A stretch of DNA of 64,000 nt. It comes from Escherichia phage UB. Positions 1-64,000 of the stretch are shown one piece after another. The DNA lies in the sequence record MH383160; one strand, 5' to 3'. Below the pieces are notes generated by a model. It was not told where the DNA came from and made no database searches. It saw only the letters and a program-made list of their open reading frames with translations. The translations under genes and the position numbers were made by a program. Each line of letters begins with the position of its first letter. Within the stretch, counting starts at the first letter, position 1.

Positions 1-303
1 TAAATCATTGAACTCATGTGATGCAGTTTGAACTTTAATTTCTTTGAAGTTATTGGTTATACAACCGGAATAAATATTTCGGTGCAACTCTCTGTACAAC
101 GCAGCATAATCTATGAATTTTGCTTTAGGGTTAAAATCAAGAACACTTTCACCTTTATATGACAATCGGTGGAACGCCGAGAACATAGTCACTTCCCACG
201 GTTGCTTAATATCTAGCTCAGTAATATCAATATTATTGGACAGAAGAACCGTAAAAATCTCACCAATCTTTAATAGTAACTTAGTACGTGCTAGTACTGT
301 CAT
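1..303 (-). CDS. hypothetical protein (partial, C-terminus beyond window start)
   Basis: ATG at 303, open frame of 101 codons to window edge, continues minus-strand gene chain; absent from ORF track because no stop in window. Confidence 0.4.
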   Translation of the reverse strand, partial: MTVLARTKLLLKIGEIFTVLLSNNIDITELDIKQPWEVTMFSAFHRLSYKGESVLDFNPKAKFIDYAALYRELHRNIYSGCITNNFKEIKVQTASHEFNDL

Positions 304-314
304 AGGTTCAATCA

Positions 315-728
315 TTATACACCTTCATATTCATCAAGGAAATCTTCGATGATCATTTCAGCTTCATCCATATGCATCGCATCAACTTCAATAATACGAA
401 TTTTAGATGTATCCCAAATCATAAAGCTAGGAACATTGTCTGGCTCGTAATCATTTTTGTACTGAACAGCATCATAACCTTGAGCCGTGCAATTCTCAAT
501 AAGTGAACGCCACTCATCATCACTGCCTAAATCTTCACACAGAAGCACGTTATCAACATCAACTTCTAAGGTATGCAAGTATACTGTACATGCGTCAACA
601 ACGTTTAGTGGGCTTCTCAGCTTGCGTAAGGCAGCTTCCAAAGCACTGTGTTTACCTCCCATATGAAGTCCACCATACGGGATATAAAAGTTATCAATTT
701 TTACAGTACTCGCATGATACAGTTTCAT
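315..728 (-). CDS. hypothetical protein
   Basis: ORF track 137 aa; AGGAA 8 nt upstream of ATG; in minus-strand chain. Confidence 0.55.
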   Translation of the reverse strand: MKLYHASTVKIDNFYIPYGGLHMGGKHSALEAALRKLRSPLNVVDACTVYLHTLEVDVDNVLLCEDLGSDDEWRSLIENCTAQGYDAVQYKNDYEPDNVPSFMIWDTSKIRIIEVDAMHMDEAEMIIEDFLDEYEGV

Positions 729-737
729 ATTTCATTC

Positions 738-1322
738 CTATTTCAGTACTTTAGTCAATGCTTTCACAGCGGTTTCGAGTTGAGCATAGTCGTTAATTGT
801 AAGGTAATGAATACCATGTGCATTCATTTCAGCATCTATTTTACTATATAAATCAAACATGTCAAGGATATGATTGTATGCATATGAAGTATTTGAAACA
901 CACAATTCTTGGAACAAACGTTCTTCCAAGTCATTCACAACTTCACCATGAATGTCAAGTACTACACCATCTTTGTAAGTATAGTATTCTTCACTCCACT
1001 CTTCAGAAAGTCGGAACAGTAACGGATTCCCGCCGAACACTTCCATGTCATAGGAATTTATCTCACTAAGTAGTGTTTCACCTGGTTCTGGTGTGAAGTC
1101 GAAATATGCGAGTGTTGAACCATCATAGTCCTTGAGTGATATACCAGTATGATTTAAGCTTACTTCACCATAATTATTATTCTTGAACTTAATTTTGATA
1201 TTAATCTCAATGTATTTTATTGTCTCATCATCACTGAAATTGTAATCAATTTTATACTTTTCCCAAAGAAGTTTGATATCTTTGAAGTACTTTAATTTAC
1301 TTTCAATTTCTTTAAAGTCCAT
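738..1322 (-). CDS. FQ-motif family protein (hypothetical)
   Basis: ORF track 194 aa; motif ERLFQELCVS. Confidence 0.6.
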   Translation of the reverse strand: MDFKEIESKLKYFKDIKLLWEKYKIDYNFSDDETIKYIEINIKIKFKNNNYGEVSLNHTGISLKDYDGSTLAYFDFTPEPGETLLSEINSYDMEVFGGNPLLFRLSEEWSEEYYTYKDGVVLDIHGEVVNDLEERLFQELCVSNTSYAYNHILDMFDLYSKIDAEMNAHGIHYLTINDYAQLETAVKALTKVLK

Positions 1323-1914
1323 CTGGAACCACCATTTCTTGAATGTGCTTACATTTTATATTTCCCATATTAGTATGCAATATAAGGGTGTGATTACGCA
1401 ATGATTTTACTTTATAGCACTCATTGAGTACTGAAATAATTCCCCATAACTCTTCTACACTAATAGTGATAGGTTCACTTGTACTCAGTTGCATTAGTGC
1501 TGCTTCAACATCATCTTTGTTATTAATAGTGAACTGAATTCCTCTTTTGAGAATTTTAGTTTTTGGATTGTATTCAGCTAATACATCACCTTCTGGATAA
1601 CCCTCATGAAGTAATAATGTTGTTTCAAAATCACCGCAGTTGAAGTTAATTTCATCATAATCAGGTACACAAATGTTTCCTTCCCCGTACTCATTAGGTT
1701 CAGATTCTAGTGTTAAAATACGCTGAGTCTCATTGCTCAGGATGATAGAATCATTCCAGTACTGGGTAGTGAATGCTCTACGTTTCTTTTGAAAGCACAT
1801 ACTCGACATTGACCCATACTTCTTGTATATGGACTTCTTGAACTCAATAGCAGCAGGAGCCACCTTGATAACTTCACGAATTAAGTCAATAGCTTCTTGA
1901 TAACTTTTTCTCAT
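1312..1914 (-). CDS. hypothetical protein
   Basis: ORF track 200 aa; overlaps neighbours by a few nt in chain. Confidence 0.55.
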   Translation of the reverse strand: MRKSYQEAIDLIREVIKVAPAAIEFKKSIYKKYGSMSSMCFQKKRRAFTTQYWNDSIILSNETQRILTLESEPNEYGEGNICVPDYDEINFNCGDFETTLLLHEGYPEGDVLAEYNPKTKILKRGIQFTINNKDDVEAALMQLSTSEPITISVEELWGIISVLNECYKVKSLRNHTLILHTNMGNIKCKHIQEMVVPDGL

Positions 1915-2462
1915 TTATCGTATCCATATAAAATATGATCTAGTGTACTTTGGACTTCTTCATGAAAGAATGAAGGGTAAACTTGTATTAATTTATCTTT
2001 AAGTTCAAGGGAATGGCATAGTTCTAATGTTTTGTAACAATCCTCGTACTGTGCCAGTACATGCAATGTACTTAACTGAAAATGTTGTTCTTCGGAGTAC
2101 AATAAATCATAAACCATATTATCGGATAAAAGATTAGATTTGATTGAAGGATCAAGTACTGTCTGATGGTGACCAACCCAAAAGATAGCTTTGGAGTTAA
2201 TGTTATTACAACCCCATCCTTTCCCCATCTTTTGGTGAATAGCAAATACACAGGAATCATACAAATTAATGTTCAGACGTTCTTCGTCTGCATGGATAGT
2301 TACACCATCAATAGATAGTGTATATTTGAAATCCATAGCCCCCTCACTTCGTGCACGGGAACTAAAGACGAGATATCGATGAATTATGGTATTGATTTTA
2401 TCTGCCCATCCTTCAACACATTTGGATGCACATAATGTAAAAAGATCATGATTGTAGTTCAT
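1911..2462 (-). CDS. FQ-motif family protein (hypothetical)
   Basis: ORF track 183 aa; motif EEQHFQLSTLH; RBS AAGGAGA upstream. Confidence 0.65.
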   Translation of the reverse strand: MNYNHDLFTLCASKCVEGWADKINTIIHRYLVFSSRARSEGAMDFKYTLSIDGVTIHADEERLNINLYDSCVFAIHQKMGKGWGCNNINSKAIFWVGHHQTVLDPSIKSNLLSDNMVYDLLYSEEQHFQLSTLHVLAQYEDCYKTLELCHSLELKDKLIQVYPSFFHEEVQSTLDHILYGYDK

Positions 2463-2491
2463 AAAATTCTCCTTGAGAACAATGTATCATA

Positions 2492-2517
2492 CAAAAAAAC
2501 CAGAGTCAACCCCTGGT
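2492..2517 (-). terminator. intrinsic terminator
   Basis: minus-strand hairpin ACCAG-loop-CTGGT followed by U7 run, just after stop of 2524..3105. Confidence 0.45.
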
Positions 2518-2523
2518 ACAAAT

Positions 2524-3105
2524 TTAATCCATCATAAGTGGGATGATTGCCCATATCTTTTTCATAATCATATCTTCAGTAAAAACAAATGTTTTAGGAG
2601 CAGTATATGATATTGACACACCAAATGGAAGTTTGATTGCATCATCAATTATATTATGAATATCAAACCATGTTTTAACATAATCATATGGTGGAAGTTC
2701 ATGAATTGTACTTAACTGAAAGTAATGTTCTTCACCAAAATCATTATATTCAATTTCACAAATTTTAGTGAATTGTTGATTCCATTTAGATATAATACTA
2801 TTTTTATTATTGTACATAGTAGTTCTATGCATAAAACCATTTTTGCTAGTATGATTTGATATTATGTTTTCTTCAATGTCAGTATCTATTTTAAAATTCA
2901 TATCAAAGTTGTAGTACGGACTCGAAGATTCTTTGAATTTTAAATGTAAATTGCGATTGTTATTAATTTCAATTTCAATACAAAACACATCTGAATCAAA
3001 ACGATTAAACTTGTAATCGTTATCTTCCGGTAGATTCTGTATTTTTTTCATAATACTAAGCATAGGGTGTACTACACTTTTAATAAAATCATTTGTTATT
3101 TTCAT
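2524..3105 (-). CDS. FQ-motif family protein (hypothetical)
   Basis: ORF track 193 aa; motif EEHYFQLSTIH. Confidence 0.65.
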   Translation of the reverse strand: MKITNDFIKSVVHPMLSIMKKIQNLPEDNDYKFNRFDSDVFCIEIEINNNRNLHLKFKESSSPYYNFDMNFKIDTDIEENIISNHTSKNGFMHRTTMYNNKNSIISKWNQQFTKICEIEYNDFGEEHYFQLSTIHELPPYDYVKTWFDIHNIIDDAIKLPFGVSISYTAPKTFVFTEDMIMKKIWAIIPLMMD

Positions 3106-3598
3106 AGTATTCCTTTAGAACTTTATATGATTCAACAATACTATCTTGTGTATAATTTGAACTATATACAACAGCACTTGTTTTAGTTGACCATAGATAT
3201 GACATAAAGGTTATAACACTACTACATGGACTTAATGTATTGTTTTGAAATTCAATTTCTTCAATGTTATCAGTACTGGTATAGATGAATTGGAAAGTAT
3301 CTCGTTTCTGATTCGATACCGAAACTAAAGTGCAATCAGTATAAGGGTTGTATATAAATGTCTCATTACTAATTGAACTATCATTAGTATATGAAGGTTT
3401 GGGAATATAAATCAAACGCATGATATCACGTTCAAGACCTGACTTATTACTTTCCACCAAAGAAATCATATCTATAATTGTCATATGTTCAACACTGACA
3501 TGGAACTTTTTGTTTAGAATTACATCTTTTGGAGAATTTTTATATGAAGACAAAATCTCATACATCTCAACCAATTCGCGTGCATTTAATAAACTCAT
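3089..3598 (-). CDS. FQ-motif family protein, divergent (hypothetical)
   Basis: ORF track 169 aa; motif EEIEFQNNTLS. Confidence 0.55.
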   Translation of the reverse strand: MSLLNARELVEMYEILSSYKNSPKDVILNKKFHVSVEHMTIIDMISLVESNKSGLERDIMRLIYIPKPSYTNDSSISNETFIYNPYTDCTLVSVSNQKRDTFQFIYTSTDNIEEIEFQNNTLSPCSSVITFMSYLWSTKTSAVVYSSNYTQDSIVESYKVLKEYYENNK

Positions 3599-4023
3599 AT
3601 TTTGTCTCTTAATGAAAGAATATCCTTAGTATAAACTGAAACAGAAATATGATTATATTTCATCATTAATTTATACACATAAGAAGCTAGTACTAAATCG
3701 TAAATTAATTTAGTATTATATAGTACTTGGTATTGTAACGCAAGTGAATCAATATCATCTTTACTTTCAATATCCAGAAATGTACCAAAAATTGTAGTAC
3801 CGTAGAGATGAAAAGTGGAATTAATGCAATCAATGCATTCATTGTCCAACAGAGTAGATGATGATGCCCTCGGTGAATCCCAAATAGTCACTGCGTGTAT
3901 GCCCTCAACGAACAAATCTATCCATATTTTGTGTCGTTGTCTTTTTTTTGTTTTATAATTTTCTGGATTTGAAAGTGTAGTTTCAATTATATCCCATATG
4001 TACAAACAATCATCTCTTGTCAT
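3595..4023 (-). CDS. hypothetical protein
   Basis: ORF track 142 aa; 4-nt overlaps with neighbours. Confidence 0.55.
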   Translation of the reverse strand: MTRDDCLYIWDIIETTLSNPENYKTKKRQRHKIWIDLFVEGIHAVTIWDSPRASSSTLLDNECIDCINSTFHLYGTTIFGTFLDIESKDDIDSLALQYQVLYNTKLIYDLVLASYVYKLMMKYNHISVSVYTKDILSLRDKI

Positions 4024-4601
4024 TATAGCACCTTATCCATTGCTGCATTTAATGCTTTTAAACGATCTACATTCAAATTATTGAAGATGTATGTTCCTAA
4101 CATGTGGAAATCGAACTGGTACTTTTTGTATTCATGATAAATTAAACTACAAAAAATAACAGTACTAAGAACCTCTTCAGGTATAACAGTGCTCATCTGG
4201 AACAGTTCTTCTTCAACTGTACTTGATTCTGGATTGATAGATTTTAACACATACTCTTCATCACCGAATAGTACTTTAATATTATATAAAACACCAATAG
4301 TACTAATATGGAATGGGTGGTGTGAAAAACTTCCATCATCCTTAATTTGTATATCGGTTCTAATCTCACACTCTTGATTACTTTTATTTTTATTTTTTAC
4401 AATACAAATATTTCTAGCCCCAGAAATAGTAAGAATACCGTGATCGTAATATTCATTGGACCAACATTTAGATGAAATTGCTACATCACGGATGAGGTAT
4501 TGTTTTTCAATTTCTTTCGCACTACTAACAATTGATAACATTTTTGTACTGATATCATATAATAACTGATGGCGTTCTGTCATATAACTATAAGCGTTCA
4601 T
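4023..4601 (-). CDS. FQ-motif family protein (hypothetical)
   Basis: ORF track 192 aa; motif EEELFQMSTVI. Confidence 0.65.
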   Translation of the reverse strand: MNAYSYMTERHQLLYDISTKMLSIVSSAKEIEKQYLIRDVAISSKCWSNEYYDHGILTISGARNICIVKNKNKSNQECEIRTDIQIKDDGSFSHHPFHISTIGVLYNIKVLFGDEEYVLKSINPESSTVEEELFQMSTVIPEEVLSTVIFCSLIYHEYKKYQFDFHMLGTYIFNNLNVDRLKALNAAMDKVL

Positions 4602-5172
4602 ATTTTTCCTTAACCGATTCTATATTTTGAAGTAGTGTATTCAGAACATCAGTCTTGTAATTGATAAAATCATTGTACATAACTAGTTCACCACAATCAA
4701 GAACTTTTGCAGTATCGTAACAAAGCATTAAGTACTCGAATTCTTTGTAATTGTCCAACAATGATTTCTGGAAAATGAATGCATCTCGAATATCTTCACT
4801 TTGGTCTAATTCTGGTGGAACATCCAACCCAATAAAACCATCATCTTCACTGAAATCAGATTCTACAATTTTATTCATTTTTTCATGTAATGCATTCGCA
4901 AATACCATATTAGAAGAAATAGAACCAATACGTTCACGATTTCTGGATGTGCGAATGTACATAGTAATCGTATCCCATGAACTTTTAATTTTTTTAGAAA
5001 ATTCATAAGTTTTATATACATCCAACTGAACTGATCCAAAACGATGTTTGGATTTGTTTTCAATTTTCAGTCGATAATCATCAAATTCAACAATTTCTGT
5101 AATGTCATGAATCTCTGAAAGTTCTGCAATGTCATGCATGAGTCTCAAAATTTTAGTTCTGATATGGTTCAT
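4588..5172 (-). CDS. FQ-motif family protein (hypothetical)
   Basis: ORF track 194 aa; motif DAFIFQKSLLD. Confidence 0.6.
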   Translation of the reverse strand: MNHIRTKILRLMHDIAELSEIHDITEIVEFDDYRLKIENKSKHRFGSVQLDVYKTYEFSKKIKSSWDTITMYIRTSRNRERIGSISSNMVFANALHEKMNKIVESDFSEDDGFIGLDVPPELDQSEDIRDAFIFQKSLLDNYKEFEYLMLCYDTAKVLDCGELVMYNDFINYKTDVLNTLLQNIESVKEKYERL

Positions 5173-5735
5173 TGTGCATCCTCGAATTTAACAGGTACAT
5201 GTTCATTAATGAAATTCTTAAGAGCCTGTACTAAATCCTCTAATTCTTTTGTACTGTATTTTAAAATAGTTTTAAAGTGAATCAAATCTTTTCTTTCCAT
5301 GATCTTTGGAATTTTATATGCTAACTCTAAACAGCGTACAGTACTGGCATCATACAAAAGGTTTGCGTTGAACATTAGCACATTGTATTCATCAGATGAA
5401 ATTTTATAATTATATGTATCAATCACTTCATGTGTGTATAAATTCTTATACACAATTTTATTCTCACTGAAGTTTGAGCAAACACACAGATAATCGTTGT
5501 AAAATGAAGAACGATAATCTTGTTTACGTTGTACATCTGCTATGATTTGTAATACTGTATATTTTTCTTCAGAATCCAACTCAATGTTAGCATAACTGCT
5601 CGCAGTTTCAGATACAAGGATATTGATGTTATATTTCTCATTAACTTTAATGTACTGGCGTGAACCAGTATCAGGAATGAACTTAAAACAATGCTTCAGA
5701 AGTAAGGTAACTTCTTTAATTAATTCAGTACTCAT
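5169..5735 (-). CDS. FQ-motif family protein, divergent (hypothetical)
   Basis: ORF track 188 aa; RBS AGGAG 5 nt upstream; degenerate motif DEYNVLMFNANLLYD. Confidence 0.55.
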   Translation of the reverse strand: MSTELIKEVTLLLKHCFKFIPDTGSRQYIKVNEKYNINILVSETASSYANIELDSEEKYTVLQIIADVQRKQDYRSSFYNDYLCVCSNFSENKIVYKNLYTHEVIDTYNYKISSDEYNVLMFNANLLYDASTVRCLELAYKIPKIMERKDLIHFKTILKYSTKELEDLVQALKNFINEHVPVKFEDAQ

Positions 5736-5762
5736 ATCTTCTCCTGTCCTCTATTAAAAGCG

Positions 5763-5791
5763 ATTATAACACATCTAAATGCTACTGTAAA
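5763..5791 (-). promoter_or_regulatory. sigma70-like promoter
   Basis: minus strand TTTACA-N17-TATAAT with TG extension, between terminator and RBS of 5169..5735. Confidence 0.5.
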
Positions 5792-5799
5792 GACATAAA

Positions 5800-5822
5800 C
5801 ACAAAAAGACCCATAAGGGTCT
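5800..5822 (-). terminator. intrinsic terminator
   Basis: hairpin AGACCC-ATAA-GGGTCT directly after stop of 5823..6389, U-rich tail on minus strand (T-run also on plus strand). Confidence 0.5.
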
Positions 5823-6389
5823 TTATTTTGGTAAAACACTGTCAATGTACGCTAGAGCTTCATCTCCGAGGTACGTTCCATCTATTGTTATGTAATAGTT
5901 CATGGGAATATCACACCCAACCTTCTCATAAATTTTCATACATGATATCACATCTTCATCACAAATGGTACTCAATTGAAAAAGTACTTCATCAGTTAAA
6001 GGTACGATATCATGTTTAGATATAGGATTGGTATTTTCATTTAAAACAATATCAAACAAGTTGGGAGTATTCTTTGACGAAATGTAACGATGCTTACTAC
6101 GAATTACCATTCTCGATAGTGAAATACTGGAACTCCATCTTGGATCAACATCTTCATATGATAACGATATTAACATCTCGTGAAAATCTTGGAATTTCAT
6201 TGATGCATAATATGTTTTTTCCTCACCGTACATTCCAAATGATTTGAATTCAATGTCACCTATATTGTGTGTATCACTGGCACTATTCACGAAATTTAAC
6301 AGACTATTGATTAGTCTGATTAGAATATCATCTTTATCCATTCTTAAATAACTCCAAGTGCATGTCGTATAAATCTCTGAAGTCTTCAT
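5823..6389 (-). CDS. FQ-motif family protein (hypothetical)
   Basis: ORF track 188 aa; motif DEVLFQLSTIC; start may instead be internal ATG at 6341. Confidence 0.6.
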   Translation of the reverse strand: MKTSEIYTTCTWSYLRMDKDDILIRLINSLLNFVNSASDTHNIGDIEFKSFGMYGEEKTYYASMKFQDFHEMLISLSYEDVDPRWSSSISLSRMVIRSKHRYISSKNTPNLFDIVLNENTNPISKHDIVPLTDEVLFQLSTICDEDVISCMKIYEKVGCDIPMNYYITIDGTYLGDEALAYIDSVLPK

Positions 6390-6897
6390 AGAAATCTTTT
6401 TCTTCCAGAATATCCTTTAAACTAGGAAACTCTTCCATAATTTCTTCTATATCCGATTCTATGAAAAACCCTGATGGATTATCGTAGTTTTGTAACAGAT
6501 AACTGAAAGTAATAATGTAAAGAAGTTCATTAGGATCGTGAATTAAACTTAGCTGGAACATAGCTGATTCTAAATCGGATTCAGTACTAAGATCAACCCA
6601 ACGTGAATTTCTATAATCAATTCGTACTTGACTTGTATTTGGATTCCATGTGAAGCAATGTGTACCAATATGACCTATACAACCAACCCTTGTACTGTCT
6701 CCGGTATCAACACTGATATCAACAAATAGTTCAACACTGATATCGGATGATGTTACACGACCTTTTTTCAGAAATAAATCATTATCCTTACGAAATTGTT
6801 TGGATGAAAGAGTGTCAATGATGCACATCAATGTTTTTGCAAATGCAACACAATGACGAAATTCAAGCCTATGAAATTGGTAATCATTGATATTCAT
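6334..6897 (-). CDS. FQ-motif family protein (hypothetical)
   Basis: ORF track 187 aa; motif ESAMFQLSLIHD. Confidence 0.65.
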   Translation of the reverse strand: MNINDYQFHRLEFRHCVAFAKTLMCIIDTLSSKQFRKDNDLFLKKGRVTSSDISVELFVDISVDTGDSTRVGCIGHIGTHCFTWNPNTSQVRIDYRNSRWVDLSTESDLESAMFQLSLIHDPNELLYIITFSYLLQNYDNPSGFFIESDIEEIMEEFPSLKDILEEKDFYEDFRDLYDMHLELFKNG

Positions 6898-7436
6898 AAT
6901 TCAACCCCCAATATTTTATCAGCAATTGATATAACCTTATCATTGAATACATTACCAATCTCAATCCTTATATACATAGCAGGTGGAATCTTTCCTTGTA
7001 GTGAATAATATGTTTGTATACCTAAGTACTCATTATCTGATAATGAAAATTTGATTCTCTCCATATCAATGTCTGTTACTGGTAAATCAATCATTTCATA
7101 ATGGTAGTCAACGTTTTCAGTGTATATTTTATCGAAGTAATTTGAATAATCACTACTAATATAGATGCTATCATCACGAATAATCACTTTATAATCAGAA
7201 GGTTCAAATTTATCTTTAGAAGAAAAGAATGCATCATCTATCTTCTCTTCTCTTATACCGAATAACATTTTACCATCATATTTTACATCAAGAATACTAC
7301 CTAGTATATTAATGGTACAATGCTCATCAATATTATGACGTAAAGAACGAGTCTTGTATTTTGGGTTAATGAAAATTTTCATTAATTTTATACAAATGTC
7401 AGTAATGCATTTTACATTCTCATTTTCTATGTACAT
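6894..7436 (-). CDS. hypothetical protein
   Basis: ORF track 180 aa; 4-nt overlap coupling. Confidence 0.55.
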   Translation of the reverse strand: MYIENENVKCITDICIKLMKIFINPKYKTRSLRHNIDEHCTINILGSILDVKYDGKMLFGIREEKIDDAFFSSKDKFEPSDYKVIIRDDSIYISSDYSNYFDKIYTENVDYHYEMIDLPVTDIDMERIKFSLSDNEYLGIQTYYSLQGKIPPAMYIRIEIGNVFNDKVISIADKILGVEL

Positions 7437-7914
7437 TAAAAGCCCTCTTTAATTCTTTTACATTTTTAATGAATACTTTCATTGCAGAAATCTCAAAAGA
7501 TAATGTATTAAATTTGCAGTACTTTTTAAAGTACGACATTATGAATAACATTTTGAGTTCTTTTTCTGTGTAAATTAAACTATTTTGAAAGTAACTTTCT
7601 TCTGATAAATCATCAAGAAACGGATATAAAACTCCATTTGTTCTCAAGAACATGATACCTTCACTCCATGATCTAAATGAAAGGTAATCAGTCTTACCAC
7701 ATTCATATAAGGAGTTTATCATTCCATCAATCATTAAGGAGAACTCAATACTGTATCCTAATCTTTCACACTTGTATCTCTTATCTTCTTTCTTTGTAAT
7801 TACGAAGTGATGACCCAGTGAGTCTTTGTTATCGAAAATGAAATCAACTGTCTCTAAACACTCCTTAGCGAACTTCATAGTTTCTCTGTACTTTCGGTTC
7901 ATTAGTCTCTCCAA
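7420..7914 (-). CDS. FQ-motif family protein (hypothetical)
   Basis: ORF track 164 aa; motif EESYFQNSLIY. Confidence 0.65.
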   Translation of the reverse strand: MERLMNRKYRETMKFAKECLETVDFIFDNKDSLGHHFVITKKEDKRYKCERLGYSIEFSLMIDGMINSLYECGKTDYLSFRSWSEGIMFLRTNGVLYPFLDDLSEESYFQNSLIYTEKELKMLFIMSYFKKYCKFNTLSFEISAMKVFIKNVKELKRAFNVHRK

Positions 7915-8315
7915 ACTTTACCAGGGAAGTGTTTCTCGTAGTACTCATCATCACTTAACATATAATCAGGAGTTTCTACTTCTATGGTTTTGAAGATTGT
8001 TTCTGGAATGTGTGTGACTTTATTGGGTTGTACTTTATGTTCGCGTAAAACCTTCTGTATCGCTCCTAGACGTTGTAAATCGATACATGTAGGAAAGACT
8101 AAGCTGTACTGAAATAGCTCGTCGGGGGTCATTATAGACACATCCTTAGCTTGTTTGATTTTATTGTTGGCATCAATGAATATATCAAATCCTTGTACAG
8201 CATTATAGCTTACATAGGTTGTTTTATTTTTGTCAATAGGAGCACTTAAACGATATCCATATACCCCGTGTTGGTCAACAATGCATCGTTGCATAATTTT
8301 AATCATTTCGAACAT
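7902..8315 (-). CDS. FQ-motif family protein (hypothetical)
   Basis: ORF track 137 aa; motif PDELFQYSLVF. Confidence 0.65.
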   Translation of the reverse strand: MFEMIKIMQRCIVDQHGVYGYRLSAPIDKNKTTYVSYNAVQGFDIFIDANNKIKQAKDVSIMTPDELFQYSLVFPTCIDLQRLGAIQKVLREHKVQPNKVTHIPETIFKTIEVETPDYMLSDDEYYEKHFPGKVWRD

Positions 8316-8661
8316 AATTTACCTCGTATGTGTTATAATTCCACGCTTTAACACTATCCATTTGTATATCCTGAACTTCATGGAAATATTTAAGTACCTT
8401 CTGGTATTCCATTATTTCATATACATCTTCAGTATTGACAGTGCTCTCCTGAAACAATTCCTCTTCTGATAAAGTACTATAATCCGGGATTTTTATTTCA
8501 GAATATATCTCATTCATATATGAATCATTTTGGTAAATCTGTAGATAAAACTGATTATATTCAGGGATATAGGTTACGAAATGGTTCTTGTTGAATTCAT
8601 ATCTTGAAGCAAAGCATTCATTGCCATCCGTCATGTACTGAATTGTTTTCTTATTTTGCAT
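8299..8661 (-). CDS. FQ-motif family protein (hypothetical)
   Basis: ORF track 120 aa; motif EEELFQESTVN. Confidence 0.65.
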   Translation of the reverse strand: MQNKKTIQYMTDGNECFASRYEFNKNHFVTYIPEYNQFYLQIYQNDSYMNEIYSEIKIPDYSTLSEEELFQESTVNTEDVYEIMEYQKVLKYFHEVQDIQMDSVKAWNYNTYEVNYVRND

Positions 8662-9121
8662 TCAAATAATCCACGCATTTATAGTAGACTGCTAAATCTA
8701 AAAAGAATCGTTGATTGTATTTGTAATGATTAAGTAGTGCACCATAAAATAACATAGCATTAAGTACTTTTACATCATGAATACAAGAACCCTGAAAGTA
8801 CATTTCCTCTGACATGAAGACTAAATCATTATACGGAACAAATACTGCTTCTCTAAATGTATCAATATTAATCTTCAAATCAGACCCAGGGCAATATGAA
8901 ATGTATTCGGCTTTGTAATGAAAGTCATTATCATCAAAGTACTCCGCGTAGATTTGATTACCTCTACCATTAGTAAATGCTAGTCTTCCTTTAGATGAAC
9001 TGAACTCATCGTATTGAAACATACCACCAAAAGGCTTAGGACTTCTGAACTCCTTTGCAATGCGATAGATATTTTCTGTAAATTCTAAAACACCATAGTA
9101 ATCATATTCTGTAGTAATCAT
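8651..9121 (-). CDS. FQ-motif family protein (hypothetical)
   Basis: ORF track 156 aa; motif EEMYFQGSCIHD. Confidence 0.65.
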   Translation of the reverse strand: MITTEYDYYGVLEFTENIYRIAKEFRSPKPFGGMFQYDEFSSSKGRLAFTNGRGNQIYAEYFDDNDFHYKAEYISYCPGSDLKINIDTFREAVFVPYNDLVFMSEEMYFQGSCIHDVKVLNAMLFYGALLNHYKYNQRFFLDLAVYYKCVDYLNAK

Positions 9122-9594
9122 AAACCATTTTTCTCCAGGTACTCAATAATACAATCGACATTGTTCAGGTCCAAGTAGAAATGATCACTATCGGAATTTA
9201 GTTCATTTTTAAGGGCTGTTAAAATCACTGAACTGAAAACAATCCTCTCTGGATACACAGTACTGTACTGGAAGAACTCTTCTTCAGTGTTAATTACAAT
9301 CGTATTAAATGCTTCATTTATAAGAAGATGATTGTAGTATTTGAAATTATCTGAACTTGGAAAATGGTATGAAATAAAATCACCACTTGGTACTTCATCA
9401 AGTACTCTAATGCTACAAGTTGATTCATCTGAACTATAGAGTAACCCATCCATAAAGGAAAGGTATCCATTTCGTTTAATAACTTTATGTTCCCCCACGG
9501 AAAAATCTTCAGTAACATTCGCAAGGAATTTATAAACCCTGATAATGTCTTTTGCTATTTTTTGTGCATTGCTAAATGATAGGTCTTTGGACAT
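9118..9594 (-). CDS. FQ-motif family protein (hypothetical)
   Basis: ORF track 158 aa; motif EEEFFQYSTVY. Confidence 0.65.
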   Translation of the reverse strand: MSKDLSFSNAQKIAKDIIRVYKFLANVTEDFSVGEHKVIKRNGYLSFMDGLLYSSDESTCSIRVLDEVPSGDFISYHFPSSDNFKYYNHLLINEAFNTIVINTEEEFFQYSTVYPERIVFSSVILTALKNELNSDSDHFYLDLNNVDCIIEYLEKNGL

Positions 9595-9627
9595 TGTGAT
9601 ATAACCCTTTACAATTAATATAAAGAG

Positions 9628-9658
9628 ATTATATCACAAAGAATCGGAGGGTGTCAAG
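9628..9658 (-). promoter_or_regulatory. sigma70-like promoter (consensus hexamers)
   Basis: minus strand TTGACA-N18-TATAAT in 59-bp gap upstream of 9118..9594; -35 overlaps stop of upstream gene. Confidence 0.55.
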
Positions 9659-10190
9659 ATGGGTTGCGAAGTTCTACCATTTCTTTCCAAACTAATTGGT
9701 AATCTTCTAAGTCCAGATAGAAGTCTTCATTCCAGTGCTCATGAAAGTACTTATACATGAATAGAACTCCTAAATCGTATGCAGGAAACAATAATGATAG
9801 TTGAAAGTAGTATTCCTGATTTAAAACTATATCAATGAACTCTAATGTACGTATGCCACCTTTCGATGAACGTATCTCAATGTGTGAGGTATCCTTTATA
9901 CTGTAACACATGAAACCGCCTCTGAATTCTGGATCATATTCACATTCGAACTGCTCACTGTTGTTATAGAAATCTCTCCCACTTTCTTTATCTTTCGGTC
10001 TACGTACTGATACATGAATATTGTTATCACGGTACATTGAACGATTTAGTATTTTCAAACATTTGAACTTATTTTCTTTAATGAACTTGATAATATCAAT
10101 TATATCTTGTGCAGTACTGATAGCTGATTCGAATGTATCCAACTTAAGATGATTATATTGTGTTCCATTGTTCATTTTTTCATCTAACAT
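9654..10190 (-). CDS. FQ-motif family protein (hypothetical)
   Basis: ORF track ORF trimmed to internal ATG (10190) preceded by GAGGT RBS; motif QEYYFQLSLLF. Confidence 0.6.
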   Translation of the reverse strand: MLDEKMNNGTQYNHLKLDTFESAISTAQDIIDIIKFIKENKFKCLKILNRSMYRDNNIHVSVRRPKDKESGRDFYNNSEQFECEYDPEFRGGFMCYSIKDTSHIEIRSSKGGIRTLEFIDIVLNQEYYFQLSLLFPAYDLGVLFMYKYFHEHWNEDFYLDLEDYQLVWKEMVELRNPS

Positions 10191-10197
10191 ATAAACC

Positions 10198-10533
10198 TCA
10201 TAATTCATACATTTTTGATTTGAACTGCATATGACCACCTATTTCACATGGATAACAATTCATAATTTTGTTCAATAAAATCTGGTATTTTTTAATAACT
10301 TCTATATCAATTTTTATATTACTATTAAAAACTAATGATTCTTGAAATAATTCACCCTCGTCAAGTGAAGTAAAATCATTTATCTTCAACGGTATATTGT
10401 TGCATCGCAAGGAGAATGTATTTTCATCACGAATTAAAGTATAGAAATCATTATGTTTTTTATTATAATCAAATTTCACAAGTAGTAGTTTAATATGAGT
10501 AGCGTACATTACTTTCACTAATTCAGTCTTCAT
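10198..10533 (-). CDS. FQ-motif family protein (hypothetical)
   Basis: ORF track 111 aa; motif EGELFQESLVF. Confidence 0.65.
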   Translation of the reverse strand: MKTELVKVMYATHIKLLLVKFDYNKKHNDFYTLIRDENTFSLRCNNIPLKINDFTSLDEGELFQESLVFNSNIKIDIEVIKKYQILLNKIMNCYPCEIGGHMQFKSKMYEL

Positions 10534-10885
10534 AACGGAATAAAATTCTCCTGTACTGCTCCGGTCCAGTACTCAATCTCTTCACTGGATAATTATCAAA
10601 GATTCTTTTCATTTCTTTCTGGATTAAACATAAGAAATCAAAGTTACAATCGTACTTATTATCCCATACTAAACTTTCTTGGAATAACTCATCCTCTTGC
10701 ATTAGTGTAGTGTCAATTACATCTTCACGAACATAGCTATATACTTCATAGCTCTTGAAGCCATCTTCTGATAATTCTAATTCATATGCCGCCATATCAA
10801 ACATATCATCATGGTTTGTCTTCAATGATATTAAACAAGTAACTAATTTTTTAGTTGTATAGTATGTAATACTTAATGTGTTCAT
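10523..10885 (-). CDS. FQ-motif family protein (hypothetical)
   Basis: ORF track 120 aa; motif EDELFQESLVWD. Confidence 0.65.
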   Translation of the reverse strand: MNTLSITYYTTKKLVTCLISLKTNHDDMFDMAAYELELSEDGFKSYEVYSYVREDVIDTTLMQEDELFQESLVWDNKYDCNFDFLCLIQKEMKRIFDNYPVKRLSTGPEQYRRILFRYED

Positions 10886-10890
10886 TTGTT

Positions 10891-11493
10891 TTATACCTCA
10901 GTATAAAGCTTACAATAGCTTTCATCAAAATCACAAACACTTCTCAAGTACTGACACAGGTCAGTAAAAATATTTACATTTGCTATATATACATTATCAA
11001 ATTCTACTCGTTGAAAGAATGTATGCATAGAATTTGTAATATATCTCATTGCAGATTCACGTTCCATCGTTAAATCATTTGTGAACATTGCATCTTCATC
11101 AGTACTGACTAATTCAATATCAAATGATTGCATATATGGAATACTCTTTCCTAGGGCATAACTATCACCATATGATGCTTCTACTGCACCTTTAGAATAC
11201 ACCAATTGATATAAGTCCGAAATAGGGTTATAAAACGTGCGGCAAATTGAGGAACATAATTTATTATTCATCCAATAGAAAACCCTATTTGAATTACCGT
11301 CAAATGCTATACGCAATCCATCACCATCTAGAGTAATAATCCCATCCAGCATAAAAGAGAACTGAACTAATGCTTTTTCTAAGTCCATTCTTTTGTGATA
11401 AATGATTTCTTGCATATAGATAATATCATTTACTAATTTCTTAAAAAACAAATGCACATCTGCACTACAACATTTATTTGCATTTATTGGCAT
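10891..11493 (-). CDS. FQ-motif family protein, divergent (hypothetical)
   Basis: ORF track 200 aa; degenerate motif DEDAMFTNDLTM. Confidence 0.55.
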   Translation of the reverse strand: MPINANKCCSADVHLFFKKLVNDIIYMQEIIYHKRMDLEKALVQFSFMLDGIITLDGDGLRIAFDGNSNRVFYWMNNKLCSSICRTFYNPISDLYQLVYSKGAVEASYGDSYALGKSIPYMQSFDIELVSTDEDAMFTNDLTMERESAMRYITNSMHTFFQRVEFDNVYIANVNIFTDLCQYLRSVCDFDESYCKLYTEV

Positions 11494-12044
11494 AATAGTT
11501 CCTTATACATATTATGTACTTTACAAATCTCATTATAGTATTTCATATCAATATCATTTGTATTAAAAACGGAAACAGACAATACCGCTAAATCATCAAT
11601 GAAGTAATTATTATCGGCGTACTCTTTTAACTTATTGAACATATAGATGCATTTTATACTTAATTCATCATGCAACACACTGTTCTGAAAAATATTCTCT
11701 TCAGTATTAGGAGATAAGTAATCTTCAATTATATACGATAAACTACTATCGCAATCTTTATAGATTGAAATTGATGGATGTAATGTGTCATACATTACAC
11801 TAAACAGATCACCGTCATATGTGGATATTAAACTATTATTGGAAACAGTAGGATGATAATATTTCAGTACTGAAAACTTTGAACAATCAGTGCAGTAAAA
11901 ATGATCCATCCCTCGACGACTTTCGTATGAGAATAGTTTACTTGTATATTCAATCCCTTTGGTGCGACGGATTGTTTCATGCATTTCTGCACATTGCATT
12001 AAAATTACCATACGTTCAAACGCAAGATCTAAATCATCGTACAT
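11484..12044 (-). CDS. FQ-motif family protein (hypothetical)
   Basis: ORF track 186 aa; motif EENIFQNSVLHD. Confidence 0.65.
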   Translation of the reverse strand: MYDDLDLAFERMVILMQCAEMHETIRRTKGIEYTSKLFSYESRRGMDHFYCTDCSKFSVLKYYHPTVSNNSLISTYDGDLFSVMYDTLHPSISIYKDCDSSLSYIIEDYLSPNTEENIFQNSVLHDELSIKCIYMFNKLKEYADNNYFIDDLAVLSVSVFNTNDIDMKYYNEICKVHNMYKELLCQ

Positions 12045-12225
12045 AACGGATATCCTTCTTCAACGAATTAATATATTCCAAAATAACTTGTTCCTGATAT
12101 TGAGTTCCCAAGTACATCAGGACTTTCAACTCTTTGAATTCAGTACTATATGAGTCTGTTTGCATCATTCTAGTAGAATATATATTGAATAGTTTAGCAA
12201 TGTCATTTTGGTCTATTATTTTCAT
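12034..12225 (-). CDS. LGT-QE family small protein (hypothetical)
   Basis: ORF track 63 aa; core YLGTQYQEQ. Confidence 0.55.
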   Translation of the reverse strand: MKIIDQNDIAKLFNIYSTRMMQTDSYSTEFKELKVLMYLGTQYQEQVILEYINSLKKDIRYVR

Positions 12226-12421
12226 ATATTCTCTTCTGGATTAGTTCCTGTAAGTGCTGAATATAACCCTTCATTGCAACATCCTGTTTGTTAGAGCCAA
12301 CGAAGAACAAGAGCTTAAAGTCATGGTAATCCATTTTTGGTTTAGTAGTGAACCATATGTCCCACACTGCACTCACAGTTCTCATGTATTCAATTCGATT
12401 AAATGTTTTTGAATACTTCAT
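12203..12421 (-). CDS. LGT-QE family small protein, divergent (hypothetical)
   Basis: ORF track 72 aa; core FVGSNKQDV. Confidence 0.5.
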   Translation of the reverse strand: MKYSKTFNRIEYMRTVSAVWDIWFTTKPKMDYHDFKLLFFVGSNKQDVAMKGYIQHLQELIQKRIYENNRPK

Positions 12422-12935
12422 CGATGTTCATCGCCAATAAGTTAATATACAAATTACTGTTAAATGCTATCTGCAATTCCATATAGAACTGAATGATAGC
12501 ATAGTCAGGGTCAGTACACGATAGTTGAAAGCACTGTTCTTCAAATGAATTGTAATTGTACTTAGGGATGTGAATTTCACGCTTCAAATCAGGTTGACCC
12601 CACTTCATCGCGTACACACCAATGTTATTGTTCTTTTTCCTTTTCTTAAATGTTAATTGTTGAATATTTCCTGCGTCATCCAGGAAAATAGTATTATTCG
12701 ACACAGGTGCACCAATAGAAAACAATGATGTATCAATTACGTGTGTCGCACGCACCTCACACTTCTGGAATGCCCCAGTACCCTGTAATACATAATGAAA
12801 ATTGTACTTCTCATTAACAACAGTACTAGGATCGATTAAACCAGTACTGCATTTTTTGAGTACTGGTACAATGGTGCGAATCTTTTTTGATAAATCTTGT
12901 AATGCATCAAAGTCATTGATGTTAACTTTCATCAC
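12399..12935 (-). CDS. FQ-motif family protein (hypothetical)
   Basis: ORF track 178 aa; motif EEQCFQLSCTD. Confidence 0.6.
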   Translation of the reverse strand: MMKVNINDFDALQDLSKKIRTIVPVLKKCSTGLIDPSTVVNEKYNFHYVLQGTGAFQKCEVRATHVIDTSLFSIGAPVSNNTIFLDDAGNIQQLTFKKRKKNNNIGVYAMKWGQPDLKREIHIPKYNYNSFEEQCFQLSCTDPDYAIIQFYMELQIAFNSNLYINLLAMNIDEVFKNI

Positions 12936-13381
12936 TCGAATGTAGCCTCTTCAGTAGTAACAAAATTGGTTAGTGTATCCAGTTCAGCAGTGTCAAGATA
13001 AAATACATCTAGTACAGATTTCTGATATATTACACTGAATGTGCATAGATTGTCAAGTGTTCCTTGTTCATAAACAGTACTACCCTGGAAGTACCCTTCT
13101 TCAGTACTCAGGGATAAAATATCTGAAATTTTAAAAGATTCTTCAGTTGCATGTCTTTCTATATTAACTATATTGCCGTTTCGGTTCAATGAAATATAAT
13201 CGTATGCTAACTCAATTAGACTATAATTATCCGCATTAGTGTCAAATAAAGCGACAATTTTTCGTCTCAATCTCTCATCGTGATCATGGTTTTCATCAGC
13301 TAAGTATTCAGGATTTTCTTTGAAGAATTTAACGACGCGTAGAATATCATTTGCTTTCTTGATTGCACTTTCGTAACTCAT
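12932..13381 (-). CDS. FQ-motif family protein (hypothetical)
   Basis: ORF track 149 aa; motif EEGYFQGSTVY. Confidence 0.65.
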   Translation of the reverse strand: MSYESAIKKANDILRVVKFFKENPEYLADENHDHDERLRRKIVALFDTNADNYSLIELAYDYISLNRNGNIVNIERHATEESFKISDILSLSTEEGYFQGSTVYEQGTLDNLCTFSVIYQKSVLDVFYLDTAELDTLTNFVTTEEATFE

Positions 13382-13686
13382 AATAATTCAACCACTCCAT
13401 CTCTAAAGTACATATAACTACCACCATTGGATACTGTGAATTCTATTGTCCCCAATAATATATTATATTTTTTTATTTCACATGTAGTACTTGTAGTGTA
13501 AGGCTCACCATCTCCTAAGTACATTGACATATGACATAGAACTTTTCTACCAGCATATTTCTCTTCAAACGATTGTTCAAAACTATGCATAATTTGATTT
13601 AAAGCTGAAATGTAATTAATAAAGTCAGGTATTTCTGTCAATGAATTATAAACCGTACAAAGTGAATCAAATTCATTTTTAGTCAT
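13378..13686 (-). CDS. hypothetical protein
   Basis: ORF track 102 aa; 4-nt overlap with upstream gene. Confidence 0.5.
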   Translation of the reverse strand: MTKNEFDSLCTVYNSLTEIPDFINYISALNQIMHSFEQSFEEKYAGRKVLCHMSMYLGDGEPYTTSTTCEIKKYNILLGTIEFTVSNGGSYMYFRDGVVELL

Positions 13687-14000
13687 TATATTTCTATCTC
13701 AATGTAATCCTGTGTGATTAAATAATCCCAATGATACTTCACCTGCTTTTGTAATTCAATTAACGTAAAGAAGTTGATCGATTTATCCCATACGAGCGAT
13801 TCCTGGAAAATAAATGATTCATGTTCATCGTAATAATCACACTCTAAAAAATCAGGTATATATTCACTATCGTGAATGTATTCAACAAACGAACTAGCTT
13901 GGCATTTCTTTACTACTAGTAATAATGAATTATCATGATCAAACAGATACAATAAACTAATTTCACCAGGGACGTACTGAACACTGAATAAGTTTTTCAT
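13686..14000 (-). CDS. FQ-motif family protein (hypothetical)
   Basis: ORF track 104 aa; motif ESFIFQESLVWD. Confidence 0.65.
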   Translation of the reverse strand: MKNLFSVQYVPGEISLLYLFDHDNSLLLVVKKCQASSFVEYIHDSEYIPDFLECDYYDEHESFIFQESLVWDKSINFFTLIELQKQVKYHWDYLITQDYIEIEI

Positions 14001-14449
14001 TCTATACCTTCTGGATCTTTACGAAGTTCTTCGAAATCCAAATAAAATCGAGGACAGTTAACACTCTTTAAGTACCACATAATAACTAATGCTTCAAGTA
14101 CTTCATCATCGTAAACAGTACTGTTTTGGAAGTAATACTCTTCACTATCCCACGGACCTTCCAGTACTTCATAATTCAAAATTAATGGTTTTTTGCGATT
14201 AATAAAACGAATGCTACCATTTTCAACATAACTAATAAATTCTGCATCTCTATTGTATTCAGAAAACGATATAGGACTATTGGAATTCAACCCAAGAATA
14301 ACCCTTACACCAACGGAGTTATTATACATTTCATCCTTGTAGTAGTTGCCGTTCTCGGCTTTGTACACTTCTTTGAACTTTCCTGCCTTTATATCGTCAA
14401 AGTATCCATGTAGTTCTTTTGCTTTTTCAAGAGCACTTTGTAATGACAT
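13997..14449 (-). CDS. FQ-motif family protein, MSLQSALEKAK subgroup
   Basis: ORF track 150 aa; GPWDSEEYYFQNSTVYD...IMWYLKS; one of 5 tandem paralogs. Confidence 0.7.
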   Translation of the reverse strand: MSLQSALEKAKELHGYFDDIKAGKFKEVYKAENGNYYKDEMYNNSVGVRVILGLNSNSPISFSEYNRDAEFISYVENGSIRFINRKKPLILNYEVLEGPWDSEEYYFQNSTVYDDEVLEALVIMWYLKSVNCPRFYLDFEELRKDPEGIE

Positions 14450-14915
14450 TACCTTCTCCTACAGTATTCTCTACATATTCATAATCAAAATAGAAACTAC
14501 TGGAGTCAATACTTTTGAAATACCACATAATTACAATAACATCTAATTCTTCTTCATTGTACAACGTACTATTCTGGAAGTAATATTCTTCACTATCCCA
14601 CGGTCCTTCCAGTACTGAATAAGGAATGATAGTGTCATCAGCATCACTATCTGTGTTGTAGATGGTAATATCTTCATTACGGCAATAACTAATGTACTGA
14701 TTGTACATATGATATTCACAGTTATCACTGTCACCAGTATCAGTGTGCAGTACTAATGTTTCTGCACATATCTCGGACTCGTCATAATCGTCACGGTCTT
14801 TTACAAAAAATTCAGTATCAGATGTTTTATACACCCCAGGTACTGAACCTTCCTGTACCATAATCATGTACTCATGAATCTTCTTTGCTTCTTTCAATGC
14901 ACTTTGTAACGACAT
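14427..14915 (-). CDS. FQ-motif family protein, MSLQSALEKAK subgroup
   Basis: ORF track 162 aa; GPWDSEEYYFQNSTLYN...IMWYFKS. Confidence 0.7.
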   Translation of the reverse strand: MSLQSALKEAKKIHEYMIMVQEGSVPGVYKTSDTEFFVKDRDDYDESEICAETLVLHTDTGDSDNCEYHMYNQYISYCRNEDITIYNTDSDADDTIIPYSVLEGPWDSEEYYFQNSTLYNEEELDVIVIMWYFKSIDSSSFYFDYEYVENTVGEGNVITKCS

Positions 14916-15358
14916 TACAAATCCCCTGTACTTAAATATTCACATGCTCCCCAGTCAAGAAAAAATGGTTCAAACTTCAATTCCTTAAAGTACCACAAAA
15001 CAACCAAGGAATCAAGCATTTCTTGGTTAAAAATAAGACTCTGTTGGAAGTAATACTCTTCAGTACCCCACGGGCCATCAAGTACCCCGAAGTCAACAGG
15101 TGTATTTGATGTGTCAAACGTAATCTTAGTACCTGGAATATATACAAAAAAACTAGTATATTGACTACATGAAGAGTACTGTATAGTATTGTCTTTATCC
15201 TGTCCCATAAGTAAAATATCATCAGAGTATGTCTTTATACCTGATAGATAATACTCATCACCAAATGCACTTACTTTATCACCATAGAACCCACTTTTTA
15301 TGTTATCGTGGAAGTGATGTATTCTGTGTGCTAGTTCAAGTGCACTTGCTAAACTCAT
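14915..15358 (-). CDS. FQ-motif family protein, MSLQSALEKAK subgroup
   Basis: ORF track 147 aa; GPWGTEEYYFQQSLIFN...VLWYFKE. Confidence 0.7.
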   Translation of the reverse strand: MSLASALELAHRIHHFHDNIKSGFYGDKVSAFGDEYYLSGIKTYSDDILLMGQDKDNTIQYSSCSQYTSFFVYIPGTKITFDTSNTPVDFGVLDGPWGTEEYYFQQSLIFNQEMLDSLVVLWYFKELKFEPFFLDWGACEYLSTGDL

Positions 15359-15825
15359 ATATCCTCTTTAATAACTCGTAGTAGATCCAAGTCCAAATAG
15401 AAGCTAGGACAATCTGTATTATTAAAGTACCACAGAATGACAAGCTTGTCAAGTACATCTTCCTCGTAGATAGTATTCTGCTGGAAGTAGTACTCTTCAC
15501 TTCCCCAGTCATTATCCAGTACTGAATACGGAAGATGTTTCTCTGCTGCACCAGATATAATGTCAGAATCTTGTATTAAAATATCAGCATCACGACAGAA
15601 GTACATGTAATTATCTTCCAAATTAACATCACACCCATTGAGTGTTGTTTCAGAAGAATCTAAGTTTTCTTCATACATGTGAATGTACTCACTACTGTCA
15701 TCGTATCTCATTCGACAATAAGATTTACCTTCCTTGAATAGATATCCATTAAGACAATTTGCTACAATTTCTTTGCTGCATAAATCAATTAACTTCGCAA
15801 TCTCTAATGCTCTTTCTAAACTCAT
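15355..15825 (-). CDS. FQ-motif family protein, MSLQSALEKAK subgroup
   Basis: ORF track 156 aa; NDWGSEEYYFQQNTIYE...ILWYFNN. Confidence 0.7.
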   Translation of the reverse strand: MSLERALEIAKLIDLCSKEIVANCLNGYLFKEGKSYCRMRYDDSSEYIHMYEENLDSSETTLNGCDVNLEDNYMYFCRDADILIQDSDIISGAAEKHLPYSVLDNDWGSEEYYFQQNTIYEEDVLDKLVILWYFNNTDCPSFYLDLDLLRVIKEDI

Positions 15826-15826
15826 T

Positions 15827-16318
15827 TCAACCCCTGTTAATACCGTTATCTACAGTTTTCTTTACGTATTTGTAATCGAAATAGAAGTTCCCAGAACCAA
15901 TACTTTTAAAGTACCACATAATTATAATAACATCAAGTACTTCATTATCATATACAGTACTTTGTTGGAAGTAATACTCTTCACTATCCCACGGACCTTC
16001 CAGTACTTCACTCGGAATTATAATGTCATTGGAATCGCTGTCAGTACTGTTGATGGTATCTGTATCATTAATATAGACCATGTACTCATTATGCATATTA
16101 ATGAAGCATTCATAATCATTAGGGTCGGTATCTAGTATGCACGTTTCTGTATCCAGTACGCACGTTTCTGTATCTGAGCAGTCATTATAAAGGAGGTTAT
16201 CCGGTACATAATATTGAGTACTTGTGTCTTTGAAAACACCGTAAACTGAACCTTCTTTTGCCATATTCATGTACTCATGAATCTTCTTTGCTTTTTCCAA
16301 TGAACTCTGTAATGTCAT
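15827..16318 (-). CDS. FQ-motif family protein, MSLQSALEKAK subgroup
   Basis: ORF track 163 aa; GPWDSEEYYFQQSTVYD...IMWYFKS; internal short tandem repeat ETCVLDTETCILDT. Confidence 0.7.
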   Translation of the reverse strand: MTLQSSLEKAKKIHEYMNMAKEGSVYGVFKDTSTQYYVPDNLLYNDCSDTETCVLDTETCILDTDPNDYECFINMHNEYMVYINDTDTINSTDSDSNDIIIPSEVLEGPWDSEEYYFQQSTVYDNEVLDVIIIMWYFKSIGSGNFYFDYKYVKKTVDNGINRG

Positions 16319-16327
16319 TTTATAATC

Positions 16328-16687
16328 TCATATATTGAAATAATAATTATTCGTTCTTGATGGGGATGGATTAAATACGTTTTCTTTTTCAAATCTCTTC
16401 ATTTCATTTTGCAAAGAAACCATTTCTTCAAATGTACAGGAGTACTTATTCTTATCAAACACTAATGCAGCCTGAAATAGTTCGCCATCGTCCAGTACTG
16501 TATAATCTATAAGACTCTCAGATTCATAGTCATAGTCGTCATGTGATACATGAATAAATTTAAAACAAGAATCTTTGTAATGCATATATAAACTCAACTC
16601 ATGTTCCGAGTCGCCCTTAATAAGATTACAGCACAAGTCCCATCCTTTAGGTAACTTATAATAGTACATAGAATAATCATATGTCAT
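16328..16687 (-). CDS. FQ-motif family protein, ELFQxxLVFDK subgroup
   Basis: ORF track 119 aa; DGELFQAALVFDKNKYSCTFEEM. Confidence 0.7.
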   Translation of the reverse strand: MTYDYSMYYYKLPKGWDLCCNLIKGDSEHELSLYMHYKDSCFKFIHVSHDDYDYESESLIDYTVLDDGELFQAALVFDKNKYSCTFEEMVSLQNEMKRFEKENVFNPSPSRTNNYYFNI

Positions 16688-17043
16688 TCTTGAATTCCTA
16701 AATTGAATTTGTATTCTTGATTAATACTTGCATTGGGTTTATGCAAAGCAGCATACTCTTTCATTTCATTTTGTATTGCAATAACTTCTTCAAATGTACA
16801 CAAGTACTTCTTATCAAATACTAATGATTCTTGGAATAGTTCTGCGGTATCCATTAATGTATAGTCCGGCATATCTTGGTGTGGATACTGTAATGAACTG
16901 TAATCAATGAATGTAAATTTACCCTGAGTGTAATGAATATACTCATTCGCACTGTGCATTAAATCACCTTTGTTTAAATTACAAAAGTACTGATAACTGT
17001 GCTTGAAAGTATGTACTGATATTAAAAAATCAAATTCCATCAC
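16684..17043 (-). CDS. FQ-motif family protein, ELFQxxLVFDK subgroup
   Basis: ORF track 119 aa; TAELFQESLVFDKKYLCTFEEV. Confidence 0.7.
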   Translation of the reverse strand: MMEFDFLISVHTFKHSYQYFCNLNKGDLMHSANEYIHYTQGKFTFIDYSSLQYPHQDMPDYTLMDTAELFQESLVFDKKYLCTFEEVIAIQNEMKEYAALHKPNASINQEYKFNLGIQE

Positions 17044-17417
17044 TCTTCTCCTAGATTAAAAAATTTCCAGAAATCGGCCTCACCAGTACTGCACCAGATA
17101 TCTATACATTCCCTGTGAATACATTTAATTCTACGCTGTAATTCAATCATCTCTTCTAATGTACAGATGTACTTCTTATCAAATACTAATGCCTCCTGGA
17201 ACAGTGCAGCATCATCAAGTACTGTATAGTCCGGCATCTCGATAGATATCCCATGAAACCCAGTACTAAAATCCATCAAATAAAAGTCAGCATTCCAGTA
17301 CTTTAAAATCTTGTCCCTAGCGTAGTTTAAATCACCCTTGTATAAGTTAGAGTGCGTAACTAACTCACCAGTGTACATCCATGTCCTTGCACAAAATTCA
17401 TTATATTTTATTTCCAT
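17040..17417 (-). CDS. FQ-motif family protein, ELFQxxLVFDK subgroup
   Basis: ORF track ORF trimmed to ATG 17417 (MEIKYNEF) by length comparison with the two paralogs; DAALFQEALVFDKKYICTLEEM. Confidence 0.6.
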   Translation of the reverse strand: MEIKYNEFCARTWMYTGELVTHSNLYKGDLNYARDKILKYWNADFYLMDFSTGFHGISIEMPDYTVLDDAALFQEALVFDKKYICTLEEMIELQRRIKCIHRECIDIWCSTGEADFWKFFNLGEE

Positions 17418-17614
17418 CTTAATCTCTACTATAATTAATAAGGTAAACTCCAATATAAGGAGCACGTTGCGGGGGCGGGGTATTTTTTGTTTCAGGAAAC
17501 ATGAACTGTACTCTGAAAAACACAATATAAAACTTTATATTAAACATATACCTTAGCATGTTTTTCAGCGGAAATTTTTTTGACCCCCCTGCGGCCTGTA
17601 AAAATGAAACGTCT

Positions 17615-17824
17615 CTATTTATTCAGCCTAGAAAGCTTGATTTCTTCAATCCTTTTCATCGCACAAAGCCTTCGACTCGTCATCTCGTATAAATTCAATA
17701 CTCGGTGTACCGTATTATCTACACTCTGAACCAAATATGTATCCTTCAAAATCAAATCCATCATGTATTCAAAACCCTTAATACTATGCGAACTTAACAC
17801 TTCCGGCTCTTCAAACGTAATCAT
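17615..17824 (-). CDS. hypothetical protein
   Basis: ORF track 69 aa. Confidence 0.45.
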   Translation of the reverse strand: MITFEEPEVLSSHSIKGFEYMMDLILKDTYLVQSVDNTVHRVLNLYEMTSRRLCAMKRIEEIKLSRLNK

Positions 17825-18041
17825 AATTCCAATCCCCTATCCCATCTAACCTTCTAAGATATCTTGCGTAAATTATTTCGAAATATCTGTGCAACGAAAT
17901 TACGGATTGCTCATAATCATCATTCCTGTACATTGTGCATGTAAGAAAATCATTTAACCCAAAATCTAAACTGCACTTGAACTTCTCCTTTGCAATATCA
18001 CTATTACTTGCACTTTTCATAATAAACCCTTTGTACCGCAT
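17811..18041 (-). CDS. hypothetical protein
   Basis: ORF track 76 aa. Confidence 0.45.
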   Translation of the reverse strand: MRYKGFIMKSASNSDIAKEKFKCSLDFGLNDFLTCTMYRNDDYEQSVISLHRYFEIIYARYLRRLDGIGDWNYDYV

Positions 18042-18174
18042 TGGTGTACTGTGAACTCAGCACCACTAATAGGTAATCTATATTGTAAGCACGATTTCCT
18101 CGTTGACTAGCACGGCTGGAATAAAGAATATTATCCACATATGTATTGAACTGATCTTCAAATAACTCTTTCAT
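18004..18174 (-). CDS. small hypothetical protein
   Basis: 56-codon ORF (MKELFEDQFN...) filling the 18042-18195 gap; below ORF-track length cutoff; weak RBS. Confidence 0.3.
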   Translation of the reverse strand: MKELFEDQFNTYVDNILYSSRASQRGNRAYNIDYLLVVLSSQYTNAVQRVYYEKCK

Positions 18175-18195
18175 CAGCATTATCCCATCACATAA

Positions 18196-18747
18196 TCATA
18201 CATTAACAACTTTATCGATGTAATCTTCTAACATATCAATATATCTGGTATTGGTTCTAACTAAAAGGTATGCAAATCCAGAGAACTCATGTGTATAATG
18301 CTTTACAGCGTACATACAACGAAGCTTATCATTGTCATACATTGTACTGTACTGAAACAAACTCTCGTCTGATAGCTCTAATAACGCTTGGGCTTCACTT
18401 CTCGTGAACTTCATAGGGTCATGTACTGCATCACAAAAACAAACCTGTGTCTCGCTATTGAAACCCTGTGATAGATATATACCTTCACACTCTGAACGCA
18501 CCGATACTGCATTATAACTATGTGTTGCCCCCATCATATCTGAACTCAAAACTAAAATCAACCCATTTTTATTTTTAATCAACAAATCTGACTTAAGGGA
18601 TTTGATCTCCGTATGGGAAATATCACCAAATCTTCCTGGGACTTCAAACTTATCAACGTTGTATACAATCTTTTGTACTTGCTCTTTTAAACGCTTAATT
18701 GCACTTCTGTCTTTTTCTAATGTATCTAATAAACTCATTGAACTCAT
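18196..18747 (-). CDS. FQ-motif family protein (hypothetical)
   Basis: ORF track ORF trimmed to internal ATG 18747 with AAGGA RBS; motif DESLFQYSTMYD. Confidence 0.6.
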   Translation of the reverse strand: MSSMSLLDTLEKDRSAIKRLKEQVQKIVYNVDKFEVPGRFGDISHTEIKSLKSDLLIKNKNGLILVLSSDMMGATHSYNAVSVRSECEGIYLSQGFNSETQVCFCDAVHDPMKFTRSEAQALLELSDESLFQYSTMYDNDKLRCMYAVKHYTHEFSGFAYLLVRTNTRYIDMLEDYIDKVVNV

Positions 18748-18757
18748 TGTGCTTTCC

Positions 18758-19102
18758 TTACATATTTGTACCGAACAAAACGGAACTTTGAATGCCATTA
18801 ATCGACACTTCATGTACATATATATTTTGTCTGAACAAAGGAACTAATTGAACTAAACTCGTTTGCATAATAATATGCATATGTACATTGTCATATGCCG
18901 TTTCGTATTGGAAACGTGCAGCTTCATCTTCTATGAAATTCGGAACTTGGACTGGATTCTCAAAATTTGTCCTTGTACTGAACTGTACATCATTGTCCTG
19001 TACCTTAATACCATATGAATTATCATTGTTATCAACTACATCAAATTCAATTAAACTACCATCTTTACTGACGTTTACTATATAAACCGAAAATCGACTC
19101 AT
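18758..19102 (-). CDS. FQ-motif family protein, divergent (hypothetical)
   Basis: ORF track 114 aa; motif DEAARFQYETAYD. Confidence 0.55.
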   Translation of the reverse strand: MSRFSVYIVNVSKDGSLIEFDVVDNNDNSYGIKVQDNDVQFSTRTNFENPVQVPNFIEDEAARFQYETAYDNVHMHIIMQTSLVQLVPLFRQNIYVHEVSINGIQSSVLFGTNM

Positions 19103-19614
19103 AAACCTATTTCCTCTAAATCTTTGACAAATGTATCATAATCCGATAATGACAAAAATATGTCTGTACTGATGTTTTGACGTAATGTATTAAACAAATT
19201 ATGTACCTGTAATAAATCAGGTGCATAAATCAGGGATTGCTGGAAATACGATTCTTCTGTATCTAATATATCCCTGCACTCAATTTCACGAACTCGTTGG
19301 TATATTGAATTTAATAATACATTTTCATCTTTGAGCATTGGAAGGTATCGGATGTACATGTGCTCCATCAACTCATCCTGGATTGAACCCCTGAACTGCA
19401 ACACGTATTCAAAACACATCACTACATCTTGTAGGTAATTGGCACTGTAATTATTGCTGTAAACAATCTTATGACTTCTGAACTCATCATCATTTCTGAA
19501 CCAATTGTCACCTACTTTGGTGTACTTATGACTAAGCTTCCCATCCTCCAACGCTCGAATGAACTTCATAATGTTAATTGCAAAATCATATGAATGATGC
19601 TTGTGTTGATGCAT
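19099..19614 (-). CDS. FQ-motif family protein (hypothetical)
   Basis: ORF track ORF trimmed to ATG 19614 with GAGGT RBS 6 nt upstream; motif EESYFQQSLIY. Confidence 0.65.
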   Translation of the reverse strand: MHQHKHHSYDFAINIMKFIRALEDGKLSHKYTKVGDNWFRNDDEFRSHKIVYSNNYSANYLQDVVMCFEYVLQFRGSIQDELMEHMYIRYLPMLKDENVLLNSIYQRVREIECRDILDTEESYFQQSLIYAPDLLQVHNLFNTLRQNISTDIFLSLSDYDTFVKDLEEIGL

Positions 19615-19621
19615 TTTTACC

Positions 19622-19816
19622 TCAATTCTGTCCGAAAAAATAACCAAAATGTTTAAAGCAAGAAAGCATTACTATGTTCATCACTCTATCATCAAATTCA
19701 TCTTGTGTTTCTGCACATAATGTTTCACAGATATTCAAATGTAATAATTCAAGCTGGAAACTGTCGGTGAACCAATCAAACTTACGGTATTTTTGTTTAA
19801 CATCAACTGTAAGCAT
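19622..19816 (-). CDS. hypothetical protein
   Basis: ORF track 64 aa; abuts neighbours. Confidence 0.45.
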   Translation of the reverse strand: MLTVDVKQKYRKFDWFTDSFQLELLHLNICETLCAETQDEFDDRVMNIVMLSCFKHFGYFFGQN

Positions 19817-19817
19817 A

Positions 19818-20441
19818 CTATATATCCAACCCTTTTACAACATCTACGAAATGTTCAAACACTTCTTTTGAAAAATAACCACCTTCACAAAAAAGCATAC
19901 TAAACGGTGGCAGCATGTCCGATAACTCTTTAGCTAAATTGATTTCTGCTCTTAACTCTTGAACATCAATGATATCATGTACTAAAGATAATTGAAACAT
20001 GAATGCATCTACATCTTCATTCATTTCTGAATTGTAATATAACTCTTCAGGGAATTTGTCGGTTTCGTAATAATAAAAAACTTTATTGTTGAACACACCA
20101 CTAATAGGAACATCATTTTCATCTTTCTTTGAAATGTTTGTTTCCCATGACTCTATATTATTAGGAACAAAAAAATCATAGGCTGACTTTGAACCCTGTA
20201 CTGAATCCAACTTTATTCCATAATATTCCGTATCCATGTATTTCTGCTGTAATGTAATACCACGTGTACTGACATTCACTTGGAATATATCATCTTTATC
20301 TGGAACACTAAATGGAATACATAACACTGAATTCTCAGGGTATTTGGCAATGAATGCATCCAGCACTTTATTAAGCACTGGAATGGCAATTTTACTGTAC
20401 TGCATCAAATCATACATTTTAATTCTGGTCATATCATTCAC
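19818..20441 (-). CDS. FQ-motif family protein (hypothetical)
   Basis: ORF track 207 aa; motif DAFMFQLSLVHD. Confidence 0.65.
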   Translation of the reverse strand: MNDMTRIKMYDLMQYSKIAIPVLNKVLDAFIAKYPENSVLCIPFSVPDKDDIFQVNVSTRGITLQQKYMDTEYYGIKLDSVQGSKSAYDFFVPNNIESWETNISKKDENDVPISGVFNNKVFYYYETDKFPEELYYNSEMNEDVDAFMFQLSLVHDIIDVQELRAEINLAKELSDMLPPFSMLFCEGGYFSKEVFEHFVDVVKGLDI

Positions 20442-20973
20442 CTGTGTATGTTTTCACCCTTAGCGATTCAAAATCCCATACATCACTGATTGTACCATTG
20501 TGCCTGTAATCATAATATTCTACTAATACATTATACAATAACTTCAACGATACAAATTCATGATTCCACGGAGCTTTATTGTCATGAACACATTTGGTGA
20601 TATAAGGTATAATATATAAACTAAACAACACTAATGGTGAATGTATACATTGCATTTGAAAATATTCTTCTTCTTGCATACAATGTTCAGGAATAATTAG
20701 ATCATAATGTGTCTCAAATAAATGTAAACCTATTGTGGTTTTTTTCGTATCACATGCGTACCATATTGTACTATCCGAAATAAATGGAATGATACCATTA
20801 TTGTTTGCAATGTACATCATATGGTAAGAGCGATTTGTCTTGTTAAATATCTCGATACTTTCGATATTACTACAAATCATGTATTCAAGGCAATCAATGA
20901 TCTTATCTTTAAATGTACCAATTTCATTGAATGACATTGCTTTCTGTACTTTTGATACTGTTGTACTGCTCAT
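20434..20973 (-). CDS. FQ-motif family protein (hypothetical)
   Basis: ORF track 179 aa; motif EEEYFQMQCIH. Confidence 0.65.
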   Translation of the reverse strand: MSSTTVSKVQKAMSFNEIGTFKDKIIDCLEYMICSNIESIEIFNKTNRSYHMMYIANNNGIIPFISDSTIWYACDTKKTTIGLHLFETHYDLIIPEHCMQEEEYFQMQCIHSPLVLFSLYIIPYITKCVHDNKAPWNHEFVSLKLLYNVLVEYYDYRHNGTISDVWDFESLRVKTYTGE

Positions 20974-21512
20974 ATGTTCTCCTTAAAAAAATCCAAATAC
21001 TCTTCATTGAAAGCATATGTATCATCTTTTTTGTTATGCACCACATAATCATAAAGAGCTATGAATGCAGGGATTATGATCTTACATGATTTATTATTGT
21101 ATTTGTACTGCTCCAAATCAACGGTGTTCAATTTAGCAATAAGCATAGCAGCAAAGATATCTTCATGGCGGTGTACTGTGCTGTACTGAAAATACTCATC
21201 CTCTCCAATATCGGGATGATATAACGGTATAACCAAATTATTACGAATTGACATTTTATATTTTTGTAATGCAGCTAAATGCATGAACCACAATCTATCT
21301 TCATGGAAAGATGGAAAAATAATTTTGTCTGTGCTAATAAAAATTTCTTCATTTCGATTATTTGTCACAAGAGGTGCATACATTTTAATTTTTGCAGATT
21401 TAATAATTAAATTAAAAATATAATGAATCTTATGAACTGCACTTGATGCATCTTCGTATGTACTTGGGATTATGAAACTCACTATATGTTCTCCTTTAAA
21501 ATGAATACACAT
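20970..21512 (-). CDS. FQ-motif family protein (hypothetical)
   Basis: ORF track 180 aa; motif EDEYFQYSTVH; true start may be GTG at 21482 after AAAGGAG RBS because ATG 21512 lies inside the promoter -10. Confidence 0.6.
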   Translation of the reverse strand: MCIHFKGEHIVSFIIPSTYEDASSAVHKIHYIFNLIIKSAKIKMYAPLVTNNRNEEIFISTDKIIFPSFHEDRLWFMHLAALQKYKMSIRNNLVIPLYHPDIGEDEYFQYSTVHRHEDIFAAMLIAKLNTVDLEQYKYNNKSCKIIIPAFIALYDYVVHNKKDDTYAFNEEYLDFFKENI

Positions 21513-21539
21513 GATAACAGCTTTGGTCTTCTATGTCAA
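21511..21539 (-). promoter_or_regulatory. sigma70-like promoter
   Basis: minus strand TTGACA-N17-TATCAT immediately downstream of terminator. Confidence 0.45.
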
Positions 21540-21544
21540 TACCA

Positions 21545-21586
21545 AAACGAAAAAAGCCCATATCTTACGATACAGGCGTTATGGGC
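21545..21586 (-). terminator. intrinsic terminator
   Basis: minus strand hairpin GCCCAT-19 nt loop-ATGGGC followed by UUUUUUCGUUUU; overlaps stop of 21565..22071. Confidence 0.5.
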
Positions 21587-22071
21587 ATGTTGATTTGAAT
21601 TTCATTGTACAAATCATCAATATATAGACATGAAAAAAATACACTATCTTGTACTATATTGTTGTGATAAAGCATTTTAAATACTACATAAAAAAATAAA
21701 TCAATATCATCGTGGACTAAATTCTGCTGGAACCACCACTCGTCTGTTAAATCTTGTGCATTAAAATCATCAGGAACTTCAATGAACGACATATCACAAT
21801 CTTCTTTGTACTCAAACCACATGTCGTCATTCGGATAACGTTCATGCTTCTCTGGGTAACAATTGCTGGGATTAAATGTTAAAATATTAAACCCCGTAGA
21901 GCAACGTTCTTTATTTAAAAATGTATTATTCCATACCTGATATTTTTCACCAACATCAAGCTCTTCTGTTACTGATTTTATTGCACATAATGTACTGTAT
22001 ATTGTTTCTATCTTGTGAACATATTTAAATGCAGCATCTAAGCTGAACTCTAAATCATACATGTACTGCAT
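21565..22071 (-). CDS. FQ-motif family protein (hypothetical)
   Basis: ORF track 168 aa; motif DEWWFQQNLVHD. Confidence 0.65.
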   Translation of the reverse strand: MQYMYDLEFSLDAAFKYVHKIETIYSTLCAIKSVTEELDVGEKYQVWNNTFLNKERCSTGFNILTFNPSNCYPEKHERYPNDDMWFEYKEDCDMSFIEVPDDFNAQDLTDEWWFQQNLVHDDIDLFFYVVFKMLYHNNIVQDSVFFSCLYIDDLYNEIQINMPITPVS

Positions 22072-22391
22072 AAAATTACCTCAACTAAAGCAAGGACTGT
22101 ATTGAATTCCACTATACTTGTAATTCCTTGAAGGTACATGTACTTTGCTACTACATATTTCTGTACTAAATTATAATTATTAAATTCCTCAAAATTGTAA
22201 TTTAGAACATAATCTGTACTCAAAAATATCTTATGCATCTCTAATGCACTTTGATAATACGCGTACAACTCACGGATATCAATACTGGTTAAATTATATT
22301 GTTCATATCTATGATACGGGATGGCTTCAATTTCAATACTATAAAACCATTCTCTTAACTTATTAATATCAAATGTATTATTCAGCTTCAT
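22050..22391 (-). CDS. hypothetical protein
   Basis: ORF track 113 aa. Confidence 0.5.
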   Translation of the reverse strand: MKLNNTFDINKLREWFYSIEIEAIPYHRYEQYNLTSIDIRELYAYYQSALEMHKIFLSTDYVLNYNFEEFNNYNLVQKYVVAKYMYLQGITSIVEFNTVLALVEVILCSTCMI

Positions 22392-22944
22392 AACTCAATA
22401 CCTCCATTAAACACTCATACACACCGTCAATCGCATAAGCACAAAAATTGAAATTAATTTTGTGATTCTTGTGTAATGGACTATTGTGTACTGTACTCAT
22501 TATGACATTATAAAATAACAAACGCACTGGTACAAGCATTGAACCTTGGAAAAATTCTTCCTCTGATTTATATGTATTGTACTCTATTGCGTTGTTCGTT
22601 TCTTTATCATATGTTACCATTACTAACGGGGCATTTTTATTATACCATGCGTACTCTAAATCATTCTTTCCAATAACAGAACCAGGTGCGAAATCCAAAA
22701 GACCAATAACACTACGGGCATTTGGTATATCTGGTGTATTGAATCGTTTATCAAAATGACTCGTGCACGCAATATATGTATTGTACTTCGATGGAATAAT
22801 ACCAATACATTTGTGGAAATGACGCTTGTGATATTTCTGGGCATTATATAAGGCTGCAACAATACAAGCTAACTTTTGTCCCATAAGGATGGCATTAGCG
22901 TAGGTGTACTGAATTTCATTGCTGGTATGGTACTTCGAGGTCAT
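22378..22944 (-). CDS. FQ-motif family protein (hypothetical)
   Basis: ORF track 188 aa; motif EEEFFQGSMLV. Confidence 0.65.
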   Translation of the reverse strand: MTSKYHTSNEIQYTYANAILMGQKLACIVAALYNAQKYHKRHFHKCIGIIPSKYNTYIACTSHFDKRFNTPDIPNARSVIGLLDFAPGSVIGKNDLEYAWYNKNAPLVMVTYDKETNNAIEYNTYKSEEEFFQGSMLVPVRLLFYNVIMSTVHNSPLHKNHKINFNFCAYAIDGVYECLMEVLSYEAE

Positions 22945-23227
22945 AATATTTCCTTTGCCATATCATGGGCTTAAAATCAATAACAGCTTTCTGTATCTTT
23001 TTTAATAATAAGACATCATAACCACCCGTGTCAATCACTAATTGCTGTTGGAACAATTCTTCATCGGATAATGTATTGAAATCTACAAAATAATCTGTAA
23101 CTATCGAATCATTTAAATGTGCCATGTACCAACCTGAACTTCTTGAATAAATCAAATTCCACCCATCGTCATCATCTTCTAATTCAACATAAATCATATC
23201 TGGGGTATACATCATTTTATACTTCAT
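22916..23227 (-). CDS. FQ-motif family protein (hypothetical)
   Basis: ORF track 103 aa; motif DEELFQQQLVID. Confidence 0.65.
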   Translation of the reverse strand: MKYKMMYTPDMIYVELEDDDDGWNLIYSRSSGWYMAHLNDSIVTDYFVDFNTLSDEELFQQQLVIDTGGYDVLLLKKIQKAVIDFKPMIWQRKYYDLEVPYQQ

Positions 23228-23765
23228 AACTATATCCTTGCATTAATAAATCATAAACTACATGGACTAAATTTAATTGAATATAAAATTTTAAACCTTT
23301 AATTAATGAATTCAAATGCATTGTACTGAATAACATTAGATACATCATCTCATGCGGTTTTGTGATTAATGATTTTTGAAATACTTCAGCTTCATCATAA
23401 GGGTCTATGAACTGAAATTTGTCTTCATCATAATTTGTATTGGAATGCTGATATATAAAATAATCATCATTGGTATTGTACCACAAATATCCTTCGAATC
23501 CTGTACTAACATCTTTGGTCAATGGGGATGCTGATACTGGATTTGAACTGATTAATGCACCTACATCAACAATCCCCGTTGTATCATATTCGATTTCAAC
23601 ATCAATATCAATGTATTTCCTTGCGATATCTGCGTTTATGGACAAATATAAACTACCACCTGTCCTCTGACTCAGGATTCCATCTATCTGCGATATAGGA
23701 TGGTTGTTATTGAGGATAAGCATTATTGTACTTATCTTGTGTGCTAATAACTCTATCTCATTCAT
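23217..23765 (-). CDS. FQ-motif family protein (hypothetical)
   Basis: ORF track 182 aa; motif EAEVFQKSLIT. Confidence 0.65.
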   Translation of the reverse strand: MNEIELLAHKISTIMLILNNNHPISQIDGILSQRTGGSLYLSINADIARKYIDIDVEIEYDTTGIVDVGALISSNPVSASPLTKDVSTGFEGYLWYNTNDDYFIYQHSNTNYDEDKFQFIDPYDEAEVFQKSLITKPHEMMYLMLFSTMHLNSLIKGLKFYIQLNLVHVVYDLLMQGYSYEV

Positions 23766-23965
23766 AATTTACCTATCGATGGATACCTAGGATTTGTAGG
23801 ATGTAAAATCCTGTCCTGTACTGAAAGGTGCTCAAATGTAATTAAACTCAAATAATAATCGTAATTATCAATACCACCCTTCAAATGTATATTGTAATAC
23901 ATCTTAATACTATCTAATAATGAATCCTGTAATGCATTTAATGTTATCGTATTAATCTTTTGCAT
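23762..23965 (-). CDS. hypothetical protein
   Basis: ORF track 67 aa. Confidence 0.45.
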   Translation of the reverse strand: MQKINTITLNALQDSLLDSIKMYYNIHLKGGIDNYDYYLSLITFEHLSVQDRILHPTNPRYPSIGKL

Positions 23966-24171
23966 TAATGTTCTTCTCTTAAAAATCGTTTGATAGCATA
24001 ATCTAAATAAAATTCATAACACATGCTATCTCTGTTCTTTATCCATATTTTGTAATCGGATTTTATATTACTCAACAAATAATTTGTATTAATTGTGTAA
24101 TAATCCAAACGACCTAATCGTGCCATTTGATAGGATACTCCGTTCCATTTATTGTATAAGATATAATCCAT
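23965..24171 (-). CDS. hypothetical protein
   Basis: ORF track 68 aa; start may be internal ATG. Confidence 0.4.
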   Translation of the reverse strand: MDYILYNKWNGVSYQMARLGRLDYYTINTNYLLSNIKSDYKIWIKNRDSMCYEFYLDYAIKRFLREEH

Positions 24172-24524
24172 CCGTAATGAATAGGACTATTCTTTTCTCC
24201 TTTAGGAATAAAATATAAAGATGTACTGGGGTTATAACTGAATAAATCGTTGTTACCAAATGTAAAATGCGATAACTCAATTTTCCTTGTACCTGTACTT
24301 GGACGAAGAGCATTCTTAACACCGAAGACTGTACCTTGATATTTCTCGGAAAATTCAAACAATACATCTGTAATTAAATCACGAAACTCCGCATGTATGG
24401 TTTCAAAAAAATCTATATTACACGATGTTTTAATATCCTTGAACTCATTATAAAAAGCATGTCTTGTATTCAAAAGAAATATTACTTTTTTAAGATCCTG
24501 AACTATTTCTGGATTCATATTCAT
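24114..24524 (-). CDS. hypothetical protein
   Basis: ORF track 136 aa. Confidence 0.5.
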   Translation of the reverse strand: MNMNPEIVQDLKKVIFLLNTRHAFYNEFKDIKTSCNIDFFETIHAEFRDLITDVLFEFSEKYQGTVFGVKNALRPSTGTRKIELSHFTFGNNDLFSYNPSTSLYFIPKGEKNSPIHYGWIISYTINGTEYPIKWHD

Positions 24525-24756
24525 TTATCTCATTCTGTAACTTAAGCATCAAAATTTGCATATTAATTTTTTGTAAAAGGTGCTTGATAAATTTCTGTGC
24601 CATTTCTTCTTGTTCTTTTGTACCAAGATAAAATAACAGATTAAATTCTGATAATCGCAAAGAAAAATCTTCATCACCACCCTTTAAACAAAAATCCCTG
24701 TACTTTGTAGCGTACAAATATTGGTTTACCTTTTTATAATACCCTGTGTTTTGCAT
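24490..24756 (-). CDS. LGT-QE family small protein (hypothetical)
   Basis: ORF track 88 aa; core YLGTKEQEE. Confidence 0.55.
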   Translation of the reverse strand: MQNTGYYKKVNQYLYATKYRDFCLKGGDEDFSLRLSEFNLLFYLGTKEQEEMAQKFIKHLLQKINMQILMLKLQNEINEYESRNSSGS

Positions 24757-24944
24757 ACTATCTCCGTTCGCAACGAATTTATATAATAATGAACAAATTG
24801 TTCTTGTGAACGTGTTCCAAGAAAAATAAACATATCAAACTCTGTTGTTTTTAAATTCAATGCATCTTTTGTAAAATTCCTGTTGAATTCCCTGTACTTT
24901 TGGGTCTTCCATTCTTGATTAATTGTCTTGTATATCGATTTCAA
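24726..24944 (-). CDS. LGT-QE family small protein (hypothetical)
   Basis: ORF track 72 aa; core FLGTRSQEQ. Confidence 0.55.
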   Translation of the reverse strand: MKSIYKTINQEWKTQKYREFNRNFTKDALNLKTTEFDMFIFLGTRSQEQFVHYYINSLRTEIVCKTQGIIKR

Positions 24945-25239
24945 TGATTCTCCCTGACATACCTTGTATTAGCTTATCATACATATCGAGCATCACTTTT
25001 TGAATATTAATTAGTACTGGCATCGTGCAAATATCAATGTCGTATACTAAGCTGTACTGGAATAATTCATCTTCCTGCATTTGTACTAAATTAGGTAAAA
25101 GATAATTGTCTGCCTCTTCATCCTGGTACTTGAAATGCATAACACCATCCTTTTTGTACAAAAGAATGTCAATATCACCTAACTCTTCTGCATAACCAAA
25201 AATACATATACTCGATGTTTTTGCTATATTAAATTTCAT
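24919..25239 (-). CDS. FQ-motif family protein (hypothetical)
   Basis: ORF track 106 aa; motif EDELFQYSLVYD. Confidence 0.65.
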   Translation of the reverse strand: MKFNIAKTSSICIFGYAEELGDIDILLYKKDGVMHFKYQDEEADNYLLPNLVQMQEDELFQYSLVYDIDICTMPVLINIQKVMLDMYDKLIQGMSGRIIEIDIQDN

Positions 25240-26045
25240 GATTTATATTGTTCCTTAAAAACACCACAATGATAATTTTTATTGTATTGTGTAATACTAT
25301 AATCACACGGCATTGTCCCGCACGAAGCTCTGTGTTTTAAACGTTCCAATACCTTATCGTAATCTTTACTGAAAATGCCATTTTCATTGGGCGTAGCAAT
25401 CATTAATGCTTGCTCATATAAATCTTTTGTTCTTGTTGAACCATGCGAATGTTTGTTAAAATAAAATACATATTCAACTTCCCAATTACTTCTTAAATAG
25501 GATATTCCGTAATTGATAATCATATAATAATGTAAATCCTTGTAATAATTGAATGTCTTATCTGTATTAATCAAAATATATGAAGAACTATCATTGTCCT
25601 TAATAACAAATAAACGACCAATCTTATTTTCTTTATCTTTAACTAATTGTCTAATTTCATCACCTTCTTCAAATTTACGATGCACTTCAATTACAGATTT
25701 AGCAATCCCAGTCTGTACTAAAGATTCATATGTTGCGTACATAAAATCACTTACATGACCTAAACCAACATCTTCTTTTCTTGGTGTCTCTGTTGTATTG
25801 ACAAACATATTCAATAACTTTTGAATTGAAAAATCAGTACTGCAATCTTTATTAATTTTAATTTTTTCTCGAATCTCTTCCTTTAATGCATTAATATATT
25901 GCTCTTGTGCTGCTTCCTGATAATTTGTACCAAGATATAAACTCAAGGCAACTGAACCTTTGTAAGATGCTGATTTCTTTAAATCACCAGAACTAAATTT
26001 TTTCATAATCAAATTGGTTGCTTCAGATTCTGTTAAAAATTTCAT
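25236..26045 (-). CDS. fusion protein: N-terminal LGT-QE module plus ~200 aa C-terminal domain with Cys/His cluster (hypothetical)
   Basis: ORF track 269 aa; N-terminus LYLGTNYQEAAQEQYINALKEEI; C-terminus contains CGTMPCDYS...YHCG. Confidence 0.6.
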   Translation of the reverse strand: MKFLTESEATNLIMKKFSSGDLKKSASYKGSVALSLYLGTNYQEAAQEQYINALKEEIREKIKINKDCSTDFSIQKLLNMFVNTTETPRKEDVGLGHVSDFMYATYESLVQTGIAKSVIEVHRKFEEGDEIRQLVKDKENKIGRLFVIKDNDSSSYILINTDKTFNYYKDLHYYMIINYGISYLRSNWEVEYVFYFNKHSHGSTRTKDLYEQALMIATPNENGIFSKDYDKVLERLKHRASCGTMPCDYSITQYNKNYHCGVFKEQYKS

Positions 26046-26153
26046 ATCATTGTACCTTATCTTAAAATTGAATAGGTAAACATGTTAACACTATTCAAAT
26101 GGAGTGTCAACATTGATCTTCATTCTGTGAATATTAAATTTCATATTATTCTC

Positions 26154-26486
26154 TTATATATTGAATTCACATACGTGTTGAACAAAATTCTTTGGAAGAT
26201 GACAATGTGCAATCATCTGCTGTTGCACTTTCTTCATATCTTCTAATGTAAAACCTAAAGAATCATCGTGTACTAACATGTACTGAAACTCTTCTTCTTC
26301 AGAGATAGAACATAAATTCGGTACTGAAATTGTTTTTGTTTTTCTTGCACCTAATTTCCAATGAAAAGAATTATTGCATTTTCTGTACTCAAATATCTTC
26401 AACCCAGCACCTCTATTAAAATCAGCTACTACAATGTAACATGAATTCTTACGTACAATACAATTAAATTTACGCATTATCTCCAC
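26154..26486 (-). CDS. FQ-motif family protein (hypothetical)
   Basis: ORF track 110 aa; motif EEEEFQYMLVHD. Confidence 0.65.
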   Translation of the reverse strand: MEIMRKFNCIVRKNSCYIVVADFNRGAGLKIFEYRKCNNSFHWKLGARKTKTISVPNLCSISEEEEFQYMLVHDDSLGFTLEDMKKVQQQMIAHCHLPKNFVQHVCEFNI

Positions 26487-26722
26487 CTCTCTCCGTCATC
26501 GCAAGAGTACTGGTACGTTGTCGTTAGGGTAGGGACCATGTTGGTAATGGGCATATTATTAACAATAACCGTAACAGGCATAAGAATCGTCTCTACTCTA
26601 CTCTGTCCTGTCCTTGTGCAATTCATCTTTTGCATTTCATCTGAATCCATGAAATACAATACAAATGGTGCAATCCCAAGAACAATACACAAGACGATAA
26701 GGAAATTTAAAAAATTTAACAT
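26477..26722 (-). CDS. small putative membrane protein
   Basis: ORF track 81 aa; hydrophobic N-terminus FLNFLIVLCIVLGIAPFVLYF; AGGGT RBS. Confidence 0.45.
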   Translation of the reverse strand: MLNFLNFLIVLCIVLGIAPFVLYFMDSDEMQKMNCTRTGQSRVETILMPVTVIVNNMPITNMVPTLTTTYQYSCDDGERWR

Positions 26723-26751
26723 AATTTTTACCCTATGATTAACGTTAGTGT

Positions 26752-26780
26752 ACTATATCAGTAATGAAAAGTACTGTCAA
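26752..26780 (-). promoter_or_regulatory. sigma70-like promoter
   Basis: minus strand TTGACA-N17-TATAGT in gap upstream of 26477..26722. Confidence 0.5.
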
Positions 26781-26781
26781 G

Positions 26782-27177
26782 CTAGTACTGCACTGTTCTA
26801 ATGAAAGTACCTTTACTCATGGATTTAAGCTTATGAACCTCTTCCTGCATACCCTTAATTAACCCTAAAGGTATAGGTAAATCATGTACTAAGCTGTACT
26901 GAAAGTATTCTTCTTCAGATAAAGTACTAACATCTGGGACTCCAATTTTAGTTAGATAATCTTGATGTGTTGACCAATAAATTATATCTTCAGTACTATT
27001 GTACTCCCCATATACTGAACAATATTGATGAATATCTTTCCTGTACCCTTGAGCAATAAAGAACTTATCTACTGCATTACCAGCATTAATAGAATTCACT
27101 TCTATTGTCACAGTACTTGAGCTTGTATAACTCTTAATATTATCAGTACTCAATAATGTGTTCTTCATAATCACCAT
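26782..27177 (-). CDS. FQ-motif family protein (hypothetical)
   Basis: ORF track 131 aa; motif EEEYFQYSLVHD. Confidence 0.65.
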   Translation of the reverse strand: MVIMKNTLLSTDNIKSYTSSSTVTIEVNSINAGNAVDKFFIAQGYRKDIHQYCSVYGEYNSTEDIIYWSTHQDYLTKIGVPDVSTLSEEEYFQYSLVHDLPIPLGLIKGMQEEVHKLKSMSKGTFIRTVQY

Positions 27178-27487
27178 TAGGCTCCTGTTTAGATTCTTTC
27201 ATTAGTACTATCATCTTATGTACTAATGGCATAGGAAACTCTAAATCCCATACTAATGATTCCTGAAAGTATTCTTCTTCAGATAAAGTACTTAAATCTT
27301 TAATATCAACGTGCTTGTATATTTTATTTTCGTAATTAACAAATGATATATATAAATCACTAACATAAGAATCATAGGTAATTGTGAATGGCTTACCCTT
27401 GTAATCCATTACATCTCTACATAGACTACTTTTGATATATGTATGTTCAAATGATTTATATACCTTGAGTTGTATATTAGTTTTCAT
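27143..27487 (-). CDS. FQ-motif family protein (hypothetical)
   Basis: ORF track 114 aa; motif EEEYFQESLVWD. Confidence 0.65.
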   Translation of the reverse strand: MKTNIQLKVYKSFEHTYIKSSLCRDVMDYKGKPFTITYDSYVSDLYISFVNYENKIYKHVDIKDLSTLSEEEYFQESLVWDLEFPMPLVHKMIVLMKESKQEPNGDYEEHIIEY

Positions 27488-27752
27488 ATTTCTCTTTATT
27501 AGCTTGTTTTGTTTTATGGTGAATTAAATCTATTAATGTAATCAAGTACAACGTCAAATAGTACTCTTGTTGATCTGTACCTAATGATACAAAGAACTTG
27601 TGCTCATAGATTAAAACCTGTTTCTCTTCAAATGGACATTTAATCCTCTGTATAGGCTTAAGTAAATGATAGTACTTATTAAATCTATGATACATTTCTA
27701 GTTCTGTCAGTACTTTCATATTAAACACGTACTCCATTAGCAGTAGCATCAC
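27477..27752 (-). CDS. LGT-QE family small protein (hypothetical)
   Basis: ORF track 91 aa; core SLGTDQQEYY. Confidence 0.55.
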   Translation of the reverse strand: MMLLLMEYVFNMKVLTELEMYHRFNKYYHLLKPIQRIKCPFEEKQVLIYEHKFFVSLGTDQQEYYLTLYLITLIDLIHHKTKQANKEKYEN

Positions 27753-27942
27753 GTAAAGCTGTCAAATACTTCTGTACTGCTTGCTCTTGTTTATTTGTAC
27801 CTAAAAGTATATACATCCATAATTCACTGTAATGTACATCTTCTGTATAAGGGTTGTTGTAACTTTTTGATAATATAGCATCAAATTCAGATGCATGAAC
27901 CCTTGTGAACTTAAGAATATCTTGTTGTGTTATGATTCTCAT
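27721..27942 (-). CDS. LGT-QE family small protein (hypothetical)
   Basis: ORF track 73 aa; core LLGTNKQEQ. Confidence 0.55.
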   Translation of the reverse strand: MRIITQQDILKFTRVHASEFDAILSKSYNNPYTEDVHYSELWMYILLGTNKQEQAVQKYLTALRDATANGVRV

Positions 27943-28154
27943 ATCTTTTCCTGTACAATCTGTATAAGAATACCTATGTGTGAATTAACAGTTCTCTCTT
28001 GATGCTGTGTTCCTAAGAGTGTCAGTACTATCATATCTGAACGCAAAAGATTTTTTTCAAGTTCACTTATATCAGTTCTTGAATCAAGTGCCATATATTT
28101 GTGATTATTCTTCCTGAATAGTGCCAAGTACTCTTGATTTGATATTTCCTTCAT
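27939..28154 (-). CDS. LGT-QE family small protein (hypothetical)
   Basis: ORF track 71 aa; core LLGTQHQER. Confidence 0.55.
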   Translation of the reverse strand: MKEISNQEYLALFRKNNHKYMALDSRTDISELEKNLLRSDMIVLTLLGTQHQERTVNSHIGILIQIVQEKI

Positions 28155-28372
28155 AGTTTATTCCTGATGCCATTTAAAAGTGCTCTAATATGCTCATTGA
28201 CAAATCGCTCTTGGGAATCTGTTCCTAGAGTGAGTAGCAATCTTAAATCTGAACTTTTGATGTGATATTCTAAATCATTATTTGATTCTTGCATCAGTTT
28301 CTTAAAGGATGAGAAGTTTGCAGCCATTAGTTCAATGTATTCTGCTGTTCCTAGTGGTTTGTGTGTTGACAT
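28151..28372 (-). CDS. LGT-QE family small protein (hypothetical)
   Basis: ORF track 73 aa; core TLGTDSQER. Confidence 0.55.
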   Translation of the reverse strand: MSTHKPLGTAEYIELMAANFSSFKKLMQESNNDLEYHIKSSDLRLLLTLGTDSQERFVNEHIRALLNGIRNKL

Positions 28373-28584
28373 TTGAGTTGTATTACCCTTTTGAGTGTAT
28401 TAATGTAATTATACACATTGGCTTCTTGATAGTTTGTTCCTAGAGTAGCTTGAACATAGATTTCATTTAACTTAATAATTTTATCAGTATCTGGTAGTTT
28501 TGATGTGTTAATGGCAAATAACTTCAAAAACAGTCCATTTAAGATTGTTAGGTATTCTTCGTCGGTAATGATTCGCATTTGCAT
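28351..28584 (-). CDS. LGT-QE family small protein (hypothetical)
   Basis: ORF track 77 aa; core IYVQATLGTNYQEA; near-identical to next gene. Confidence 0.55.
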   Translation of the reverse strand: MQMRIITDEEYLTILNGLFLKLFAINTSKLPDTDKIIKLNEIYVQATLGTNYQEANVYNYINTLKRVIQLKCQHTNH

Positions 28585-28796
28585 TGGATAAACCTTTTTA
28601 GTTCTTTGATGTAATCATTAATATTGCATTCTTGGTAGTTAGTTCCCAGTGTAGCTTGAACATAGATTTCACTTACTAGAATACTTATTTCATCATCTGG
28701 TAATTTCATGCTTTTTGTTATAAACAACTTTAGAATTAAACTACTTAATAGTTGGTTGTATTCTGTGGGTGAAATGATTTTCATTTTCATTTGCAT
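28548..28796 (-). CDS. LGT-QE family small protein (hypothetical)
   Basis: ORF track 82 aa; core IYVQATLGTNYQEC. Confidence 0.55.
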   Translation of the reverse strand: MQMKMKIISPTEYNQLLSSLILKLFITKSMKLPDDEISILVSEIYVQATLGTNYQECNINDYIKELKRFIQCKCESLPTKNT

Positions 28797-29002
28797 TTTC
28801 TCAGTACTGATTCTTTAAGTTCATTGATGTAGTCCTCAACGAATTGTTCTTGTAGGTTTGTTCCGAGATATAACAGTACTCTTAAATCTGCTCTAAGTAC
28901 TTCTTTGTCATCTTCATCTATATCAGACAGTGTTATGTTTAAGAATTTACTTGAATTCTCTACAAGTAATATTACTTCTTCACCTTCTCTTAAAATTTTC
29001 AT
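28787..29002 (-). CDS. LGT-QE family small protein (hypothetical)
   Basis: ORF track 71 aa; core YLGTNLQEQ. Confidence 0.55.
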   Translation of the reverse strand: MKILREGEEVILLVENSSKFLNITLSDIDEDDKEVLRADLRVLLYLGTNLQEQFVEDYINELKESVLRKCK

Positions 29003-29208
29003 AATCTTAGTGCTTTCCTCGACAGTAGGTACAGGTAACGTTCAGTGCATTGTTCTTGATAGTTTGTTCCTAATAAATGAACTAAATGTTGTTCAGCTAT
29101 AGAAAGCTGCTTGTCTTCATAACAAGCGTATCGTTGTTTCCTATGGTATTCTTTATTGATAACATCAAGGATGATAACACCGTATTCGTCATCTGTCAAG
29201 TGTTTCAT
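28999..29208 (-). CDS. LGT-QE family small protein (hypothetical)
   Basis: ORF track 69 aa; core LLGTNYQEQ. Confidence 0.55.
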   Translation of the reverse strand: MKHLTDDEYGVIILDVINKEYHRKQRYACYEDKQLSIAEQHLVHLLGTNYQEQCTERYLYLLSRKALRL

Positions 29209-29446
29209 GCTTTTTTCTTTTTCTTATATGTTTAGTTAAAAGGTATATTAGTTTTCTGATGTATTCTTCCTGATAGTTTGTTCCTAAGAGTGCAAGAAGT
29301 TTTGCTTCAACTAAAGCTAATTGACGTTCTTCGAATGTGTGTTCCAGTATGTACTTGGGGTTTGATTTTTTAGCGTAAGCACTATTAGTCTTCATTACAA
29401 TCTTATGATATTCATTAGCTGTTAGGATTTTTAAATACTTGATCAT
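29189..29446 (-). CDS. LGT-QE family small protein (hypothetical)
   Basis: ORF track 85 aa; core LLGTNYQEE. Confidence 0.55.
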   Translation of the reverse strand: MIKYLKILTANEYHKIVMKTNSAYAKKSNPKYILEHTFEERQLALVEAKLLALLGTNYQEEYIRKLIYLLTKHIRKRKKHETLDR

Positions 29447-29666
29447 GTATCTTTTCCTTTATAGAGAATTTAAGATATCGAAGCATACTTTCAATGTAAT
29501 ACTCTTGTCTGTCAGTGCCAAGAAAGTACATGAGTTGAATGTATAAAACTTCTGCACTCCTTTCCGCTGGAGACTTGTTTGTGTCGTTTGGAAGTTGATT
29601 TGTATGTTTTCTTGATTTAATTAGTCGTTCTTTTAACTCATCGTCTGTTAAGTATTTCATTTTCAT
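29415..29666 (-). CDS. LGT-QE family small protein (hypothetical)
   Basis: ORF track 83 aa; core PAERSAEVL...FLGTDRQEY. Confidence 0.55.
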   Translation of the reverse strand: MKMKYLTDDELKERLIKSRKHTNQLPNDTNKSPAERSAEVLYIQLMYFLGTDRQEYYIESMLRYLKFSIKEKIHDQVFKNPNS

Positions 29667-29892
29667 TTACTTTTTCCTTAATAGTAATTTTAAGATATCT
29701 AATCATACGTGCAACATATTCCTCTTGTCTATCAGTTCCCAGAAGATATGGTAGTGATTGGAATAATACTTCTGCACTCCTTTCTGCTGGGGTTTGGTTT
29801 AGGTCAATTGGACGTTTATTGGTATATCTCTTGGCACGAACTAATCTCTCGACGTATTCATTATAGGTTAAGTATATCATTTCATTTTGCAT
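29638..29892 (-). CDS. LGT-QE family small protein (hypothetical)
   Basis: ORF track 84 aa; core LLGTDRQEE. Confidence 0.55.
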   Translation of the reverse strand: MQNEMIYLTYNEYVERLVRAKRYTNKRPIDLNQTPAERSAEVLFQSLPYLLGTDRQEEYVARMIRYLKITIKEKVNENEILNRR

Positions 29893-30118
29893 TTACTTTT
29901 TCCTTAATAGTAATTTTGAGATATTTAATTATACGTTCAATGTGATACTCTTGCCTATCAGTTCCAAGAAGGTATGGTAATCTTTGGAATAAAACTTCCG
30001 CACTCCTTTCTGCTGGGGTTTGATTTGTGTTGTGAGGAAGTTTATTTGTAAGTCTTTTGGATTTATCTAGTCTTTCTGTTAACTCATCATGTGTTAAGTA
30101 TATCATTTCATTTTGCAT
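29882..30118 (-). CDS. LGT-QE family small protein (hypothetical)
   Basis: ORF track 78 aa; core LLGTDRQEY. Confidence 0.55.
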   Translation of the reverse strand: MQNEMIYLTHDELTERLDKSKRLTNKLPHNTNQTPAERSAEVLFQRLPYLLGTDRQEYHIERIIKYLKITIKEKVNAK

Positions 30119-30345
30119 TTAATGTTCCTTACGTAAATTGTCTGGATTAAACAATCAATCCAAGTTTGAATATATTGGTTTTGATACTGTGTGCCTAAGA
30201 GACTCTGCATTTTAAACTCTGCTTCAAGTTCATATCTCTTTTCTATAGAAAAGCTCAAATGACCATATTCTTTATCGTATCTTCTCAGTGCTTCCCCAAT
30301 TCTATTAAATCTTTCTGCTAATCTGATGTTATTCACAATATTCAT
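30103..30345 (-). CDS. LGT-QE family small protein (hypothetical)
   Basis: ORF track 80 aa; core LLGTQYQNQ. Confidence 0.55.
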   Translation of the reverse strand: MNIVNNIRLAERFNRIGEALRRYDKEYGHLSFSIEKRYELEAEFKMQSLLGTQYQNQYIQTWIDCLIQTIYVRNIKCKMK

Positions 30346-30632
30346 CGATCAGTATACCTCAGTGGTTGGGTCATTTGATAAAAGTACAGCTTACCTTTGA
30401 TTTCCAGTAGTAACTCCGCGATTAAGCGATTTACTTCTGTATCTTGATAGTTTGTTCCTAAGAATACACCCATCTTTAACTCACGCATCATAATCATTTT
30501 CTTACTGTGTTGGATTTCTGGGTTGTGATAAATTGTATTACGTTTGTGCGTAATTTTTGTCATACGCTCGGTATATTCATCTTTACTTAAATTGATCATT
30601 TGCATGTTAATTACCCTTACATTTATTTTCAA
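30342..30632 (-). CDS. LGT-QE family small protein (hypothetical)
   Basis: ORF track 96 aa; core FLGTNYQDT. Confidence 0.55.
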   Translation of the reverse strand: MKINVRVINMQMINLSKDEYTERMTKITHKRNTIYHNPEIQHSKKMIMMRELKMGVFLGTNYQDTEVNRLIAELLLEIKGKLYFYQMTQPLRYTDR

Positions 30633-30837
30633 TACTATTCATGAGTTCTATAAGATAGTTTTCTACCTTACCTTCCTGATAGTTAGTCCCTAGGAAGTTG
30701 CACAACACGGCTTCTATGATTTTGATTTTCCTGATATCAGGCTTCAATCTTTTGTTATTGAATATTTGAATCCTTATATCTCTGGATGCATTTAAACGTT
30801 TTTGATATTCATGGTAAGTTAAATGAATCATTTTCAT
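30607..30837 (-). CDS. LGT-QE family small protein (hypothetical)
   Basis: ORF track 76 aa; core FLGTNYQEG. Confidence 0.55.
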   Translation of the reverse strand: MKMIHLTYHEYQKRLNASRDIRIQIFNNKRLKPDIRKIKIIEAVLCNFLGTNYQEGKVENYLIELMNSIENKCKGN

Positions 30838-31052
30838 TTACGTTTAACCTCTCGCTGGAGGGCATCAATTAACATCAGTACAGCATTCTCTTGATAGTTT
30901 GTTCCTAAGACTGAAAGCATCTTTATCTCATTTACTAAAATCAACTTCTTTGAGGGTTCAATAATGTGACTATCATAAACGGCCTTACGTGCTGGATAAG
31001 TTTTCGCCAGTATAACATAAAATTCGTCTTTACTTAAATTAATCATTTGCAT
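30834..31052 (-). CDS. LGT-QE family small protein (hypothetical)
   Basis: ORF track 72 aa; core VLGTNYQEN. Confidence 0.55.
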   Translation of the reverse strand: MQMINLSKDEFYVILAKTYPARKAVYDSHIIEPSKKLILVNEIKMLSVLGTNYQENAVLMLIDALQREVKRK

Positions 31053-31261
31053 TTACTTTTAACCTCTTTCTGTAGAGCGTCAATCCATAGATCTACATAC
31101 ATTTGTTGATAGTTTGTGCCTAAGAGTGCACCTACATAGAGTTCAGTTACTAGTGCGTGCTTAAGGTTAGCTTGGATGCTCTTATCGCTTGATATCATTC
31201 TCCTTCTGCTTCCACATGTTTTCAGGAGTCTGATGTATTCAAAGCCTTGTAAATTTCTCAT
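31043..31261 (-). CDS. LGT-QE family small protein (hypothetical)
   Basis: ORF track 72 aa; core LLGTNYQQM. Confidence 0.55.
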   Translation of the reverse strand: MRNLQGFEYIRLLKTCGSRRRMISSDKSIQANLKHALVTELYVGALLGTNYQQMYVDLWIDALQKEVKSKCK

Positions 31262-31473
31262 ATTTTGGATACCACCTTGTTACGTAAGGAACTTAATAAT
31301 ACGTCAGTGTAGATGTTTTGATAGTTTGTCCCTACGAATACACCCAACTTCATTTCAGCTATTATAACACATTTGTCCTCTTGTGCAATAGATTTGTTTA
31401 ACACAATACTATACACTTTTGATTTGATAGTTTGTAACCTCCAATGATACTGATACTCATTAAGGATTATCAT
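31258..31473 (-). CDS. LGT-QE family small protein (hypothetical)
   Basis: ORF track 71 aa; core FVGTNYQNI. Confidence 0.55.
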   Translation of the reverse strand: MIILNEYQYHWRLQTIKSKVYSIVLNKSIAQEDKCVIIAEMKLGVFVGTNYQNIYTDVLLSSLRNKVVSKI

Positions 31474-31708
31474 TCTCTTTCCTCCAGATTTCGGTTCTCA
31501 TGTGTTGGCAGTGTGCTTCGATGAACATATCTATTGATTTGGCAATTGCGTTTTTATCAGTGCCTGTCATCAGTACAAGCATCTCGGCCTCACAGTGAAG
31601 TAAACGCATGATATCATAGGGTAATATTTCAGATACAGTGTCATAGTGTTTCTGTGCCAGTGTCTGCAATAGTTTACAATACATTTTGTGATTTAGTCTT
31701 TGTCGCAT
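31460..31708 (-). CDS. LGT-QE family small protein, divergent (hypothetical)
   Basis: ORF track 82 aa; core LMTGTDKNAI. Confidence 0.5.
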   Translation of the reverse strand: MRQRLNHKMYCKLLQTLAQKHYDTVSEILPYDIMRLLHCEAEMLVLMTGTDKNAIAKSIDMFIEAHCQHMRTEIWRKENDNP

Positions 31709-31965
31709 TGTTTATTCCATTCTTTTTTGGCCTTGATGGTTTTATATTGGATTTGGTTTCTTAATGCTGATAAGTATCGTTGAATGAACAGATCTTGATA
31801 GTTTGTTCCAATGAATTTCATAAGATAAAGTTCACCGTTGATAACATCCACTTCAGGTGCACCATATAAGGCATTGTTTTTTCTAAGGGCATGGATTAAA
31901 GAGAATAGGGCAGTTTGATACTCAACTCCTGATAAAGTCTTCATGTTTTGTGAGCAAATAATCAT
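31693..31965 (-). CDS. LGT-QE family small protein (hypothetical)
   Basis: ORF track 90 aa; core FIGTNYQDL. Confidence 0.55.
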   Translation of the reverse strand: MIICSQNMKTLSGVEYQTALFSLIHALRKNNALYGAPEVDVINGELYLMKFIGTNYQDLFIQRYLSALRNQIQYKTIKAKKEWNKQCDKD

Positions 31966-32179
31966 CTAGTTTATCCTGTATAACATTCGTTAATTGTTCG
32001 ATATATTCTGTGCAAAACTTATCTTGATATTGAGTCCCCATAAAGTACAGCAACCATAGCTCATTAACTTTAGCTCGCATTTGGTTCCATGTAAGGCTGG
32101 GGTCACCGTAGACTATCCTTGTGATGGGGGTTAGTTTACGAATTATAGTTTCAAATTCATCATCAGTTAAGTGTTTCAT
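31922..32179 (-). CDS. LGT-QE family small protein (hypothetical)
   Basis: ORF track 85 aa; core FMGTQYQDK. Confidence 0.55.
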   Translation of the reverse strand: MKHLTDDEFETIIRKLTPITRIVYGDPSLTWNQMRAKVNELWLLYFMGTQYQDKFCTEYIEQLTNVIQDKLDDYLLTKHEDFIRS

Positions 32180-32394
32180 TTACATTTGTCCCTTATTAGA
32201 TCAGTGAGGGCAACTATGTGTGCAACAACATACTCTTCCTGAAAGTTCGTCCCCAGTACAGCCATCATGCGTATATCGGTGGTGTTTATCCTGTGTTCCC
32301 TTACACATAAACCTTCTGTGTGAGGAAGTGTAAAATATTTGTTTATTGCAGCAACGATAATTTTATTCTTCTCGGAGTTACTTAAATGTTTCAT
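32176..32394 (-). CDS. LGT-QE family small protein (hypothetical)
   Basis: ORF track 72 aa; core VLGTNFQEE. Confidence 0.55.
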   Translation of the reverse strand: MKHLSNSEKNKIIVAAINKYFTLPHTEGLCVREHRINTTDIRMMAVLGTNFQEEYVVAHIVALTDLIRDKCK

Positions 32395-32603
32395 AGTTTA
32401 CTCCTGATATAATTCTGAAGTGCAATTAAGTATTCCCCTACATAATACACCTGAAAGTCTGTATCAAGGAATGCACCCATAAGTAAATCTTTTTCTAATA
32501 CCCTTGATAAGTTAAGGTCTGCATTTGAAAGGTATATAAGTAAGATTTCACCCTGTGCGGAATTGAAACGTTTCTTATATTCTTCTGATGTTAAAAAAAT
32601 CAT
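32391..32603 (-). CDS. LGT-QE family small protein (hypothetical)
   Basis: ORF track 70 aa; core FLDTDFQVY. Confidence 0.5.
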   Translation of the reverse strand: MIFLTSEEYKKRFNSAQGEILLIYLSNADLNLSRVLEKDLLMGAFLDTDFQVYYVGEYLIALQNYIRSKL

Positions 32604-32815
32604 AATTTGCTCCTGATATATTTCTCAAGAGATGACAAATACTTTTCCTCATAATACTTCTGATAGTCTGTTCCTAAGAATGCACCCAATAGTATATCAT
32701 TTTCCAATACCTCGGCTAAGTTTAAATCAGAAGTCTCTTCGTATATTATGAGGATTTCAAGTTGTCTGGCAGCGATGCGTTCAGTATATTGATATGAGTT
32801 TTCTATAATAATCAT
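32600..32815 (-). CDS. LGT-QE family small protein (hypothetical)
   Basis: ORF track 71 aa; core FLGTDYQKY. Confidence 0.55.
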   Translation of the reverse strand: MIIIENSYQYTERIAARQLEILIIYEETSDLNLAEVLENDILLGAFLGTDYQKYYEEKYLSSLEKYIRSKL

Positions 32816-33021
32816 AGTTTACTCTTAATATCTTCTATTAAAAATCGAATCCATTCTTCAACATAATCTTCCTGATGGTTTGTGTTCAGTACAGCCAACA
32901 TGCGGATCTCTGCTCTTGCAACTTCAATTTCAGTTTTAGGAAGGTCTTTGCTGATATCCACCATTAAGTCCATGTATTTCAAGATAAGACCGTATGATTG
33001 GGTTCGTGTTATAGTTTTCAT
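32812..33021 (-). CDS. LGT-QE family small protein (hypothetical)
   Basis: ORF track 69 aa; core VLNTNHQED. Confidence 0.5.
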   Translation of the reverse strand: MKTITRTQSYGLILKYMDLMVDISKDLPKTEIEVARAEIRMLAVLNTNHQEDYVEEWIRFLIEDIKSKL

Positions 33022-33218
33022 TGTTTCCTCGTGGACAATATTTTATTTTTCAATGTATCCATATATTGAATCACCCATCTTTCCTGATAGTTAGTTCCCA
33101 AAGTAATCAAAAGGTATAACTCCATTCGTTCTACGTGTGTGTCTGTATTATAAATCTTTGTGAAGTTTTTACGTAACAGTGATTGATATTCTTCTTTATT
33201 TAAAATACGCATTTTCAT
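33018..33218 (-). CDS. LGT-QE family small protein (hypothetical)
   Basis: ORF track 66 aa; core TLGTNYQER. Confidence 0.55.
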   Translation of the reverse strand: MKMRILNKEEYQSLLRKNFTKIYNTDTHVERMELYLLITLGTNYQERWVIQYMDTLKNKILSTRKQ

Positions 33219-33412
33219 AGTTTACTCGTTATATCTTCAATTAAATACCAAATCCAATCGTTGACATACCTTTCCTGAAAGTTAGTTCCAATGAATAGTG
33301 CCATAATTAATTCACGCTTATAGGCAATACCACGGTCATGGGACTTATACATTATCATAGCCATGTTATTGATAAGTCTTTCGTGGTGCTGTTCTTTAGT
33401 TAAAATACGCAT
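33215..33412 (-). CDS. LGT-QE family small protein (hypothetical)
   Basis: ORF track 65 aa; core FIGTNFQER; first gene of the array. Confidence 0.55.
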   Translation of the reverse strand: MRILTKEQHHERLINNMAMIMYKSHDRGIAYKRELIMALFIGTNFQERYVNDWIWYLIEDITSKL

Positions 33413-33661
33413 AGGGACTCCATTAAAAATAATATCAATCCTATAATATACGATTCGTATAAAAAATCAATAACATTTTATTCGTAATACCCCTTTATCG
33501 AAGTCGCTAAGGTTACCCGCCCTTTAGCCCCCTACGCATTTTGCCATAGTCCAATCCCTTTTATTTCAAAAAAGTCAAGGGATTACCTATGCATTTTTTT
33601 AACGCATAATTTTAAAAACGCCTTGACTTTTTTCTGAATCAGTACTAGATCCCTTTACGCA
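33413..33661 (-). promoter_or_regulatory. non-coding control region upstream of the LGT-QE array
   Basis: 249-bp gap with 13-bp inverted repeat AAAAAAGTCAAGG / CCTTGACTTTTTT (33567..33633), four CTACGCATT-like repeats and a candidate TTGATT-N16-TATTAT promoter. Confidence 0.3.
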
Positions 33662-33871
33662 TTAATCCTTCGTTACGCTAACGATTATCTGTGTATCCCC
33701 GTAGTCCTGCCATACTTCCACGCCATCGGTCGCCCTGGTTAGTCGTGCTGTCATCTGCTTAATGGTCTTAGGCTTTAGTGGAACCTGTTGCAGTACTGTA
33801 CGCATAGCATCATTGACGTTATCATGTACGCCTGCAATAGTACCTAGAACGCTGTATACTGTATAGAACAT
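33662..33871 (-). CDS. hypothetical protein
   Basis: ORF track 69 aa; AGGAG RBS 9 nt upstream. Confidence 0.55.
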   Translation of the reverse strand: MFYTVYSVLGTIAGVHDNVNDAMRTVLQQVPLKPKTIKQMTARLTRATDGVEVWQDYGDTQIIVSVTKD

Positions 33872-33896
33872 ATGTATGTACTCCTGATATAGTTAA

Positions 33897-33914
33897 GGCC
33901 GCTAGAGAGCGGCC
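33897..33914 (-). other. intercistronic GC hairpin
   Basis: perfect 7-bp stem GGCCGCT-AGAG-AGCGGCC between 33940..34341 and 33662..33871, no adjacent U-run. Confidence 0.4.
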
Positions 33915-33939
33915 TATGATGTTTGGTGATGTGTATTGC

Positions 33940-34341
33940 TTACAGCCCTAAGATAGTACGTGCTTCGTTACGTTCCGTACACAGCTGCATGATGTGAGCA
34001 AGTAAGTCCTTGCTAATGTATCCGGTGTTCATAGCTTCACGAATAGATACATCATAAGCACCGAACCCCGTGCGAACGATACGCACATCATTCAGGTTAG
34101 TATTATAGATACCGCCGAGATCAACGGCTTCGAATACTACATCAACAGAATATTCATTGTTGCCATCGTGGAAGTTTTCCAGTGCAATAGTATTGGATAC
34201 CGCCCAACGTTTGCAGTTTCCAATGATGCGGCACTGTTCCGGTTGGATAGTGCCATTACTTACAGCGTACTCCAGTGCATCTTTACCAAAAGTCCGAGCC
34301 AGTACTAAAACGTCAGCGAAGGAAGTGATTGAGAAGGTCAT
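33940..34341 (-). CDS. hypothetical protein
   Basis: ORF track ORF trimmed to ATG 34341 (MTFSITSF) with TAAGGAG RBS; the upstream 21 codons are translated promoter/5'UTR. Confidence 0.6.
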   Translation of the reverse strand: MTFSITSFADVLVLARTFGKDALEYAVSNGTIQPEQCRIIGNCKRWAVSNTIALENFHDGNNEYSVDVVFEAVDLGGIYNTNLNDVRIVRTGFGAYDVSIREAMNTGYISKDLLAHIMQLCTERNEARTILGL

Positions 34342-34395
34342 GATAAAACTCCTTAATTTAGGAGGGAGAACCATTTCCCCCTCTCTATGTAAAAC

Positions 34396-34423
34396 ATTAT
34401 ACATGAATCTAAGTACTATGCAA
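34396..34423 (-). promoter_or_regulatory. sigma70-like promoter
   Basis: minus strand TTGCAT-N16-TATAAT, then 5'UTR hairpin and RBS. Confidence 0.55.
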
Positions 34424-34430
34424 GTACTTT

Positions 34431-34763
34431 TTACATTTTGATACCTGGATTCAGGTAGCGGTGAGATCCATATTCTGGATCGGTTTCGGTCCAGTACTGT
34501 AAATCAATAGTGCCTTTAGCGTTAATCTTGTCTACCAGCTTATTCATCTTAGCGTATACTACATCGGCATCGATGCGTTTAAAGCCAGTAGCTTTAGTGA
34601 AGTAGTAGTGATTTGCTTCACTATCATTGAGGATATACCGAGCACCGTTTGCAGTCTGTGCGATAATGATTGAGTATTCTACTTCACGATCCAGTCCGTC
34701 GATGAATACAGATGAAACATTGGTACGGATGAAAGCTTTAACGATAGCGATTGAAGTACTCAT
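34431..34763 (-). CDS. hypothetical protein
   Basis: ORF track 110 aa; AGGAG RBS 7 nt upstream. Confidence 0.6.
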   Translation of the reverse strand: MSTSIAIVKAFIRTNVSSVFIDGLDREVEYSIIIAQTANGARYILNDSEANHYYFTKATGFKRIDADVVYAKMNKLVDKINAKGTIDLQYWTETDPEYGSHRYLNPGIKM

Positions 34764-34816
34764 TTTGAATCTCCTAACTTTGTGGGCCGTCGCACCATTG
34801 CCGCCCTACGAGATAC

Positions 34817-34845
34817 ATTATCGCAGTACTGATATACTTTGTCAA
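34817..34845 (-). promoter_or_regulatory. sigma70-like promoter
   Basis: minus strand TTGACA-N17-GATAAT. Confidence 0.5.
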
Positions 34846-34924
34846 TACTTTTTTATTAATAGTTTTAGTTCCACCAGCAGATAGTTACTCACCGTTATTA
34901 ACTATATATTTTGGATACACCTAT

Positions 34925-34938
34925 GCACCCTGTGGGCT
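34925..34938. repeat. conserved intergenic box GCACCC-N3-GGGCT
   Basis: gcaccctgtgggct; same box recurs at 37178, 40450, 42807, 44471, 50403 and reversed at 48367, 52116. Confidence 0.5.
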
Positions 34939-34968
34939 AGTTTTTGTCTATGCGTATATAATAGCAAA

Positions 34969-34997
34969 GGGACTGACCGGAGTCAATCCTTTTTTTA
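34969..34997. terminator. intrinsic terminator hairpin (plus-strand geometry, possibly bidirectional)
   Basis: GGGACTGAC-CGGA-GTCAATCC followed by T8 on plus strand; ends minus-strand gene 35008..35208. Confidence 0.5.
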
Positions 34998-35007
34998 TTC
35001 TTTTTTG

Positions 35008-35208
35008 TTAGATGATTCTCCAATCATCAACGATCATGGTAAGATACCGAACCAGTGATTCGAGTGATTCGTGTTCTCGATAGTCTGCCGCTCCACCAGC
35101 GGTACAAGTACAGCCGATTACGCCGTTTTGTAGTTCCTGGATCTTTACGTCGATCTGGTTGGCTTTAGCTTCTTTCAGTACTTCAACCAGGGCGATAGCG
35201 ATAGACAT
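35008..35208 (-). CDS. hypothetical protein
   Basis: ORF track 66 aa; GGAG RBS. Confidence 0.55.
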   Translation of the reverse strand: MSIAIALVEVLKEAKANQIDVKIQELQNGVIGCTCTAGGAADYREHESLESLVRYLTMIVDDWRII

Positions 35209-35263
35209 AATGTTTTACTCCAAACTATTGGCGGGAGAACTATTCCCCCGCTCTATGTAAAAC

Positions 35264-35291
35264 ATTATACATTACTGGTTAGTACTGTCAA
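35264..35291 (-). promoter_or_regulatory. sigma70-like promoter
   Basis: minus strand TTGACA-N16-TATAAT followed by hairpin GCGGGGGAATAGTTCTCCCGC. Confidence 0.55.
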
Positions 35292-35298
35292 ATAGTTT

Positions 35299-35556
35299 TT
35301 ATGAAATATCTTCGATGTAGTCGGCCCATTTCATTTTTTCAGTACTGTCAATGGCTACCGGATTATTTGGATCAAACCATTCACCATCCCCGCAATACAT
35401 ACCCACGGCAACGGTTTTATAGCCATCCTGGGCAGTACTCCACGACATAGCACGATAGATATGGCCTTTAACTGGTTGCAGTACTGGTAACGTTTTATGG
35501 TCTTCTACGTAGGCCATAGCTTGAGGATTTACCCGATATTGTGTGAATTGTTCCAT
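35299..35556 (-). CDS. hypothetical protein
   Basis: ORF track 85 aa; AGGGG RBS. Confidence 0.6.
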   Translation of the reverse strand: MEQFTQYRVNPQAMAYVEDHKTLPVLQPVKGHIYRAMSWSTAQDGYKTVAVGMYCGDGEWFDPNNPVAIDSTEKMKWADYIEDIS

Positions 35557-35584
35557 TATGTTTCCCCTTGTTGTTAGTAAAGTT

Positions 35585-35613
35585 ATTACATCAGTACTAT
35601 CAAGCTATGTCAA
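35585..35613 (-). promoter_or_regulatory. sigma70-like promoter
   Basis: minus strand TTGACA-N17-TGTAAT. Confidence 0.45.
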
Positions 35614-35632
35614 TAGTACTGAAATAAAACTT

Positions 35633-35857
35633 TTAGATTAGATTATTGATGCCGTTGATGGTAGACTCGCTTTCTTCTTTCTCCCATTGGCGGTAGTACT
35701 TCCATGCTTCATGATATGTGGCGATTAGTTCATCTTTTTGATCCTGAGTACATGCCAGTACTGAATCACTGTAAGCGGTGTTATAGATAGAATCAAATGA
35801 TTTCTTATCTGCCGCCAGGTTTACTACTGCCCGGATCAGGTCATCGTGATTAGCCAT
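35633..35857 (-). CDS. hypothetical protein
   Basis: ORF track ORF trimmed to ATG 35857 (MANHDDLIRAV) with AAGGAG RBS. Confidence 0.55.
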   Translation of the reverse strand: MANHDDLIRAVVNLAADKKSFDSIYNTAYSDSVLACTQDQKDELIATYHEAWKYYRQWEKEESESTINGINNLI

Positions 35858-35905
35858 CGTATTACTCCTTATTAGTGGGGGAGGATATCTCCCCCTATGC
35901 AAAAC

Positions 35906-35933
35906 ATTATACTTTGTTTTAGTTATTATGCAA
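35906..35933 (-). promoter_or_regulatory. sigma70-like promoter
   Basis: minus strand TTGCAT-N16-TATAAT; hairpin GGGGGAGATATCCTCCCCC in 5'UTR. Confidence 0.55.
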
Positions 35934-36189
35934 GTACTTTTTTCATATAAACATTAAATTCTACACCGCCGTAACCTTCTACGATGATATGTTTTGCGTT
36001 ATCACGTTTGCACATAGTGAAACCGTTGTTGATATGTTCTGCATTTTCCAGGGATACATCACCGATTGCAGCACATACGGCACTAATAACAGTATTCCGC
36101 AAAGTACTGGTATCATTAGCGGTCATAGTAGTTTGCAGTACTACGTTGTCGTATACGTGTGCATTGATAGTGATTTCGATAGTGTTCAT
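35926..36189 (-). CDS. hypothetical protein
   Basis: ORF track 87 aa; AGGAG RBS. Confidence 0.6.
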   Translation of the reverse strand: MNTIEITINAHVYDNVVLQTTMTANDTSTLRNTVISAVCAAIGDVSLENAEHINNGFTMCKRDNAKHIIVEGYGGVEFNVYMKKVLA

Positions 36190-36240
36190 GGTGTATCTCC
36201 TGGACTAGCGGGAGAACTATTCCCCCGCTCTATGTAAAAC

Positions 36241-36268
36241 ATTATACGTTAATCTAACTACAATGCAA
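36241..36268 (-). promoter_or_regulatory. sigma70-like promoter
   Basis: minus strand TTGCAT-N16-TATAAT. Confidence 0.55.
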
Positions 36269-36275
36269 GTACTTT

Positions 36276-36467
36276 TTAAATTTTATTTCCGATATAGTCC
36301 GGCCTGTTCTTTTCGGTCATACGCTTAAGCATTTTTTGCATATGGCTTATTGCTTGTAGTGTATCCTCTTCCAGGGATGAATCGAGATAATCAGGATCAT
36401 TCTTTACCTTGCAATGATTATGATAGCGTAGTACTGCCAGTACTTTTTTAACTTCTTCAACTGTCAT
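36276..36467 (-). CDS. hypothetical protein
   Basis: ORF track 63 aa; 4-nt overlap with upstream gene. Confidence 0.5.
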   Translation of the reverse strand: MTVEEVKKVLAVLRYHNHCKVKNDPDYLDSSLEEDTLQAISHMQKMLKRMTEKNRPDYIGNKI

Positions 36468-36736
36468 AATAAGTACTCCACTTCGTTAGCTTTCAGGTTA
36501 GTATCAATCATCAGTGGTTTTTTGTAGTCCACAAAACGATTAGTTTTCTCGATGGCGAATCCCATATAATCCAGCTTACTTACCGTGCATTCATTCTTAA
36601 AAACTTCTTTCGCTGCATTGATGGCTGATTCAATTGATAACCGACCATCTAAGTTAATGTTTCCAAATGATCCACCAGCAGAAGTAGGATTACCGTTCAT
36701 ATCTTTAATGATCATAGTAGCGGAGTAGCTAGACAT
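36464..36736 (-). CDS. hypothetical protein
   Basis: ORF track 90 aa. Confidence 0.6.
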   Translation of the reverse strand: MSSYSATMIIKDMNGNPTSAGGSFGNINLDGRLSIESAINAAKEVFKNECTVSKLDYMGFAIEKTNRFVDYKKPLMIDTNLKANEVEYLL

Positions 36737-36789
36737 AATTTTGTTTCCTTTTATTGGTGGGGAGAACTATTCTCCCCTTGATGTAAACT

Positions 36790-36817
36790 ATTATACAGTA
36801 CTGATATACTTTGTCAA
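36790..36817 (-). promoter_or_regulatory. sigma70-like promoter
   Basis: minus strand TTGACA-N16-TATAAT; hairpin GGGGAGAATAGTTCTCCCC in 5'UTR. Confidence 0.55.
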
Positions 36818-36820
36818 TAC

Positions 36821-43994: not shown

Positions 43995-44336
43995 TTATTC
44001 GAAATCTTCTGGACCGGACTGATAATCATCTTCACCGTATGCACTTTCTAACCGCTCACCAGTGTAATCATCAGTTAAGCTATCATCCTCATAGTTCACG
44101 TCTACGCCTGTGATGTAAAACTGGCTATCGTCTGGATCATTGAAATTAATTTTTTGGATGTTTACAATAACTGTATTGATGCCCAGGACACCGCCATCAG
44201 CCGTTACAAAGTACTGATAGTTTTCACAACCGCCTGAATTGAAACCGTAATTAATTTCGGCCCGACCATCATTTAAACGCAGTGCCTGGGCAATGATTTC
44301 ATTTTCAAAGTTAGATTGAGCAATTGAGATAGTCAT
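43995..44336 (-). CDS. hypothetical acidic protein
   Basis: ORF track 113 aa; AAGGAA RBS. Confidence 0.6.
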   Translation of the reverse strand: MTISIAQSNFENEIIAQALRLNDGRAEINYGFNSGGCENYQYFVTADGGVLGINTVIVNIQKINFNDPDDSQFYITGVDVNYEDDSLTDDYTGERLESAYGEDDYQSGPEDFE

Positions 44337-44387
44337 GATTCGTTTCCTTATTACCAGGGGAAACCGTTTCCCCTTGCGATGTAAAAC

Positions 44388-44415
44388 ATTATACGCTTAT
44401 TGAGATAGTTTGCAA
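44388..44415 (-). promoter_or_regulatory. sigma70-like promoter
   Basis: minus strand TTGCAA-N16-TATAAT. Confidence 0.5.
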
Positions 44416-44470
44416 GTACTTTTTAAAAATAGTTTTCAGTACTCAAACATTATACAATAGATACACTCCT

Positions 44471-44484
44471 GCACCCTGTGGGCT
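44471..44484. repeat. conserved intergenic box GCACCC-N3-GGGCT
   Basis: gcaccctgtgggct. Confidence 0.5.
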
Positions 44485-44520
44485 AGTGAGCTATCTCTCA
44501 ATGAATATATAATAGCAAAC

Positions 44521-44548
44521 TGGCTGACCGAAGTCAACCACTTTTTCA
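44521..44548. terminator. terminator-like hairpin
   Basis: TGGCTGAC-CGAA-GTCAACCA (one mismatch) followed by T-run; overlaps stop of 44546..44683. Confidence 0.4.
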
Positions 44549-44683
44549 TTTATTTTTAGCTTTTAGAATCGCCGCCTTTCGCGTCATGCCTTGCTTGATG
44601 TACTCATTTACTTTCGCTTTTTTAGCGTTTACCTTGTCTGCTTTCGTTTTAGGAGTACTGTAAATTATACCGTTAGGATTCAT
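44546..44683 (-). CDS. small basic hypothetical protein
   Basis: 45-aa Lys-rich ORF (MNPNGIIYSTPKTKADK...); below ORF-track cutoff. Confidence 0.4.
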   Translation of the reverse strand: MNPNGIIYSTPKTKADKVNAKKAKVNEYIKQGMTRKAAILKAKNK

Positions 44684-44773
44684 TTAAATCACCATAAAGA
44701 ATAGATAGGTTACTAACAATGCCGCGATCATTGCACCGACCAGGGCCGAACTGTAATAAGCTAATGATTTCAT
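44684..44773 (-). CDS. putative small hydrophobic (membrane) peptide
   Basis: 29-aa ORF MKSLAYYSSALVGAMIAALLVTYLFFMVI; ATGA overlap with upstream gene. Confidence 0.35.
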   Translation of the reverse strand: MKSLAYYSSALVGAMIAALLVTYLFFMVI

Positions 44774-44922
44774 TTTTTAGCCTGAAAATAATGTTTAATT
44801 TGAGCGGCGGTCAGTGCACAATTACGCAGGAAGTTTTCTGTATAACTGCGTCGAGTACTGAAAGAAAATTGACCTTTACCGTTCCCGATAGTAACATCAA
44901 ACCGAGCATTATATTGTTTCAT
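44770..44922 (-). CDS. hypothetical protein
   Basis: ORF track ORF trimmed to ATG 44922 (MKQYNARF) with AGGAGA RBS. Confidence 0.5.
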   Translation of the reverse strand: MKQYNARFDVTIGNGKGQFSFSTRRSYTENFLRNCALTAAQIKHYFQAKK

Positions 44923-44972
44923 TTTGTTTCTCCTGTTCTTGGGGAGAATCATTTCTCCCCTTCATGTAAACT

Positions 44973-45000
44973 ATTATACAGTACTAAAAACTAATTGCAA
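44973..45000 (-). promoter_or_regulatory. sigma70-like promoter
   Basis: minus strand TTGCAA-N16-TATAAT; hairpin GGGGAGAAATGATTCTCCCC. Confidence 0.5.
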
Positions 45001-45003
45001 GTA

Positions 45004-45150
45004 TTATTTTTTAGATTTACGTAAACTTTCTACCATCTCAGGAGTAAGCCCCAGCGGGTAGGAAACCACTTCATCCACAAAACGCAAAGGGAATACCCCA
45101 TCTAAAGTTGAACGTGCTTTCTTATTAGTACTCTTTTTTGATGCTTTCAT
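45004..45150 (-). CDS. small hypothetical protein
   Basis: 48-aa ORF (MKASKKSTNKKAR...) with AAGGAA RBS. Confidence 0.4.
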   Translation of the reverse strand: MKASKKSTNKKARSTLDGVFPLRFVDEVVSYPLGLTPEMVESLRKSKK

Positions 45151-45201
45151 TTCATATTCCTTAATTAGTGGGGAGAACTATTTCTCCACTTCATGTAAAC
45201 T

Positions 45202-45229
45202 ATTATACAGTACTAAAAACTAATTGCAA
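45202..45229 (-). promoter_or_regulatory. sigma70-like promoter
   Basis: minus strand TTGCAA-N16-TATAAT. Confidence 0.5.
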
Positions 45230-45429
45230 GTATTATTTTCTAAAAAATGTTTGTATGCTGAATCAACCACTCTTTCGATAACATACGCTAACGGCACGTA
45301 TCCAACTACATGACTACAATAAAAAGGACTACGATTAGAATCATCGTATGCAAATACTTTTTCAGGATCTGCATCAATCACATACATATTAACCTTTAAG
45401 ATGTCGATCTTATCCTGTACAGTAAGCAT
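45220..45429 (-). CDS. hypothetical protein
   Basis: ORF track 69 aa. Confidence 0.55.
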   Translation of the reverse strand: MLTVQDKIDILKVNMYVIDADPEKVFAYDDSNRSPFYCSHVVGYVPLAYVIERVVDSAYKHFLENNTCN

Positions 45430-45434
45430 ATTAA

Positions 45435-45707
45435 TTAACCTTTTAAGTACTGGCTTAAGTAGTCTTTTTGATCTTCGGTGATTGCAGTCATCTTCCCTAG
45501 TACTGGGTTGATGATATAATCCCCTGTAACGTCCTGTGACGCATTCTCAGGGTGTTTAACGGCTGGGGTAGCCATAGCCATTGCCTGGACTTGTTCGACG
45601 CTGTAACGCTCATAAAGGCGGCATTCTTCCGGTGTTAACATAGCATCAGTACGCTTCATCGGTTTAATGATGCTTTCGATCTCATTCAGTACTTGATTAA
45701 CGTTCAT
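45435..45707 (-). CDS. hypothetical protein
   Basis: ORF track 90 aa. Confidence 0.6.
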   Translation of the reverse strand: MNVNQVLNEIESIIKPMKRTDAMLTPEECRLYERYSVEQVQAMAMATPAVKHPENASQDVTGDYIINPVLGKMTAITEDQKDYLSQYLKG

Positions 45708-45758
45708 GGTATAATCCCCAATATAAGCGGCCTAAAACGACCGCTAACGATGTTTTGA

Positions 45759-46028
45759 TTAATAGGTGTAAGGTTGACGCTCAAACAATGATTGCACGTT
45801 GTACGCCCCGCTAATGGGCTTTGCTGGCAAATCGATTTTATATTGTTCACGCTTAAAGATAATAAAACGGCAATTGTTTTTAACATCAAAATTGATTGAA
45901 CGTTCCAGGAGTTTTCCATCGTGCACAAATACAAGATAACCGCTTGGTACTTGTTTTGTAGTACTGGTTGCAACCATAGACCGACGAACATGAGTACCTG
46001 CATCGATTAAAGTACTGATATTTTTCAT
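45759..46028 (-). CDS. hypothetical protein
   Basis: ORF track 89 aa; AAGGAA RBS and promoter module upstream; preferred over overlapping frame 45704..46003. Confidence 0.55.
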   Translation of the reverse strand: MKNISTLIDAGTHVRRSMVATSTTKQVPSGYLVFVHDGKLLERSINFDVKNNCRFIIFKREQYKIDLPAKPISGAYNVQSLFERQPYTY

Positions 46029-46059
46029 TTTAGTTTCCTTAGTTGTCTTGATAAAATCT

Positions 46060-46088
46060 ATTATGCCAGTACTATCAAACTATGTCAA
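46060..46088 (-). promoter_or_regulatory. sigma70-like promoter
   Basis: minus strand TTGACA-N17-CATAAT. Confidence 0.5.
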
Positions 46089-46107
46089 TAGTACTGTGAT
46101 AATATTT

Positions 46108-46251
46108 TTACTTACTTTTTGCTTTCTTAATTGCTTCCACCTGGTCGGCCCATTCTTTACCCCATACTTGTAAATTATAATGGTACTGGCAAAGAGCAAC
46201 GCCCCGCTTTAAACCAGTAATAGATTTTTTACCACATTGACAAGTTTTCAT
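46108..46251 (-). CDS. small hypothetical protein with CxC...CxxH
   Basis: 47-aa ORF MKTCQCGKK...CQYH; AAGGAA RBS. Confidence 0.4.
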   Translation of the reverse strand: MKTCQCGKKSITGLKRGVALCQYHYNLQVWGKEWADQVEAIKKAKSK

Positions 46252-46300
46252 ATTAGTTTCCTTGTAGTGGGGAGAATCATTTCTCCCCTTGATGTAATGT

Positions 46301-46328
46301 ATTATACTTTATTCGATTTACTTTGCAA
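46301..46328 (-). promoter_or_regulatory. sigma70-like promoter
   Basis: minus strand TTGCAA-N16-TATAAT. Confidence 0.5.
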
Positions 46329-46336
46329 GTACTTTT

Positions 46337-46564
46337 TTAATTTAATTCATCCAGGCAAAGGATACGCTCAACGCCCAAATCAGTTAAACTAATGGTCGGC
46401 ACTTGATAGGTTTCAATGTATGCTACAGTTGCCCACTGACCGAACTCATTAACGGCCCAGGTATTCATTGCATTTTGCAATTCCGCACCTGCCTTGTTAG
46501 TAATGACTGCAACTACTTGTTCGTTGCCAGTAGTACCAGATACGCGAGTAATGATAATAGCCAT
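46337..46564 (-). CDS. hypothetical protein
   Basis: ORF trimmed to ATG 46564 (MAIIITRVSG) with AAGGAA RBS; upstream codons are translated 5'UTR. Confidence 0.55.
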   Translation of the reverse strand: MAIIITRVSGTTGNEQVVAVITNKAGAELQNAMNTWAVNEFGQWATVAYIETYQVPTISLTDLGVERILCLDELN

Positions 46565-46619
46565 TGTTTTGATTCCTTTGATTTGGAAGGAGAACCGTTT
46601 TCCCCTCTCGATGTAAAAC

Positions 46620-46647
46620 ATTATACGCTAATCTATTAATCATGCAA
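46620..46647 (-). promoter_or_regulatory. sigma70-like promoter
   Basis: minus strand TTGCAT-N16-TATAAT. Confidence 0.55.
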
Positions 46648-46799
46648 GTACTTTTTATTACTTTTTGCAAAATACTTTAAACGCTCTCAATCGCATTCTA
46701 ACGACCTTAACGCCACCAGCTAGGGCGATGTATCAGATAATCAGTTTAATGCGTTAGAATCGATTATAGGCGGTGCTAGTGGACTGGAATACTATAGAC

Positions 46800-46827
46800 A
46801 CAAAAAAGCCCACTGTTTAAGGTGGGC
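46800..46827 (-). terminator. intrinsic terminator
   Basis: minus strand hairpin AGCCCAC-CTTAAACA-GTGGGCT followed by U6; after stop of 46850..47332. Confidence 0.6.
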
Positions 46828-46849
46828 TATTGATTCAGTACTTTAATTG

Positions 46850-47332
46850 TTATGCTTCAACTTTGCGATGAGCTTCGATCCATTCCTCGCGAGTCATACC
46901 GCTTTCTTTGATAGCGTCCAGTACTACCGCAATGCAGTTACCGCGTACAGGAATCAAATGTTCTTCACCGTTATCAAGTACTACAGTAACACGTTCTTGA
47001 ATCCATTTTTTAGGTTTAGATTCTGGCTTATCTTCACCATACTTAACCGCCAGGGCTTTATGTGCCATTTCTACAACTACTTCCAGATCCAATCCAGACA
47101 CTGCCGCCTGGATACTGTCAATTGTTGCTTGCAGTTCGGCTTCACGGGCTTTTTTCTGTTCTTCCAGTTCTGCTACCTTTTTGGCTTGTAATTCTTTCGC
47201 TTCACTGTACGCAATGTTAAAATTGTTGCGTACTGCTTTCATGGTATCGTTATCCAGGTCAGCCAGCAATTCAGCAGCAATAACAGTATCGTTTGAAATC
47301 AGTGCTTTCAGGAATGATTTTACATTAGCCAT
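46850..47332 (-). CDS. hypothetical protein (Lys/Glu-rich, likely coiled coil)
   Basis: ORF trimmed to ATG 47332 (MANVKSFL) with GAGGAT RBS. Confidence 0.6.
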   Translation of the reverse strand: MANVKSFLKALISNDTVIAAELLADLDNDTMKAVRNNFNIAYSEAKELQAKKVAELEEQKKAREAELQATIDSIQAAVSGLDLEVVVEMAHKALAVKYGEDKPESKPKKWIQERVTVVLDNGEEHLIPVRGNCIAVVLDAIKESGMTREEWIEAHRKVEA

Positions 47333-47455
47333 TTTATAAATCCTCAATTAAAGTTTAGTTTACGTTTATTAGTGTATCAAAGTTTTTTTGACGTGTCCAG
47401 TTTTTCGTTCGACTTACTGGCGGTCTACTTAGTGCTCCCCGTCTTGATGTAATAC

Positions 47456-47483
47456 ATTCTACGCCTTTTTGCGGTATTGTCAA
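47456..47483 (-). promoter_or_regulatory. sigma70-like promoter
   Basis: minus strand TTGACA-N16-TAGAAT; ~110-nt leader. Confidence 0.45.
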
Positions 47484-47534
47484 CTACTTTTTTAAAACTA
47501 TTTTCAAAGTATCTCAGTACTACAATACTACAAA

Positions 47535-47564
47535 AATAAAAAAGCCCACTGTTTAAGGTGGGCT
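47535..47564 (-). terminator. intrinsic terminator
   Basis: second copy of AGCCCAC...GTGGGCT hairpin followed by U-rich run; after stop of 47582..47881. Confidence 0.6.
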
Positions 47565-47581
47565 AGTGATTCAGTACTATA

Positions 47582-47881
47582 TTATAAACAGTTAATTACT
47601 CCGGTGTGCGTTACTTTCTCAGTATCCATAACCGTGACCGATCCACGCTTAGTACTTGCATCATAATAAATTGTTGTGCTACCGTTTTCGTCTTCTTCAT
47701 GGAACGGGCCGTTTTTAAATGCTTCTGGTTGGATCTCTAAATCCTTTAAAACAATCTCGCCCGTACTTTCATTGGTCATCGCAACAGTGCACTGAATGAA
47801 TTTTTCACTACTCACATCTAACGACGCATTAACAGCGAAAGAGGAAACAGATAAAGCCAGGGCGATGATTGCAATTTTCAT
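47582..47881 (-). CDS. putative secreted protein with N-terminal signal peptide
   Basis: ORF track 99 aa; MKIAIIALALSVSSFAVNA-SLD signal-peptide-like N-terminus; AAGGAT RBS. Confidence 0.6.
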   Translation of the reverse strand: MKIAIIALALSVSSFAVNASLDVSSEKFIQCTVAMTNESTGEIVLKDLEIQPEAFKNGPFHEEDENGSTTIYYDASTKRGSVTVMDTEKVTHTGVINCL

Positions 47882-47932
47882 TTGATTATCCTTAGTTACT
47901 AGGGGGAACCTCTCCCCCGTGCTATGTAAAAT

Positions 47933-47960
47933 ATTATACAGTACTAAAAACTAATTGCAA
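47933..47960 (-). promoter_or_regulatory. sigma70-like promoter
   Basis: minus strand TTGCAA-N16-TATAAT. Confidence 0.55.
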
Positions 47961-47965
47961 GTACT

Positions 47966-48202
47966 TTATGATTTTTTATAAAACATTTCGGCAGTGATAT
48001 TTTTACCCGTTGGTTGTACTTTATCCAGAATTTTTTGATGCCCAGGCCGTCCAAATGAATATGATCCGTAAACCGTAAACCAGTAGTTACCCTCAGTGTT
48101 TACATGTACAGCACAATAGGGAACGCCCCGCGATTCATCACTAGTAAAGTGTGCTACCGTTCCCGTTACATTCGAAGTCGTTGATTTGATTTGTTCAAGC
48201 AT
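47966..48202 (-). CDS. hypothetical protein
   Basis: ORF track 78 aa; AAGGAA RBS. Confidence 0.55.
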   Translation of the reverse strand: MLEQIKSTTSNVTGTVAHFTSDESRGVPYCAVHVNTEGNYWFTVYGSYSFGRPGHQKILDKVQPTGKNITAEMFYKKS

Positions 48203-48249
48203 TTTCTTATTCCTTAGTTACCAGGGGAACCGCTCCCCCTATGCAAAAC

Positions 48250-48277
48250 ATTATACGCGTTTAAAAACTAATAGCAA
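48250..48277 (-). promoter_or_regulatory. sigma70-like promoter
   Basis: minus strand TTGCTA-N16-TATAAT. Confidence 0.5.
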
Positions 48278-48310
48278 GTATTTTAATAAAAAGTATTTGA
48301 AAAATAATTG

Positions 48311-48339
48311 TTGACAACTGCATCCAGTACTGGCATAAT
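48311..48339 (+). promoter_or_regulatory. sigma70-like promoter on plus strand (divergent)
   Basis: plus strand TTGACA-N17-CATAAT; no plus-strand ORF downstream. Confidence 0.4.
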
Positions 48340-48345
48340 ACTTAT

Positions 48346-48453
48346 ATAAAGACGATACAGTCACTAACCCACAGGGTGCCGAGATCCGTCTATTAAATGA
48401 TTCAGTACTGAAAAAGTAACGGGGAGTTATTATCTCCCCGCGTTGTTATTTGG
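48346..48453 (+). ncRNA. candidate small non-coding RNA
   Basis: ~105 nt between plus-strand promoter and hairpin GGGGAG-TTATTA-CTCCCC (48421..48439) with U-rich tail; contains ACCCACAGGGTGC box; no ORF. Confidence 0.3.
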
Positions 48454-48667
48454 TAAGGTATAAACAGAAGTCACCTTTATTTGCTACGCCGCCAGTGTAA
48501 CGCGATGAATAGTTAGAAATATCTTGTACTTCTGCTATTACCAGTGTATCATCATTCATTTCGTCGCAGAAGCAAACGGCTGGATCTTTAACGCCGATAT
48601 TGTCGGCATGTTCCCGCATAGATTTAACCAGTGCTTCCAGTTGAGAAAGAGTAGTGATATTAGCCAT
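48446..48667 (-). CDS. hypothetical protein
   Basis: ORF trimmed to ATG 48667 (MANITTLSQ) with GAGGAA RBS. Confidence 0.55.
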   Translation of the reverse strand: MANITTLSQLEALVKSMREHADNIGVKDPAVCFCDEMNDDTLVIAEVQDISNYSSRYTGGVANKGDFCLYLTK

Positions 48668-48717
48668 TGTATTTTCCTCATTACCAGGGAGAACCATTTC
48701 TCCCCTCTATGTAAAAC

Positions 48718-48745
48718 ATTATACAGTACTAAAAACTAATTGCAA
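48718..48745 (-). promoter_or_regulatory. sigma70-like promoter
   Basis: minus strand TTGCAA-N16-TATAAT. Confidence 0.55.
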
Positions 48746-48752
48746 GTACTTT

Positions 48753-48941
48753 TTAATTAAATTCCATAAAATCATTCTCAACGTGCACAACAATCTGATT
48801 ATTTTTAAAGTCCGCAGAAAACTCAATACAATCATATACTGCTTTTTCTGTTACCATACTATGAGTACCAATCGGATTAATAGGGGATTGAATTGTTTCA
48901 ATCTCGTTACCTTGTTCATTAACAATTAAAATATTAAACAT
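48753..48941 (-). CDS. hypothetical protein
   Basis: ORF track 62 aa; AGGAG RBS. Confidence 0.55.
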   Translation of the reverse strand: MFNILIVNEQGNEIETIQSPINPIGTHSMVTEKAVYDCIEFSADFKNNQIVVHVENDFMEFN

Positions 48942-48978
48942 AACTTTTACTCCTGATAGTGTTTACCTGATATAAAGT

Positions 48979-49006
48979 ATTATACGCCTTTATTGCTTAG
49001 TGTCCA
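48979..49006 (-). promoter_or_regulatory. sigma70-like promoter
   Basis: minus strand TGGACA-N16-TATAAT. Confidence 0.45.
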
Positions 49007-49203
49007 GTACTTTTTAAAACATAATCAAAGACACTTCTCACATCATTGATCATCGCCTGGCGGTTAGCAGGTAAAGCATCAGGATCACCACTATCCCAAG
49101 CCTGTATGAAGCCTCCAAGCTCTGAATAAACTTTATTACGCAATCCGATTAACTGTAATTCTTTTTCTTCAAGCTCTTTGATACGTTCAATTAAATCACT
49201 CAT
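48997..49203 (-). CDS. hypothetical protein
   Basis: ORF trimmed to ATG 49203 (MSDLIERIKELEEKE) with AAGGAT RBS. Confidence 0.55.
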   Translation of the reverse strand: MSDLIERIKELEEKELQLIGLRNKVYSELGGFIQAWDSGDPDALPANRQAMINDVRSVFDYVLKSTGH

Positions 49204-49220
49204 TAGATAATCCTTAGTAC

Positions 49221-49508
49221 TTAACTGTAAGATCCGCAACGGTCGCAGTAGTGCCCGTCTTCCTCGTCATCGTCAACGAATTGCCCGACGAAATGATCTA
49301 CTTTCGCTTTCAGGTTATTATAATCGTTTTCTACTTCCTTTAATCGTTCCTGGTAGTATTCCAGTGCCTCAAGATACGCCGCCTCAGCAGTTTTTGCACG
49401 CATAGCTAAATTCATGCCACGCGATTCATCATAAAGCCAATAACCATCAGTGCACTGGCTAATAGATAATGACTTGCTTAATACTGTATAGCTAATTACT
49501 TTGCTCAT
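49221..49508 (-). CDS. hypothetical protein
   Basis: ORF trimmed to ATG 49508 (MSKVISYTVL) with GAGGAA RBS; C-terminal HYCDRCGSYS. Confidence 0.55.
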   Translation of the reverse strand: MSKVISYTVLSKSLSISQCTDGYWLYDESRGMNLAMRAKTAEAAYLEALEYYQERLKEVENDYNNLKAKVDHFVGQFVDDDEEDGHYCDRCGSYS

Positions 49509-49526
49509 TAGATATTCCTCAGTAAA

Positions 49527-49546
49527 GGCGGGAACCATTCCCCGCC
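49527..49546 (-). other. intercistronic GC hairpin
   Basis: GGCGGG-N8-CCCGCC between 49564..50175 and 49221..49508; no promoter in this gap. Confidence 0.4.
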
Positions 49547-49563
49547 ATTATCTCAGTACTAAA

Positions 49564-50175
49564 TTAATATGCGATTGATTCTACTACGCCATCAATAACA
49601 TTGAATTGATACTCGTTACCCTCGATCAGTGCCGTGATGTTCTCAGTAGTGAATTGATCCTCATATGCATTCTCTAAATCACGGTACAACTTGCGGGATA
49701 ATTCACGAATAGTTTCAGTGAGTAGTTCCTCAAGCTCATTAACTAACGTTTCTTGTTTTGCGGTTAAATCAGTGTAAGCCGATTCAATGTACCCGCTTAC
49801 AGTATTCTCATGCGAGTAGTGGGAGTGAGAACGCTTTACACTCATCGGCAAATCATCTTCATTCAGCAGGTGACGGATTGAGCGATACTTAGTTAATGCT
49901 CTTACCTTGCGTAAAAACTTCACTGCGTCAACGTGGTCAGTACTGATTGATGCACCGTCACCTTGCGACCAAAAACCACTGAATCGTAAATCTGCGTCAT
50001 TAATGCCATATTCCGGTAGTACTGTTTCTTTATAGTATTCAATTTCACTTTCAGAAAAATAATCATCGTTTAAGTTTTTTTCACGTTCCCGAACCAGTTC
50101 GATAGCTGACGTTTGTTGTTCTGCGTTCAATTCAGAAAAAGCCATAACATAAGTAGTAGTAGTGATAGTTTTCAT
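49564..50175 (-). CDS. hypothetical acidic protein
   Basis: ORF track 203 aa; GAGGGT RBS. Confidence 0.6.
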   Translation of the reverse strand: MKTITTTTYVMAFSELNAEQQTSAIELVREREKNLNDDYFSESEIEYYKETVLPEYGINDADLRFSGFWSQGDGASISTDHVDAVKFLRKVRALTKYRSIRHLLNEDDLPMSVKRSHSHYSHENTVSGYIESAYTDLTAKQETLVNELEELLTETIRELSRKLYRDLENAYEDQFTTENITALIEGNEYQFNVIDGVVESIAY

Positions 50176-50207
50176 TTTGTAACCCTCATTCAGTAGTTGA
50201 TGTAAGT

Positions 50208-50235
50208 ATTATACGCTTTTAAAAACAATTGTCAA
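50208..50235 (-). promoter_or_regulatory. sigma70-like promoter
   Basis: minus strand TTGACA-N16-TATAAT. Confidence 0.55.
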
Positions 50236-50317
50236 ACTATTTTATCAGGGGAGTTTTTCGTGTGCCTTACTCCTGGGCTACTTAACGGGGAGTTACTTAT
50301 TTCGTCCCCCGTCCTGA
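50236..50317 (-). repeat. ~80-nt structured non-coding unit between tandem promoters (copy 2)
   Basis: near-identical to 40277..40358, with the same flanking promoter arrangement. Confidence 0.4.
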
Positions 50318-50325
50318 TGTAAAAC

Positions 50326-50353
50326 ATTATACGCCTTTAAACATAGTTTGCAA
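50326..50353 (-). promoter_or_regulatory. sigma70-like promoter
   Basis: minus strand TTGCAA-N16-TATAAT. Confidence 0.5.
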
Positions 50354-50402
50354 GTACTTTTTGAAAAATAGTTTTTAATCACTTTTATATAGATACACTC
50401 CC

Positions 50403-50416
50403 GCACCCTATGGGCT
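50403..50416. repeat. conserved intergenic box GCACCC-N3-GGGCT
   Basis: gcaccctatgggct; here followed by a different hairpin CCGGCTT-N17-AAGCCGG (50429..50459). Confidence 0.45.
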
Positions 50417-50476
50417 ATCGCCTTGTGTCCGGCTTGTAAGTATTATCTCACTAAGCCGGATAATGGTCAAGTACTT

Positions 50477-50743
50477 TTATTCAAGTACTGCTATCTTTTT
50501 AGTACTGTACACAGTAACACGGTTGCCCTTGCGGTCGTGCTTTATTTCTACCACTCGACGCGATACACTATCAGGACTTTTTAACGCCGATAACCAGTAC
50601 TGTAAGGATCTGGCTGTACTTTGCTTTACTACCGCCCAACGTTTACCACGTTCCGATTGCACGCCCATATCTTTAAACGTTGCCCCGTCCTGGCGAGCGG
50701 CGATCCGAGCTTGTTCACGCGTTGCAAAGTATATAATATTCAT
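50477..50743 (-). CDS. hypothetical protein, FATRE...HDRKGNRVTVYS paralog
   Basis: ORF trimmed to ATG 50743 (MNIIYFATREQARIAARQDGATFKDMG); paralog of 38767..39162. Confidence 0.55.
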   Translation of the reverse strand: MNIIYFATREQARIAARQDGATFKDMGVQSERGKRWAVVKQSTARSLQYWLSALKSPDSVSRRVVEIKHDRKGNRVTVYSTKKIAVLE

Positions 50744-50825
50744 GCTGTTATCCCATCGTTGATGTATGAATAAAATCCTATTATAAAGTACTATCACCGT
50801 GCAATAGTACTTTAAATAAATTCTA

Positions 50826-51065
50826 TTACATTCCAACCATTGCAGCACGGATCGCCGTAGTGCTATATTTGAATCCGTCCGGCGTTTTATCTTGTCCAGT
50901 CTGTTCTAAAAATAGCATCATATGACGGGCCGCATCATTGCGATTAGTGTTAGCGGCAATAAAGTCCTGGGCCAACCGGTATAATGATTCATCGTTATTA
51001 ATCCAAAGGCTTACATTCCATTGAGTTTTGTTAGCGTGACCTAAGAACATTTTTGATTTAGCCAT
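50826..51065 (-). CDS. hypothetical protein
   Basis: ORF track 79 aa; GAGGAT RBS. Confidence 0.55.
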   Translation of the reverse strand: MAKSKMFLGHANKTQWNVSLWINNDESLYRLAQDFIAANTNRNDAARHMMLFLEQTGQDKTPDGFKYSTTAIRAAMVGM

Positions 51066-51120
51066 TTTTAAATCCTCGTTTGATTTGAGGCGGGAATAGT
51101 TCCCGCTCTCGATGTAAAGT

Positions 51121-51148
51121 ATTATACGCTATTTGTTAGTACTGTCAA
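51121..51148 (-). promoter_or_regulatory. sigma70-like promoter
   Basis: minus strand TTGACA-N16-TATAAT. Confidence 0.55.
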
Positions 51149-51163
51149 ACTACTTTTTAAAAC

Positions 51164-51526
51164 TTATTCGTAAATCTTGCCACTGTCAGCCCATACCAGG
51201 AAACGAGGCATATTATCCCATGCATCTTGTTTTAAATTTAAACCGTGTAATACTTCTGTACTTTCCATTCCTGGTACTGGTTTACTATACACCGCGAACA
51301 ATTCACCCATATACTGATAAGCCATCGTTAAATCACTTGCGATCATCTTATGGATCATCGCATCAAGCATCACGGTAGCGGCGTATTGTTCACGCTTAAG
51401 CGGTAACATTGCAATAAGTTCCCGATAAGCTGAAATGTGAATTTTTACCGTTTCTGCCGGAAGATCTTTCATCTCGTCGCGGAAGTTAACCAGGTTAGCA
51501 ATAATTTTATTGATTTGAGTAGCCAT
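51164..51526 (-). CDS. hypothetical protein
   Basis: ORF trimmed to ATG 51526 (MATQINKIIANL); first gene of the early-like block. Confidence 0.6.
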   Translation of the reverse strand: MATQINKIIANLVNFRDEMKDLPAETVKIHISAYRELIAMLPLKREQYAATVMLDAMIHKMIASDLTMAYQYMGELFAVYSKPVPGMESTEVLHGLNLKQDAWDNMPRFLVWADSGKIYE

Positions 51527-51581
51527 CGTTTTAATCTCTCTTAAAGTGTAGCGGGAAGTGTTCCCGCTCTCGATGTAAAAC

Positions 51582-51609
51582 ATTCTACACCTTTCCCAAT
51601 ACTTTGCAA
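51582..51609 (-). promoter_or_regulatory. sigma70-like promoter
   Basis: minus strand TTGCAA-N16-TAGAAT. Confidence 0.5.
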
Positions 51610-51845
51610 GTACTTTCTACAAATACTTTTAAAATAGTTTTCTTTCTATATAGGAGTACTATCATTCAGTACTGCTACACTAGAATCAATCAACCAAATC
51701 ACTACTATACCCCATAAAACGGCCTCAGACGCATTCTAACGCATTAATACACCTAAGCTATACATTTGCACCGCCACCAGCTAACCAGGGCTTTACGATG
51801 CGTTTAAACGCGTTAAATTATTTTCAATTATTTTGTTTTTTGCTA

Positions 51846-51873
51846 TTGACTCAGTACTAAAAAAGCGTATAAT
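51846..51873 (+). promoter_or_regulatory. sigma70-like promoter on plus strand
   Basis: plus strand TTGACT-N16-TATAAT, directed toward the iteron region; no ORF downstream. Confidence 0.4.
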
Positions 51874-52061
51874 TACTACATAGACGCGAGAAAGCGGATA
51901 TCCCAAGGGGTGCGGAATTGTGCCCAAAATTCAAGATATAAAAAAAAGGATACACTCCCGCACCCTAGCAGGTCAAAGCACTTTCTCAGTACTGAATCAT
52001 AGTACCATAGTACGCCCCAGGATGGCAAGCAAATTAATTAAAACTTTTTTCATCCAGGGTA

Positions 52062-52089
52062 TTGCTTTATTTTTCCAGTACTGTATAAT
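52062..52089 (+). promoter_or_regulatory. sigma70-like promoter on plus strand
   Basis: plus strand TTGCTT-N16-TATAAT followed by AGCCCACCGGGTGC box (52116..52129). Confidence 0.4.
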
Positions 52090-52187
52090 AGTTTCATCAA
52101 GTCGAGAAAGACTATAGCCCACCGGGTGCATAGTTACGCCCAAAATTTCAGTACTAGATTATTTTTTAAAAATATTCATCCAGGCGG

Positions 52188-52216
52188 TTGACATTGCCCC
52201 CAGTTTATTAGATAAT
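52188..52216 (+). promoter_or_regulatory. sigma70-like promoter on plus strand
   Basis: plus strand TTGACA-N17-GATAAT immediately upstream of the iteron-like repeats. Confidence 0.4.
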
Positions 52217-52312
52217 GATTCCAGATTCAGAAAAATCTAACTCCAGATACTGCGGGGAAACTATCCCCACGCGGTAGGGGAACTATTGGAAAAAAACAAA
52301 ATAAAATTTTGA

Positions 52313-52500
52313 TTTAGCCGTCTATACTTCCAGACGTGTAACCATCTAGCCGTTTAGCCGTCCAAACGTCTAGCCATACAGCCATCCAGAAATCTAGCCG
52401 TTTAGCCGTCTAGATAGATAGCCATCTTTACTTCCAGACTTCTGGAGGGCTAGACATATCTACGTCCAAAATCCATCCAGGGTAACTACGCCCAAAATCC
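52313..52500. repeat. iteron-like direct repeat array (candidate replication origin or protein-binding array)
   Basis: TAGCCGT x5 and TAGCCAT x2; 19-mer ATCTAGCCGTTTAGCCGTC repeated at 52344 and 52392 (48-bp period); CCAGA motifs; non-coding. Confidence 0.45.
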
Positions 52501-52622
52501 GTCAGTACTATACCATAGATCTATCTTTTGAAAGGGAGTATTCAGTACTGCCACAATAGCCCTCACTGTTACTGTAGGAGGATGAAGACTATCATGTAGT
52601 ACTGAATACTGTTAGAGGGAAC

Positions 52623-52642
52623 CCACCAGCTTGTGCTGGTGG
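52623..52642. other. strong GC hairpin
   Basis: perfect 8-bp stem CCACCAGC-TTGT-GCTGGTGG, no U-run. Confidence 0.4.
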
Positions 52643-52826
52643 CATAATGCTTTAGATTAAAATCAGTACTAATACCATTCTGTTAATATCAGTACTGTTA
52701 TTACGATTTTCATATGAGGTTCAAAAAGATGTACCACCACAGGAGGAACTATCTTTTCTGTACTGTCTCACGACAGGAGGTAGAGTAAATGAATTGTTCG
52801 CAGCAACTCATCTCTCTATGTAGAAC

Positions 52827-52854
52827 ATTATACAGTACTGAATCATAATGTCAA
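52827..52854 (-). promoter_or_regulatory. sigma70-like promoter
   Basis: minus strand TTGACA-N16-TATAAT, directed leftward into the non-coding iteron region. Confidence 0.45.
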
Positions 52855-53492
52855 TAGCTTTCTTTCATTATTCAGTACTGATATTCTTGAGAACTACCCG
52901 ACTACAAACATCATTATATCCCACAAATCATAAACGTCCCAACGTAAATTTCAACTTTCGAAGATCCAACTTTTATTTCATAGGTACTCCAAAATTTTTA
53001 GGATCGAGATTTAGGATGGAGTACTAACCAACTTTTTGCTGGAGCCTCAAGGGGTAATGGAATTTTACCCCGAAGGGTAAAGGGGTAATTGAAATTAAGG
53101 TGAAAGTAATAATTCAGTACTAATCATTGCGTGATTACTTTTGATTACATTTGATGTAATTTGAAAAATGGAAAAGGAGCTTGGAAACTACAAAGTACGG
53201 CAGACTTCCTCTGCCTACTTAGTGGCATATTAGTACTGAATCATTCACACACATTTCCGTGCATTCTTGAGCAATCTTGTCTATACTAATCAGTACTGAA
53301 TCATATATAATCATTCTGTGATTCTACGGTGCTCATATAAATGTTTATATATGATTACTTATGACTACCTATGATTACGGGGTTTAGCCTGGGGAGAATC
53401 CTAGTGATCGCATTTGTCCAGGCTGAATTTTAACAATTCGCCTGTACATAAAGGTTGTTCACTAGGAGCTTCCCCTGTCTACTTGTGTTTAA

Positions 53493-53693
53493 TTACTTCC
53501 TATATATAAGCATTAAGATATAGTAGTACTGATTGTACTGTACATTCTCTTTAATATTATAAGGGTCTATAGCAATCTCGGTACATCTGTTAAATGCATA
53601 TCTATTAAATGCCAGTGGAATTATAGATCTAATCCATACTTGTTCATTTTCTTTTAGTTTACTTATATAGAAGTTTTTATACTCTTTATGCAT
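53493..53693 (-). CDS. MHKEYY family small protein (hypothetical)
   Basis: ORF track 66 aa; MHKEYKNFY...YYILMLIYRK. Confidence 0.55.
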   Translation of the reverse strand: MHKEYKNFYISKLKENEQVWIRSIIPLAFNRYAFNRCTEIAIDPYNIKENVQYNQYYYILMLIYRK

Positions 53694-53706
53694 AGTATTA
53701 TGTCTA

Positions 53707-53889
53707 TTAATATGATAGTACTAGTGTTAGTACTGAGCACAATTTTTCTTTATAGTTCTTAGGGTATATAGAATCTTTTATGCACTCATTGAAGTGCCAT
53801 AGGTATAATCTTGGGTCGCATTCTTTATATATTCTTACGGGGACGAATGTTAGTTTTCTTATATAGAATTCTTTATGTTCTTTATTCAT
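53707..53889 (-). CDS. MHKEYY family small protein (hypothetical)
   Basis: ORF track 60 aa; MNKEHKEFY... Confidence 0.55.
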   Translation of the reverse strand: MNKEHKEFYIRKLTFVPVRIYKECDPRLYLWHFNECIKDSIYPKNYKEKLCSVLTLVLSY

Positions 53890-53890
53890 A

Positions 53891-54079
53891 TTAGTACCTG
53901 AATATAAGTAGGATTATGTTATAGTACTGGTTAGTACTGCAATGATTCTCTATACATCGATTAACAGTTATGGAATAGCTATATCTGGCGTAAGCATTAT
54001 CCAGCGGGATTTTACATTGAGCACTTAGAGAAAGTACAGTAGGTAGTGTATTCAAATAGAAGTCTTTGTAATTATTCAT
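53891..54079 (-). CDS. MHKEYY family small protein (hypothetical)
   Basis: ORF track 62 aa; MNNYKDFY...YNIILLIFRY. Confidence 0.55.
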   Translation of the reverse strand: MNNYKDFYLNTLPTVLSLSAQCKIPLDNAYARYSYSITVNRCIENHCSTNQYYNIILLIFRY

Positions 54080-54281
54080 ACAGGAATAGTATACCTATGA
54101 TGCCGGAGTACAGGTTAGTACTGTTACCATCTTCATTTGCGTTTAAAGTCATTTGAATACAATTATTGTAGCATACTCTGCCGAAATATGTATTAGTACT
54201 TAAAGGTGGTGTAGTCCTTAGAAACATTTGTTCTGAGGGGCTTATGTATTTGGAGTAGAATTCTTTATGTTCTTTATTCAT
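54072..54281 (-). CDS. MHKEYY family small protein (hypothetical)
   Basis: ORF track 69 aa; MNKEHKEFY...; near-duplicate of 57255..57464. Confidence 0.55.
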   Translation of the reverse strand: MNKEHKEFYSKYISPSEQMFLRTTPPLSTNTYFGRVCYNNCIQMTLNANEDGNSTNLYSGIIGILFLYE

Positions 54282-54286
54282 ATTAG

Positions 54287-54472
54287 TTAGTGTCTGTATA
54301 TAAGTAATAGTAAGAATACGTACTGCACATCTTCATCTTTAGTATTGAGTACTGTACGTATTGCGTCATGGAACAAGAATATAGTACTTGGGTCATGAAA
54401 ATTTAAAGGGGTTCTGGGTACGGCACATTTGTAGTTCCCTTTAACAAATTGTGTGTAGTATTCTCTATGCAT
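54287..54472 (-). CDS. MHKEYY family small protein (hypothetical)
   Basis: ORF track 61 aa; MHREYY...LLLLIYRH. Confidence 0.55.
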   Translation of the reverse strand: MHREYYTQFVKGNYKCAVPRTPLNFHDPSTIFLFHDAIRTVLNTKDEDVQYVFLLLLIYRH

Positions 54473-54473
54473 A

Positions 54474-54659
54474 TTAGTACCTATATATTAGGGCGAGAAT
54501 GTAGTACAATTCATATGGAATGTAATTTGGGGTGATCGCACACTGTGTATGGTAAATGAATTGTTCGGTATTTTTCTTATCCTTGATATCTATTGGGATT
54601 TGTGGTATAAGCATTTGGGAGTTTAGATCGAGATGGCTTAAGTAGAATTCTTTATGCAT
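54474..54659 (-). CDS. MHKEYY family small protein (hypothetical)
   Basis: ORF track 61 aa; MHKEFY...YYILALIYRY. Confidence 0.55.
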   Translation of the reverse strand: MHKEFYLSHLDLNSQMLIPQIPIDIKDKKNTEQFIYHTQCAITPNYIPYELYYILALIYRY

Positions 54660-54668
54660 ATTGTTCTC

Positions 54669-54857
54669 TTAGAATACGAAAGCTAGGTACAGGGTATGAT
54701 ACAGTACTCGATGATAGCTGTCAAAATCTAGTATACATGCTTTAGTACACATAGTAAAATACACTTTATCATTTTGTGCATTGATACCGCGAGGTTTATC
54801 TAATAGATTAGTTCTGAGGTACATTGGGAAATATTTTGTGTAGTATTCTTTATGCAT
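54669..54857 (-). CDS. MHKEYY family small protein (hypothetical)
   Basis: ORF track ORF trimmed to ATG 54857 (MHKEYYTKYFPMYL). Confidence 0.55.
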   Translation of the reverse strand: MHKEYYTKYFPMYLRTNLLDKPRGINAQNDKVYFTMCTKACILDFDSYHRVLYHTLYLAFVF

Positions 54858-54858
54858 G

Positions 54859-55041
54859 TTAGTACCTGAATATAAGTAGGATAGTGTTATATAGCTGGTC
54901 ATAACTACTACTATTTTCTATACTTCGTTCTATGCAGTTATTGAATCCAAGTACTGCCAAATCGTTATCCAGAGGGACTTTATATCTGGCGTAGTGTTCA
55001 AAAATGCTGGGGAGAAATTGTTTGTAGTATTCTTTGTGCAT
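54859..55041 (-). CDS. MHKEYY family small protein (hypothetical)
   Basis: ORF track 60 aa; MHKEYYKQF...YNTILLIFRY. Confidence 0.55.
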   Translation of the reverse strand: MHKEYYKQFLPSIFEHYARYKVPLDNDLAVLGFNNCIERSIENSSSYDQLYNTILLIFRY

Positions 55042-55051
55042 ATTGTTCTCT

Positions 55052-55240
55052 TTAGTACTTGAATATTAGGGCGAGGATGTAATACAGTTTATATGTTCTA
55101 TCCTCGTACATTAGGGTGTACTTAGTACATTCTTGGAACATTGTTTTTGCGTCATCTTTTATGCCCAATGTAACGTTTGGTATAAGGCTTTGTAGATACA
55201 TTGGGAGTTTCTCTATGTAGTATTCTTTATAGTTGTTCAT
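55052..55240 (-). CDS. MHKEYY family small protein (hypothetical)
   Basis: ORF track 62 aa; MNNYKEYYIEKLPMYL...YYILALIFKY. Confidence 0.55.
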   Translation of the reverse strand: MNNYKEYYIEKLPMYLQSLIPNVTLGIKDDAKTMFQECTKYTLMYEDRTYKLYYILALIFKY

Positions 55241-55248
55241 ATTATGTG

Positions 55249-55428
55249 TTATTTCGTGAAAACAAGGGTTAGTACTGCATAGTACAAGTCATACGTATCT
55301 TTAGGGTTAATAGCACCTTTAATACATTCTTTCATTAATTCATTATAGATAATTTTAGTACTGAAGGTATTGGATGTTACTATATCGGAATTAAGGTACG
55401 ACAAGTAGAATTCTTTATGTTTGTGCAT
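55249..55428 (-). CDS. MHKEYY family small protein (hypothetical)
   Basis: 59-aa ORF MHKHKEFYLSYL...YYAVLTLVFTK; below ORF-track cutoff. Confidence 0.45.
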   Translation of the reverse strand: MHKHKEFYLSYLNSDIVTSNTFSTKIIYNELMKECIKGAINPKDTYDLYYAVLTLVFTK

Positions 55429-55429
55429 A

Positions 55430-55615
55430 TTAGTACTTATATATTAGTAAAAGGATGTGATACAGTACTCGATTATAGTCTTCAATATATATCGAGGATT
55501 TAGTGCACTGAATGAAGTAGTCTTTTTCGTAGTTTTTTTCTATACCCAATGGTTCTGTTGGTAGAAGGTGTTGGAGATACATTGGGAGTTTCTCTATGTA
55601 GTATTCTTTATGCAT
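55430..55615 (-). CDS. MHKEYY family small protein (hypothetical)
   Basis: ORF track ORF trimmed to ATG 55615 (MHKEYYIEKLPMYL). Confidence 0.55.
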   Translation of the reverse strand: MHKEYYIEKLPMYLQHLLPTEPLGIEKNYEKDYFIQCTKSSIYIEDYNRVLYHILLLIYKY

Positions 55616-56273
55616 AGTTTGTAATATACGTAATGAGGTGATGCATTTTCTTATTAGTACTGATAATTTCCTGTACATGTTTTGTCAGATTGTACGCGTT
55701 TTTATAGAGTACTGGATTATCGATTACAGTACTGTACATGAATAGTTCTTCTTCCTGTAGTTCTTTGTGTTCTAGTTCTTTGAGGAATTGCAGTACTGTA
55801 TCAGTTTCGTCAGTAGGTTGTGCTTGCCAGAAGTGCATTTTCTCGTGTACTTTTTCTGATCCTACGTAGTATCCATCACCGATTTGGAATTGAGCACTAC
55901 TGATATCATTTGGTGTATTACAATTCACGAATAGGTATACGTTTCCATAAGAGATATTCAAAACACACGGGATACCATTTAACTGTATAGTTAAGCCGAA
56001 ATATACGTTTTTTATATTTTTAGTACTAGTATTAGTACTCAATACTTTTAAATCAGTATTATAGATATTCGCATAATCAATAGAGATATTATTTTTCTTC
56101 AAGTACGATTTGAGGTTCTTAGATACGAGAACTGTACTGAATTTATCCTTTTTATTTCGTTTCTTTAGTACATTAGGGTGATAAGTATATGAAGATGTAA
56201 CTGATTCTGCTTGAATACTGTTGAGGTACTTAAAGTGCTTAAGGTATTGTTTACTGTGTGCATTAAGTTTCAT
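55608..56273 (-). CDS. FQ-motif family protein (hypothetical), outlier copy inside MHKEYY array
   Basis: ORF track 221 aa; motif EEELFMYSTVID. Confidence 0.6.
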   Translation of the reverse strand: MKLNAHSKQYLKHFKYLNSIQAESVTSSYTYHPNVLKKRNKKDKFSTVLVSKNLKSYLKKNNISIDYANIYNTDLKVLSTNTSTKNIKNVYFGLTIQLNGIPCVLNISYGNVYLFVNCNTPNDISSAQFQIGDGYYVGSEKVHEKMHFWQAQPTDETDTVLQFLKELEHKELQEEELFMYSTVIDNPVLYKNAYNLTKHVQEIISTNKKMHHLITYITNYA

Positions 56274-56283
56274 TTGGTTTCCT

Positions 56284-56463
56284 TTATATAGATGCCAGGG
56301 CGAGGATTTCCCTGTAGGGATTATCTTGTGTTAGTACAGAATAAATGCAGCTATTGAGATTAATATTTTTAGTACTTTTTGTTCCTAGTTTGTAGTAATC
56401 AACGAATGTGTCGTACATGAAACGGTCTTTTATGGTTATACGTTCTATATAGAATTGTTGCAT
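56284..56463 (-). CDS. MHKEYY family small protein, divergent (hypothetical)
   Basis: 59-aa ORF MQQFYIERITIKDRF...; below ORF-track cutoff. Confidence 0.4.
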   Translation of the reverse strand: MQQFYIERITIKDRFMYDTFVDYYKLGTKSTKNINLNSCIYSVLTQDNPYREILALASI

Positions 56464-56471
56464 AGTATTCC

Positions 56472-56654
56472 TTATATAGAGATTAGTTTCATTACTTCTC
56501 TGTATGTGTACTTTTCGTTTTGTGCATCTCTTGTGACGACATATAGGAAGGTGTGTTTATCTTTTTTGTTCCCGCAATTGTAGAAAATATTGAACTTATT
56601 GAAGTTGAATCTTTCGGCGTGTTGTAGTTTAGTTAAATAGAATTCTATGTTCAT
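56472..56654 (-). CDS. MHKEYY family small protein, divergent (hypothetical)
   Basis: ORF track 60 aa; MNIEFYLTKL...KYTYREVMKLISI. Confidence 0.5.
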   Translation of the reverse strand: MNIEFYLTKLQHAERFNFNKFNIFYNCGNKKDKHTFLYVVTRDAQNEKYTYREVMKLISI

Positions 56655-56662
56655 TTTATTCC

Positions 56663-56848
56663 TTACATTTCAATAAGTTTAAGTACTGCTCGGTACGTGT
56701 ACTTAGTTGTCAGTGCTTCTTTAATAGAAACACAGAAGTAATGTTTTTTGTCTCTTATACTGCCGCGTTTGTAGTACCACACATGGGAGTTGTGACTGTA
56801 CTTGTCTCTGTCGGATAGTTGTTGGTAGTAGTAGCTTATATGATTCAT
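56663..56848 (-). CDS. MHKEYY family small protein, divergent (hypothetical)
   Basis: ORF track 61 aa; ...KYTYRAVLKLIEM. Confidence 0.5.
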   Translation of the reverse strand: MNHISYYYQQLSDRDKYSHNSHVWYYKRGSIRDKKHYFCVSIKEALTTKYTYRAVLKLIEM

Positions 56849-57057
56849 TATAATGTAATTAGCCTTACTATATTAAAGTACTCGGTTCCTGGTGTACCTT
56901 GTAGTATATTACGCACGACATTTTTTTGGTGCTGGATGATTGCTGAAGGTGCGGTTCTTTTTAGTTTTTTTAAAGTACTGAATTCTTGTTTAAGTATGAA
57001 CTGTACATCTTTAGGGAGAATATCTATGTAGTACTGATGAATGTTTGTAGTTTTCAT
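56848..57057 (-). CDS. MHKEYY family small protein, divergent (hypothetical)
   Basis: ORF track 69 aa; MKTTNIHQYYIDILP... Confidence 0.5.
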   Translation of the reverse strand: MKTTNIHQYYIDILPKDVQFILKQEFSTLKKLKRTAPSAIIQHQKNVVRNILQGTPGTEYFNIVRLITL

Positions 57058-57067
57058 ATAGCACCTT

Positions 57068-57262
57068 TTAGAACTTAAAGATGAGGTTCAGGATAGAGCG
57101 GTACTTAGTTTCAGGGAACTGATGTTCTATTGCATAACGTGTCGCCATCCTGAAATCGTAATTGTAATATAGATTATCCTTTCTCATAGGTGGTGCTAAA
57201 GAGAATGATAGCTGGTCTTGCTTGTGTAGTTTACTACCATAGAAATCTTTATGATTATTCAT
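57068..57262 (-). CDS. MHKEYY family small protein (hypothetical)
   Basis: ORF track 64 aa; MNNHKDFY...LNLIFKF. Confidence 0.55.
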   Translation of the reverse strand: MNNHKDFYGSKLHKQDQLSFSLAPPMRKDNLYYNYDFRMATRYAIEHQFPETKYRSILNLIFKF

Positions 57263-57464
57263 AGAAGTAGATTAGTCCTATTAAACCTGAGTACATAATA
57301 TTTTTGTTATTGCATTCGATTGCTTCTAGAGTACTACGTATACAATTATTAAAGCAATCTCTACCGAATTGAGTATTGGTACTTACAGGTGATACACTCC
57401 TTAGAAACAATTGTTCTTCGTTGCTAAGGTATTTGGTGTAGAATTCTTTATGTTCAGTATTCAT
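57255..57464 (-). CDS. MHKEYY family small protein (hypothetical)
   Basis: ORF track 69 aa; MNTEHKEFYTKYLS... Confidence 0.55.
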   Translation of the reverse strand: MNTEHKEFYTKYLSNEEQLFLRSVSPVSTNTQFGRDCFNNCIRSTLEAIECNNKNIMYSGLIGLIYFYE

Positions 57465-57465
57465 A

Positions 57466-57669
57466 TTAGTACTCGATTAATAGGGTAAGGATGTAATAGT
57501 ATTGCATACATTCTACCCCTTGTAAAGCATTTCTTATGTTATTATTCCTGTACGAGTTCAGGAGTTTAGGGCTACGTTTGAGGTGTTTGAAATTAGTTTG
57601 TGTATGCAGTAGGCTTTCACGTAGACCTTTTGTTGGTAGTGCATCGATGTAGTACTGTTCGATATTCAT
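57466..57669 (-). CDS. MHKEYY family small protein, divergent (hypothetical)
   Basis: ORF track 67 aa; MNIEQYYIDALP...YYYILTLLIEY. Confidence 0.5.
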   Translation of the reverse strand: MNIEQYYIDALPTKGLRESLLHTQTNFKHLKRSPKLLNSYRNNNIRNALQGVECMQYYYILTLLIEY

Positions 57670-57893
57670 ATAGATAGCAGTACTAAGATTTTTGATAATT
57701 GTTTATTGCTATCCCCGCAGATGTTGCTGTGTAAAATACTCACAATGAGGGTATCAATTGCATTGTTCATCATAAGGGTGCATCCTGGACTATTATAATT
57801 TTTTAGCTCAATTAGCCACGAACTATCCGAGAGAAATTCCCCGTACTCTAGTTCATTTAGAGTATTGAGGTAGTACTTAAGAGTATTTGTCAT
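57666..57893 (-). CDS. MHKEYY family small protein, divergent (hypothetical)
   Basis: ORF track 75 aa; first gene of array; AAGGAG RBS. Confidence 0.5.
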   Translation of the reverse strand: MTNTLKYYLNTLNELEYGEFLSDSSWLIELKNYNSPGCTLMMNNAIDTLIVSILHSNICGDSNKQLSKILVLLSI

Positions 57894-57908
57894 GTGTAGT
57901 TCTCCTTA

Positions 57909-57937
57909 TATTCCTTCTATAGTACACCAGTACTGAA
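57909..57937 (-). promoter_or_regulatory. sigma70-like promoter for the MHKEYY array
   Basis: minus strand TTGACA-N17-TACTAT in the divergent intergenic region. Confidence 0.45.
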
Positions 57938-57964
57938 AGGATGTCAAGGGTTTTCTTTATGGGG

Positions 57965-57979
57965 TAAATATGATATAAT
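57965..57979 (+). promoter_or_regulatory. -10-only promoter-like element (candidate late-type promoter)
   Basis: TAAATATGATATAAT followed by GAATAAGGAGG RBS; no -35 match. Confidence 0.35.
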
Positions 57980-57995
57980 GAATAAGGAGGGAAAT

Positions 57996-59132
57996 ATGTT
58001 ACCTTTTGCAAGAATGATGAATTATGGGAACGTAGCACCAGATAAACTAAAAATACGTGATATTGTTGCAGGTGCTAATTCATTATTACTAATAACAGAG
58101 GATAATGAATTATGGGTGCGTGGTAATAATGCGTATGGCAAATTAGGTATAGGAACTGATACTATAGTGAATGTAACCGAGTGGACTAAAGTTAGAGATG
58201 ATGTTAAGTTTGCTTGTGCTAGTAATTTAGTATGCGTTGTATTAACTGTAGATAATAAAATTTTATACTGTGGTGATGAATGGTTTGAATCTGGTGGTTC
58301 GACAAGTTCTAAAGTTGTTACATGGAAAGATGTTACGACACAATTTAGTGCAGTGAATCTAAGCACAGTTCGTGAAATGAAAATAACTTATTATTGTGTA
58401 GGATTACTTACAAATGATAATAGATTATATGCTAAAGGATATGATAATAACCAATCATTTGGTGGTTCAACAAGCAAAGTTAATGCTGTATTAGTTGCGT
58501 CAAATGTTTCAAAATTCTACACTTCTCTATCTGGTACTATATATTCTAGTACTACTGGTGGTTACTATCGCTGTGGTATAAGCAATACTGGAGCATTGGG
58601 TACTAGCACAAATTTAACTTCTTATAATTTGTACTCTGCTCCCGAATTTGCATCCGAATGTGCAGTTGGTATGTCAACATTAAACTCTGGTATATTATAT
58701 TATGATACTAATGGTATCACTAGATATGTTATAGCAGGTCAAAATAGAAATTATCAACTAGGTAATTCTTCTTCAAATACCACAAACGTATATTCGTATA
58801 CAGAATTAACCGGATATAGAGGCAGGTTTAGGGATTTGTGGAGTGATATGAATAACTCTGTTCTTTCTTTTGCTATAAGCACAGATGGCAATACTTTATA
58901 TTATGCTGGTACTAACAATACACTATCTTCTGGTGATCCTGGTGTTGAATATTCATCTGCATTCAAAGAAGTACCACACGGGTTTAATGATATAACAAAG
59001 GCGGCATCGTTAGCATATCTATCTATAGTGCAAGATTCAACGGGATGGTATTATTCTGGAAATGCAACTACGTTATATGGTTTGCCATCGAGTGGTGAAT
59101 TTATACCATTACCATTACCAACATTAATTTAA
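57996..59132 (+). CDS. RCC1-like repeat (beta-propeller) protein, MLPFARM paralog family
   Basis: ORF trimmed to ATG 57996 after AAGGAGG; repeats GNNAYGKLGIG, GYDNNQSFGG, GQNRNYQLGN. Confidence 0.6.
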   Translation: MLPFARMMNYGNVAPDKLKIRDIVAGANSLLLITEDNELWVRGNNAYGKLGIGTDTIVNVTEWTKVRDDVKFACASNLVCVVLTVDNKILYCGDEWFESGGSTSSKVVTWKDVTTQFSAVNLSTVREMKITYYCVGLLTNDNRLYAKGYDNNQSFGGSTSKVNAVLVASNVSKFYTSLSGTIYSSTTGGYYRCGISNTGALGTSTNLTSYNLYSAPEFASECAVGMSTLNSGILYYDTNGITRYVIAGQNRNYQLGNSSSNTTNVYSYTELTGYRGRFRDLWSDMNNSVLSFAISTDGNTLYYAGTNNTLSSGDPGVEYSSAFKEVPHGFNDITKAASLAYLSIVQDSTGWYYSGNATTLYGLPSSGEFIPLPLPTLI

Positions 59133-59138
59133 ATATAG

Positions 59139-59169
59139 GCCAGTACTTGATACTGGCTTTCTTTTTTTT
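59139..59169 (+). terminator. intrinsic terminator
   Basis: GCCAGTA-CTTGA-TACTGGC then T-rich run. Confidence 0.6.
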
Positions 59170-59172
59170 GTA

Positions 59173-59188
59173 TTAAATATAGTATAAT
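59173..59188 (+). promoter_or_regulatory. -10-only promoter-like element
   Basis: conserved TTAAATATAGTATAAT immediately before GAATAAGGAGG. Confidence 0.35.
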
Positions 59189-59204
59189 GAATAAGGAGGG
59201 ATTT

Positions 59205-60314
59205 ATGTTACCTTTTGGAAGAATGGTTAAGTACGGAAATATTGTACCTGGTCCTAAAAATATAATTAAAGTTGGTGCTTCTACACAAGGTCAATTCTTA
59301 TTGACTGATTCACATGATTTATATTACATAGGTAGAAATCAAGGTGGTGAATCTGGAAATGGTAATACCAACACGGTATCTTCATGGATATTAGTAAGTG
59401 CAGATGTTTCTAATTTTTTCGTGGGTGATCGTACACTTGTTATTATTAAAAATGATAATACTATATGGACATCAGGTCAAACGTACTGGTTCTCATCTTC
59501 TACAACTACTTCTTACAGTACTGTATTAGTTGAAAGGACTAGTTGGTTTACCACGGCTATACCAGTAAGTGAGATTGCTAATATTGTATGTACAAATGGT
59601 TTAATATTTGTACTTAGCACTAATTCAGTACTCTATGGTGCAGGAGATAATGGATATCGTGGTTCTTTGGGTATTGGTTCATCATCAATTTATACATTAA
59701 CTCAATGTGCTACGAACGTTCGTAAAGTAATGACAAATGCGAATGATAGTATGTATCTTACATTAGATAATAAGCTATATAGTTCTGGATGGAATAGTAG
59801 TGGGCAGCATGGTACGGGGAACCAAACACAAATTAATACTTGGGGATTACGTAGTTCTGGTGTAATCGATGCAGCAATTGGTGGTAATGCATTAAATTAC
59901 TATAATGGTACATCATATTTCGTATGTGGTCAAACTCCAAACTTTCTTAGTTCAGGTACGACTACATTCCGTGCAGTTCCTGTAAGTACTTTGCCTAATA
60001 GTTCTCCGTTGTTTATGACGAATTCACCTGCATTAAATACTGCTACACAAATGGTAATTACTAGTACATATCAGAAGGGTGTTGGGGCGAACCGTGGTTT
60101 GGGATTAAACAATTCTCAAACTGGTGCTATATATAGTGCTACCAATTTACAATTACCCGTTGAAGTTAGTGAGATTAGGGATGTTCTTTTTAGTGATGGT
60201 TTGACATCGATATTAACCAAAAATGGAGATGTGTATAGTACTGGATCGTATTACGCCATTCCAGGTGCAATCGAGGATGTTGCAGTCTTTACTAAAATTG
60301 ATTTACCAAAATAA
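59205..60314 (+). CDS. RCC1-like repeat protein, MLPFGRM paralog family
   Basis: ORF trimmed to ATG 59205; repeats GDNGYRGSLGIG, GWNSSGQHGTG. Confidence 0.6.
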   Translation: MLPFGRMVKYGNIVPGPKNIIKVGASTQGQFLLTDSHDLYYIGRNQGGESGNGNTNTVSSWILVSADVSNFFVGDRTLVIIKNDNTIWTSGQTYWFSSSTTTSYSTVLVERTSWFTTAIPVSEIANIVCTNGLIFVLSTNSVLYGAGDNGYRGSLGIGSSSIYTLTQCATNVRKVMTNANDSMYLTLDNKLYSSGWNSSGQHGTGNQTQINTWGLRSSGVIDAAIGGNALNYYNGTSYFVCGQTPNFLSSGTTTFRAVPVSTLPNSSPLFMTNSPALNTATQMVITSTYQKGVGANRGLGLNNSQTGAIYSATNLQLPVEVSEIRDVLFSDGLTSILTKNGDVYSTGSYYAIPGAIEDVAVFTKIDLPK

Positions 60315-60320
60315 CATAAT

Positions 60321-60350
60321 GCCAGTACTTGATACTGGCTTTTATTTTTT
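60321..60350 (+). terminator. intrinsic terminator
   Basis: GCCAGTA-CTTGA-TACTGGC then TTTTATTTTTT. Confidence 0.6.
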
Positions 60351-60352
60351 GA

Positions 60353-60368
60353 TTAAATATAGTATAAT
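60353..60368 (+). promoter_or_regulatory. -10-only promoter-like element
   Basis: TTAAATATAGTATAAT before RBS. Confidence 0.35.
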
Positions 60369-60384
60369 GAATAAAGGAGGAATT

Positions 60385-61572
60385 ATGTTACCTTTTGCAA
60401 GAATGGTTAAGTACGGGAATAAAGTCATTCCATATGTTCCCAATTTTACTAAATTAGTCACCCCAGCAGTTGGTTATTCATTTACATGCACAATGCTGCT
60501 GGATGTAAATGGATCAGTGTGGGCTATGGGTCTTCAGAATGGTGGAATTTTTGGGTTAGGGAATACTACACAGGTTACTGAATGGACAAAAATATATAGC
60601 AATGTTAAAGATTTTTGGTGCAGTACAGGGAATGGGTTTTGTCTAATACGAACAAATGATGATAGATTCTTTTATAGTGGTTTAGATAAATGGCTAGGTA
60701 ATAATACAACAAATACTGTAACAACATTCACTGAATGTACGAGTTATTTTACACAATTTGGTATTTCAAAAATCAAAGAGATATATGTAGGTCTTGATTA
60801 TGCTTTGATTTTAGGTACTGATAATAGTTTATATTTGTTAGGTGATAATAAAAATTCAAAGTTTGGTTTAAACACTGCATCATATTTTAATAAATTTACA
60901 TTTTTAGTCGATAATGTTAAAAAATTCTGTTCATCCATCACACCCTCTAACTGGATTATTAAACTAGATAATACAATATGGCGTACTGGGACAACATCTC
61001 ATGGAACGTTGGGAAATGGAGTTCAAAACACATATATATTTCCTTGGGTTCAATATAAGGGCACACCTGTTACCGAAGCTATAGACGTTTTTTGTAGTGC
61101 GAGTTATATTGGTATTATAACTAAAGGTACACCAGAATCATGTCCTATGTATACAATGGGCTATCAAGCTGATGGTCAGTTGGGTAATAATACTACAGCA
61201 GGGGGTTATAAATTAACGCCAACGTTATCGAAAACCGTTCCAGATGATAGTGAATTCATTCGAATTGAAAACATCTCATCCCGTGGCCTGGTATATTATA
61301 GCTCTGGTAAAATTTATAGTACTGGTTATAATAACAATGGTCAATTGGCAAATAACAGTACAATTAATTCTGGTTCATTTGTTGAAGCAATTTTACCTGA
61401 TGGTGTTAATTTTAAGAAAAGTGAATCACTTGTAGCTGGGAACGATGCAACGTTGTATATGTACATTAATAATAAATTATACTACGCGGGGAAATCCCCT
61501 GATAATATTTCAGCAAGTAGTTCATCTGTCATGAAAGAGTTCCCACTTCCAACAATCAATGCCAGTACTTGA
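60385..61572 (+). CDS. RCC1-like repeat protein, MLPFARM paralog family
   Basis: ORF-track ORF 60223..61572 trimmed to ATG 60385 after AAAGGAGG; repeats GLQNGGIFGLGN, GYQADGQLGNN, GYNNNGQLANN. Confidence 0.6.
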   Translation: MLPFARMVKYGNKVIPYVPNFTKLVTPAVGYSFTCTMLLDVNGSVWAMGLQNGGIFGLGNTTQVTEWTKIYSNVKDFWCSTGNGFCLIRTNDDRFFYSGLDKWLGNNTTNTVTTFTECTSYFTQFGISKIKEIYVGLDYALILGTDNSLYLLGDNKNSKFGLNTASYFNKFTFLVDNVKKFCSSITPSNWIIKLDNTIWRTGTTSHGTLGNGVQNTYIFPWVQYKGTPVTEAIDVFCSASYIGIITKGTPESCPMYTMGYQADGQLGNNTTAGGYKLTPTLSKTVPDDSEFIRIENISSRGLVYYSSGKIYSTGYNNNGQLANNSTINSGSFVEAILPDGVNFKKSESLVAGNDATLYMYINNKLYYAGKSPDNISASSSSVMKEFPLPTINAST

Positions 61573-61590
61573 TACTGGTATTCTTATTTG
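61561..61590 (+). terminator. intrinsic terminator
   Basis: CCAGTA-CTTGA-TACTGG then T-rich run; overlaps stop codon. Confidence 0.55.
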
Positions 61591-61592
61591 TA

Positions 61593-61608
61593 TTAAATAT
61601 AGTATAAT
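61593..61608 (+). promoter_or_regulatory. -10-only promoter-like element
   Basis: TTAAATATAGTATAAT before RBS. Confidence 0.35.
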
Positions 61609-61624
61609 GAATAAAGGAGGAATT

Positions 61625-62812
61625 ATGTTACCTTTTGCAAGAATGATGAATTATGGGAATATTGTGCCTGTACCACTACAAATTAAGAAAATAATACCAA
61701 CTGATACTGATGTTGTTGTACTTTATACTGATGGTCAACTATACGCACGAGGAAATAATGCTTTTGGGAAGTTTGGAAGAGGCAACAACACTGCATTAAG
61801 AACATGGACATTAATTAGAGAAAACGTTAACGATTTCTGGATCACACAAGGAACTTTGTTAGTTCAAGATAATGACTTAAATTATTACTATTGTGGATAT
61901 GGTGATCATATTGGTTTACCAAGTAGTACTACTACGTTTTTAAGTTATAACCAATATATTGAAAATTTGTTCACGCAAAGTTCAAGTACTTCAATTAAAC
62001 AGATGTATGCAGGTACTACGTGGTTTACTTTCTTAATGGATAATAATACAATATGGAGTACTGGTTGGAGTGGGGGTAAACAATTCGCTGATGGTACGGG
62101 TAGTACTCAACAAATAACAGATGGATCATTTGTAAAAGCTGTCACGCCTGATGTTGATATTGCACAAATACAGTCAACAAATAACTGTGTAATGTTTTTT
62201 GATACACAAAATAATTTATATATTGGTGGTGGTACGTCAGGTATAAGTACTAGTACTACATGGACTTCATATAATGAATATACTTTATATAAACCAAGTA
62301 CAACATACACAAAAACGTTACAATACACTGGATGCTCAAGTGGTGCAGTCAGTGCTTTGGTTGAGAATCCAAGTACTGGTGCACGTCAGTTTCTAGTTGG
62401 TGGTTTAGCGAATAATGGTGCATGGGGCAACAATACCACAACCAGTTCAGCACTTGCTGTATTAGGGAGCAATAGTACGACATTACCACCCGGTACTTTG
62501 TATTCAATTCATACTGGATACCCAACACAATCTAGTATACTAGTTACGAGTACTGGTGTATATGCAACTGGTTTAAATGCGAGTAGTTATGCTGGCTCTT
62601 TGGGTGTAGGTTCTAATGTTACTATTGGTAAATTTACTGCATGTCCAATGCCTACACAAATAACATATTCTATGTATGATAAAATAAAAATATATAGAGG
62701 TTCATATCGTACATTTCTAACTGATATGAAAAATATATATTCAACCGGAACTTATGATGATGGTGGTCCTAGTACAACTAGATATGTACTAGATACACCC
62801 CGTCAATTATAA
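61625..62812 (+). CDS. RCC1-like repeat protein, MLPFARM paralog family
   Basis: ORF-track ORF trimmed to ATG 61625; repeat GNNAFGKFGRGN. Confidence 0.6.
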   Translation: MLPFARMMNYGNIVPVPLQIKKIIPTDTDVVVLYTDGQLYARGNNAFGKFGRGNNTALRTWTLIRENVNDFWITQGTLLVQDNDLNYYYCGYGDHIGLPSSTTTFLSYNQYIENLFTQSSSTSIKQMYAGTTWFTFLMDNNTIWSTGWSGGKQFADGTGSTQQITDGSFVKAVTPDVDIAQIQSTNNCVMFFDTQNNLYIGGGTSGISTSTTWTSYNEYTLYKPSTTYTKTLQYTGCSSGAVSALVENPSTGARQFLVGGLANNGAWGNNTTTSSALAVLGSNSTTLPPGTLYSIHTGYPTQSSILVTSTGVYATGLNASSYAGSLGVGSNVTIGKFTACPMPTQITYSMYDKIKIYRGSYRTFLTDMKNIYSTGTYDDGGPSTTRYVLDTPRQL

Positions 62813-62818
62813 TATAAT

Positions 62819-62849
62819 AGCCAGTACTCAGTACTGGCTTTCTTATTTG
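62819..62849 (+). terminator. intrinsic terminator
   Basis: 9-bp stem AGCCAGTAC-TCA-GTACTGGCT then T-rich run. Confidence 0.6.
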
Positions 62850-62851
62850 TA

Positions 62852-62867
62852 TTAAATATAGTATAAT
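62852..62867 (+). promoter_or_regulatory. -10-only promoter-like element
   Basis: TTAAATATAGTATAAT before RBS. Confidence 0.35.
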
Positions 62868-62883
62868 GAATAAAGGAGGAAGT

Positions 62884-63621
62884 ATGTTACCTTTTGGAAG
62901 AATGGTAAAGTACGGGAATAAAATTGAATATAAGCCAGATGGTGAACAATTAATCACGACAATAGGAACAACACAATTTACAGTTCCTGCTGGCGTTACC
63001 GAAATATCAGTATGTGTTATTTCGCCGGGTGGTCAACGTGGTGCTGGTGGCGGCTTATCGTGGCGTAATAATATTCCGGTTACTAGTGGTGAGTACTTAA
63101 GTGTTTCTCTTACACATCCCAACACTACTACACCAGTTGAAAACGGTTTATATCGTGGAACTGAAAAACTATGTGTTAGCTTCACTGGTGAATATAGGGT
63201 TGGTGGACTAGGTGGGAAAGCTGCTAACGCTATTAATGATGGTGGTGGTAATGGGGGCAACGCTGGTGTAAGTGGTGGTGCAGTCATTGGTGGTGGTGCT
63301 GGTGGCTACACTGGTAAAGGTGGTAACGGAGATGCAATCACTGGTGAAAATGGTGCTGGCGGCGGCGGTGGTGGTGGTGCATTCTATAATACCTCGTTCA
63401 TTGGTACGGGTGGTGGTACTGGTATCATTGTTCAAGGTGCTAATGGTATTGGCGGTAGATACGATGGTTCATATAATGGTGGTGCTGGTAGTGGTGGTGC
63501 TGGTAAGATGTATGGTGGTGGTGGTAGTATATGGGATAATTTTTCTTATACGGCTGCTGGTGGTGGTGCTGTGCGAATAATATGGGGACGTGGGAGATAT
63601 TATCCTAACAATTCAGTCTAA
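62884..63621 (+). CDS. MLPFGRM-family protein with glycine-rich C-terminal region
   Basis: ORF trimmed to ATG 62884; shared N-terminus MLPFGRMVKYGN; C-terminal 150 aa about half Gly (GGGAGGYTGKGGNGD..., GGGGGGGAF...). Confidence 0.55.
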   Translation: MLPFGRMVKYGNKIEYKPDGEQLITTIGTTQFTVPAGVTEISVCVISPGGQRGAGGGLSWRNNIPVTSGEYLSVSLTHPNTTTPVENGLYRGTEKLCVSFTGEYRVGGLGGKAANAINDGGGNGGNAGVSGGAVIGGGAGGYTGKGGNGDAITGENGAGGGGGGGAFYNTSFIGTGGGTGIIVQGANGIGGRYDGSYNGGAGSGGAGKMYGGGGSIWDNFSYTAAGGGAVRIIWGRGRYYPNNSV

Positions 63622-63628
63622 AATATAG

Positions 63629-63658
63629 GCCAGTACTTGATACTGGCTTTCTTATTTG
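63629..63658 (+). terminator. intrinsic terminator
   Basis: GCCAGTA-CTTGA-TACTGGC then T-rich run. Confidence 0.6.
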
Positions 63659-63660
63659 TA

Positions 63661-63676
63661 TTAAATATAGTATAAT
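63661..63676 (+). promoter_or_regulatory. -10-only promoter-like element
   Basis: TTAAATATAGTATAAT before RBS. Confidence 0.35.
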
Positions 63677-63693
63677 GAATAAGGAGGGGAATT

Positions 63694-64000
63694 ATGTTAC
63701 CTTTTGCAAGAATGGTTAAGTACGGGAATATAGCACCAGTTCCAGTAGTTCCTACAATAAAAGATTTTAAGATTGGCTTTTCACATGAAGTGTTATTGGA
63801 CAGTGCAGGTGATGCATGGGGTATTGGATACAATACAGATGGGCAGTTAGGCTTTTTGGATGCAAATACCAATTCACTAGGTGTGTGGTCTAAGATATAT
63901 ACTGATGTTCGATTAATTGGAGTTACTGCTAGATATACAGTGGTAGTTACTAATAATAATAGAATCCTTTACGCAGGAAATAACTTAATTTCTAGTACTA
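63694..64000 (+). CDS. RCC1-like repeat protein, MLPFARM paralog family (partial, continues beyond window end)
   Basis: ATG 63694 after AAGGAGGG; MLPFARMVKYGN...GYNTDGQLGF; no stop in window so absent from ORF track. Confidence 0.5.
   Translation, partial: MLPFARMVKYGNIAPVPVVPTIKDFKIGFSHEVLLDSAGDAWGIGYNTDGQLGFLDANTNSLGVWSKIYTDVRLIGVTARYTVVVTNNNRILYAGNNLISST

Follow-up and report, generated by a model that had tools for sequence, protein, structure and literature searches.

The window analysed here is a stretch of 64,000 nucleotides from Escherichia phage UB (record MH383160), an Asteriusvirus (RaK2-like) jumbo phage of E. coli. A block of about 51 tiny genes with minus-strand promoters occupies part of it, and its closest match is found in the Asteriusvirus phage CRJP21 (95% identity across 93% of the block). 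Two relatives with defined ends, fEgEco12 and vB_Ec-M-J, were used to map its limits: window position 53,219 corresponds to position 1, the physical left end, of both phages, and their inner repeat boundaries (20,993 and 21,525, respectively) fall at ~33,510. On this mapping, the block coincides with the direct terminal repeat (DTR, ~20 kb) of the genome. The DTR of fEgEco12 has been confirmed experimentally by restriction mapping (PMC13070987). At the ~33,510 boundary the gene layout changes from gaps of ~80–100 nt with promoters to 4-nt overlaps without promoters. Genome-wide in the complete relative EC22.5-2, 31 of 35 module matches, including all the strong ones, lie inside the DTR-equivalent 6% of the genome, and BLAST finds 10–11 places per record in collapsed assemblies compared with 19–23 where the record holds both repeats.

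The full cassette consists of an A-rich UP-like tract, a -35 box (TTGACA, TTGCAA or TTGCAT), a 16-nt spacer, a consensus TATAAT, an A/T-rich 7-nt discriminator, a predicted CAT start site, a GC-rich hairpin of ~8 bp, a stop-rich and A-rich spacer, a strong Shine–Dalgarno (SD) sequence and a small open reading frame (ORF). Searching with the 15-mer TATAATGTTTTACAT and allowing up to 3 mismatches returned 26 genuine module copies between 34,401 and 52,832, exclusively on the minus strand, in agreement with the initial annotation, which had described the module there. Alignment into a profile, which that annotation had proposed as a check, gave 25 matches at E<1e-8 (34,358–52,865, all minus strand), and no comparable module was found in the remaining 44 kb of the window. 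An independent scanner located 13 perfect 12/12 TTGACA-N16/17-TATAAT sites in 33,510–53,219, again confined to the minus strand, whereas an adjacent 19.7-kb control had none. The module is genuinely repeated, far above chance expectation.

Under one uniform definition the repeat holds 42 sigma-70-type promoter-like sites on the minus strand (Table 1): 21 with a short GC hairpin (GGGGAGAA-type), 3 with a longer structured leader, 12 plain and 6 belonging to ORF-less units. The initial annotation had counted at least 37 modules between 33,897 and 51,609; 40 of the 42 promoter-like sites do lie in that range, but the short hairpin occurs at only 21 in the whole repeat, so the figure was overstated. 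It had also given nearly all genes a private promoter, hairpin and ribosome-binding site (RBS), whereas about two-thirds have a promoter and fewer than half the full module; the remaining third or so are overlapped by or coupled to the upstream gene. Modules are present throughout the range it delimited, but the block continues to ~52,865. The terminal-repeat context, which is decisive, had been overlooked.

Table 1 Predicted features of the terminal repeat (window coordinates; promoters as -35 box, spacer length, -10 box)
Feature	Promoter	Position	Strand	Hairpin or box	ATG	Remarks
DTR-equivalent region		33510-53219	.			mapped from fEgEco12 and vB_Ec-M-J
Hairpin module	TTGCAA-16-TAGAAT	51527-51619	-	hairpin 51550-51568	51526
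Hairpin module	TTGACA-16-TATAAT	51066-51158	-	hairpin 51088-51108	51065
Hairpin module	TTGCAA-16-TATAAT	48668-48755	-	hairpin 48686-48705	48667
Hairpin module	TTGCTA-16-TATAAT	48203-48287	-	hairpin 48220-48242	48202
Hairpin module	TTGCAA-16-TATAAT	47882-47970	-	hairpin 47902-47918	47881
Hairpin module	TTGCAT-16-TATAAT	46565-46657	-	hairpin 46585-46609	46564	extra gene cassette inserted here in relatives
Hairpin module	TTGCAA-16-TATAAT	46252-46338	-	hairpin 46269-46288	46251
Hairpin module	TTGCAA-16-TATAAT	45151-45239	-	hairpin 45170-45189	45150	one mismatch in hairpin
Hairpin module	TTGCAA-16-TATAAT	44923-45010	-	hairpin 44941-44960	44922
Hairpin module	TTGCAA-16-TATAAT	44337-44425	-	hairpin 44353-44377	44336
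Hairpin module	TTGACA-16-TATAAT	43902-43990	-	hairpin 43922-43940	43901
Hairpin module	TTGCAT-17-TATAGT	41792-41877	-	hairpin 41810-41828	41791	downstream junction of GNAT cassette
Hairpin module	TTGACA-16-TATAAT	41169-41255	-	hairpin 41186-41205	41168
Hairpin module	TTGACA-16-TATAAT	39853-39946	-	hairpin 39874-39896	39852
Hairpin module	TTGACA-16-TATAAT	39582-39676	-	hairpin 39603-39626	39581
Hairpin module	TTGCAT-16-TATAAT	37043-37132	-	hairpin 37062-37081	37042
Hairpin module	TTGACA-16-TATAAT	36737-36827	-	hairpin 36759-36777	36736
Hairpin module	TTGCAT-16-TATAAT	36190-36278	-	hairpin 36207-36229	36189
Hairpin module	TTGCAT-16-TATAAT	35858-35943	-	hairpin 35877-35895	35857
Hairpin module	TTGACA-16-TATAAT	35209-35301	-	hairpin 35231-35251	35208
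Hairpin module	TTGCAT-16-TATAAT	34342-34433	-	hairpin 34362-34383	34341
Class-I promoter, ~95 nt structured ORF-less leader	TTGCAA-16-TATAAT	50246-50363	-			leader CAGGACGGGGG...CTCCCCTGAT
Class-I promoter, ~95 nt structured ORF-less leader	TTGCAT-16-TATAAT	40287-40402	-			conserved also in rV5-like phage A73
Promoter, divergent ~117 nt long leader	TTGACA-16-TAGAAT	47333-47493	-		47332
Plain promoter	TTGACA-16-TATAAT	50176-50245	-		50175	hairpin absent
Plain promoter	TTGACA-17-CATAAT	46029-46098	-			extended -10, hairpin absent
Plain promoter	TTGACA-17-CATAAT	43606-43679	-		43605	extended -10
Plain promoter	TTGACA-16-TATAAT	43327-43408	-		43326
Plain promoter	TTGGAA-17-TATTAT	42549-42632	-		42548	5' of DksA/TraR zinc-finger gene
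Plain promoter	TTGACA-16-TATAAT	42228-42294	-			5' of GNAT acetyltransferase gene; upstream junction of GNAT cassette, missing in G17
Plain promoter	TTGACA-16-TATAAT	40216-40286	-		40215
Plain promoter	TTGACA-17-TATAAT	39163-39245	-		39162
Plain promoter	TTGACA-17-TATTAT	38398-38464	-		38397
Plain promoter	TTGACA-17-GATAAT	34764-34855	-		34763
Two promoter-like sites	TTGAAA-16-TATGAT; TTGACA-16-TATAAT	52790-52964	-	AT-rich hairpin at second site		non-coding, adjoins genome end; ORF absent downstream
Type-B ORF-less unit	TTGACC-17-GATAAT	50364-50482	-	box 50403-50414		conserved box CCCATAGGGTGC
Type-B ORF-less unit	-35 TTGACT, -10 TATTAT	44426-44549	-	box 44471-44482		hairpin overlaps -35
Type-B ORF-less unit	TTGACA-17-CATAAT	42760-42887	-	box 42807-42818
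Type-B ORF-less unit		40403-40523	-	box 40450-40461		-35 inside terminator-like hairpin 40491-40518
Type-B ORF-less unit		37133-37256	-	box 37178-37189		-35 inside terminator-like hairpin 37224-37251
Type-B ORF-less unit		34856-34998	-	box 34925-34936		-35 inside hairpin 34970-34989
Type-B unit, opposite strand	48311-48339	48301-48445	+	box from 48368		ends at bidirectional terminator 48420-48440
Type-B-like unit		52050-52150	+	box from 52118		close to genome end

Structure and covariation of the hairpin

The hairpin occupies one fixed place inside the predicted transcript, ~+6 to +27, beginning 12–13 nt past the -10 box, so that its spacing is tied to the promoter. Predicted folding recovers it in 19 of the 21 transcripts, with a median 5' tail of 5 nt and leader stabilities of -12 to -20 kcal/mol. 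Six related phages supplied 113 distinct leaders, of which 90 form a stem of 7 bp or more, compared with a mean of 11.8 and a maximum of 22 in shuffles. Of the 30 stem pairs that depart from Watson–Crick, 19 are G·T and 1 is A·C. Two-sided compensatory change was seen in 65 cells, whereas shuffles gave 20.8±3.7 and none of 500 came as high. These counts exceed the true number of independent events, given that the module copies are kin by descent and that the alignment was anchored on the best hairpin; the signal collapses in slid registers. Stem arms vary (GGGGAGAA, GCGGGAA, GAGGGGAA, GGGAAGTA), and the DTR of the Klebsiella phage Muenster contains ~20 modules of its own, in which the hairpin offset is identical and the stems are unrelated (GGGGATAC, GGGAATGA, GGAGATTCCA). 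Covariation, the tolerance of G·U pairs as opposed to A·C pairs, and the position kept in Muenster together show, on comparative grounds, that selection on the hairpin acts on the sense-strand RNA. It is not obligatory, given that half of the promoters lack it.

Exchange of cassettes between phages

Identity between promoter cores reaches 98%, yet the 51 proteins include one paralogous pair. Gene-content differences among close relatives are single-gene indels, with junctions in the spacer, just past the -10 box or at the RBS. Intergenic and gene-edge positions account for 34% of the sequence and for 24 of the 29 junction ends (P~9e-8), although breakpoints at gene boundaries are also expected from purifying selection alone. 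The unrelated rV5-like phage A73 has ~13 genes in common with the block (65–89% amino-acid identity), in shuffled order and with their modules attached. Single genes have thus come, gone and changed order as cassettes, both inside the genus and between phages of different families, and the standard units are apparently plug-in cassettes exchanged between phages. Because the ~90-nt module is near-identical ahead of unrelated genes, it could provide the homology for recombination, and the variable position of the junctions within it points to general homologous recombination instead of a dedicated site.

Expression and function of the hairpin

We consider it likely that the DTR as a whole is an array of autonomous early-gene cassettes that carry an RNA-level hairpin and recombine as units. 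The promoters would be used by the host's sigma-70 RNA polymerase in its unmodified form as soon as the DNA end arrives in the cell, yielding a large number of short host-takeover messages, each expressed independently; start sites, timing and promoter strength are predictions. In the distant relative PA5oct, DTR genes are highly transcribed early, as seen by RNA-seq (PMC7318152), and in phage CBB the early region and the repeat contain RpoD-like promoters accompanied by UP-like elements (PMC5259590). Promoter quality and the PA5oct data make strong early expression of the block plausible.

A resemblance to the promoter–early-stem-loop (PeSL) cassettes of T4-type phages, suggested in the initial annotation, holds in part. 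In both, consensus sigma-70 promoters preceded by an A-rich tract are arrayed across a hyperplastic ORFan region, every unit closes with an SD and an ATG, and the junctions of single-gene indels fall within the modules. However, the T4-type stem-loop varies in position, mostly lies between or overlaps the -35 and -10 boxes, and acts as a terminator (PMC2839356), whereas the hairpin here sits at its fixed place in the predicted transcript without a U-tract, and the genome is that of a RaK2-like jumbo phage. The cassettes thus work like PeSL units with a different hairpin site, and probably a different hairpin function.

We propose protection of the message from 5'-end-dependent decay as the hairpin's main role, RNase E being slowed by base-paired 5' ends (PMC3997798). 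The hairpin could also act as a barrier for read-through transcripts. Bouvet and Belasco reportedly found in 1992 that full protection is compatible with a single-stranded 5' tail of ~2–4 nt; the predicted tail of ~5 nt is longer, which leaves the stabilising role uncertain. An RBS-insulating role was considered and is unsupported, with a predicted SD accessibility (0.70) hardly above that of shuffled leaders (0.64).

The 5-nt tail, not ideal for 5'-end protection, would suit a hairpin that acts mainly between cistrons of a polycistronic read-through RNA, stopping 3'-to-5' exonucleases or directing processing to leave a stable segment per cistron. Read-through is expected, with most cassettes lacking terminators, and stable GC stems do lie between genes, but their distance is fixed to the promoter and not to the upstream stop codon, and no such hairpin was found at the promoter-less intergenic junctions of the block examined, so this reading is possible but unlikely. 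We regard as rather improbable that the hairpins are PeSL-type terminators or attenuators blocking upstream read-through, leaving each gene on its own promoter only. They are GC-rich and intergenic, the terminator scan found nothing else between most gene pairs, and the G-run/C-run stem-loops next to early promoters of T4-type phages cut reporter expression as much as a known terminator did (PMC2839356). Each hairpin nevertheless lies 3' of its own predicted start site and would attenuate its own message too; the scan flagged none of the 21 module hairpins, none of which is followed by a T-run, and it did report genuine T-run terminators elsewhere in the block (38726-38744, 48419-48441, 47543-47564 and 46807-46828, plus type-B hairpins).

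Positions +6 to +27 are also a classical repressor site, early genes need switching off later in infection, and many copies have AGTACT palindromes flanking their -35 and -10 elements. A DNA-operator role for the inverted repeat, with a dimeric phage or host regulator shutting off early transcription, is nonetheless very unlikely, given that the arms of the repeat are not conserved in sequence but covary, with a strand-asymmetric mismatch pattern that duplex DNA recognition does not predict. Sub-families of near-identical modules might be read as relics of recent tandem duplication with function limited to the promoter, a view already disfavoured and scarcely credible when the downstream genes are not paralogs and the pairing survives sequence change, even across genera with unrelated stems.

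The modules also account for artefact N-termini among the predicted ORFs, as the initial annotation had recognised: the ATG of TATAATG and an ATG in the hairpin loop extend ORFs falsely, the latter passing for a start because it lies after an SD-like G-rich hairpin arm.

Terminal-repeat context

Megablast of 33,897-51,609 against phage genomes matched 172 records, headed by the Asteriusvirus Escherichia phage vB_EcoM_CRJP21 (366 kb; 95.0% identity over 93% of the query) and followed, with patchy coverage, by fEgEco12, E9.1, G17, slurp01, phAPEC6 and others. Because Asteriusvirus records top this search, we assign the window to a RaK2-like jumbo coliphage. The direct terminal repeats (DTRs) of phage fEgEco12 are 20,993 bp long by PhageTerm, in agreement with restriction mapping (PMC13070987), and the annotation of phage vB_Ec-M-J gives repeats of 21,525 bp. 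Position 1 of both genomes aligns at window position 53,219 (minus strand), their inner repeat boundaries both align at ~33,510, and fEgEco12 1-20,993 and vB_Ec-M-J 1-21,525 are collinear with window 53,219-33,510. Judged by this collinearity, the block of small genes is the equivalent of the terminal repeat of close relatives, which in fEgEco12 is experimentally defined. The window passes through both repeat boundaries, as a collapsed assembly would, and the gene layout switches at the boundary from intergenic gaps of ~80-100 nt to 4 nt ATGA overlaps.

The repeated module (a minus-strand sigma-70-type promoter, a short GC hairpin in the 5'UTR, an SD and a small ORF) is real and non-random. 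A fuzzy search with TATAATGTTTTACAT returned 26 genuine copies at 34,401-52,832, on the minus strand only, and a profile HMM built from them gave 25 matches at E<1e-8 (34,358-52,865, minus strand only), with weaker partial matches in the same interval and nothing comparable across the other 44 kb of the window. A consensus scanner found 13 perfect 12/12 TTGACA-N16/17-TATAAT sites in 33,510-53,219, again on the minus strand only, and 0 in a neighbouring 19.7 kb control. Under a single promoter-centred definition (TTGACA, TTGCAA or TTGCAT and, 16-18 nt further on, TATAAT, each hexamer being allowed 1 mismatch), the same interval holds 42 minus-strand sites, 40 of them within the 33,897-51,609 limits of the initial annotation. 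A short GC-rich hairpin follows 21 of the 42 (20 of these 21 with a 16 nt spacer) and a structured leader of ~95-117 nt follows 3; 12 sites have no hairpin, and the remaining 6 are promoters of ORF-less units, here called type B. The interval contains ~51 genes with a median length of 78 aa, about one-third of which lack their own promoter and overlap or abut the preceding gene. Hence, the initial claim of at least 37 modules in front of nearly all genes stands for promoters but overstates the number of full promoter-hairpin-RBS units, and the array extends slightly further than had been stated. That the array sits in a terminal repeat, and that the hairpin is an RNA-level feature, had both been overlooked.

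All 33-34 module matches in fEgEco12 and vB_Ec-M-J lie inside the repeat. EC22.5-2, a complete relative of 351,992 bp, was assembled and then scanned genome-wide: its repeat-equivalent interval (29.75-51.0 kb) holds 31 of 35 module matches, including all with E<1e-8 and all on one strand, together with 9 of 9 type-B cores. As 74 generic near-consensus sigma-70 sites occur outside this repeat, it is the composite module that is repeat-specific. A one-module BLAST query hits 10-11 places in collapsed assemblies and 19-23 in records with both repeat copies, which is consistent with confinement to the repeat.

The sequence matching the physical genome end of relatives (53199-53219) opens with the inverted repeat GGCAGAGGAAGTCTGCC, beyond which ~1.6 kb (51620-53219) has no convincing ORFs and carries promoters on both strands and type-B-like boxes. 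Just inside the repeat boundary, 30103-33412 on the minus strand holds 14 or more paralogous genes in tandem. Their products of 65-90 aa have a common LGTNYQ(E/D) motif, and the genes are joined by 4 nt ATGA overlaps, without promoters and in a zone free of the palindrome AGTACT.

The window contains 262 copies of AGTACT, a 12-fold excess over expectation; no other 6-mer palindrome exceeds 2.7-fold. The EC22.5-2 genome has 919 copies compared with 119 expected, densest in the repeat. The palindrome is often extended to CAGTACTG and has twice the density in the terminal repeat. It takes two fixed positions in the promoters: of 28 examined, 13 have it directly against the -35 box and 10 against the -10 box. 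It is wholly absent from 17,297-25,013 (7.7 kb) and 28,896-33,641 (4.7 kb). We found no open-access literature on this over-representation.

Promoter and leader anatomy

The consensus module begins with a AAAAAGTAC tract abutting the -35 box, followed by TTGCAA/TTGACA, a 16 nt spacer often ending in AGTACTG, and TATAAT. After (G/A)NTTTAC, AT and 3-5 nt comes a stem of ~8 bp with a G-rich and a C-rich arm and a loop of 3-5 nt, then 17-24 nt rich in A and stop codons, the SD and the ATG. A CAT is conserved 7-8 nt past the -10 box and, because this is the usual start position, we place the predicted +1 at its A, so that the stem starts at about +6 and the 5'UTR measures 41-51 nt. Two promoter classes can be distinguished. 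Class I combines a 16 nt spacer and TATAAT with a hairpin or long leader. In class II, the spacer is 17 nt long, the -10 box is extended (TGgCATAAT/TGcTATTAT), and what follows is either no hairpin or a type-B unit. An extended -10 box was rejected for the main module, in which TG directly abuts TATAAT and the scanner reports none; such boxes are restricted to promoters with a 17 nt spacer. From the promoter consensus and the RNA-seq of phage PA5oct (PMC7318152), we infer that the array would be transcribed early by the host RNA polymerase.

The initial annotation was right that module conservation creates artefact N-termini: ORFs are extended by the ATG of TATAATG, and also by an ATG in the hairpin loop behind the SD-like G-rich arm. 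The hairpin-loop starts are in frame, 30-57 nt upstream of the real RBS-linked ATG. Gene g01 of fEgEco12 (1689-2108) is deposited as 139 aa compared with 120 aa here; at least this one deposited annotation apparently uses the extended start.

Coordinates of start-codon pairs, type-B units, long leaders, products and terminator-like hairpins in the window, and of the compared region in Escherichia phage A73
Feature	Position	Strand	Remark
Real ATG/false start	51526/51583		Hairpin-loop ATG
Real ATG/false start	48667/48697		Hairpin-loop ATG
Real ATG/false start	44922/44952		Hairpin-loop ATG
Real ATG/false start	34341/34374		Hairpin-loop ATG
Type-B unit	50364-50482	minus	
Type-B unit	44426-44549	minus	
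Type-B unit	42760-42887	minus	
Type-B unit	40403-40523	minus	
Type-B unit	37133-37256	minus	
Type-B unit	34856-34998	minus	
Type-B unit	48301-48445	plus	
Type-B unit	~52050-52150	plus	
Long leader	50246-50331	minus	After class-I promoter
Long leader	40287-40370	minus	After class-I promoter
Long leader	47333-47461	minus	After class-I promoter
Kinase-like product	37263-37847		Weak match
GNAT acetyltransferase	41871-42227		Pfam
DksA/TraR-type product	42291-42548		
Terminator-like hairpin	38726-38744		T-run
Terminator-like hairpin	48419-48441		T-run
Terminator-like hairpin	47543-47564		T-run
Terminator-like hairpin	46807-46828		T-run
A73 homologue region	11800-23300		Compared with window 34000-51100

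Selection on the hairpin

Of 113 distinct leaders from six Asteriusviruses, 90 contain a stem of 7 bp or more in which no more than one pair is non-Watson-Crick, compared with a mean of 11.8 and a maximum of 22 among shuffled leaders. G·T or T·G accounts for 19 of the 30 non-Watson-Crick pairs tolerated and A·C for 1; such asymmetry would be predicted for RNA of the sense strand but not for a duplex DNA palindrome or the antisense strand. Pairing is kept in 48 distinct arm combinations. When 41 distinct hairpins are aligned by anchoring on the loop, ~85-100% of rows form the inner eight pairs and two-sided changes fill 65 cells, compared with 20.8±3.7 in shuffles (0 of 500 reach 65), figures that overstate independence because anchoring favours pairing and the copies share ancestry. 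Since explicit pair counting on such an alignment is biased towards pairing, slide and shuffle controls were added, and sliding the partner by 1-3 columns lowered pairing from 83% to 47-65%. When 54 leaders were simply aligned with MAFFT, many stems were out of register and RNAalifold called only 4 pairs.

A comparison independent of the loop-anchored alignment comes from Klebsiella phage Muenster (Alcyoneusvirus), whose own annotated terminal repeat holds ~20 modules with the same promoter layout and hairpin offset and with stems unrelated in sequence (GGGGATAC/GTATCCC, GGGAATGA/TCATTCCC, GGAGATTCCA/TGGAATCTCC). This repeat is homologous to the block and roughly collinear with it (~20 common proteins, 27-65% identity); the structure has therefore been kept while the sequence turned over. 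The hairpin is part of the MFE structure of 19 of 21 predicted 5'UTRs, and MFE prediction and covariation thus agree on a predicted stable hairpin in the transcript.

Likely role of the hairpin

A message-stabilising role is favoured because the hairpin forms in most predicted 5'UTRs, base-paired 5' ends slow RNase E (PMC3997798), and work listed in the references of that paper provides the precedent of ompA and papA mRNAs stabilised by 5' stem-loops. The hairpin is thus probably a message stabiliser, perhaps with an additional function as a barrier on read-through transcripts. The single-stranded tail before it, measured from predicted start sites, has a median of 5 nt (range 1-6). A tail of 5 nt lies at the edge of the range compatible with 5'-end protection. 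As with the 5'-terminal stabilising stem-loops of ompA, papA and the T7 gene 10 leader, a hairpin predicted to be stable near the 5' end is followed by an unstructured RBS, although those hairpins start ~0-4 nt from the 5' end and the predicted tail of the module is ~5 nt. Insulation of the RBS is not supported as the main role, the unpaired probability of the SD being 0.70 compared with 0.64 with shuffled leaders. Stem covariation and strand-asymmetric mismatches speak against a sequence-specific operator, and the A-rich, stop-rich sequence that comes next in place of a T-run speaks against an intrinsic terminator; the terminator scan flagged 0 of 21 module hairpins, although it did detect genuine terminators at other sites of the block.

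Only a few such terminator-like hairpins, with T-runs, are present. Two of them are bidirectional, and one sequence, AGCCCACCTTAAACAGTGGGCT, occurs twice. Their scarcity suggests that the cassettes make up a small number of larger transcription units. The Rfam 15 covariance models gave no match at E<=1 in 28-56 kb and nothing beyond sub-threshold noise in 40,200-40,560, and a tRNA search found none.

Cassette behaviour

The 51 proteins include a single paralogous pair, whereas the 49 nt promoter cores preceding unrelated genes reach identities of up to 92-98%. Hence, the module and not the gene is the repeated unit, and paralogy of downstream genes is rejected as the source of the repetition. 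Differences among five relatives mostly concern single genes (~245-540 bp). The GNAT acetyltransferase gene is missing in G17, which at that site has a chimeric promoter made of the upstream -35 box and the downstream -10 box; in fEgEco12, an extra gene is inserted at the 46.6 kb module, its junctions lying directly past the -10 box and at the RBS; and vB_Ec-M-J has an extra gene between two near-identical modules. Of 29 distinct junction ends, 24 fall in the 34% of the sequence that is intergenic or at most 10 nt from a gene end (binomial P~9e-8), a bias to which selection for intact genes contributes.

Escherichia phage A73 (142 kb), an unrelated rV5-like member of the Vequintavirinae, has ~13 of the block genes at 65-89% amino-acid identity and in thoroughly shuffled order. 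Six HMM-detectable modules, the long leader among them, lie in the same 24 kb region as these homologues, several of which have the same promoter-hairpin module. By sequence comparison, the overlap between A73 and Asteriusvirus points to a common pool of early cassettes among coliphage families.

Type-B units and the long leader

Type-B units number six on the minus and two on the plus strand here, nine in EC22.5-2 and nine in Muenster. Each has its own class-II promoter (17 nt spacer, extended -10), with the -35 box often buried in a terminator-like hairpin, and no ORF. A small hairpin with a purine-rich loop is followed by an invariant CCCAYNGGGTGC box and then TGTATCTAT. By eye its stem seems to covary, which alignment folding does not confirm: RNAalifold returns only an invariant CCC/GGG mini-hairpin, without two-sided covariation. 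Long-range pairing (AGAUA:UAUCU or AGACG:CGUCU) was rejected, its partners differing between copies; as folding supports the mini-hairpin only, we make no structural claim. Rfam has no match to these units, whose other hairpin, the one overlapping the -35 box, is annotated as a terminator in G17 and UE-S1. The family is restricted to the terminal repeat in the genome-wide scan of EC22.5-2 and conserved in two genera, and may represent a small RNA or a cis-acting leader.

The long leader (~95 nt, ORF-less; CAGGACGGGG...CCTCCCCTGAT) fills the space from a class-I promoter to the promoter that comes next. Its predicted fold is a three-way junction, with z values of about -2.3 to -2.6 in two copies, and it recurs in A73 (11871-11990) at 84-90% identity.

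Discussion

The closest described elements are the PeSLs of T4-type phages, composite early-promoter/stem-loop elements of hyperplastic regions that bound indels and can recombine with a neighbouring element into encapsidated mini-circles, with stem-loops in five different positions relative to the promoter and terminator action (compared in RB49/phi1, T4/PST and KVP40/nt-1; PMC2839356, PMC4122927). The likeness proposed initially is sound for promoters and recombination linkers. As in PeSLs, dense consensus sigma-70 promoters, here predicted to be early (13 perfect, 42 near-consensus), combine with an AT-rich upstream tract, a G-run/C-run stem-loop, SD and ATG, and small ORFans. The modules also flank ORFans of a hyperplastic region and bound indels between close relatives, namely single-gene indels whose crossovers map inside the promoter or to the stretch from the -10 box to the ATG. 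However, the likeness fails for stem-loop position and phage lineage. PeSL stem-loops vary in place, mostly between or overlapping the hexamers but also upstream of these or shortly ahead of the start site, and are reported terminators, whereas the module hairpin is fixed 12-13 nt past the -10 box, inside the transcript, without a U-tract and with RNA-level covariation. T4-type genomes are circularly permuted and lack a terminal repeat, whereas the module array is confined to one. The window comes from an Asteriusvirus jumbo phage, and RaK2-like phages are only distant T4-superfamily relatives by portal phylogeny (PMC5259590). The module thus behaves like a PeSL without being a member of the PeSLs, and its stem-loop probably has a different function. 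Type-B units, with a hairpin overlapping the -35 box, are a closer structural match to a PeSL subclass than the main module.

Long terminal repeats of the same lineage, at the same location as the block, are known from PA5oct, CBB and fEgEco12. The PA5oct DTR has 105 genes, many highly transcribed early, and TTGAC/TATAATA promoters (PMC7318152); in CBB, both the early region and the repeat contain RpoD-like promoters accompanied by UP-like elements (PMC5259590); and the fEgEco12 DTR of 21 kb (PMC13070987) is the one collinear with the block. The papers on these three phages and the deposited annotations examined contain no per-gene module, 5'UTR hairpin, covariation or cassette junctions, and searches of the open-access literature on Asteriusvirus/RaK2 promoters and start-site mapping turned up no account of the module.

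More distant parallels exist. Single genes moving as self-contained units recall morons and integron gene cassettes, by analogy only; unlike the latter, the array has no integrase or attC-type site, and the common element is the expression module itself. The T5 pre-early (first-step-transfer) genes lie in the left terminal repeat, are small host-takeover genes with exceptionally strong promoters for the host RNA polymerase, and are expressed first. The block resembles them in having small, probably early genes in a terminal repeat but has no sequence relationship to them; T5 transfers its DNA in two steps, and we know of no standardised promoter-hairpin-RBS unit in it.

Jumbo phages of this group are in development for therapy, yet to our knowledge neither function nor regulation has been assigned to more than 80% of their genes, including essentially all terminal-repeat genes. 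Should the repeat be a set of self-contained early cassettes, it would mark which ~50 proteins act first on the host, would allow mis-called start codons in dozens of deposited genomes to be corrected by a simple rule, and would be a source of compact, portable and very strong units for expression in E. coli with a built-in RNA element. Junctions inside modules and cassettes in common with an unrelated phage family would extend the PeSL gene-shuffling idea beyond T4-type phages, and the type-B units and the AGTACT signature offer testable starting points for the study of uncharacterised regulation. A far-reaching joint reading, which we regard as rather unlikely in its entirety, is that RaK2-like terminal repeats are a dedicated gene-cassette platform. 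The standard promoter/5'-hairpin/RBS module would then be both expression signal and recombination linker, moving anti-host ORFans between unrelated families (Asteriusvirus, Alcyoneusvirus and rV5-like Vequintavirinae); the interleaved type-B units, ~9 per repeat with a CCCAYNGGGUGC box, would be a previously undescribed ORF-less RNA family, perhaps small RNAs or cis-acting polymerase modifiers; and a phage factor that binds AGTACT at its fixed promoter positions would control the array as a whole.

Recognisable repeat products are few, and Pfam gave no match for the other large repeat proteins tested. They comprise a weak protein-kinase match below the Pfam cut-off, the GNAT acetyltransferase and a DksA/TraR-type zinc-finger protein, predicted activities that would fit host-takeover functions.

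Follow-up and report, generated by a model that had tools for sequence, protein, structure and literature searches.

What is the function of a short DNA cassette that recurs between the genes of a jumbo coliphage? The question is raised by the 64,000-nucleotide stretch of Escherichia phage UB analysed here (sequence record MH383160; hereafter, the window), which is the early/terminal-repeat region of an Asteriusvirus-like jumbo coliphage, with its genes on the minus strand; in relatives, the cassette-bearing region is likewise the early region or the terminal repeat. In the Rak2-like jumbo phages (121Q, PBECO4, G17, RaK2, GAP32, CBB and relatives), early transcription relies on the host polymerase. 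The published Rak2-like genome papers offer only generic promoter and terminator predictions, and our literature search found neither an earlier description of the element nor a transcript-level study of these phages; the non-coding RNAs of phage PA5oct are unrelated in size and context. The genes flanking the cassettes encode proteins of 50-213 residues, mostly of unknown function.

Recurrence of the cassette

A first-pass annotation had described a recurrent intergenic cassette, a box plus a hairpin, between the end of one gene and the next promoter, and the sequences are indeed where it placed them. The box, GCACCC-N3-GGGY, occurs eight times in the window against a chance expectation of 0.01. 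Exact matches to GCACCCNNNGGGY lie at 34925, 37178, 40450, 42807, 44471 and 50403 on the plus strand and at 48367 and 52117 on the minus strand, the last having been put one base off, at 52116. Since a count of eight was reached in none of 100 shuffles, the box is, as had been supposed, enriched over shuffled sequence. The hairpin GGGACTGACCGGAGTCAATCC is present exactly at 34969, 37227 and 40494, with none expected, and a fourth, variant copy at 44521-44540 has changes that compensate each other; the cassettes also contain TATATAATAGCAAA and the plus-strand T-run where these had been assigned. Every copy of the cassette lies between open reading frames.

In three copies (B, C and E, described below), the repeat is longer by about 100 bp and takes in the next promoter together with the hairpin of its 5′ untranslated region. 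These extensions, at 37074-37150, 40344-40420 and 44367-44443 on the minus strand, form a repeat family (D2) of 79-95% identity, with promoters of the form TTGCAA/TTGCAT-16-TATAAT. The one adjoining cassette B is an ordinary early promoter with an UP-like A/T tract and a 5′UTR hairpin, and the same unit is repeated beside cassettes C and E. In addition to the exact boxes, two diverged copies lie at 51876-51929 (plus strand) and about 51945-51998 (minus strand). Covariance model R1 has nine matches in the window and no others up to E = 1.

A predicted terminator with a promoter inside it

The cassette hairpin is a predicted intrinsic terminator, T0, of the gene-sense (minus) strand, placed directly 3′ of the stop codon. 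The first-pass annotation had seen in it a plus-strand terminator that might insulate against antisense transcription; the terminator-like structure stands, but the orientation does not, given the position after the stop codon, the stronger gene-sense fold and the pattern of G·U pairs. Gene-sense folds of T0 have energies of -19.5 (copy B), -15.5 (copy E) and -18.1 kcal/mol, with z-scores of -4.2 to -5.8 (the latter for copy B), against -13.2, -6.5 and -9.3 kcal/mol on the plus strand. T0 is a G+C-rich hairpin followed by a U-tract, the tract being short (UUUG...), and with its flanking A-tract and U-tract after the stop codon it fits the consensus of E. coli intrinsic terminators. A hairpin of at least 6 bp overlies the -35 hexamer in 47 of 110 copies (43%). 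These 47 have 39 distinct stem sequences, all of which keep TTGAC, and 83 of their 536 stem pairs are G·U, whose plus-strand equivalents would be A·C. The annotations of phages G17 and GAP32 already carry the hairpin, in the gene sense, as an ARNold terminator or a stem-loop. On the plus strand, the T-run is complementary to an A-tract that lengthens the stem and reaches into the last codons; termination in both directions may occur at T0, as something secondary to the gene-sense reading.

The same hairpin carries a predicted host-type σ70 promoter that would read into an RNA of about 55 nt. TTGACT-17-TATTAT sites with a TG lie inside four hairpins (cassettes A, B, C and E), and the remaining copies have promoters upstream. 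The 5′ arm of T0 is also the -35 hexamer, and the extended -10, TGnTATTAT, which follows a 17-bp spacer, lies within the U-tract of T0. Because terminator and promoter are superimposed, the transcript would be released just where the next promoter has its -10; this overlap, which sets the cassette apart from ordinary E. coli signals, is kept across genera. The family-wide form, TTGACW ... TGnTATWAT, fits, at a spacing of 17, the consensus of E. coli extended -10 σ70 promoters, its activity being predicted, and the RNA is predicted to start about 7 nt downstream of the -10, at a conserved CA.

Among 109 unique matches of a covariance model that has no columns for the promoter, a σ70 match directly upstream (at least 9/12, plus A-11 and T-7) was found in 93 (85%), against 1.1% of random positions, and the TG of the extended -10 in 59%, against 7.6% of controls; about 15% of the model matches are without a good promoter. 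The opposite strand has a promoter of at least 9/12 in only 8 of the 109, although the offset was allowed to vary widely. Relative to the conserved promoter, the box occupies about +22 to +37 and, since the hairpin contains that promoter, would be transcribed. Many copies have another strong promoter within the next 35-70 nt.

A conserved, predicted structured RNA

The element of about 55 nt that would be transcribed consists of an optional hairpin, P1, a CUAA linker, a near-invariant CCC-AYA-GGGUGC and a tail, NYRYCY. P1 combines a variable stem with a purine-rich loop (GAGAAA, GCGAAA or AGAUAA) that recalls the boxB of phage λ. Of 81 long copies, 80 have it, and their stems come in about 30 versions; overall, about one quarter of the copies are without P1. 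All four of its pairs show two-sided compensatory changes, 96% of its cells are paired, and its covariation values were reached in none of 500 shuffles.

The box is better taken as a putative RNA hairpin, P2 (RCCC-AYA-GGGU), than as the palindromic site for a dimeric protein that the first-pass annotation suggested. In 43 copies located by sequence alone, the stem is CCC/GGG in 40, CCU/AGG in three and half-changed in none, so its only changes are paired double changes, with no one-sided disruption. For the outer pair, A-U is found in 68 copies and G·U in 38. The C/T variation after GGG gives G·U or A-U in the gene-sense RNA and A·C mismatches on the other strand, a strand asymmetry, with pairing preserved, that tells against a protein-binding palindrome. 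The pairing of P2 rests on three double changes because P2 is almost invariant.

The GGGUG strand of P2 can pair instead with the tail, NYRYCY, 6 nt downstream (AGATAC on the plus strand), forming P3. Since P2 and P3 share this strand, the element may be able to adopt two conformations. P3 cells are paired in 96.9% of cases, against 31-71% with a slid partner, and nearly all variation at tail positions 2-6 consists of transitions after which the base still pairs with G or U. Of these five pairs, read on the opposite strand, the four dominated by G·U would become mismatches in 43-98 of 110 copies, and the one that is mostly G-C in 11. An independent count, on alignment A2, agrees; A2 has no two-sided changes in P3, whose support comes from wobble-compatible one-sided changes only. 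The predicted energies are -3.7 ± 0.55 kcal/mol for P2 and -1.5 ± 3.9 kcal/mol for P3, with P3 the stronger in 44 of 110 copies and in eight of the ten window copies. Single-sequence folds of the leader are no better than those of shuffles (z -0.1 to -1.9). The U content of the 9 nt after P3 is close to background and uncorrelated with the strength of P3; in the absence of a general U-tract, P3 is therefore not a general intrinsic terminator. In the convergent pairs inspected (the window pair and two in relatives), the gene-sense partner does have a U-rich tract after P3.

Alignment of leaders of unequal length with MAFFT and RNAalifold misplaced P1 and so brought out no more than the 3-bp box stem, a difficulty solved by restricting the alignment to 21 copies of equal length. 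The RNA has more than 100 distinct copies and shows clear covariation. We are confident of the anatomy given above and of the reading of the cassette at the RNA level and in the gene sense.

Other readings of the leader were discarded. A small open reading frame is not conserved in start codon, frame or stop. Pairing between the tail and the P1 loop (AGAUA/UAUCU) works in copies with the AGAUAA loop only and does not covary with the GAGAAA and GCGAAA loops; it is present in the minimum-energy fold of copy B. Mimicry of the host was also set aside, the leader having no blastn match in 5,426 complete E. coli genomes, and matches to CTARCCCAYAGGGTGC in 185,579 bacterial and archaeal genomes were, among those listed, scattered, without promoter context and chance-like. 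A first pattern used on IMG/VR was too loose and gave mostly chance matches, which were filtered with nhmmer. A scan of window positions 33000-54000 with Rfam 15 (E ≤ 1) gave no match to the element, with only a chance mir-1000 hit elsewhere, and a tRNA scan found no tRNA or tmRNA genes.

Copies in the window

Copy B (37162-37251, minus strand) is of the long type and has T0, the embedded promoter and a leader RNA with P1, P2 (the box) and P3. Its T0 spans 37224-37251; a consensus scan places the -35, TTGACT, at 37244-37239 and the -10, TATTAT, with TG ahead, at 37221-37216; and R1 matches 37162-37215 (67.2 bits, E = 4.5e-15). By the columns of alignment A2, 37207-37204 pairs with 37197-37194 in P1, 37190-37187 with 37183-37180 in P2, and 37183-37177 with 37172-37166 in P3. 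Copy A, the one first flagged (34909-34989, minus strand), is of the short type, without P1: T0 lies at 34970-34989, the TTGACT-17-TATTAT promoter with TG at 34986-34958, the box at 34925-34937 and the P3 tail, GUAUCC, at 34918-34913, with an R1 match at 34909-34951 (39 bits, E = 2e-7). Copy C (40434-40518, minus strand), also short, has T0 at 40491-40518, its promoter at 40511-40483, the box at 40450-40462 and an R1 match at 40434-40482 (E = 2.3e-6). In the long copy E (44455-44540, minus strand), the variant T0 lies at 44521-44540, the promoter at 44537-44509, the box at 44471-44483 and the R1 match at 44455-44508 (64.7 bits).

Two further minus-strand copies consist of promoter and leader. 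Copy D (42791-42875), without terminator overlap, has TTGACA-17-CATAAT with TG at 42875-42847, an R1 match at 42791-42843 (E = 8e-7) and the box at 42807-42819; its entire segment is missing in phage G17 (indel 42559-42880). Copy G (50387-50470) has TTGACC-17-GATAAT with TG at 50470-50442, an R1 match at 50387-50441 (E = 8e-8) and the box at 50403-50415, and a homologue of its downstream gene (49564-50175) also lies downstream of copies in phages CBB and G17.

On the plus strand, copy F (48311-48395) opposes the genes: TTGACA-17-CATAAT with TG at 48311-48339 leads into the leader (R1 match 48342-48395, E = 1e-6; box 48367-48379), which runs into a terminator-like hairpin at 48420-48440. Copy H (52062-52145), in an ORF-poor region, has TTGCTT (52062-52067), a 16-bp spacer and TATAAT (52084-52089), with an R1 match at 52093-52145 (E = 1e-5) and the box at 52117-52129. 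Copies I and J, both with diverged leaders, form a convergent pair. Copy I, the plus-strand partner (51846-51929), has TTGACT-16-TATAAT at 51846-51873 and a CCC-AAG-GGGUGC core (R1 match 51876-51929, E = 1.6e-4), with P3 at -7.6 kcal/mol against -1.9 for P2. Copy J, the minus-strand partner (51939-52028), went undetected by R1 at E ≤ 1. It has TTGCCA-18-TACTAT with TG at 52028-51999, a box-like CCUGCUAGGGUGC at 51972-51960, and a terminator-like hairpin at 51966-51947 followed by TTTTTTTT. Its minimum-energy fold is P1 plus P3 (-14.5 kcal/mol) and, P3 being followed by U8, copy J is a complete short predicted transcription unit.

Distribution among related phages

The first-pass annotation held that absence of the box from equivalent positions in related genomes would count against it. 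The element sits at equivalent positions in the close relative G17, and full-length matches exist in phages infecting Escherichia, Salmonella, Klebsiella, Cronobacter, Yersinia, Serratia, Erwinia and Pectobacterium, so that objection falls away. The covariance model has 120 matches in 322 kb of related phages (Rak2-like loci) from these eight host genera, and copy number is at least 10 per genome, about 10-20, across the giant enterobacterial phage group. Some copies adjoin orthologous genes across genera. Annotations of the relatives often pass over the element or let a "hypothetical protein" call run across it.

About 36% of the copies in annotated loci oppose genes, and one third lie in convergent pairs. 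There are 20 such pairs, with gaps quantised at 13, 24 and 31 nt, and no back-to-back pairs. So many antisense and convergent copies are hard to square with a plain leader of the gene that follows. Promoter and RNA together form what appears to be an autonomous unit, found also without the terminator, in either orientation and in convergent pairs. A Fur-box-like palindrome lies between convergent pairs in Klebsiella and Salmonella relatives; it is absent from the window. Comparison of the window with a single relative, G17, gave eight gene-sized indels, two of which touch leader modules (42559-42880 and 50375-50468) and six of which do not.

How the module may act

We lean towards regarding the cassette as a compact gene-sense early-transcription module with a P2/P3 RNA. 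As judged from sequence, the element is most likely a promoter-proximal RNA switch or small RNA that would control early transcription. The intrinsic terminator would end the transcript of the upstream gene, and the σ70 promoter embedded in the hairpin would start a new RNA about 7 nt past its -10. The near-invariant P2/P3 core might then be recognised as RNA by a conserved factor, either the host RNA polymerase or a phage or host protein, and this recognition would decide the polymerase's next step: to pause, to stop near +55 or to read on. If core recognition steers the polymerase in this way, the module would reset and gate early transcription at gene boundaries. Control of elongation in cis, specifically, is a tentative proposal. 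That the element represents a new class of promoter-proximal RNA switch, reprogramming the host RNA polymerase through its P2/P3 core, is rather unlikely; such a switch would work either by itself, in the manner of put RNA, or together with a phage protein that is conserved.

It is somewhat unlikely that the unit instead encodes an autonomous small RNA, about 55-100 nt long, which would act in trans or titrate a host or phage protein as a decoy. Ten to 20 paralogous copies per genome would then be expressed early, the flanking genes being irrelevant. The strong predicted promoter at a fixed spacing, the occurrence of the unit in either orientation and without a downstream gene, the completeness of copy J (promoter, P1, P3 and U8), the U-rich tract after P3 in the gene-sense partners of the inspected convergent pairs, and the high copy number of an almost invariant core would all suit such a gene. 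However, in most copies neither a terminator nor a definite 3′ end can be recognised, the cassette copies lead directly to the promoter and gene that follow, in some copies the gene downstream is the same orthologue from one genus to another, and the leader has no similarity in complete E. coli genomes.

Alternatively, the module might be mainly a transcription boundary, in which T0, or a P3 terminator with a convergent promoter, blocks read-through between early units while the conserved transcribed sequence serves polymerase pausing or collision and not an RNA function. Terminator overlap in 43% of the copies, the 20 convergent pairs with their quantised gaps and lack of back-to-back counterparts, and the constant location between transcription units agree with this. 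We consider it decidedly unlikely, since it leaves unexplained why a 12-nt core is near-invariant over eight host genera while terminator stems vary freely, and the stand-alone gene-sense copies D and G have no terminator.

By description, PeSL/PmSL, the composite terminator-promoter cassettes of T4-like phages (Arbiol 2010, PMC2839356; Comeau 2014, PMC4122927), are the closest known elements to the UB cassette. As far as those accounts go, both are short intergenic repeats that unite a stem-loop terminator with a σ70-type early promoter. PeSLs are set among small ORFan genes in hyperplastic regions, and the UB cassette likewise lies between small genes, mostly without known function, in a variable early region. 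PeSL cassettes are described as bordering insertions, deletions or replacements that distinguish close relatives. The UB cassette differs from what is described there in having its -35 inside the terminator stem and a promoter mostly of the extended -10 type, in driving a conserved structured RNA of about 55 nt, an element that does not figure in the PeSL descriptions at hand, and in being found also in inverted orientation and as convergent pairs. Phages of different genera share its sequence, and of the eight gene-sized indels between the window and G17, two touch it. PeSLs belong to the Tevenvirinae, where, by the same accounts, mini-circles were shown experimentally, whereas the phage of the cassette is an Asteriusvirus, Rak2-like, and known here from sequence.

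Could the cassette, then, be only a PeSL-like recombination scaffold, conserved through gene conversion and module shuffling and not through RNA function? The indels between the window and G17, two of eight touching leader modules, and the description of PeSLs as composite terminator/promoter repeats of variable regions (PMC4122927) would be in keeping with this, but gene conversion cannot operate between phages of different genera, the core is near-invariant while the stems covary, and the module is uninvolved in six of the eight indels; such a reading is improbable. We find it very improbable that a dimeric protein uses the box as its operator on double-stranded DNA, with the hairpin beside it as a plus-strand insulating terminator. 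The highly conserved box with short inverted arms, the plus-strand T-run after the hairpin and the -13.2 kcal/mol that the copy B hairpin retains on the plus strand speak for it. Against it stand the paired double changes, a C/T variation that is neutral solely in gene-sense RNA, the patterns of the adjacent P1 and P3, which DNA binding cannot explain, a plus-strand hairpin that is weaker and has A·C mismatches, and the box's place at about +22 to +37 of a conserved promoter. Finally, a plus-strand small RNA gene (TATAAT, then AGATACAC, box, hairpin and T-run) is scarcely credible: TTTTCA-16-TATAAT does precede AGATACA in some window copies (site 40410) and the hairpin with T6 resembles a plus-strand terminator, but a promoter of at least 9/12 occurs in just 8 of 109 copies against 93 of 109 in the gene sense, individual helix pairs would be A·C mismatches in 38-98 of 110 copies, and hairpin-less copies have no plus-strand terminator.

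For the favoured gene-sense module with its P2/P3 RNA, antitermination RNAs offer an analogy, namely the put RNAs of phage HK022 and, by extension, the nut sites of phage λ; such RNAs, while nascent, bind the polymerase or an N-type protein and suppress terminators further on. A put RNA is short, folds into two stem-loops and is encoded close behind an early σ70 promoter; it occurs more than once, and its target is the polymerase that is transcribing (PMC9378689). The likeness is one of position and hairpin content, both being promoter-proximal structured RNAs. Compared by description, the UB element has a length of about 55 nt where put has about 70 nt, dispenses with P1 in one quarter of its copies, has a core that would be a two-state P2/P3, and occurs in 10-20 copies per genome, one third of them antisense to genes. 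In the virulent coliphage T7, conserved RNase III-site hairpins recur between early genes as the cassette elements do; the cassette helices, at 4-7 bp, are too short for RNase III, and each element has its own promoter. To our knowledge, none of the other systems that we considered fits: the pyrimidine-motif triple helix, the ops signal of RfaH, the type I-E/I-F CRISPR repeats (RNA anti-CRISPR), ToxI and anticodon-loop mimicry.

Significance

What is new here is a specific regulatory unit, a predicted terminator with a built-in promoter joined to a conserved, putatively structured RNA. The covariance model can be used to annotate Rak2-like genomes, the element is a candidate new RNA family for Rfam, and phage engineers may find in it a compact terminator-promoter part. 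If the RNA controls the polymerase or titrates a host factor, it would show how a 350-kb phage organises the takeover of its host from the terminal repeat. Were the RNA-switch reading to hold, read-through, termination and antisense transcription would be gated at multiple sites across the first DNA to enter the cell.

Genomic setting

The 33-46 kb part of the window has its matches among jumbo coliphages (genus Asteriusvirus); the best is vB_EcoM_CRJP21 (99% coverage, 95.6% identity), and G17, PBECO4, 121Q-type phages and phAPEC6 are among the others. In relatives with mapped ends, the equivalent of this stretch is contained in a direct terminal repeat of ~20 kb. About 45 small genes lie on the minus strand at 34-53 kb, the majority each with a sigma-70 promoter of its own (TTGACA or TTGCAA, 16 bp, TATAAT) and, downstream of that promoter, a 5′UTR hairpin, GGGGAGAA-N4-TTCTCCCC. 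Some 25 such early promoters of the ordinary kind (TTGACA/TTGCAA-16-TATAAT, A/T tract upstream) are found at 34375-52861 (repeat families D1, D2, D3 and D12); the conserved hairpin is followed by ACUAA/ACUGA and then by a ribosome-binding site.

All cassette copies in the window are intergenic. Every sequence quoted by the first-pass annotation was found, and the recurrence that it reported is confirmed: GCACCCNNNGGGY occurs eight times against 0.01 expected by chance, and GGGACTGACCGGAGTCAATCC, with up to 3 mismatches allowed, three times, every one exact, against none expected. The remaining hairpin, at 44521-44540, is a variant with compensating changes, and two diverged copies, at 51876-51929 (+) and about 51945-51998 (-), had been overlooked. 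In copies B (37162..37251), C (40434..40518) and E (44455..44540), the repeat runs on into the next promoter and 5′UTR (family D2). The flanking proteins mostly have no assigned function; a DksA/TraR-type zinc-finger protein is encoded just downstream of leader copy D (42291-42548, minus strand) and a weakly kinase-like protein just upstream of cassette B (37263-37904, minus strand), and both may have a role in host takeover.

Other repeats are also present. A palindromic octamer, CAGTACTG, is present 50 times in window 1-64000 against 0.7 expected (e.g., at 1757, 14116, 37144, 52833 and 62829), in coding and non-coding DNA alike and often within promoter spacers; it is equally common in related phages and might be a motif for binding, modification or a packaging-related role. 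At 52319-52470 there is an array of CGTCTAGCC / CATCTAGCC-like repeats with a period of ~8 bp, within an ORF-poor, promoter-dense stretch (51.6-53.4 kb) whose alignment falls at the extreme end of the G17 record; this stretch may be close to the physical end of the genome or to an origin-like region. Two identical copies of a terminator-like hairpin, AGCCCACCTTAAACAGTGGGCT, each followed by a T-run, lie on the minus strand (46807-46828 and 47543-47564). Dispersed or tandem repeats in coding DNA (families D4, D8, D6 and D5, at 14030-16013, 27567-33324, 29440-30111 and 57929-63729) suggest arrays of paralogous small genes.

Distribution of the family

The 97-nt cassette has full-length matches at 72-79% identity, in several places per genome, in phages of other genera, including those of Yersinia, Cronobacter (GAP32), Serratia, Erwinia, Salmonella (Munch), Klebsiella (RaK2, K64-1, fENko-Kae01) and Pectobacterium (CBB), and also coliphage EJP2. 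From the loci of these phages and IMG/VR contigs, a sequence-only profile collected 44 unique copies and a pattern-plus-context search 110. R1, a covariance model of the ~55-nt leader built from 21 equal-length copies with the promoter columns excluded, recovers 9 copies from the window, with no other match there up to E = 1, and 120 copies from 322 kb of related loci. The element matched no Rfam family, and our literature searches found no description of it; its transcribed part is a candidate for a new family of RNAs. The copies make up a robust family.

A predicted terminator that carries a promoter

Read in the sense of the genes, the cassette consists of a stop codon, an A-tract, a hairpin with TTGACT in its 5′ arm, UUUG and TGnTATTAT, and then ~7 nt, a conserved CA, an optional hairpin (P1), a CUAA linker, the box RCCC-AYA-GGGUGC, a 6-nt spacer and the tail NYRYCY. 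Two further motifs of the first-pass annotation, TATATAATAGCAAA and AGATACAC, are the complements of the U-tract plus extended -10 and of the tail, respectively. In each of the four hairpins, a consensus scan places a TTGACT-17-TATTAT promoter with a preceding TG, and the -35 hexamers start at 34986, 37244, 40511 and 44537 (minus strand); the other boxes, read as RCCC-NNN-GGGTGC, likewise have promoters upstream. A sigma-70 match of at least 9/12 with A-11 and T-7 stands at the expected place in 93 of 109 unique hits, compared with 1.1% of random positions in the same loci, and the extended -10 TG is present in 59% of gene-sense hits versus 7.6% at random positions. The promoter, a prediction, is real at the level of sequence. 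A small RNA from the plus strand was discarded because the opposite strand has such a promoter in just 8 of 109.

A hairpin of at least 6 bp covers the -35 in 47 of 110 copies, with 39 distinct sequences that all keep TTGAC. It had been taken for a plus-strand terminator, and here the strand was wrong: the hairpin folds better gene-sense in copy B (-19.5 kcal/mol, z -5.8, versus -13.2, z -2.8, on the plus strand), copy E (-15.5, z -4.6, versus -6.5, z -1.7) and GAP32 (-18.1, z -4.2, versus -9.3, z -1.4), and 83 of the 536 stem pairs are G·U, which would be A·C on the plus strand. The same hairpins are annotated in G17 and GAP32 as gene-strand ARNold terminators or stem-loops, and the T-run of the plus strand complements A residues that lengthen the stem and reach over the final codons. 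Sequence and comparison show a predicted gene-sense terminator carrying the -35 of a sigma-70 promoter; bidirectional termination is possible.

RNA structure of the leader

A P1 hairpin of at least 3 bp is found at the expected position in 80 of 81 long copies versus 57% of shuffled controls, with about 30 different stems and loops of GAGAAA, GCGAAA, AGAUAA or AGAACAA; the short copies (n = 29) have only a single-stranded GAAACAA-like stretch in its place. Two-sided compensatory changes occur at every one of the four P1 pairs in a gap-free alignment, with 96% of cells paired; none of 500 shuffles reach these values. Since P1 and its ACUAA/ACUGA linker resemble the ordinary 5′UTR hairpin of the neighbouring early mRNAs, from which they look derived, P1 is probably a generic 5′ stem-loop, whose role might be mRNA stabilisation.

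The box forms a second hairpin, P2. Among 43 copies found without any pairing requirement, its inner stem is CCC/GGG in 40 and CCU/AGG in 3, with no half-changed copy. For the outer pair, 68 copies have A-U, 38 G·U and 4 a mismatch; read on the other strand, 42 copies would be mismatched. Such variation, keeping RNA pairing on the gene-sense strand, argues against the earlier proposal that the box is a DNA operator for a dimeric protein; the element would act as RNA instead, and the first-pass interpretation holds only in part. In the alternative hairpin P3, the partner of GGGUG is tail positions 6 to 2; 96.9% of cells are paired, versus 31-71% when the tail window is slid. Tail changes are almost all transitions (C/U, A/G) that keep pairing with G or U, whereas transversions are frequent at unpaired positions nearby. 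Of these five pairs, the four dominated by G·U would be mismatched on the opposite strand in 43-98 of 110 copies, against 11 copies for the mostly G-C pair. The P3 changes in the tool count agree with pairing but are one-sided only.

P2 and P3 are mutually exclusive, as both use GGGU. Their energies are -3.7 ± 0.55 and -1.5 ± 3.9 kcal/mol, P3 being the better in 44 of 110 copies overall and 8 of 10 window copies, and P1 plus P3 is the minimum-energy fold in several copies. We read the element as having two states, with the box as the strand that would be common to both. Folded one sequence at a time, the copies give unremarkable z-scores, as short RNAs usually do. Sequence and comparison show a conserved, predicted RNA-level structure downstream of the promoter.

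Orientation and neighbourhood

In annotated loci, ~35 copies are gene-sense and ~20 antisense to genes. Forty of the 120 R1 hits form 20 convergent pairs (some duplicated between overlapping loci), with gaps of exactly 13, 24 or 31 nt, and none are back-to-back. The main argument against a simple leader role is this large number of antisense and paired copies. Copies I (51846..51929, +) and J (51939..52028, -) are the sole convergent pair of the window, and J, because U8 comes after its P3, makes a predicted complete short transcription unit; no general U-tract after P3 was found across copies. In the three convergent pairs inspected (two in relatives and that of the window), a U-rich tract in the spacer is on the gene-sense partner only. 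Between convergent leader pairs of Klebsiella and Salmonella relatives there is a Fur-box-like palindrome, GAATGATAATCATTC (locus L123, about 10822-10847 and 17090-17125, with equivalents in L124, L127 and L152), which is absent from the window.

Many gene-sense copies have another strong promoter 35-70 nt downstream, and orthologous flanking genes are kept across genera at some copies, e.g., downstream of window copies E and G. Sequence and comparison together indicate that the promoter and RNA form an autonomous unit. Relative to G17, window 36724-50468 shows eight differences of gene size (insertions, deletions or replacements of 230-540 bp) in 14 kb, consistent with shuffling of promoter-plus-gene modules; two of the eight touch a leader module.

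Possible function

T4-like phages carry the closest elements described in the literature searched, the PeSL cassettes, which are composites of terminator and promoter and are similar in architecture and genomic setting (PMC2839356, PMC4122927). Unlike PeSL as portrayed there, the window cassette has its -35 inside the stem, a conserved structured transcript, inverted copies with convergent pairs, and a sequence kept across genera.

We tentatively prefer a promoter-proximal RNA switch that would gate pausing, stopping or read-through of early transcription, for which HK022 put and lambda nut would be functional analogues (PMC9378689). That the transcript is instead a trans-acting or decoy small RNA seems somewhat less likely, and a pure boundary or insulator role for the cassette improbable. 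True structural stems are free to vary, yet the 12-nt core stays the same across eight host genera, which implies recognition by a conserved factor. The terminator's release point would coincide with the -10 of the embedded promoter, and therefore termination and re-initiation may be coupled. The embedded and leader promoters are mostly of the extended -10 type, for which contacts at the -35 and UP elements matter less, and they might therefore remain active once the host polymerase has been modified.

Follow-up and report, generated by a model that had tools for sequence, protein, structure and literature searches.

The plus-strand segment 48311-48453 in the genome of Escherichia phage UB (sequence record MH383160) carries a promoter, a short stretch free of open reading frames and a hairpin, which raises the question whether it is a small RNA gene of its own or a part of something larger. 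The DNA analysed here, called the window in the following, is a stretch of 64,000 nucleotides of this phage. A sequence-only reading had proposed a candidate sRNA of ~105 nt at this place, had counted three related units and had suggested a covariance analysis across them. Our analysis leaves us highly confident that the flagged locus is one copy of a conserved cassette in which a promoter is coupled to a structured RNA module; what such a cassette might do is answered more tentatively below. The parts of the flagged locus are the following.

48250-48277, minus strand: divergent gene promoter TTGCTA-N16-TATAAT, serving the ORF 47966-48202(-)
48311-48339, plus strand: sigma-70 promoter with TTGACA (48311-48316), a 17-nt spacer and CATAAT (48334-48339)
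48324-48333, plus strand: palindrome CCAGTACTGG within the promoter spacer
48331-48332, plus strand: TG of the extended -10 inside the spacer, at -15/-14
48346, plus strand: predicted transcription start A, 7 nt past the -10 and aligned with a conserved CAT
48351-48362, plus strand: P1 hairpin GAC-GAUACA-GUC with variable stem and purine-rich loop
48363-48367, plus strand: linker ACUAA, its final A being the first base of P2
48367-48379, plus strand: box ACCCACAGGGTGC, consisting of the P2 hairpin A-CCC-ACA-GGG-U (48367-48377) followed by GC
48380-48393, plus strand: CGAGA, a purine-rich 5-mer, followed by the tail UCCGUCUAU, which departs from the family consensus (N)UG-UAUCUAU
48403-48412, plus strand: CAGTACTGAA, unchanged across all terminator-capped copies
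48420-48452, plus strand: bidirectional intrinsic terminator with the hairpin at 48420-48440 and then the plus tail GCGUUGUUAUUU; called on both strands

The promoter side had been described correctly: TTGACA-N17-CATAAT scores 11/12 and has an extended -10 in addition, it stands back to back with the minus-strand gene promoter 48277-48250, the conserved box follows downstream and no plus-strand ORF of at least 30 aa lies between 48340 and 48453. A promoter-like match by itself is weak evidence at this locus, as 65 such matches were counted in 13 kb with 47 expected. The box with at most three mismatches occurs 13 times with 4.8 expected, and the flagged copy reaches 56.1 bits in the covariance model described below with an E-value of ~1e-11, which is rough according to the tool's own statement. 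The proposed hairpin GGGGAG/CTCCCC is present as well, only that its loop is TTATTAT (7 nt) and not TTATTA; its stem C-GGGGAG / CTCCCC-G is G+C-rich and has 7 bp around the loop UUAUUAU, and a terminator is annotated at the matching position in G17 and Muenster. Of the claimed U-rich tail the composition holds, but the plus-strand run is interrupted. The minus strand has the better run of U; the terminator is therefore bidirectional and serves mainly the convergent gene 48446-48697(-), and with the poor tail on the plus strand termination may be only partial there. At the sequence level, the flagged copy has what is expected of an sRNA, namely its own promoter, no ORF, an intrinsic terminator and a length within 50-300 nt.

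A covariance model built from 69 distinct copies and run without filters gave nine hits of 41-56 bits in the 64-kb window and thus corrects the former count of three. Beyond these, one degenerate copy reaches 16.7 bits and nothing more lies above 13 bits. The copies had first been collected with box-based patterns, by which the apparent invariance of the box is inflated; the unfiltered search brought up no divergent copies in the window. The two homologous units that had been named before are both real, the minus-strand one with its box at 42819-42807 and the plus-strand one with its box at 52117-52129, and the former makes up an 80-nt inverted pair with the flagged locus (42807-42886 versus 48300-48379, 84% complementary). 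All copies in the window are given here by position.

34907-34995, minus strand: cassette, module 34907-34953; 48.3 bits
37160-37250, minus strand: cassette, module 37160-37210; 52.5 bits
40432-40520, minus strand: cassette, module 40432-40480, with a Chi site (40430-40423) just 3' of the module; 41.5 bits
42789-42875, minus strand: cassette, promoter 42875-42847, module 42839-42789; 51.8 bits
44453-44540, minus strand: cassette, module 44453-44503, with the -35 inside the upstream terminator hairpin; 50.7 bits
48347-48397, plus strand: module of the flagged copy; 56.1 bits
50385-50470, minus strand: cassette, module 50385-50435; 51.2 bits
51846-51931, plus strand: cassette, module 51881-51931; 45.2 bits
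51993-51942, minus strand: degenerate convergent copy; 16.7 bits
52062-52147, plus strand: cassette, module 52097-52147, in the ORF-poor terminal stretch; 50 bits

All nine good copies lie inside the equivalent of the terminal repeat (~33510-53219), where they sit between small PHROG or ORFan genes, and every CCCANNGGGTG in the window is found ~15-23 nt downstream of the predicted start site of a same-strand TTGAC(A/T)-N17-xATxAT promoter. Six copies are co-oriented with the gene that follows, and in these the module leads into an AT-rich stretch with CAGTACTG and then into a separate gene promoter, with no terminator between. Three of the nine are not upstream of a co-oriented gene: the flagged copy is inverted, and the two other plus-strand copies point outward in an ORF-free stretch of 1.6 kb at the genome end, which contains 8-bp periodic repeats. 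Its own promoter, the fixed 5' position of the module, an orientation independent of genes and the promoters that the co-oriented genes have for themselves all argue that the unit exists to make an RNA (or to have its DNA transcribed) and is not the 5' UTR of a gene. The cassettes travel with other DNA motifs, namely Chi and AGTACT, and the latter occurs 262 times in the window with 48 expected.

A query of 301 nt around the flagged locus matched 44 phage records, and the window belongs to an Asteriusvirus (PBECO4/121Q-like) jumbo phage of 350 kb. Escherichia and Salmonella jumbo phages of 310-386 kb belonging to the genus Asteriusvirus (vB_Ec-M-J, PBECO4, 121Q, G17 and others) show 88-97% identity over the whole query, and the Klebsiella phages of the genus Alcyoneusvirus (RaK2, Muenster, KP13-7) show ~75% identity only in query positions 126-226, corresponding to 48325-48425 of the window. 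The cassette unit is the only part of the neighbourhood that can still be aligned at the DNA level with the Klebsiella phages. In RaK2 and Muenster the orthologue has kept its inverted orientation relative to the neighbours, and its terminator stem is a different one. The counterpart in vB_Ec-M-J lies inside the annotated direct terminal repeat (1-21525), and BLAST with the ends of the vB_Ec-M-J record places its position 1 at 53219 and the inner end of the repeat at ~33510 of the window. The genes around the flagged locus are all small minus-strand genes, each with a hairpin in its 5' UTR and with a promoter TTGCAA-N16-TATAAT of its own; both flanking ORFs (47966-48202 and 48446-48697) have matches among PHROG families of unknown function. 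The model matched 81 times in the fetched related loci and 25 more times in other jumbo-phage contigs, so that overall ~100 copies were found in RaK2-like jumbo phages infecting Escherichia, Klebsiella and other hosts, on contigs of 345-378 kb or on metagenomic fragments. As orthologues are among them, these counts are not independent events, and distinct sequences and permutation controls were used in the following.

Several identities could be discarded by searches. An origin from the host or mimicry of a host RNA was rejected, as neither 5,426 E. coli genomes nor plasmids contain a match to the module, and in a scan of 185,579 species genomes (one each) the exact pattern turned up only as 13 single hits, which are scattered over unrelated MAGs and do not exceed the number we estimate for chance. 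The same holds for membership in an Rfam family, with no match in the whole window at the gathering thresholds of Rfam 15 and, in the permissive E-value mode, isolated hits only for 48280-48470 and 33500-53300 (E >0.1, far below threshold, none of them common to the copies). A tRNA or tmRNA was rejected too, none having been found. A lambda nut site does not fit, since boxA patterns occur at chance level and none adjoins the module on its strand. Convergent copies of the module itself are the only extended antisense targets in the window. In the literature the box sequence turned up in unrelated primers only, and no expression data were found there for any phage of this group, Asteriusvirus and Alcyoneusvirus transcriptomes included.

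The comparison of the copies shows where the constraint lies. All 79 distinct copies carry a sigma-70 promoter at the same distance, its score being at least 10/12 in 87% of them compared with 2% of random positions. Six nucleotides after the -10 follows the conserved CAT (C63/A67/T63 of 69 copies, alignment columns 21-23), the A of which is likely to be +1. The first hairpin, P1, has a stem of 3-5 bp and a purine-rich loop of 4-9 nt (mostly 6-7; GAGAAA, AGAACAA, AGAUAA), and a short form without most of the stem differs from the long form by 7 nt. We tested P1 by a hairpin search combined with shuffles and permutations: a stem of at least 3 bp is present in 60 of the 69 copies compared with 38 +/- 3 in shuffles (maximum 47 in 500), one of at least 4 bp in 34 copies compared with 13 +/- 3, and in the three loop-proximal pairs 146 of 153 cells pair compared with 65 +/- 6 when the 3' strands are permuted among the copies. 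Each level shows all four types of Watson-Crick pair, and the 69 copies have 28 distinct stems between them. The linker aCUAr connects P1 to P2, which reads rCCC-ANN-GGGU followed by GC and in which 98% of the cells pair in the model-based alignment including non-pattern copies. The closing pair of P2 alternates between A-U and G-U, its loops have 3-4 nt of free sequence, and two copies from different phages carry ACCU...AGGU. P1 therefore shows covariation, and P2 two independent double changes from C-G to U-A.

Downstream of the GC, five residues that are mostly purines lead through a U to the tail GUAUCUAU, which varies almost only by transitions (U51/C18, A47/G22, U52/C15). Together with the invariant GGGUGC the tail can form a six-pair alternative helix, P3, and 92% of the cells pair in the structure of P1 and P3 compared with 27-52% when the partners are slid. 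Five of the six pairs of P3 vary one-sidedly and nearly half of its cells are G-U, which would be A-C mismatches on the opposite strand, so that the constraint on the tail acts on the transcript of the promoter strand. P2 and P3 share the GGG and differ little in energy, with means of -3.0 versus -2.7 kcal/mol; the common GUAUCU form of P3 reaches -4.1 kcal/mol, and P3 is the more stable one in 45 of 68 copies. In the flagged copy the tail is CCGUCU, for which P3 is unfavourable (+0.7), and here CGUCU (48387-48391) is complementary to AGACG (48350-48354), a pairing that may take the place of P3. Complementarity of at least 5 bp between 5' part and tail occurs in 23 of 69 copies compared with 10 +/- 2.7, in three different registers, and a general helix closing the 5' end with the tail is possible. 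P3 might also be read as the terminator of an attenuator, a reading that was rejected for the majority of copies, in which P3 is not followed by a U-run; in a few, 51947-51966(-) and L005:2689, such a run is present.

Column mutual information gave a subfamily signal only, and RNAalifold on a plain MAFFT alignment recovers P2 alone, P1 being missed because it lies in different registers. We argue for selection at the RNA level from the covariation of P1, the variable loop length of P2 and the wobble-tolerant tail taken together. A coding function was rejected: the plus strand is without an ORF, 7 nt separate the short form from the long one in length, the copies share no conserved frame and a start codon is missing from the flagged copy.

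In 19 of 78 distinct copies, a hairpin that resembles a terminator and has a T-rich tail comes within 100 nt downstream. About a dozen of the capped copies, from Asteriusvirus, Alcyoneusvirus and other large contigs, have the same spacing of ~26 nt between module and hairpin, and the uncapped copies run into the promoter of the next gene. Eight aligned capped copies share the promoter, the module and the invariant AGTACTGAA, and their terminator stems differ (GGGGAG/CUCCCC, GGGGAUC/GAUCCCC, GGGAGAC/GUCUCCC) with double-sided changes in four of seven pairs. Because of the fixed spacing across genera and the compensatory stems, a stand-alone RNA of ~100 nt is predicted to be a recurrent and conserved arrangement, although a minority one with about a quarter of the copies. 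For the flagged copy itself a discrete RNA of ~105 nt (48346 to ~48450) is probable and, given that the layout of promoter, module and terminator recurs in all sampled phage genera, a reasonable prediction. The original idea of a ~105-nt sRNA has therefore survived in part: the unit is ORF-less and has a near-consensus promoter, a conserved structured segment and a compensatory terminator stem, but its plus-strand U-tail is poor and it is not a singular gene, as it is one inverted copy of a cassette that is present nine times per repeat and mostly without terminator.

What would such a cassette be for? Our preferred reading, to which we give slightly less than an even chance for the whole statement including the mode of action, is that of a multi-copy cassette in the terminal repeat, that is in the early region, the module of which would be an abundant immediate-early RNA serving as a binding site or decoy. 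The flagged locus is one inverted, terminator-capped copy in a RaK2-like terminal repeat, where the RNA polymerase of the host would start at ~A48346 and would stop, at least partly, at the hairpin 48420-48440, resulting in a non-coding RNA of ~105 nt. The module would act as RNA independently of any downstream gene, with the invariant P2 and the tail as putative binding site or decoy for a component that is conserved across Enterobacterales or among these phages. The role of P1 would be to shield the 5' end and that of the high copy number to provide dosage, and accessibility would be modulated by the alternative between P2 and P3. A bolder version seems unlikely to us. In it the cassettes would be a new class of self-contained promoter-plus-nascent-RNA devices, with P2 and tail acting directly on conserved machinery of the host, namely RNA polymerase (put-like, though unrelated) or the 30S subunit; with about nine of them in each terminal repeat, the DNA that enters the cell first would reprogram the host ahead of the synthesis of any phage protein.

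The position of the module just past the promoter also fits an action in cis on RNA polymerase, which runs counter to the preferred reading. The nascent two-hairpin RNA might bind its own polymerase in a put-like manner and confer resistance to pauses or terminators, leading to read-through in the early region, and we regard this as rather unlikely. Two stem-loops directly past early promoters at a fixed promoter distance are what it asks for, the early region is full of terminators, and a sequence that stays unchanged in phages of different Enterobacterales is in keeping with a partner conserved to the degree of RNA polymerase; downstream of P2 there is also G-G, 8 nt, U-G, which we take to resemble the consensus elemental pause. 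However, three of the nine copies in the window point away from genes or toward the genome end, and the inverted copies lead to well-formed terminators at a fixed spacing conserved across genera, where read-through would yield antisense RNA only. Nearly every early gene has its own promoter, making read-through unneeded. The put RNAs of ~70 nt likewise consist of two stem-loops, with putL just downstream of PL (PMC9378689), whereas the module is shorter (~50 nt).

The conserved part of the module also resembles a masked translation-initiation region, a second observation that runs counter to the preferred reading, and the module might accordingly be a miniature initiation site or minigene that loads or traps ribosomes or sequesters a rare tRNA through peptidyl-tRNA drop-off, as the bar minigenes of phage lambda do. 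Here the UAA of the linker together with GGGUG would be the Shine-Dalgarno-like sequence, split by the CCCANN arm and controlled in its access by P2 and P3, with NUG five nt on, often followed by UAU CUA and a stop. Same-type promoters without module drive their genes through a leader AUCAAGACAACUAAGGAAAC...AUG, and the module therefore looks like such a leader with CCCANN inserted. Of 79 distinct copies, 44 have AUG, GUG or UUG at this position, with M-Y-L-stop found 14 times and start-stop 6 times, and the first base of this triplet is almost never C while the second is U in 63 of 69. Yet 35 of the 79 copies (44%) have no start codon, among them the flagged copy and all its Asteriusvirus orthologues with AUC at this position, and UAUCUA is kept even in copies without a start codon. 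A minigene or leader peptide would call for a conserved frame length, but the ORF comprises a single codon at the one extreme and more than 22 at the other. Third codon positions show no lower conservation than the other two, and the putative Shine-Dalgarno sequence is engaged in pairing whether P2 or P3 forms. We therefore hold this explanation to be improbable.

Little credence is also given to a role of the cassette as DNA, either as a PeSL-like recombination substrate by which small early genes are shuffled or as an operator for a DNA-binding regulator, with the transcript as a by-product. It would account for cassettes between small ORFan genes, for the -35 elements that are embedded in a terminator hairpin in several copies (GGGATTGACTCCGGTCAGTCCC-TTTGCTATTAT), for copies that vary among close relatives (G17, 121Q and EJP2 have a convergent copy that the window lacks), for the 80-nt inverted pair and for the co-occurring AGTACT and Chi motifs. 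But homogenisation of repeats fails to explain why the P1 stem varies freely with its pairing kept, or why the tail shows transitions only and so keeps G-U pairing on one strand; a P2 loop of 3-4 nt would alter the half-site spacing for a dimeric protein, and the box is conserved between genera and its flanks are not. Finally, origins of T4 combine a promoter with an unwinding element and have been proposed to work through R-loops, but a primer or R-loop transcript for replication origins, although suggested by the AT-rich DNA after each module and by the two plus-strand copies that face the repeat-bearing ORF-free stretch at the genome end, is very improbable, as nine origins within 17 kb are implausible, most copies have no iterons, the R-loop origins of T4 are not known for conserved hairpins and capping by a terminator defeats priming.

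If the module is indeed a functional RNA, as the preferred reading has it, it would represent an undescribed structured RNA family that is conserved throughout a clade of 350-kb phages of Escherichia, Klebsiella and other hosts, with about nine copies per terminal repeat and each of them behind one of the strongest-looking host promoters. It would then be a candidate for the earliest, translation-independent step of host takeover or anti-defence in phages that are relevant for therapy, and it would offer a handle on the control of the early region. The RNA module is without counterpart in the description of the PeSL cassettes, in Rfam and in the literature searched.

Compared with known systems, the flagged copy resembles terminator-ended sRNAs of the Hfq type in that, within ~105 nt, it combines its promoter and structured 5' part with a single-stranded stretch rich in A/U and a terminator hairpin; it differs from them by the interrupted U-tail, and the module family by being mostly without terminators and without Rfam match. 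The only related precedent for ORF-less RNAs from the terminal repeat of a jumbo phage in the literature searched is PA5oct, in which such RNAs make up 2-5% of the phage reads (PMC7318152). An identity with these RNAs was rejected, as the covariance model finds nothing in the terminal repeat of PA5oct and its ORF-less RNA region has no sequence relation to the module. Like boxB of the lambda nut sites, P1 is a short promoter-proximal hairpin of which the stem varies and the loop is GNRA-like and rich in purines, but the order of the elements is different, the invariant P2 has no counterpart in nut and no N-like protein was identified for the module. As in the lambda bar minigenes, 20 of 79 copies combine a Shine-Dalgarno-like motif, a start codon, 0-2 sense codons and a stop, with the rare CUA as last sense codon, but the module is conserved at the level of nucleotides and not of the frame. 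With putL and putR of phage HK022, compared here by description, it shares the two stem-loops just past early promoters (P1 and P2 at ~+5 to +32) in an RNA that host RNA polymerase would make, and in neither case does a protein gene have to be invoked (PMC9378689). The put sites are however ~70 nt long, present twice per genome and oriented with their operons, whereas the module has ~50 nt and nine copies per repeat, a third of which are not gene-oriented and some of which are capped by a terminator.

The comparison with PeSL, the promoter-early stem-loop cassette of T4-type phages (Arbiol et al. 2010, PMC2839356; Comeau et al. 2014, PMC4122927), reaches further. Both are short repeated composites of terminator and near-consensus sigma-70 promoter, both lie among small ORFan early genes in plastic regions, and in both presence and orientation vary between close relatives. 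PeSL consist of promoter and stem-loop only (PMC4122927), whereas the jumbo-phage cassette adds a conserved transcribed module of ~50 nt, so that it shares the near-consensus promoter and the composite build of PeSL and goes beyond the restriction to these two parts; its best-conserved part is RNA (P2 box and tail), with covariation of the RNA type and conservation across genera. The intergenic DNA of the early region appears here as a set of few shuffled motifs, namely promoters embedded in terminators, the module, AGTACT palindromes and oriented Chi sites, which extends the PeSL idea from T4-type to jumbo phages.

Several of the cassettes, each a near-consensus sigma-70 promoter followed by the ~50-nt conserved RNA module, carry their -35 hexamer within the 5' arm of the terminator hairpin of the upstream gene (GGGATTGACTCCGGTCAGTCCC then TTTGCTATTAT), so that termination and re-initiation share a stretch of only ~40 bp. 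Promoters of the same type also occur without a module, with the sequence CCAGTACTGG/TG-CATAAT, and these drive a gene directly via a 27-nt leader, AUCAAGACAACUAAGGAAACUAAA-AUG, whose start and ACUAAGG are similar to the 5' part and linker of the module.

44521-44540, 40480-40520, 37215-37250 and 34960-34995, minus strand: cassettes with the -35 hexamer in a terminator hairpin
46060-46088 and 43641-43669, minus strand: cassette-type promoters without module

A second recurring element is the palindrome AGTACT, often found as CAGTACTG, of which we counted 262 copies in the window versus 48 +/- 7 expected, with the highest density at 32000-64000 when the whole window was scanned. It is located 10–15 nt 3' of the end of every module, immediately 5' of the -35 hexamer of gene promoters (AAAAAGTACTTGCAA) and, for one class of promoters (CCAGTACTGGCATAAT), within the spacer, and in some relatives a terminator stem is built from two of its copies. 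AGTACT looks like a putative site of a DNA-binding regulator.

In the related phages G17, 121Q and EJP2 we found modules arranged as convergent pairs with a spacing of 58 nt, the transcripts of which would be mutually antisense, and in the window a remnant of such a module is present, where P3 (the alternative helix of module tail and GGGUGC) and a run of eight U read as a terminator.

L001:5704-5807, G17: convergent module pair
L006:22273-22374, 121Q: convergent module pair
L005:8959-9070, EJP2: convergent module pair
51942-51993, window: remnant of convergent module

A 61-aa gene (270) that spans the pair in the 121Q annotation is probably spurious.

No plausible gene was found in 51620-53219, the final 1.6 kb ahead of the position matching the left genome end, and this stretch is a candidate for a packaging or end-processing region or for an origin. 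It contains the following features:

within 51620-53219: two outward-facing modules
52188-52216: additional promoter, TTGACA-N17-GATAAT
52315-52470: 8-bp periodic repeats TAGCCGTC/TAGCCATC (repeat family D5)
about 51921, 52137, 52462 and 52488: recurring motif ACGCCCAAAAT
within 51620-53219: inverted pair of Chi sites

At 53493-56654, minus strand, ~14 ORFs of mostly ~60 aa follow each other in a row with repeated intergenic sequences, corresponding to genes 249-265 in the 121Q annotation.

The E. coli Chi sequence GCTGGTGG has 13 matches in the whole window (0.4 expected), three of which (63043-63563, plus strand) lie inside GGT/GCT-rich, glycine-rich repeats and are probably incidental. The other ten fall within the terminal-repeat equivalent (span 34871-52642), at least six of them being intergenic or in ORF-free DNA.

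34871, 35093, 36672, 40423, 41691, 43154, 46713, 51774 and 52623, minus strand: Chi
52635, plus strand: Chi

Two Chi sites in the window directly follow modules on their 3' side, and the spacer of module promoters holds Chi or its complement in related phages. Chi stops RecBCD depending on the direction from which the enzyme enters. The nine minus-strand sites are oriented such that they would stop RecBCD coming from the inner boundary of the repeat, which in the second repeat copy is the right genome end, and the orientation of the single plus-strand site, 580 bp from the left end, suits RecBCD entry there.
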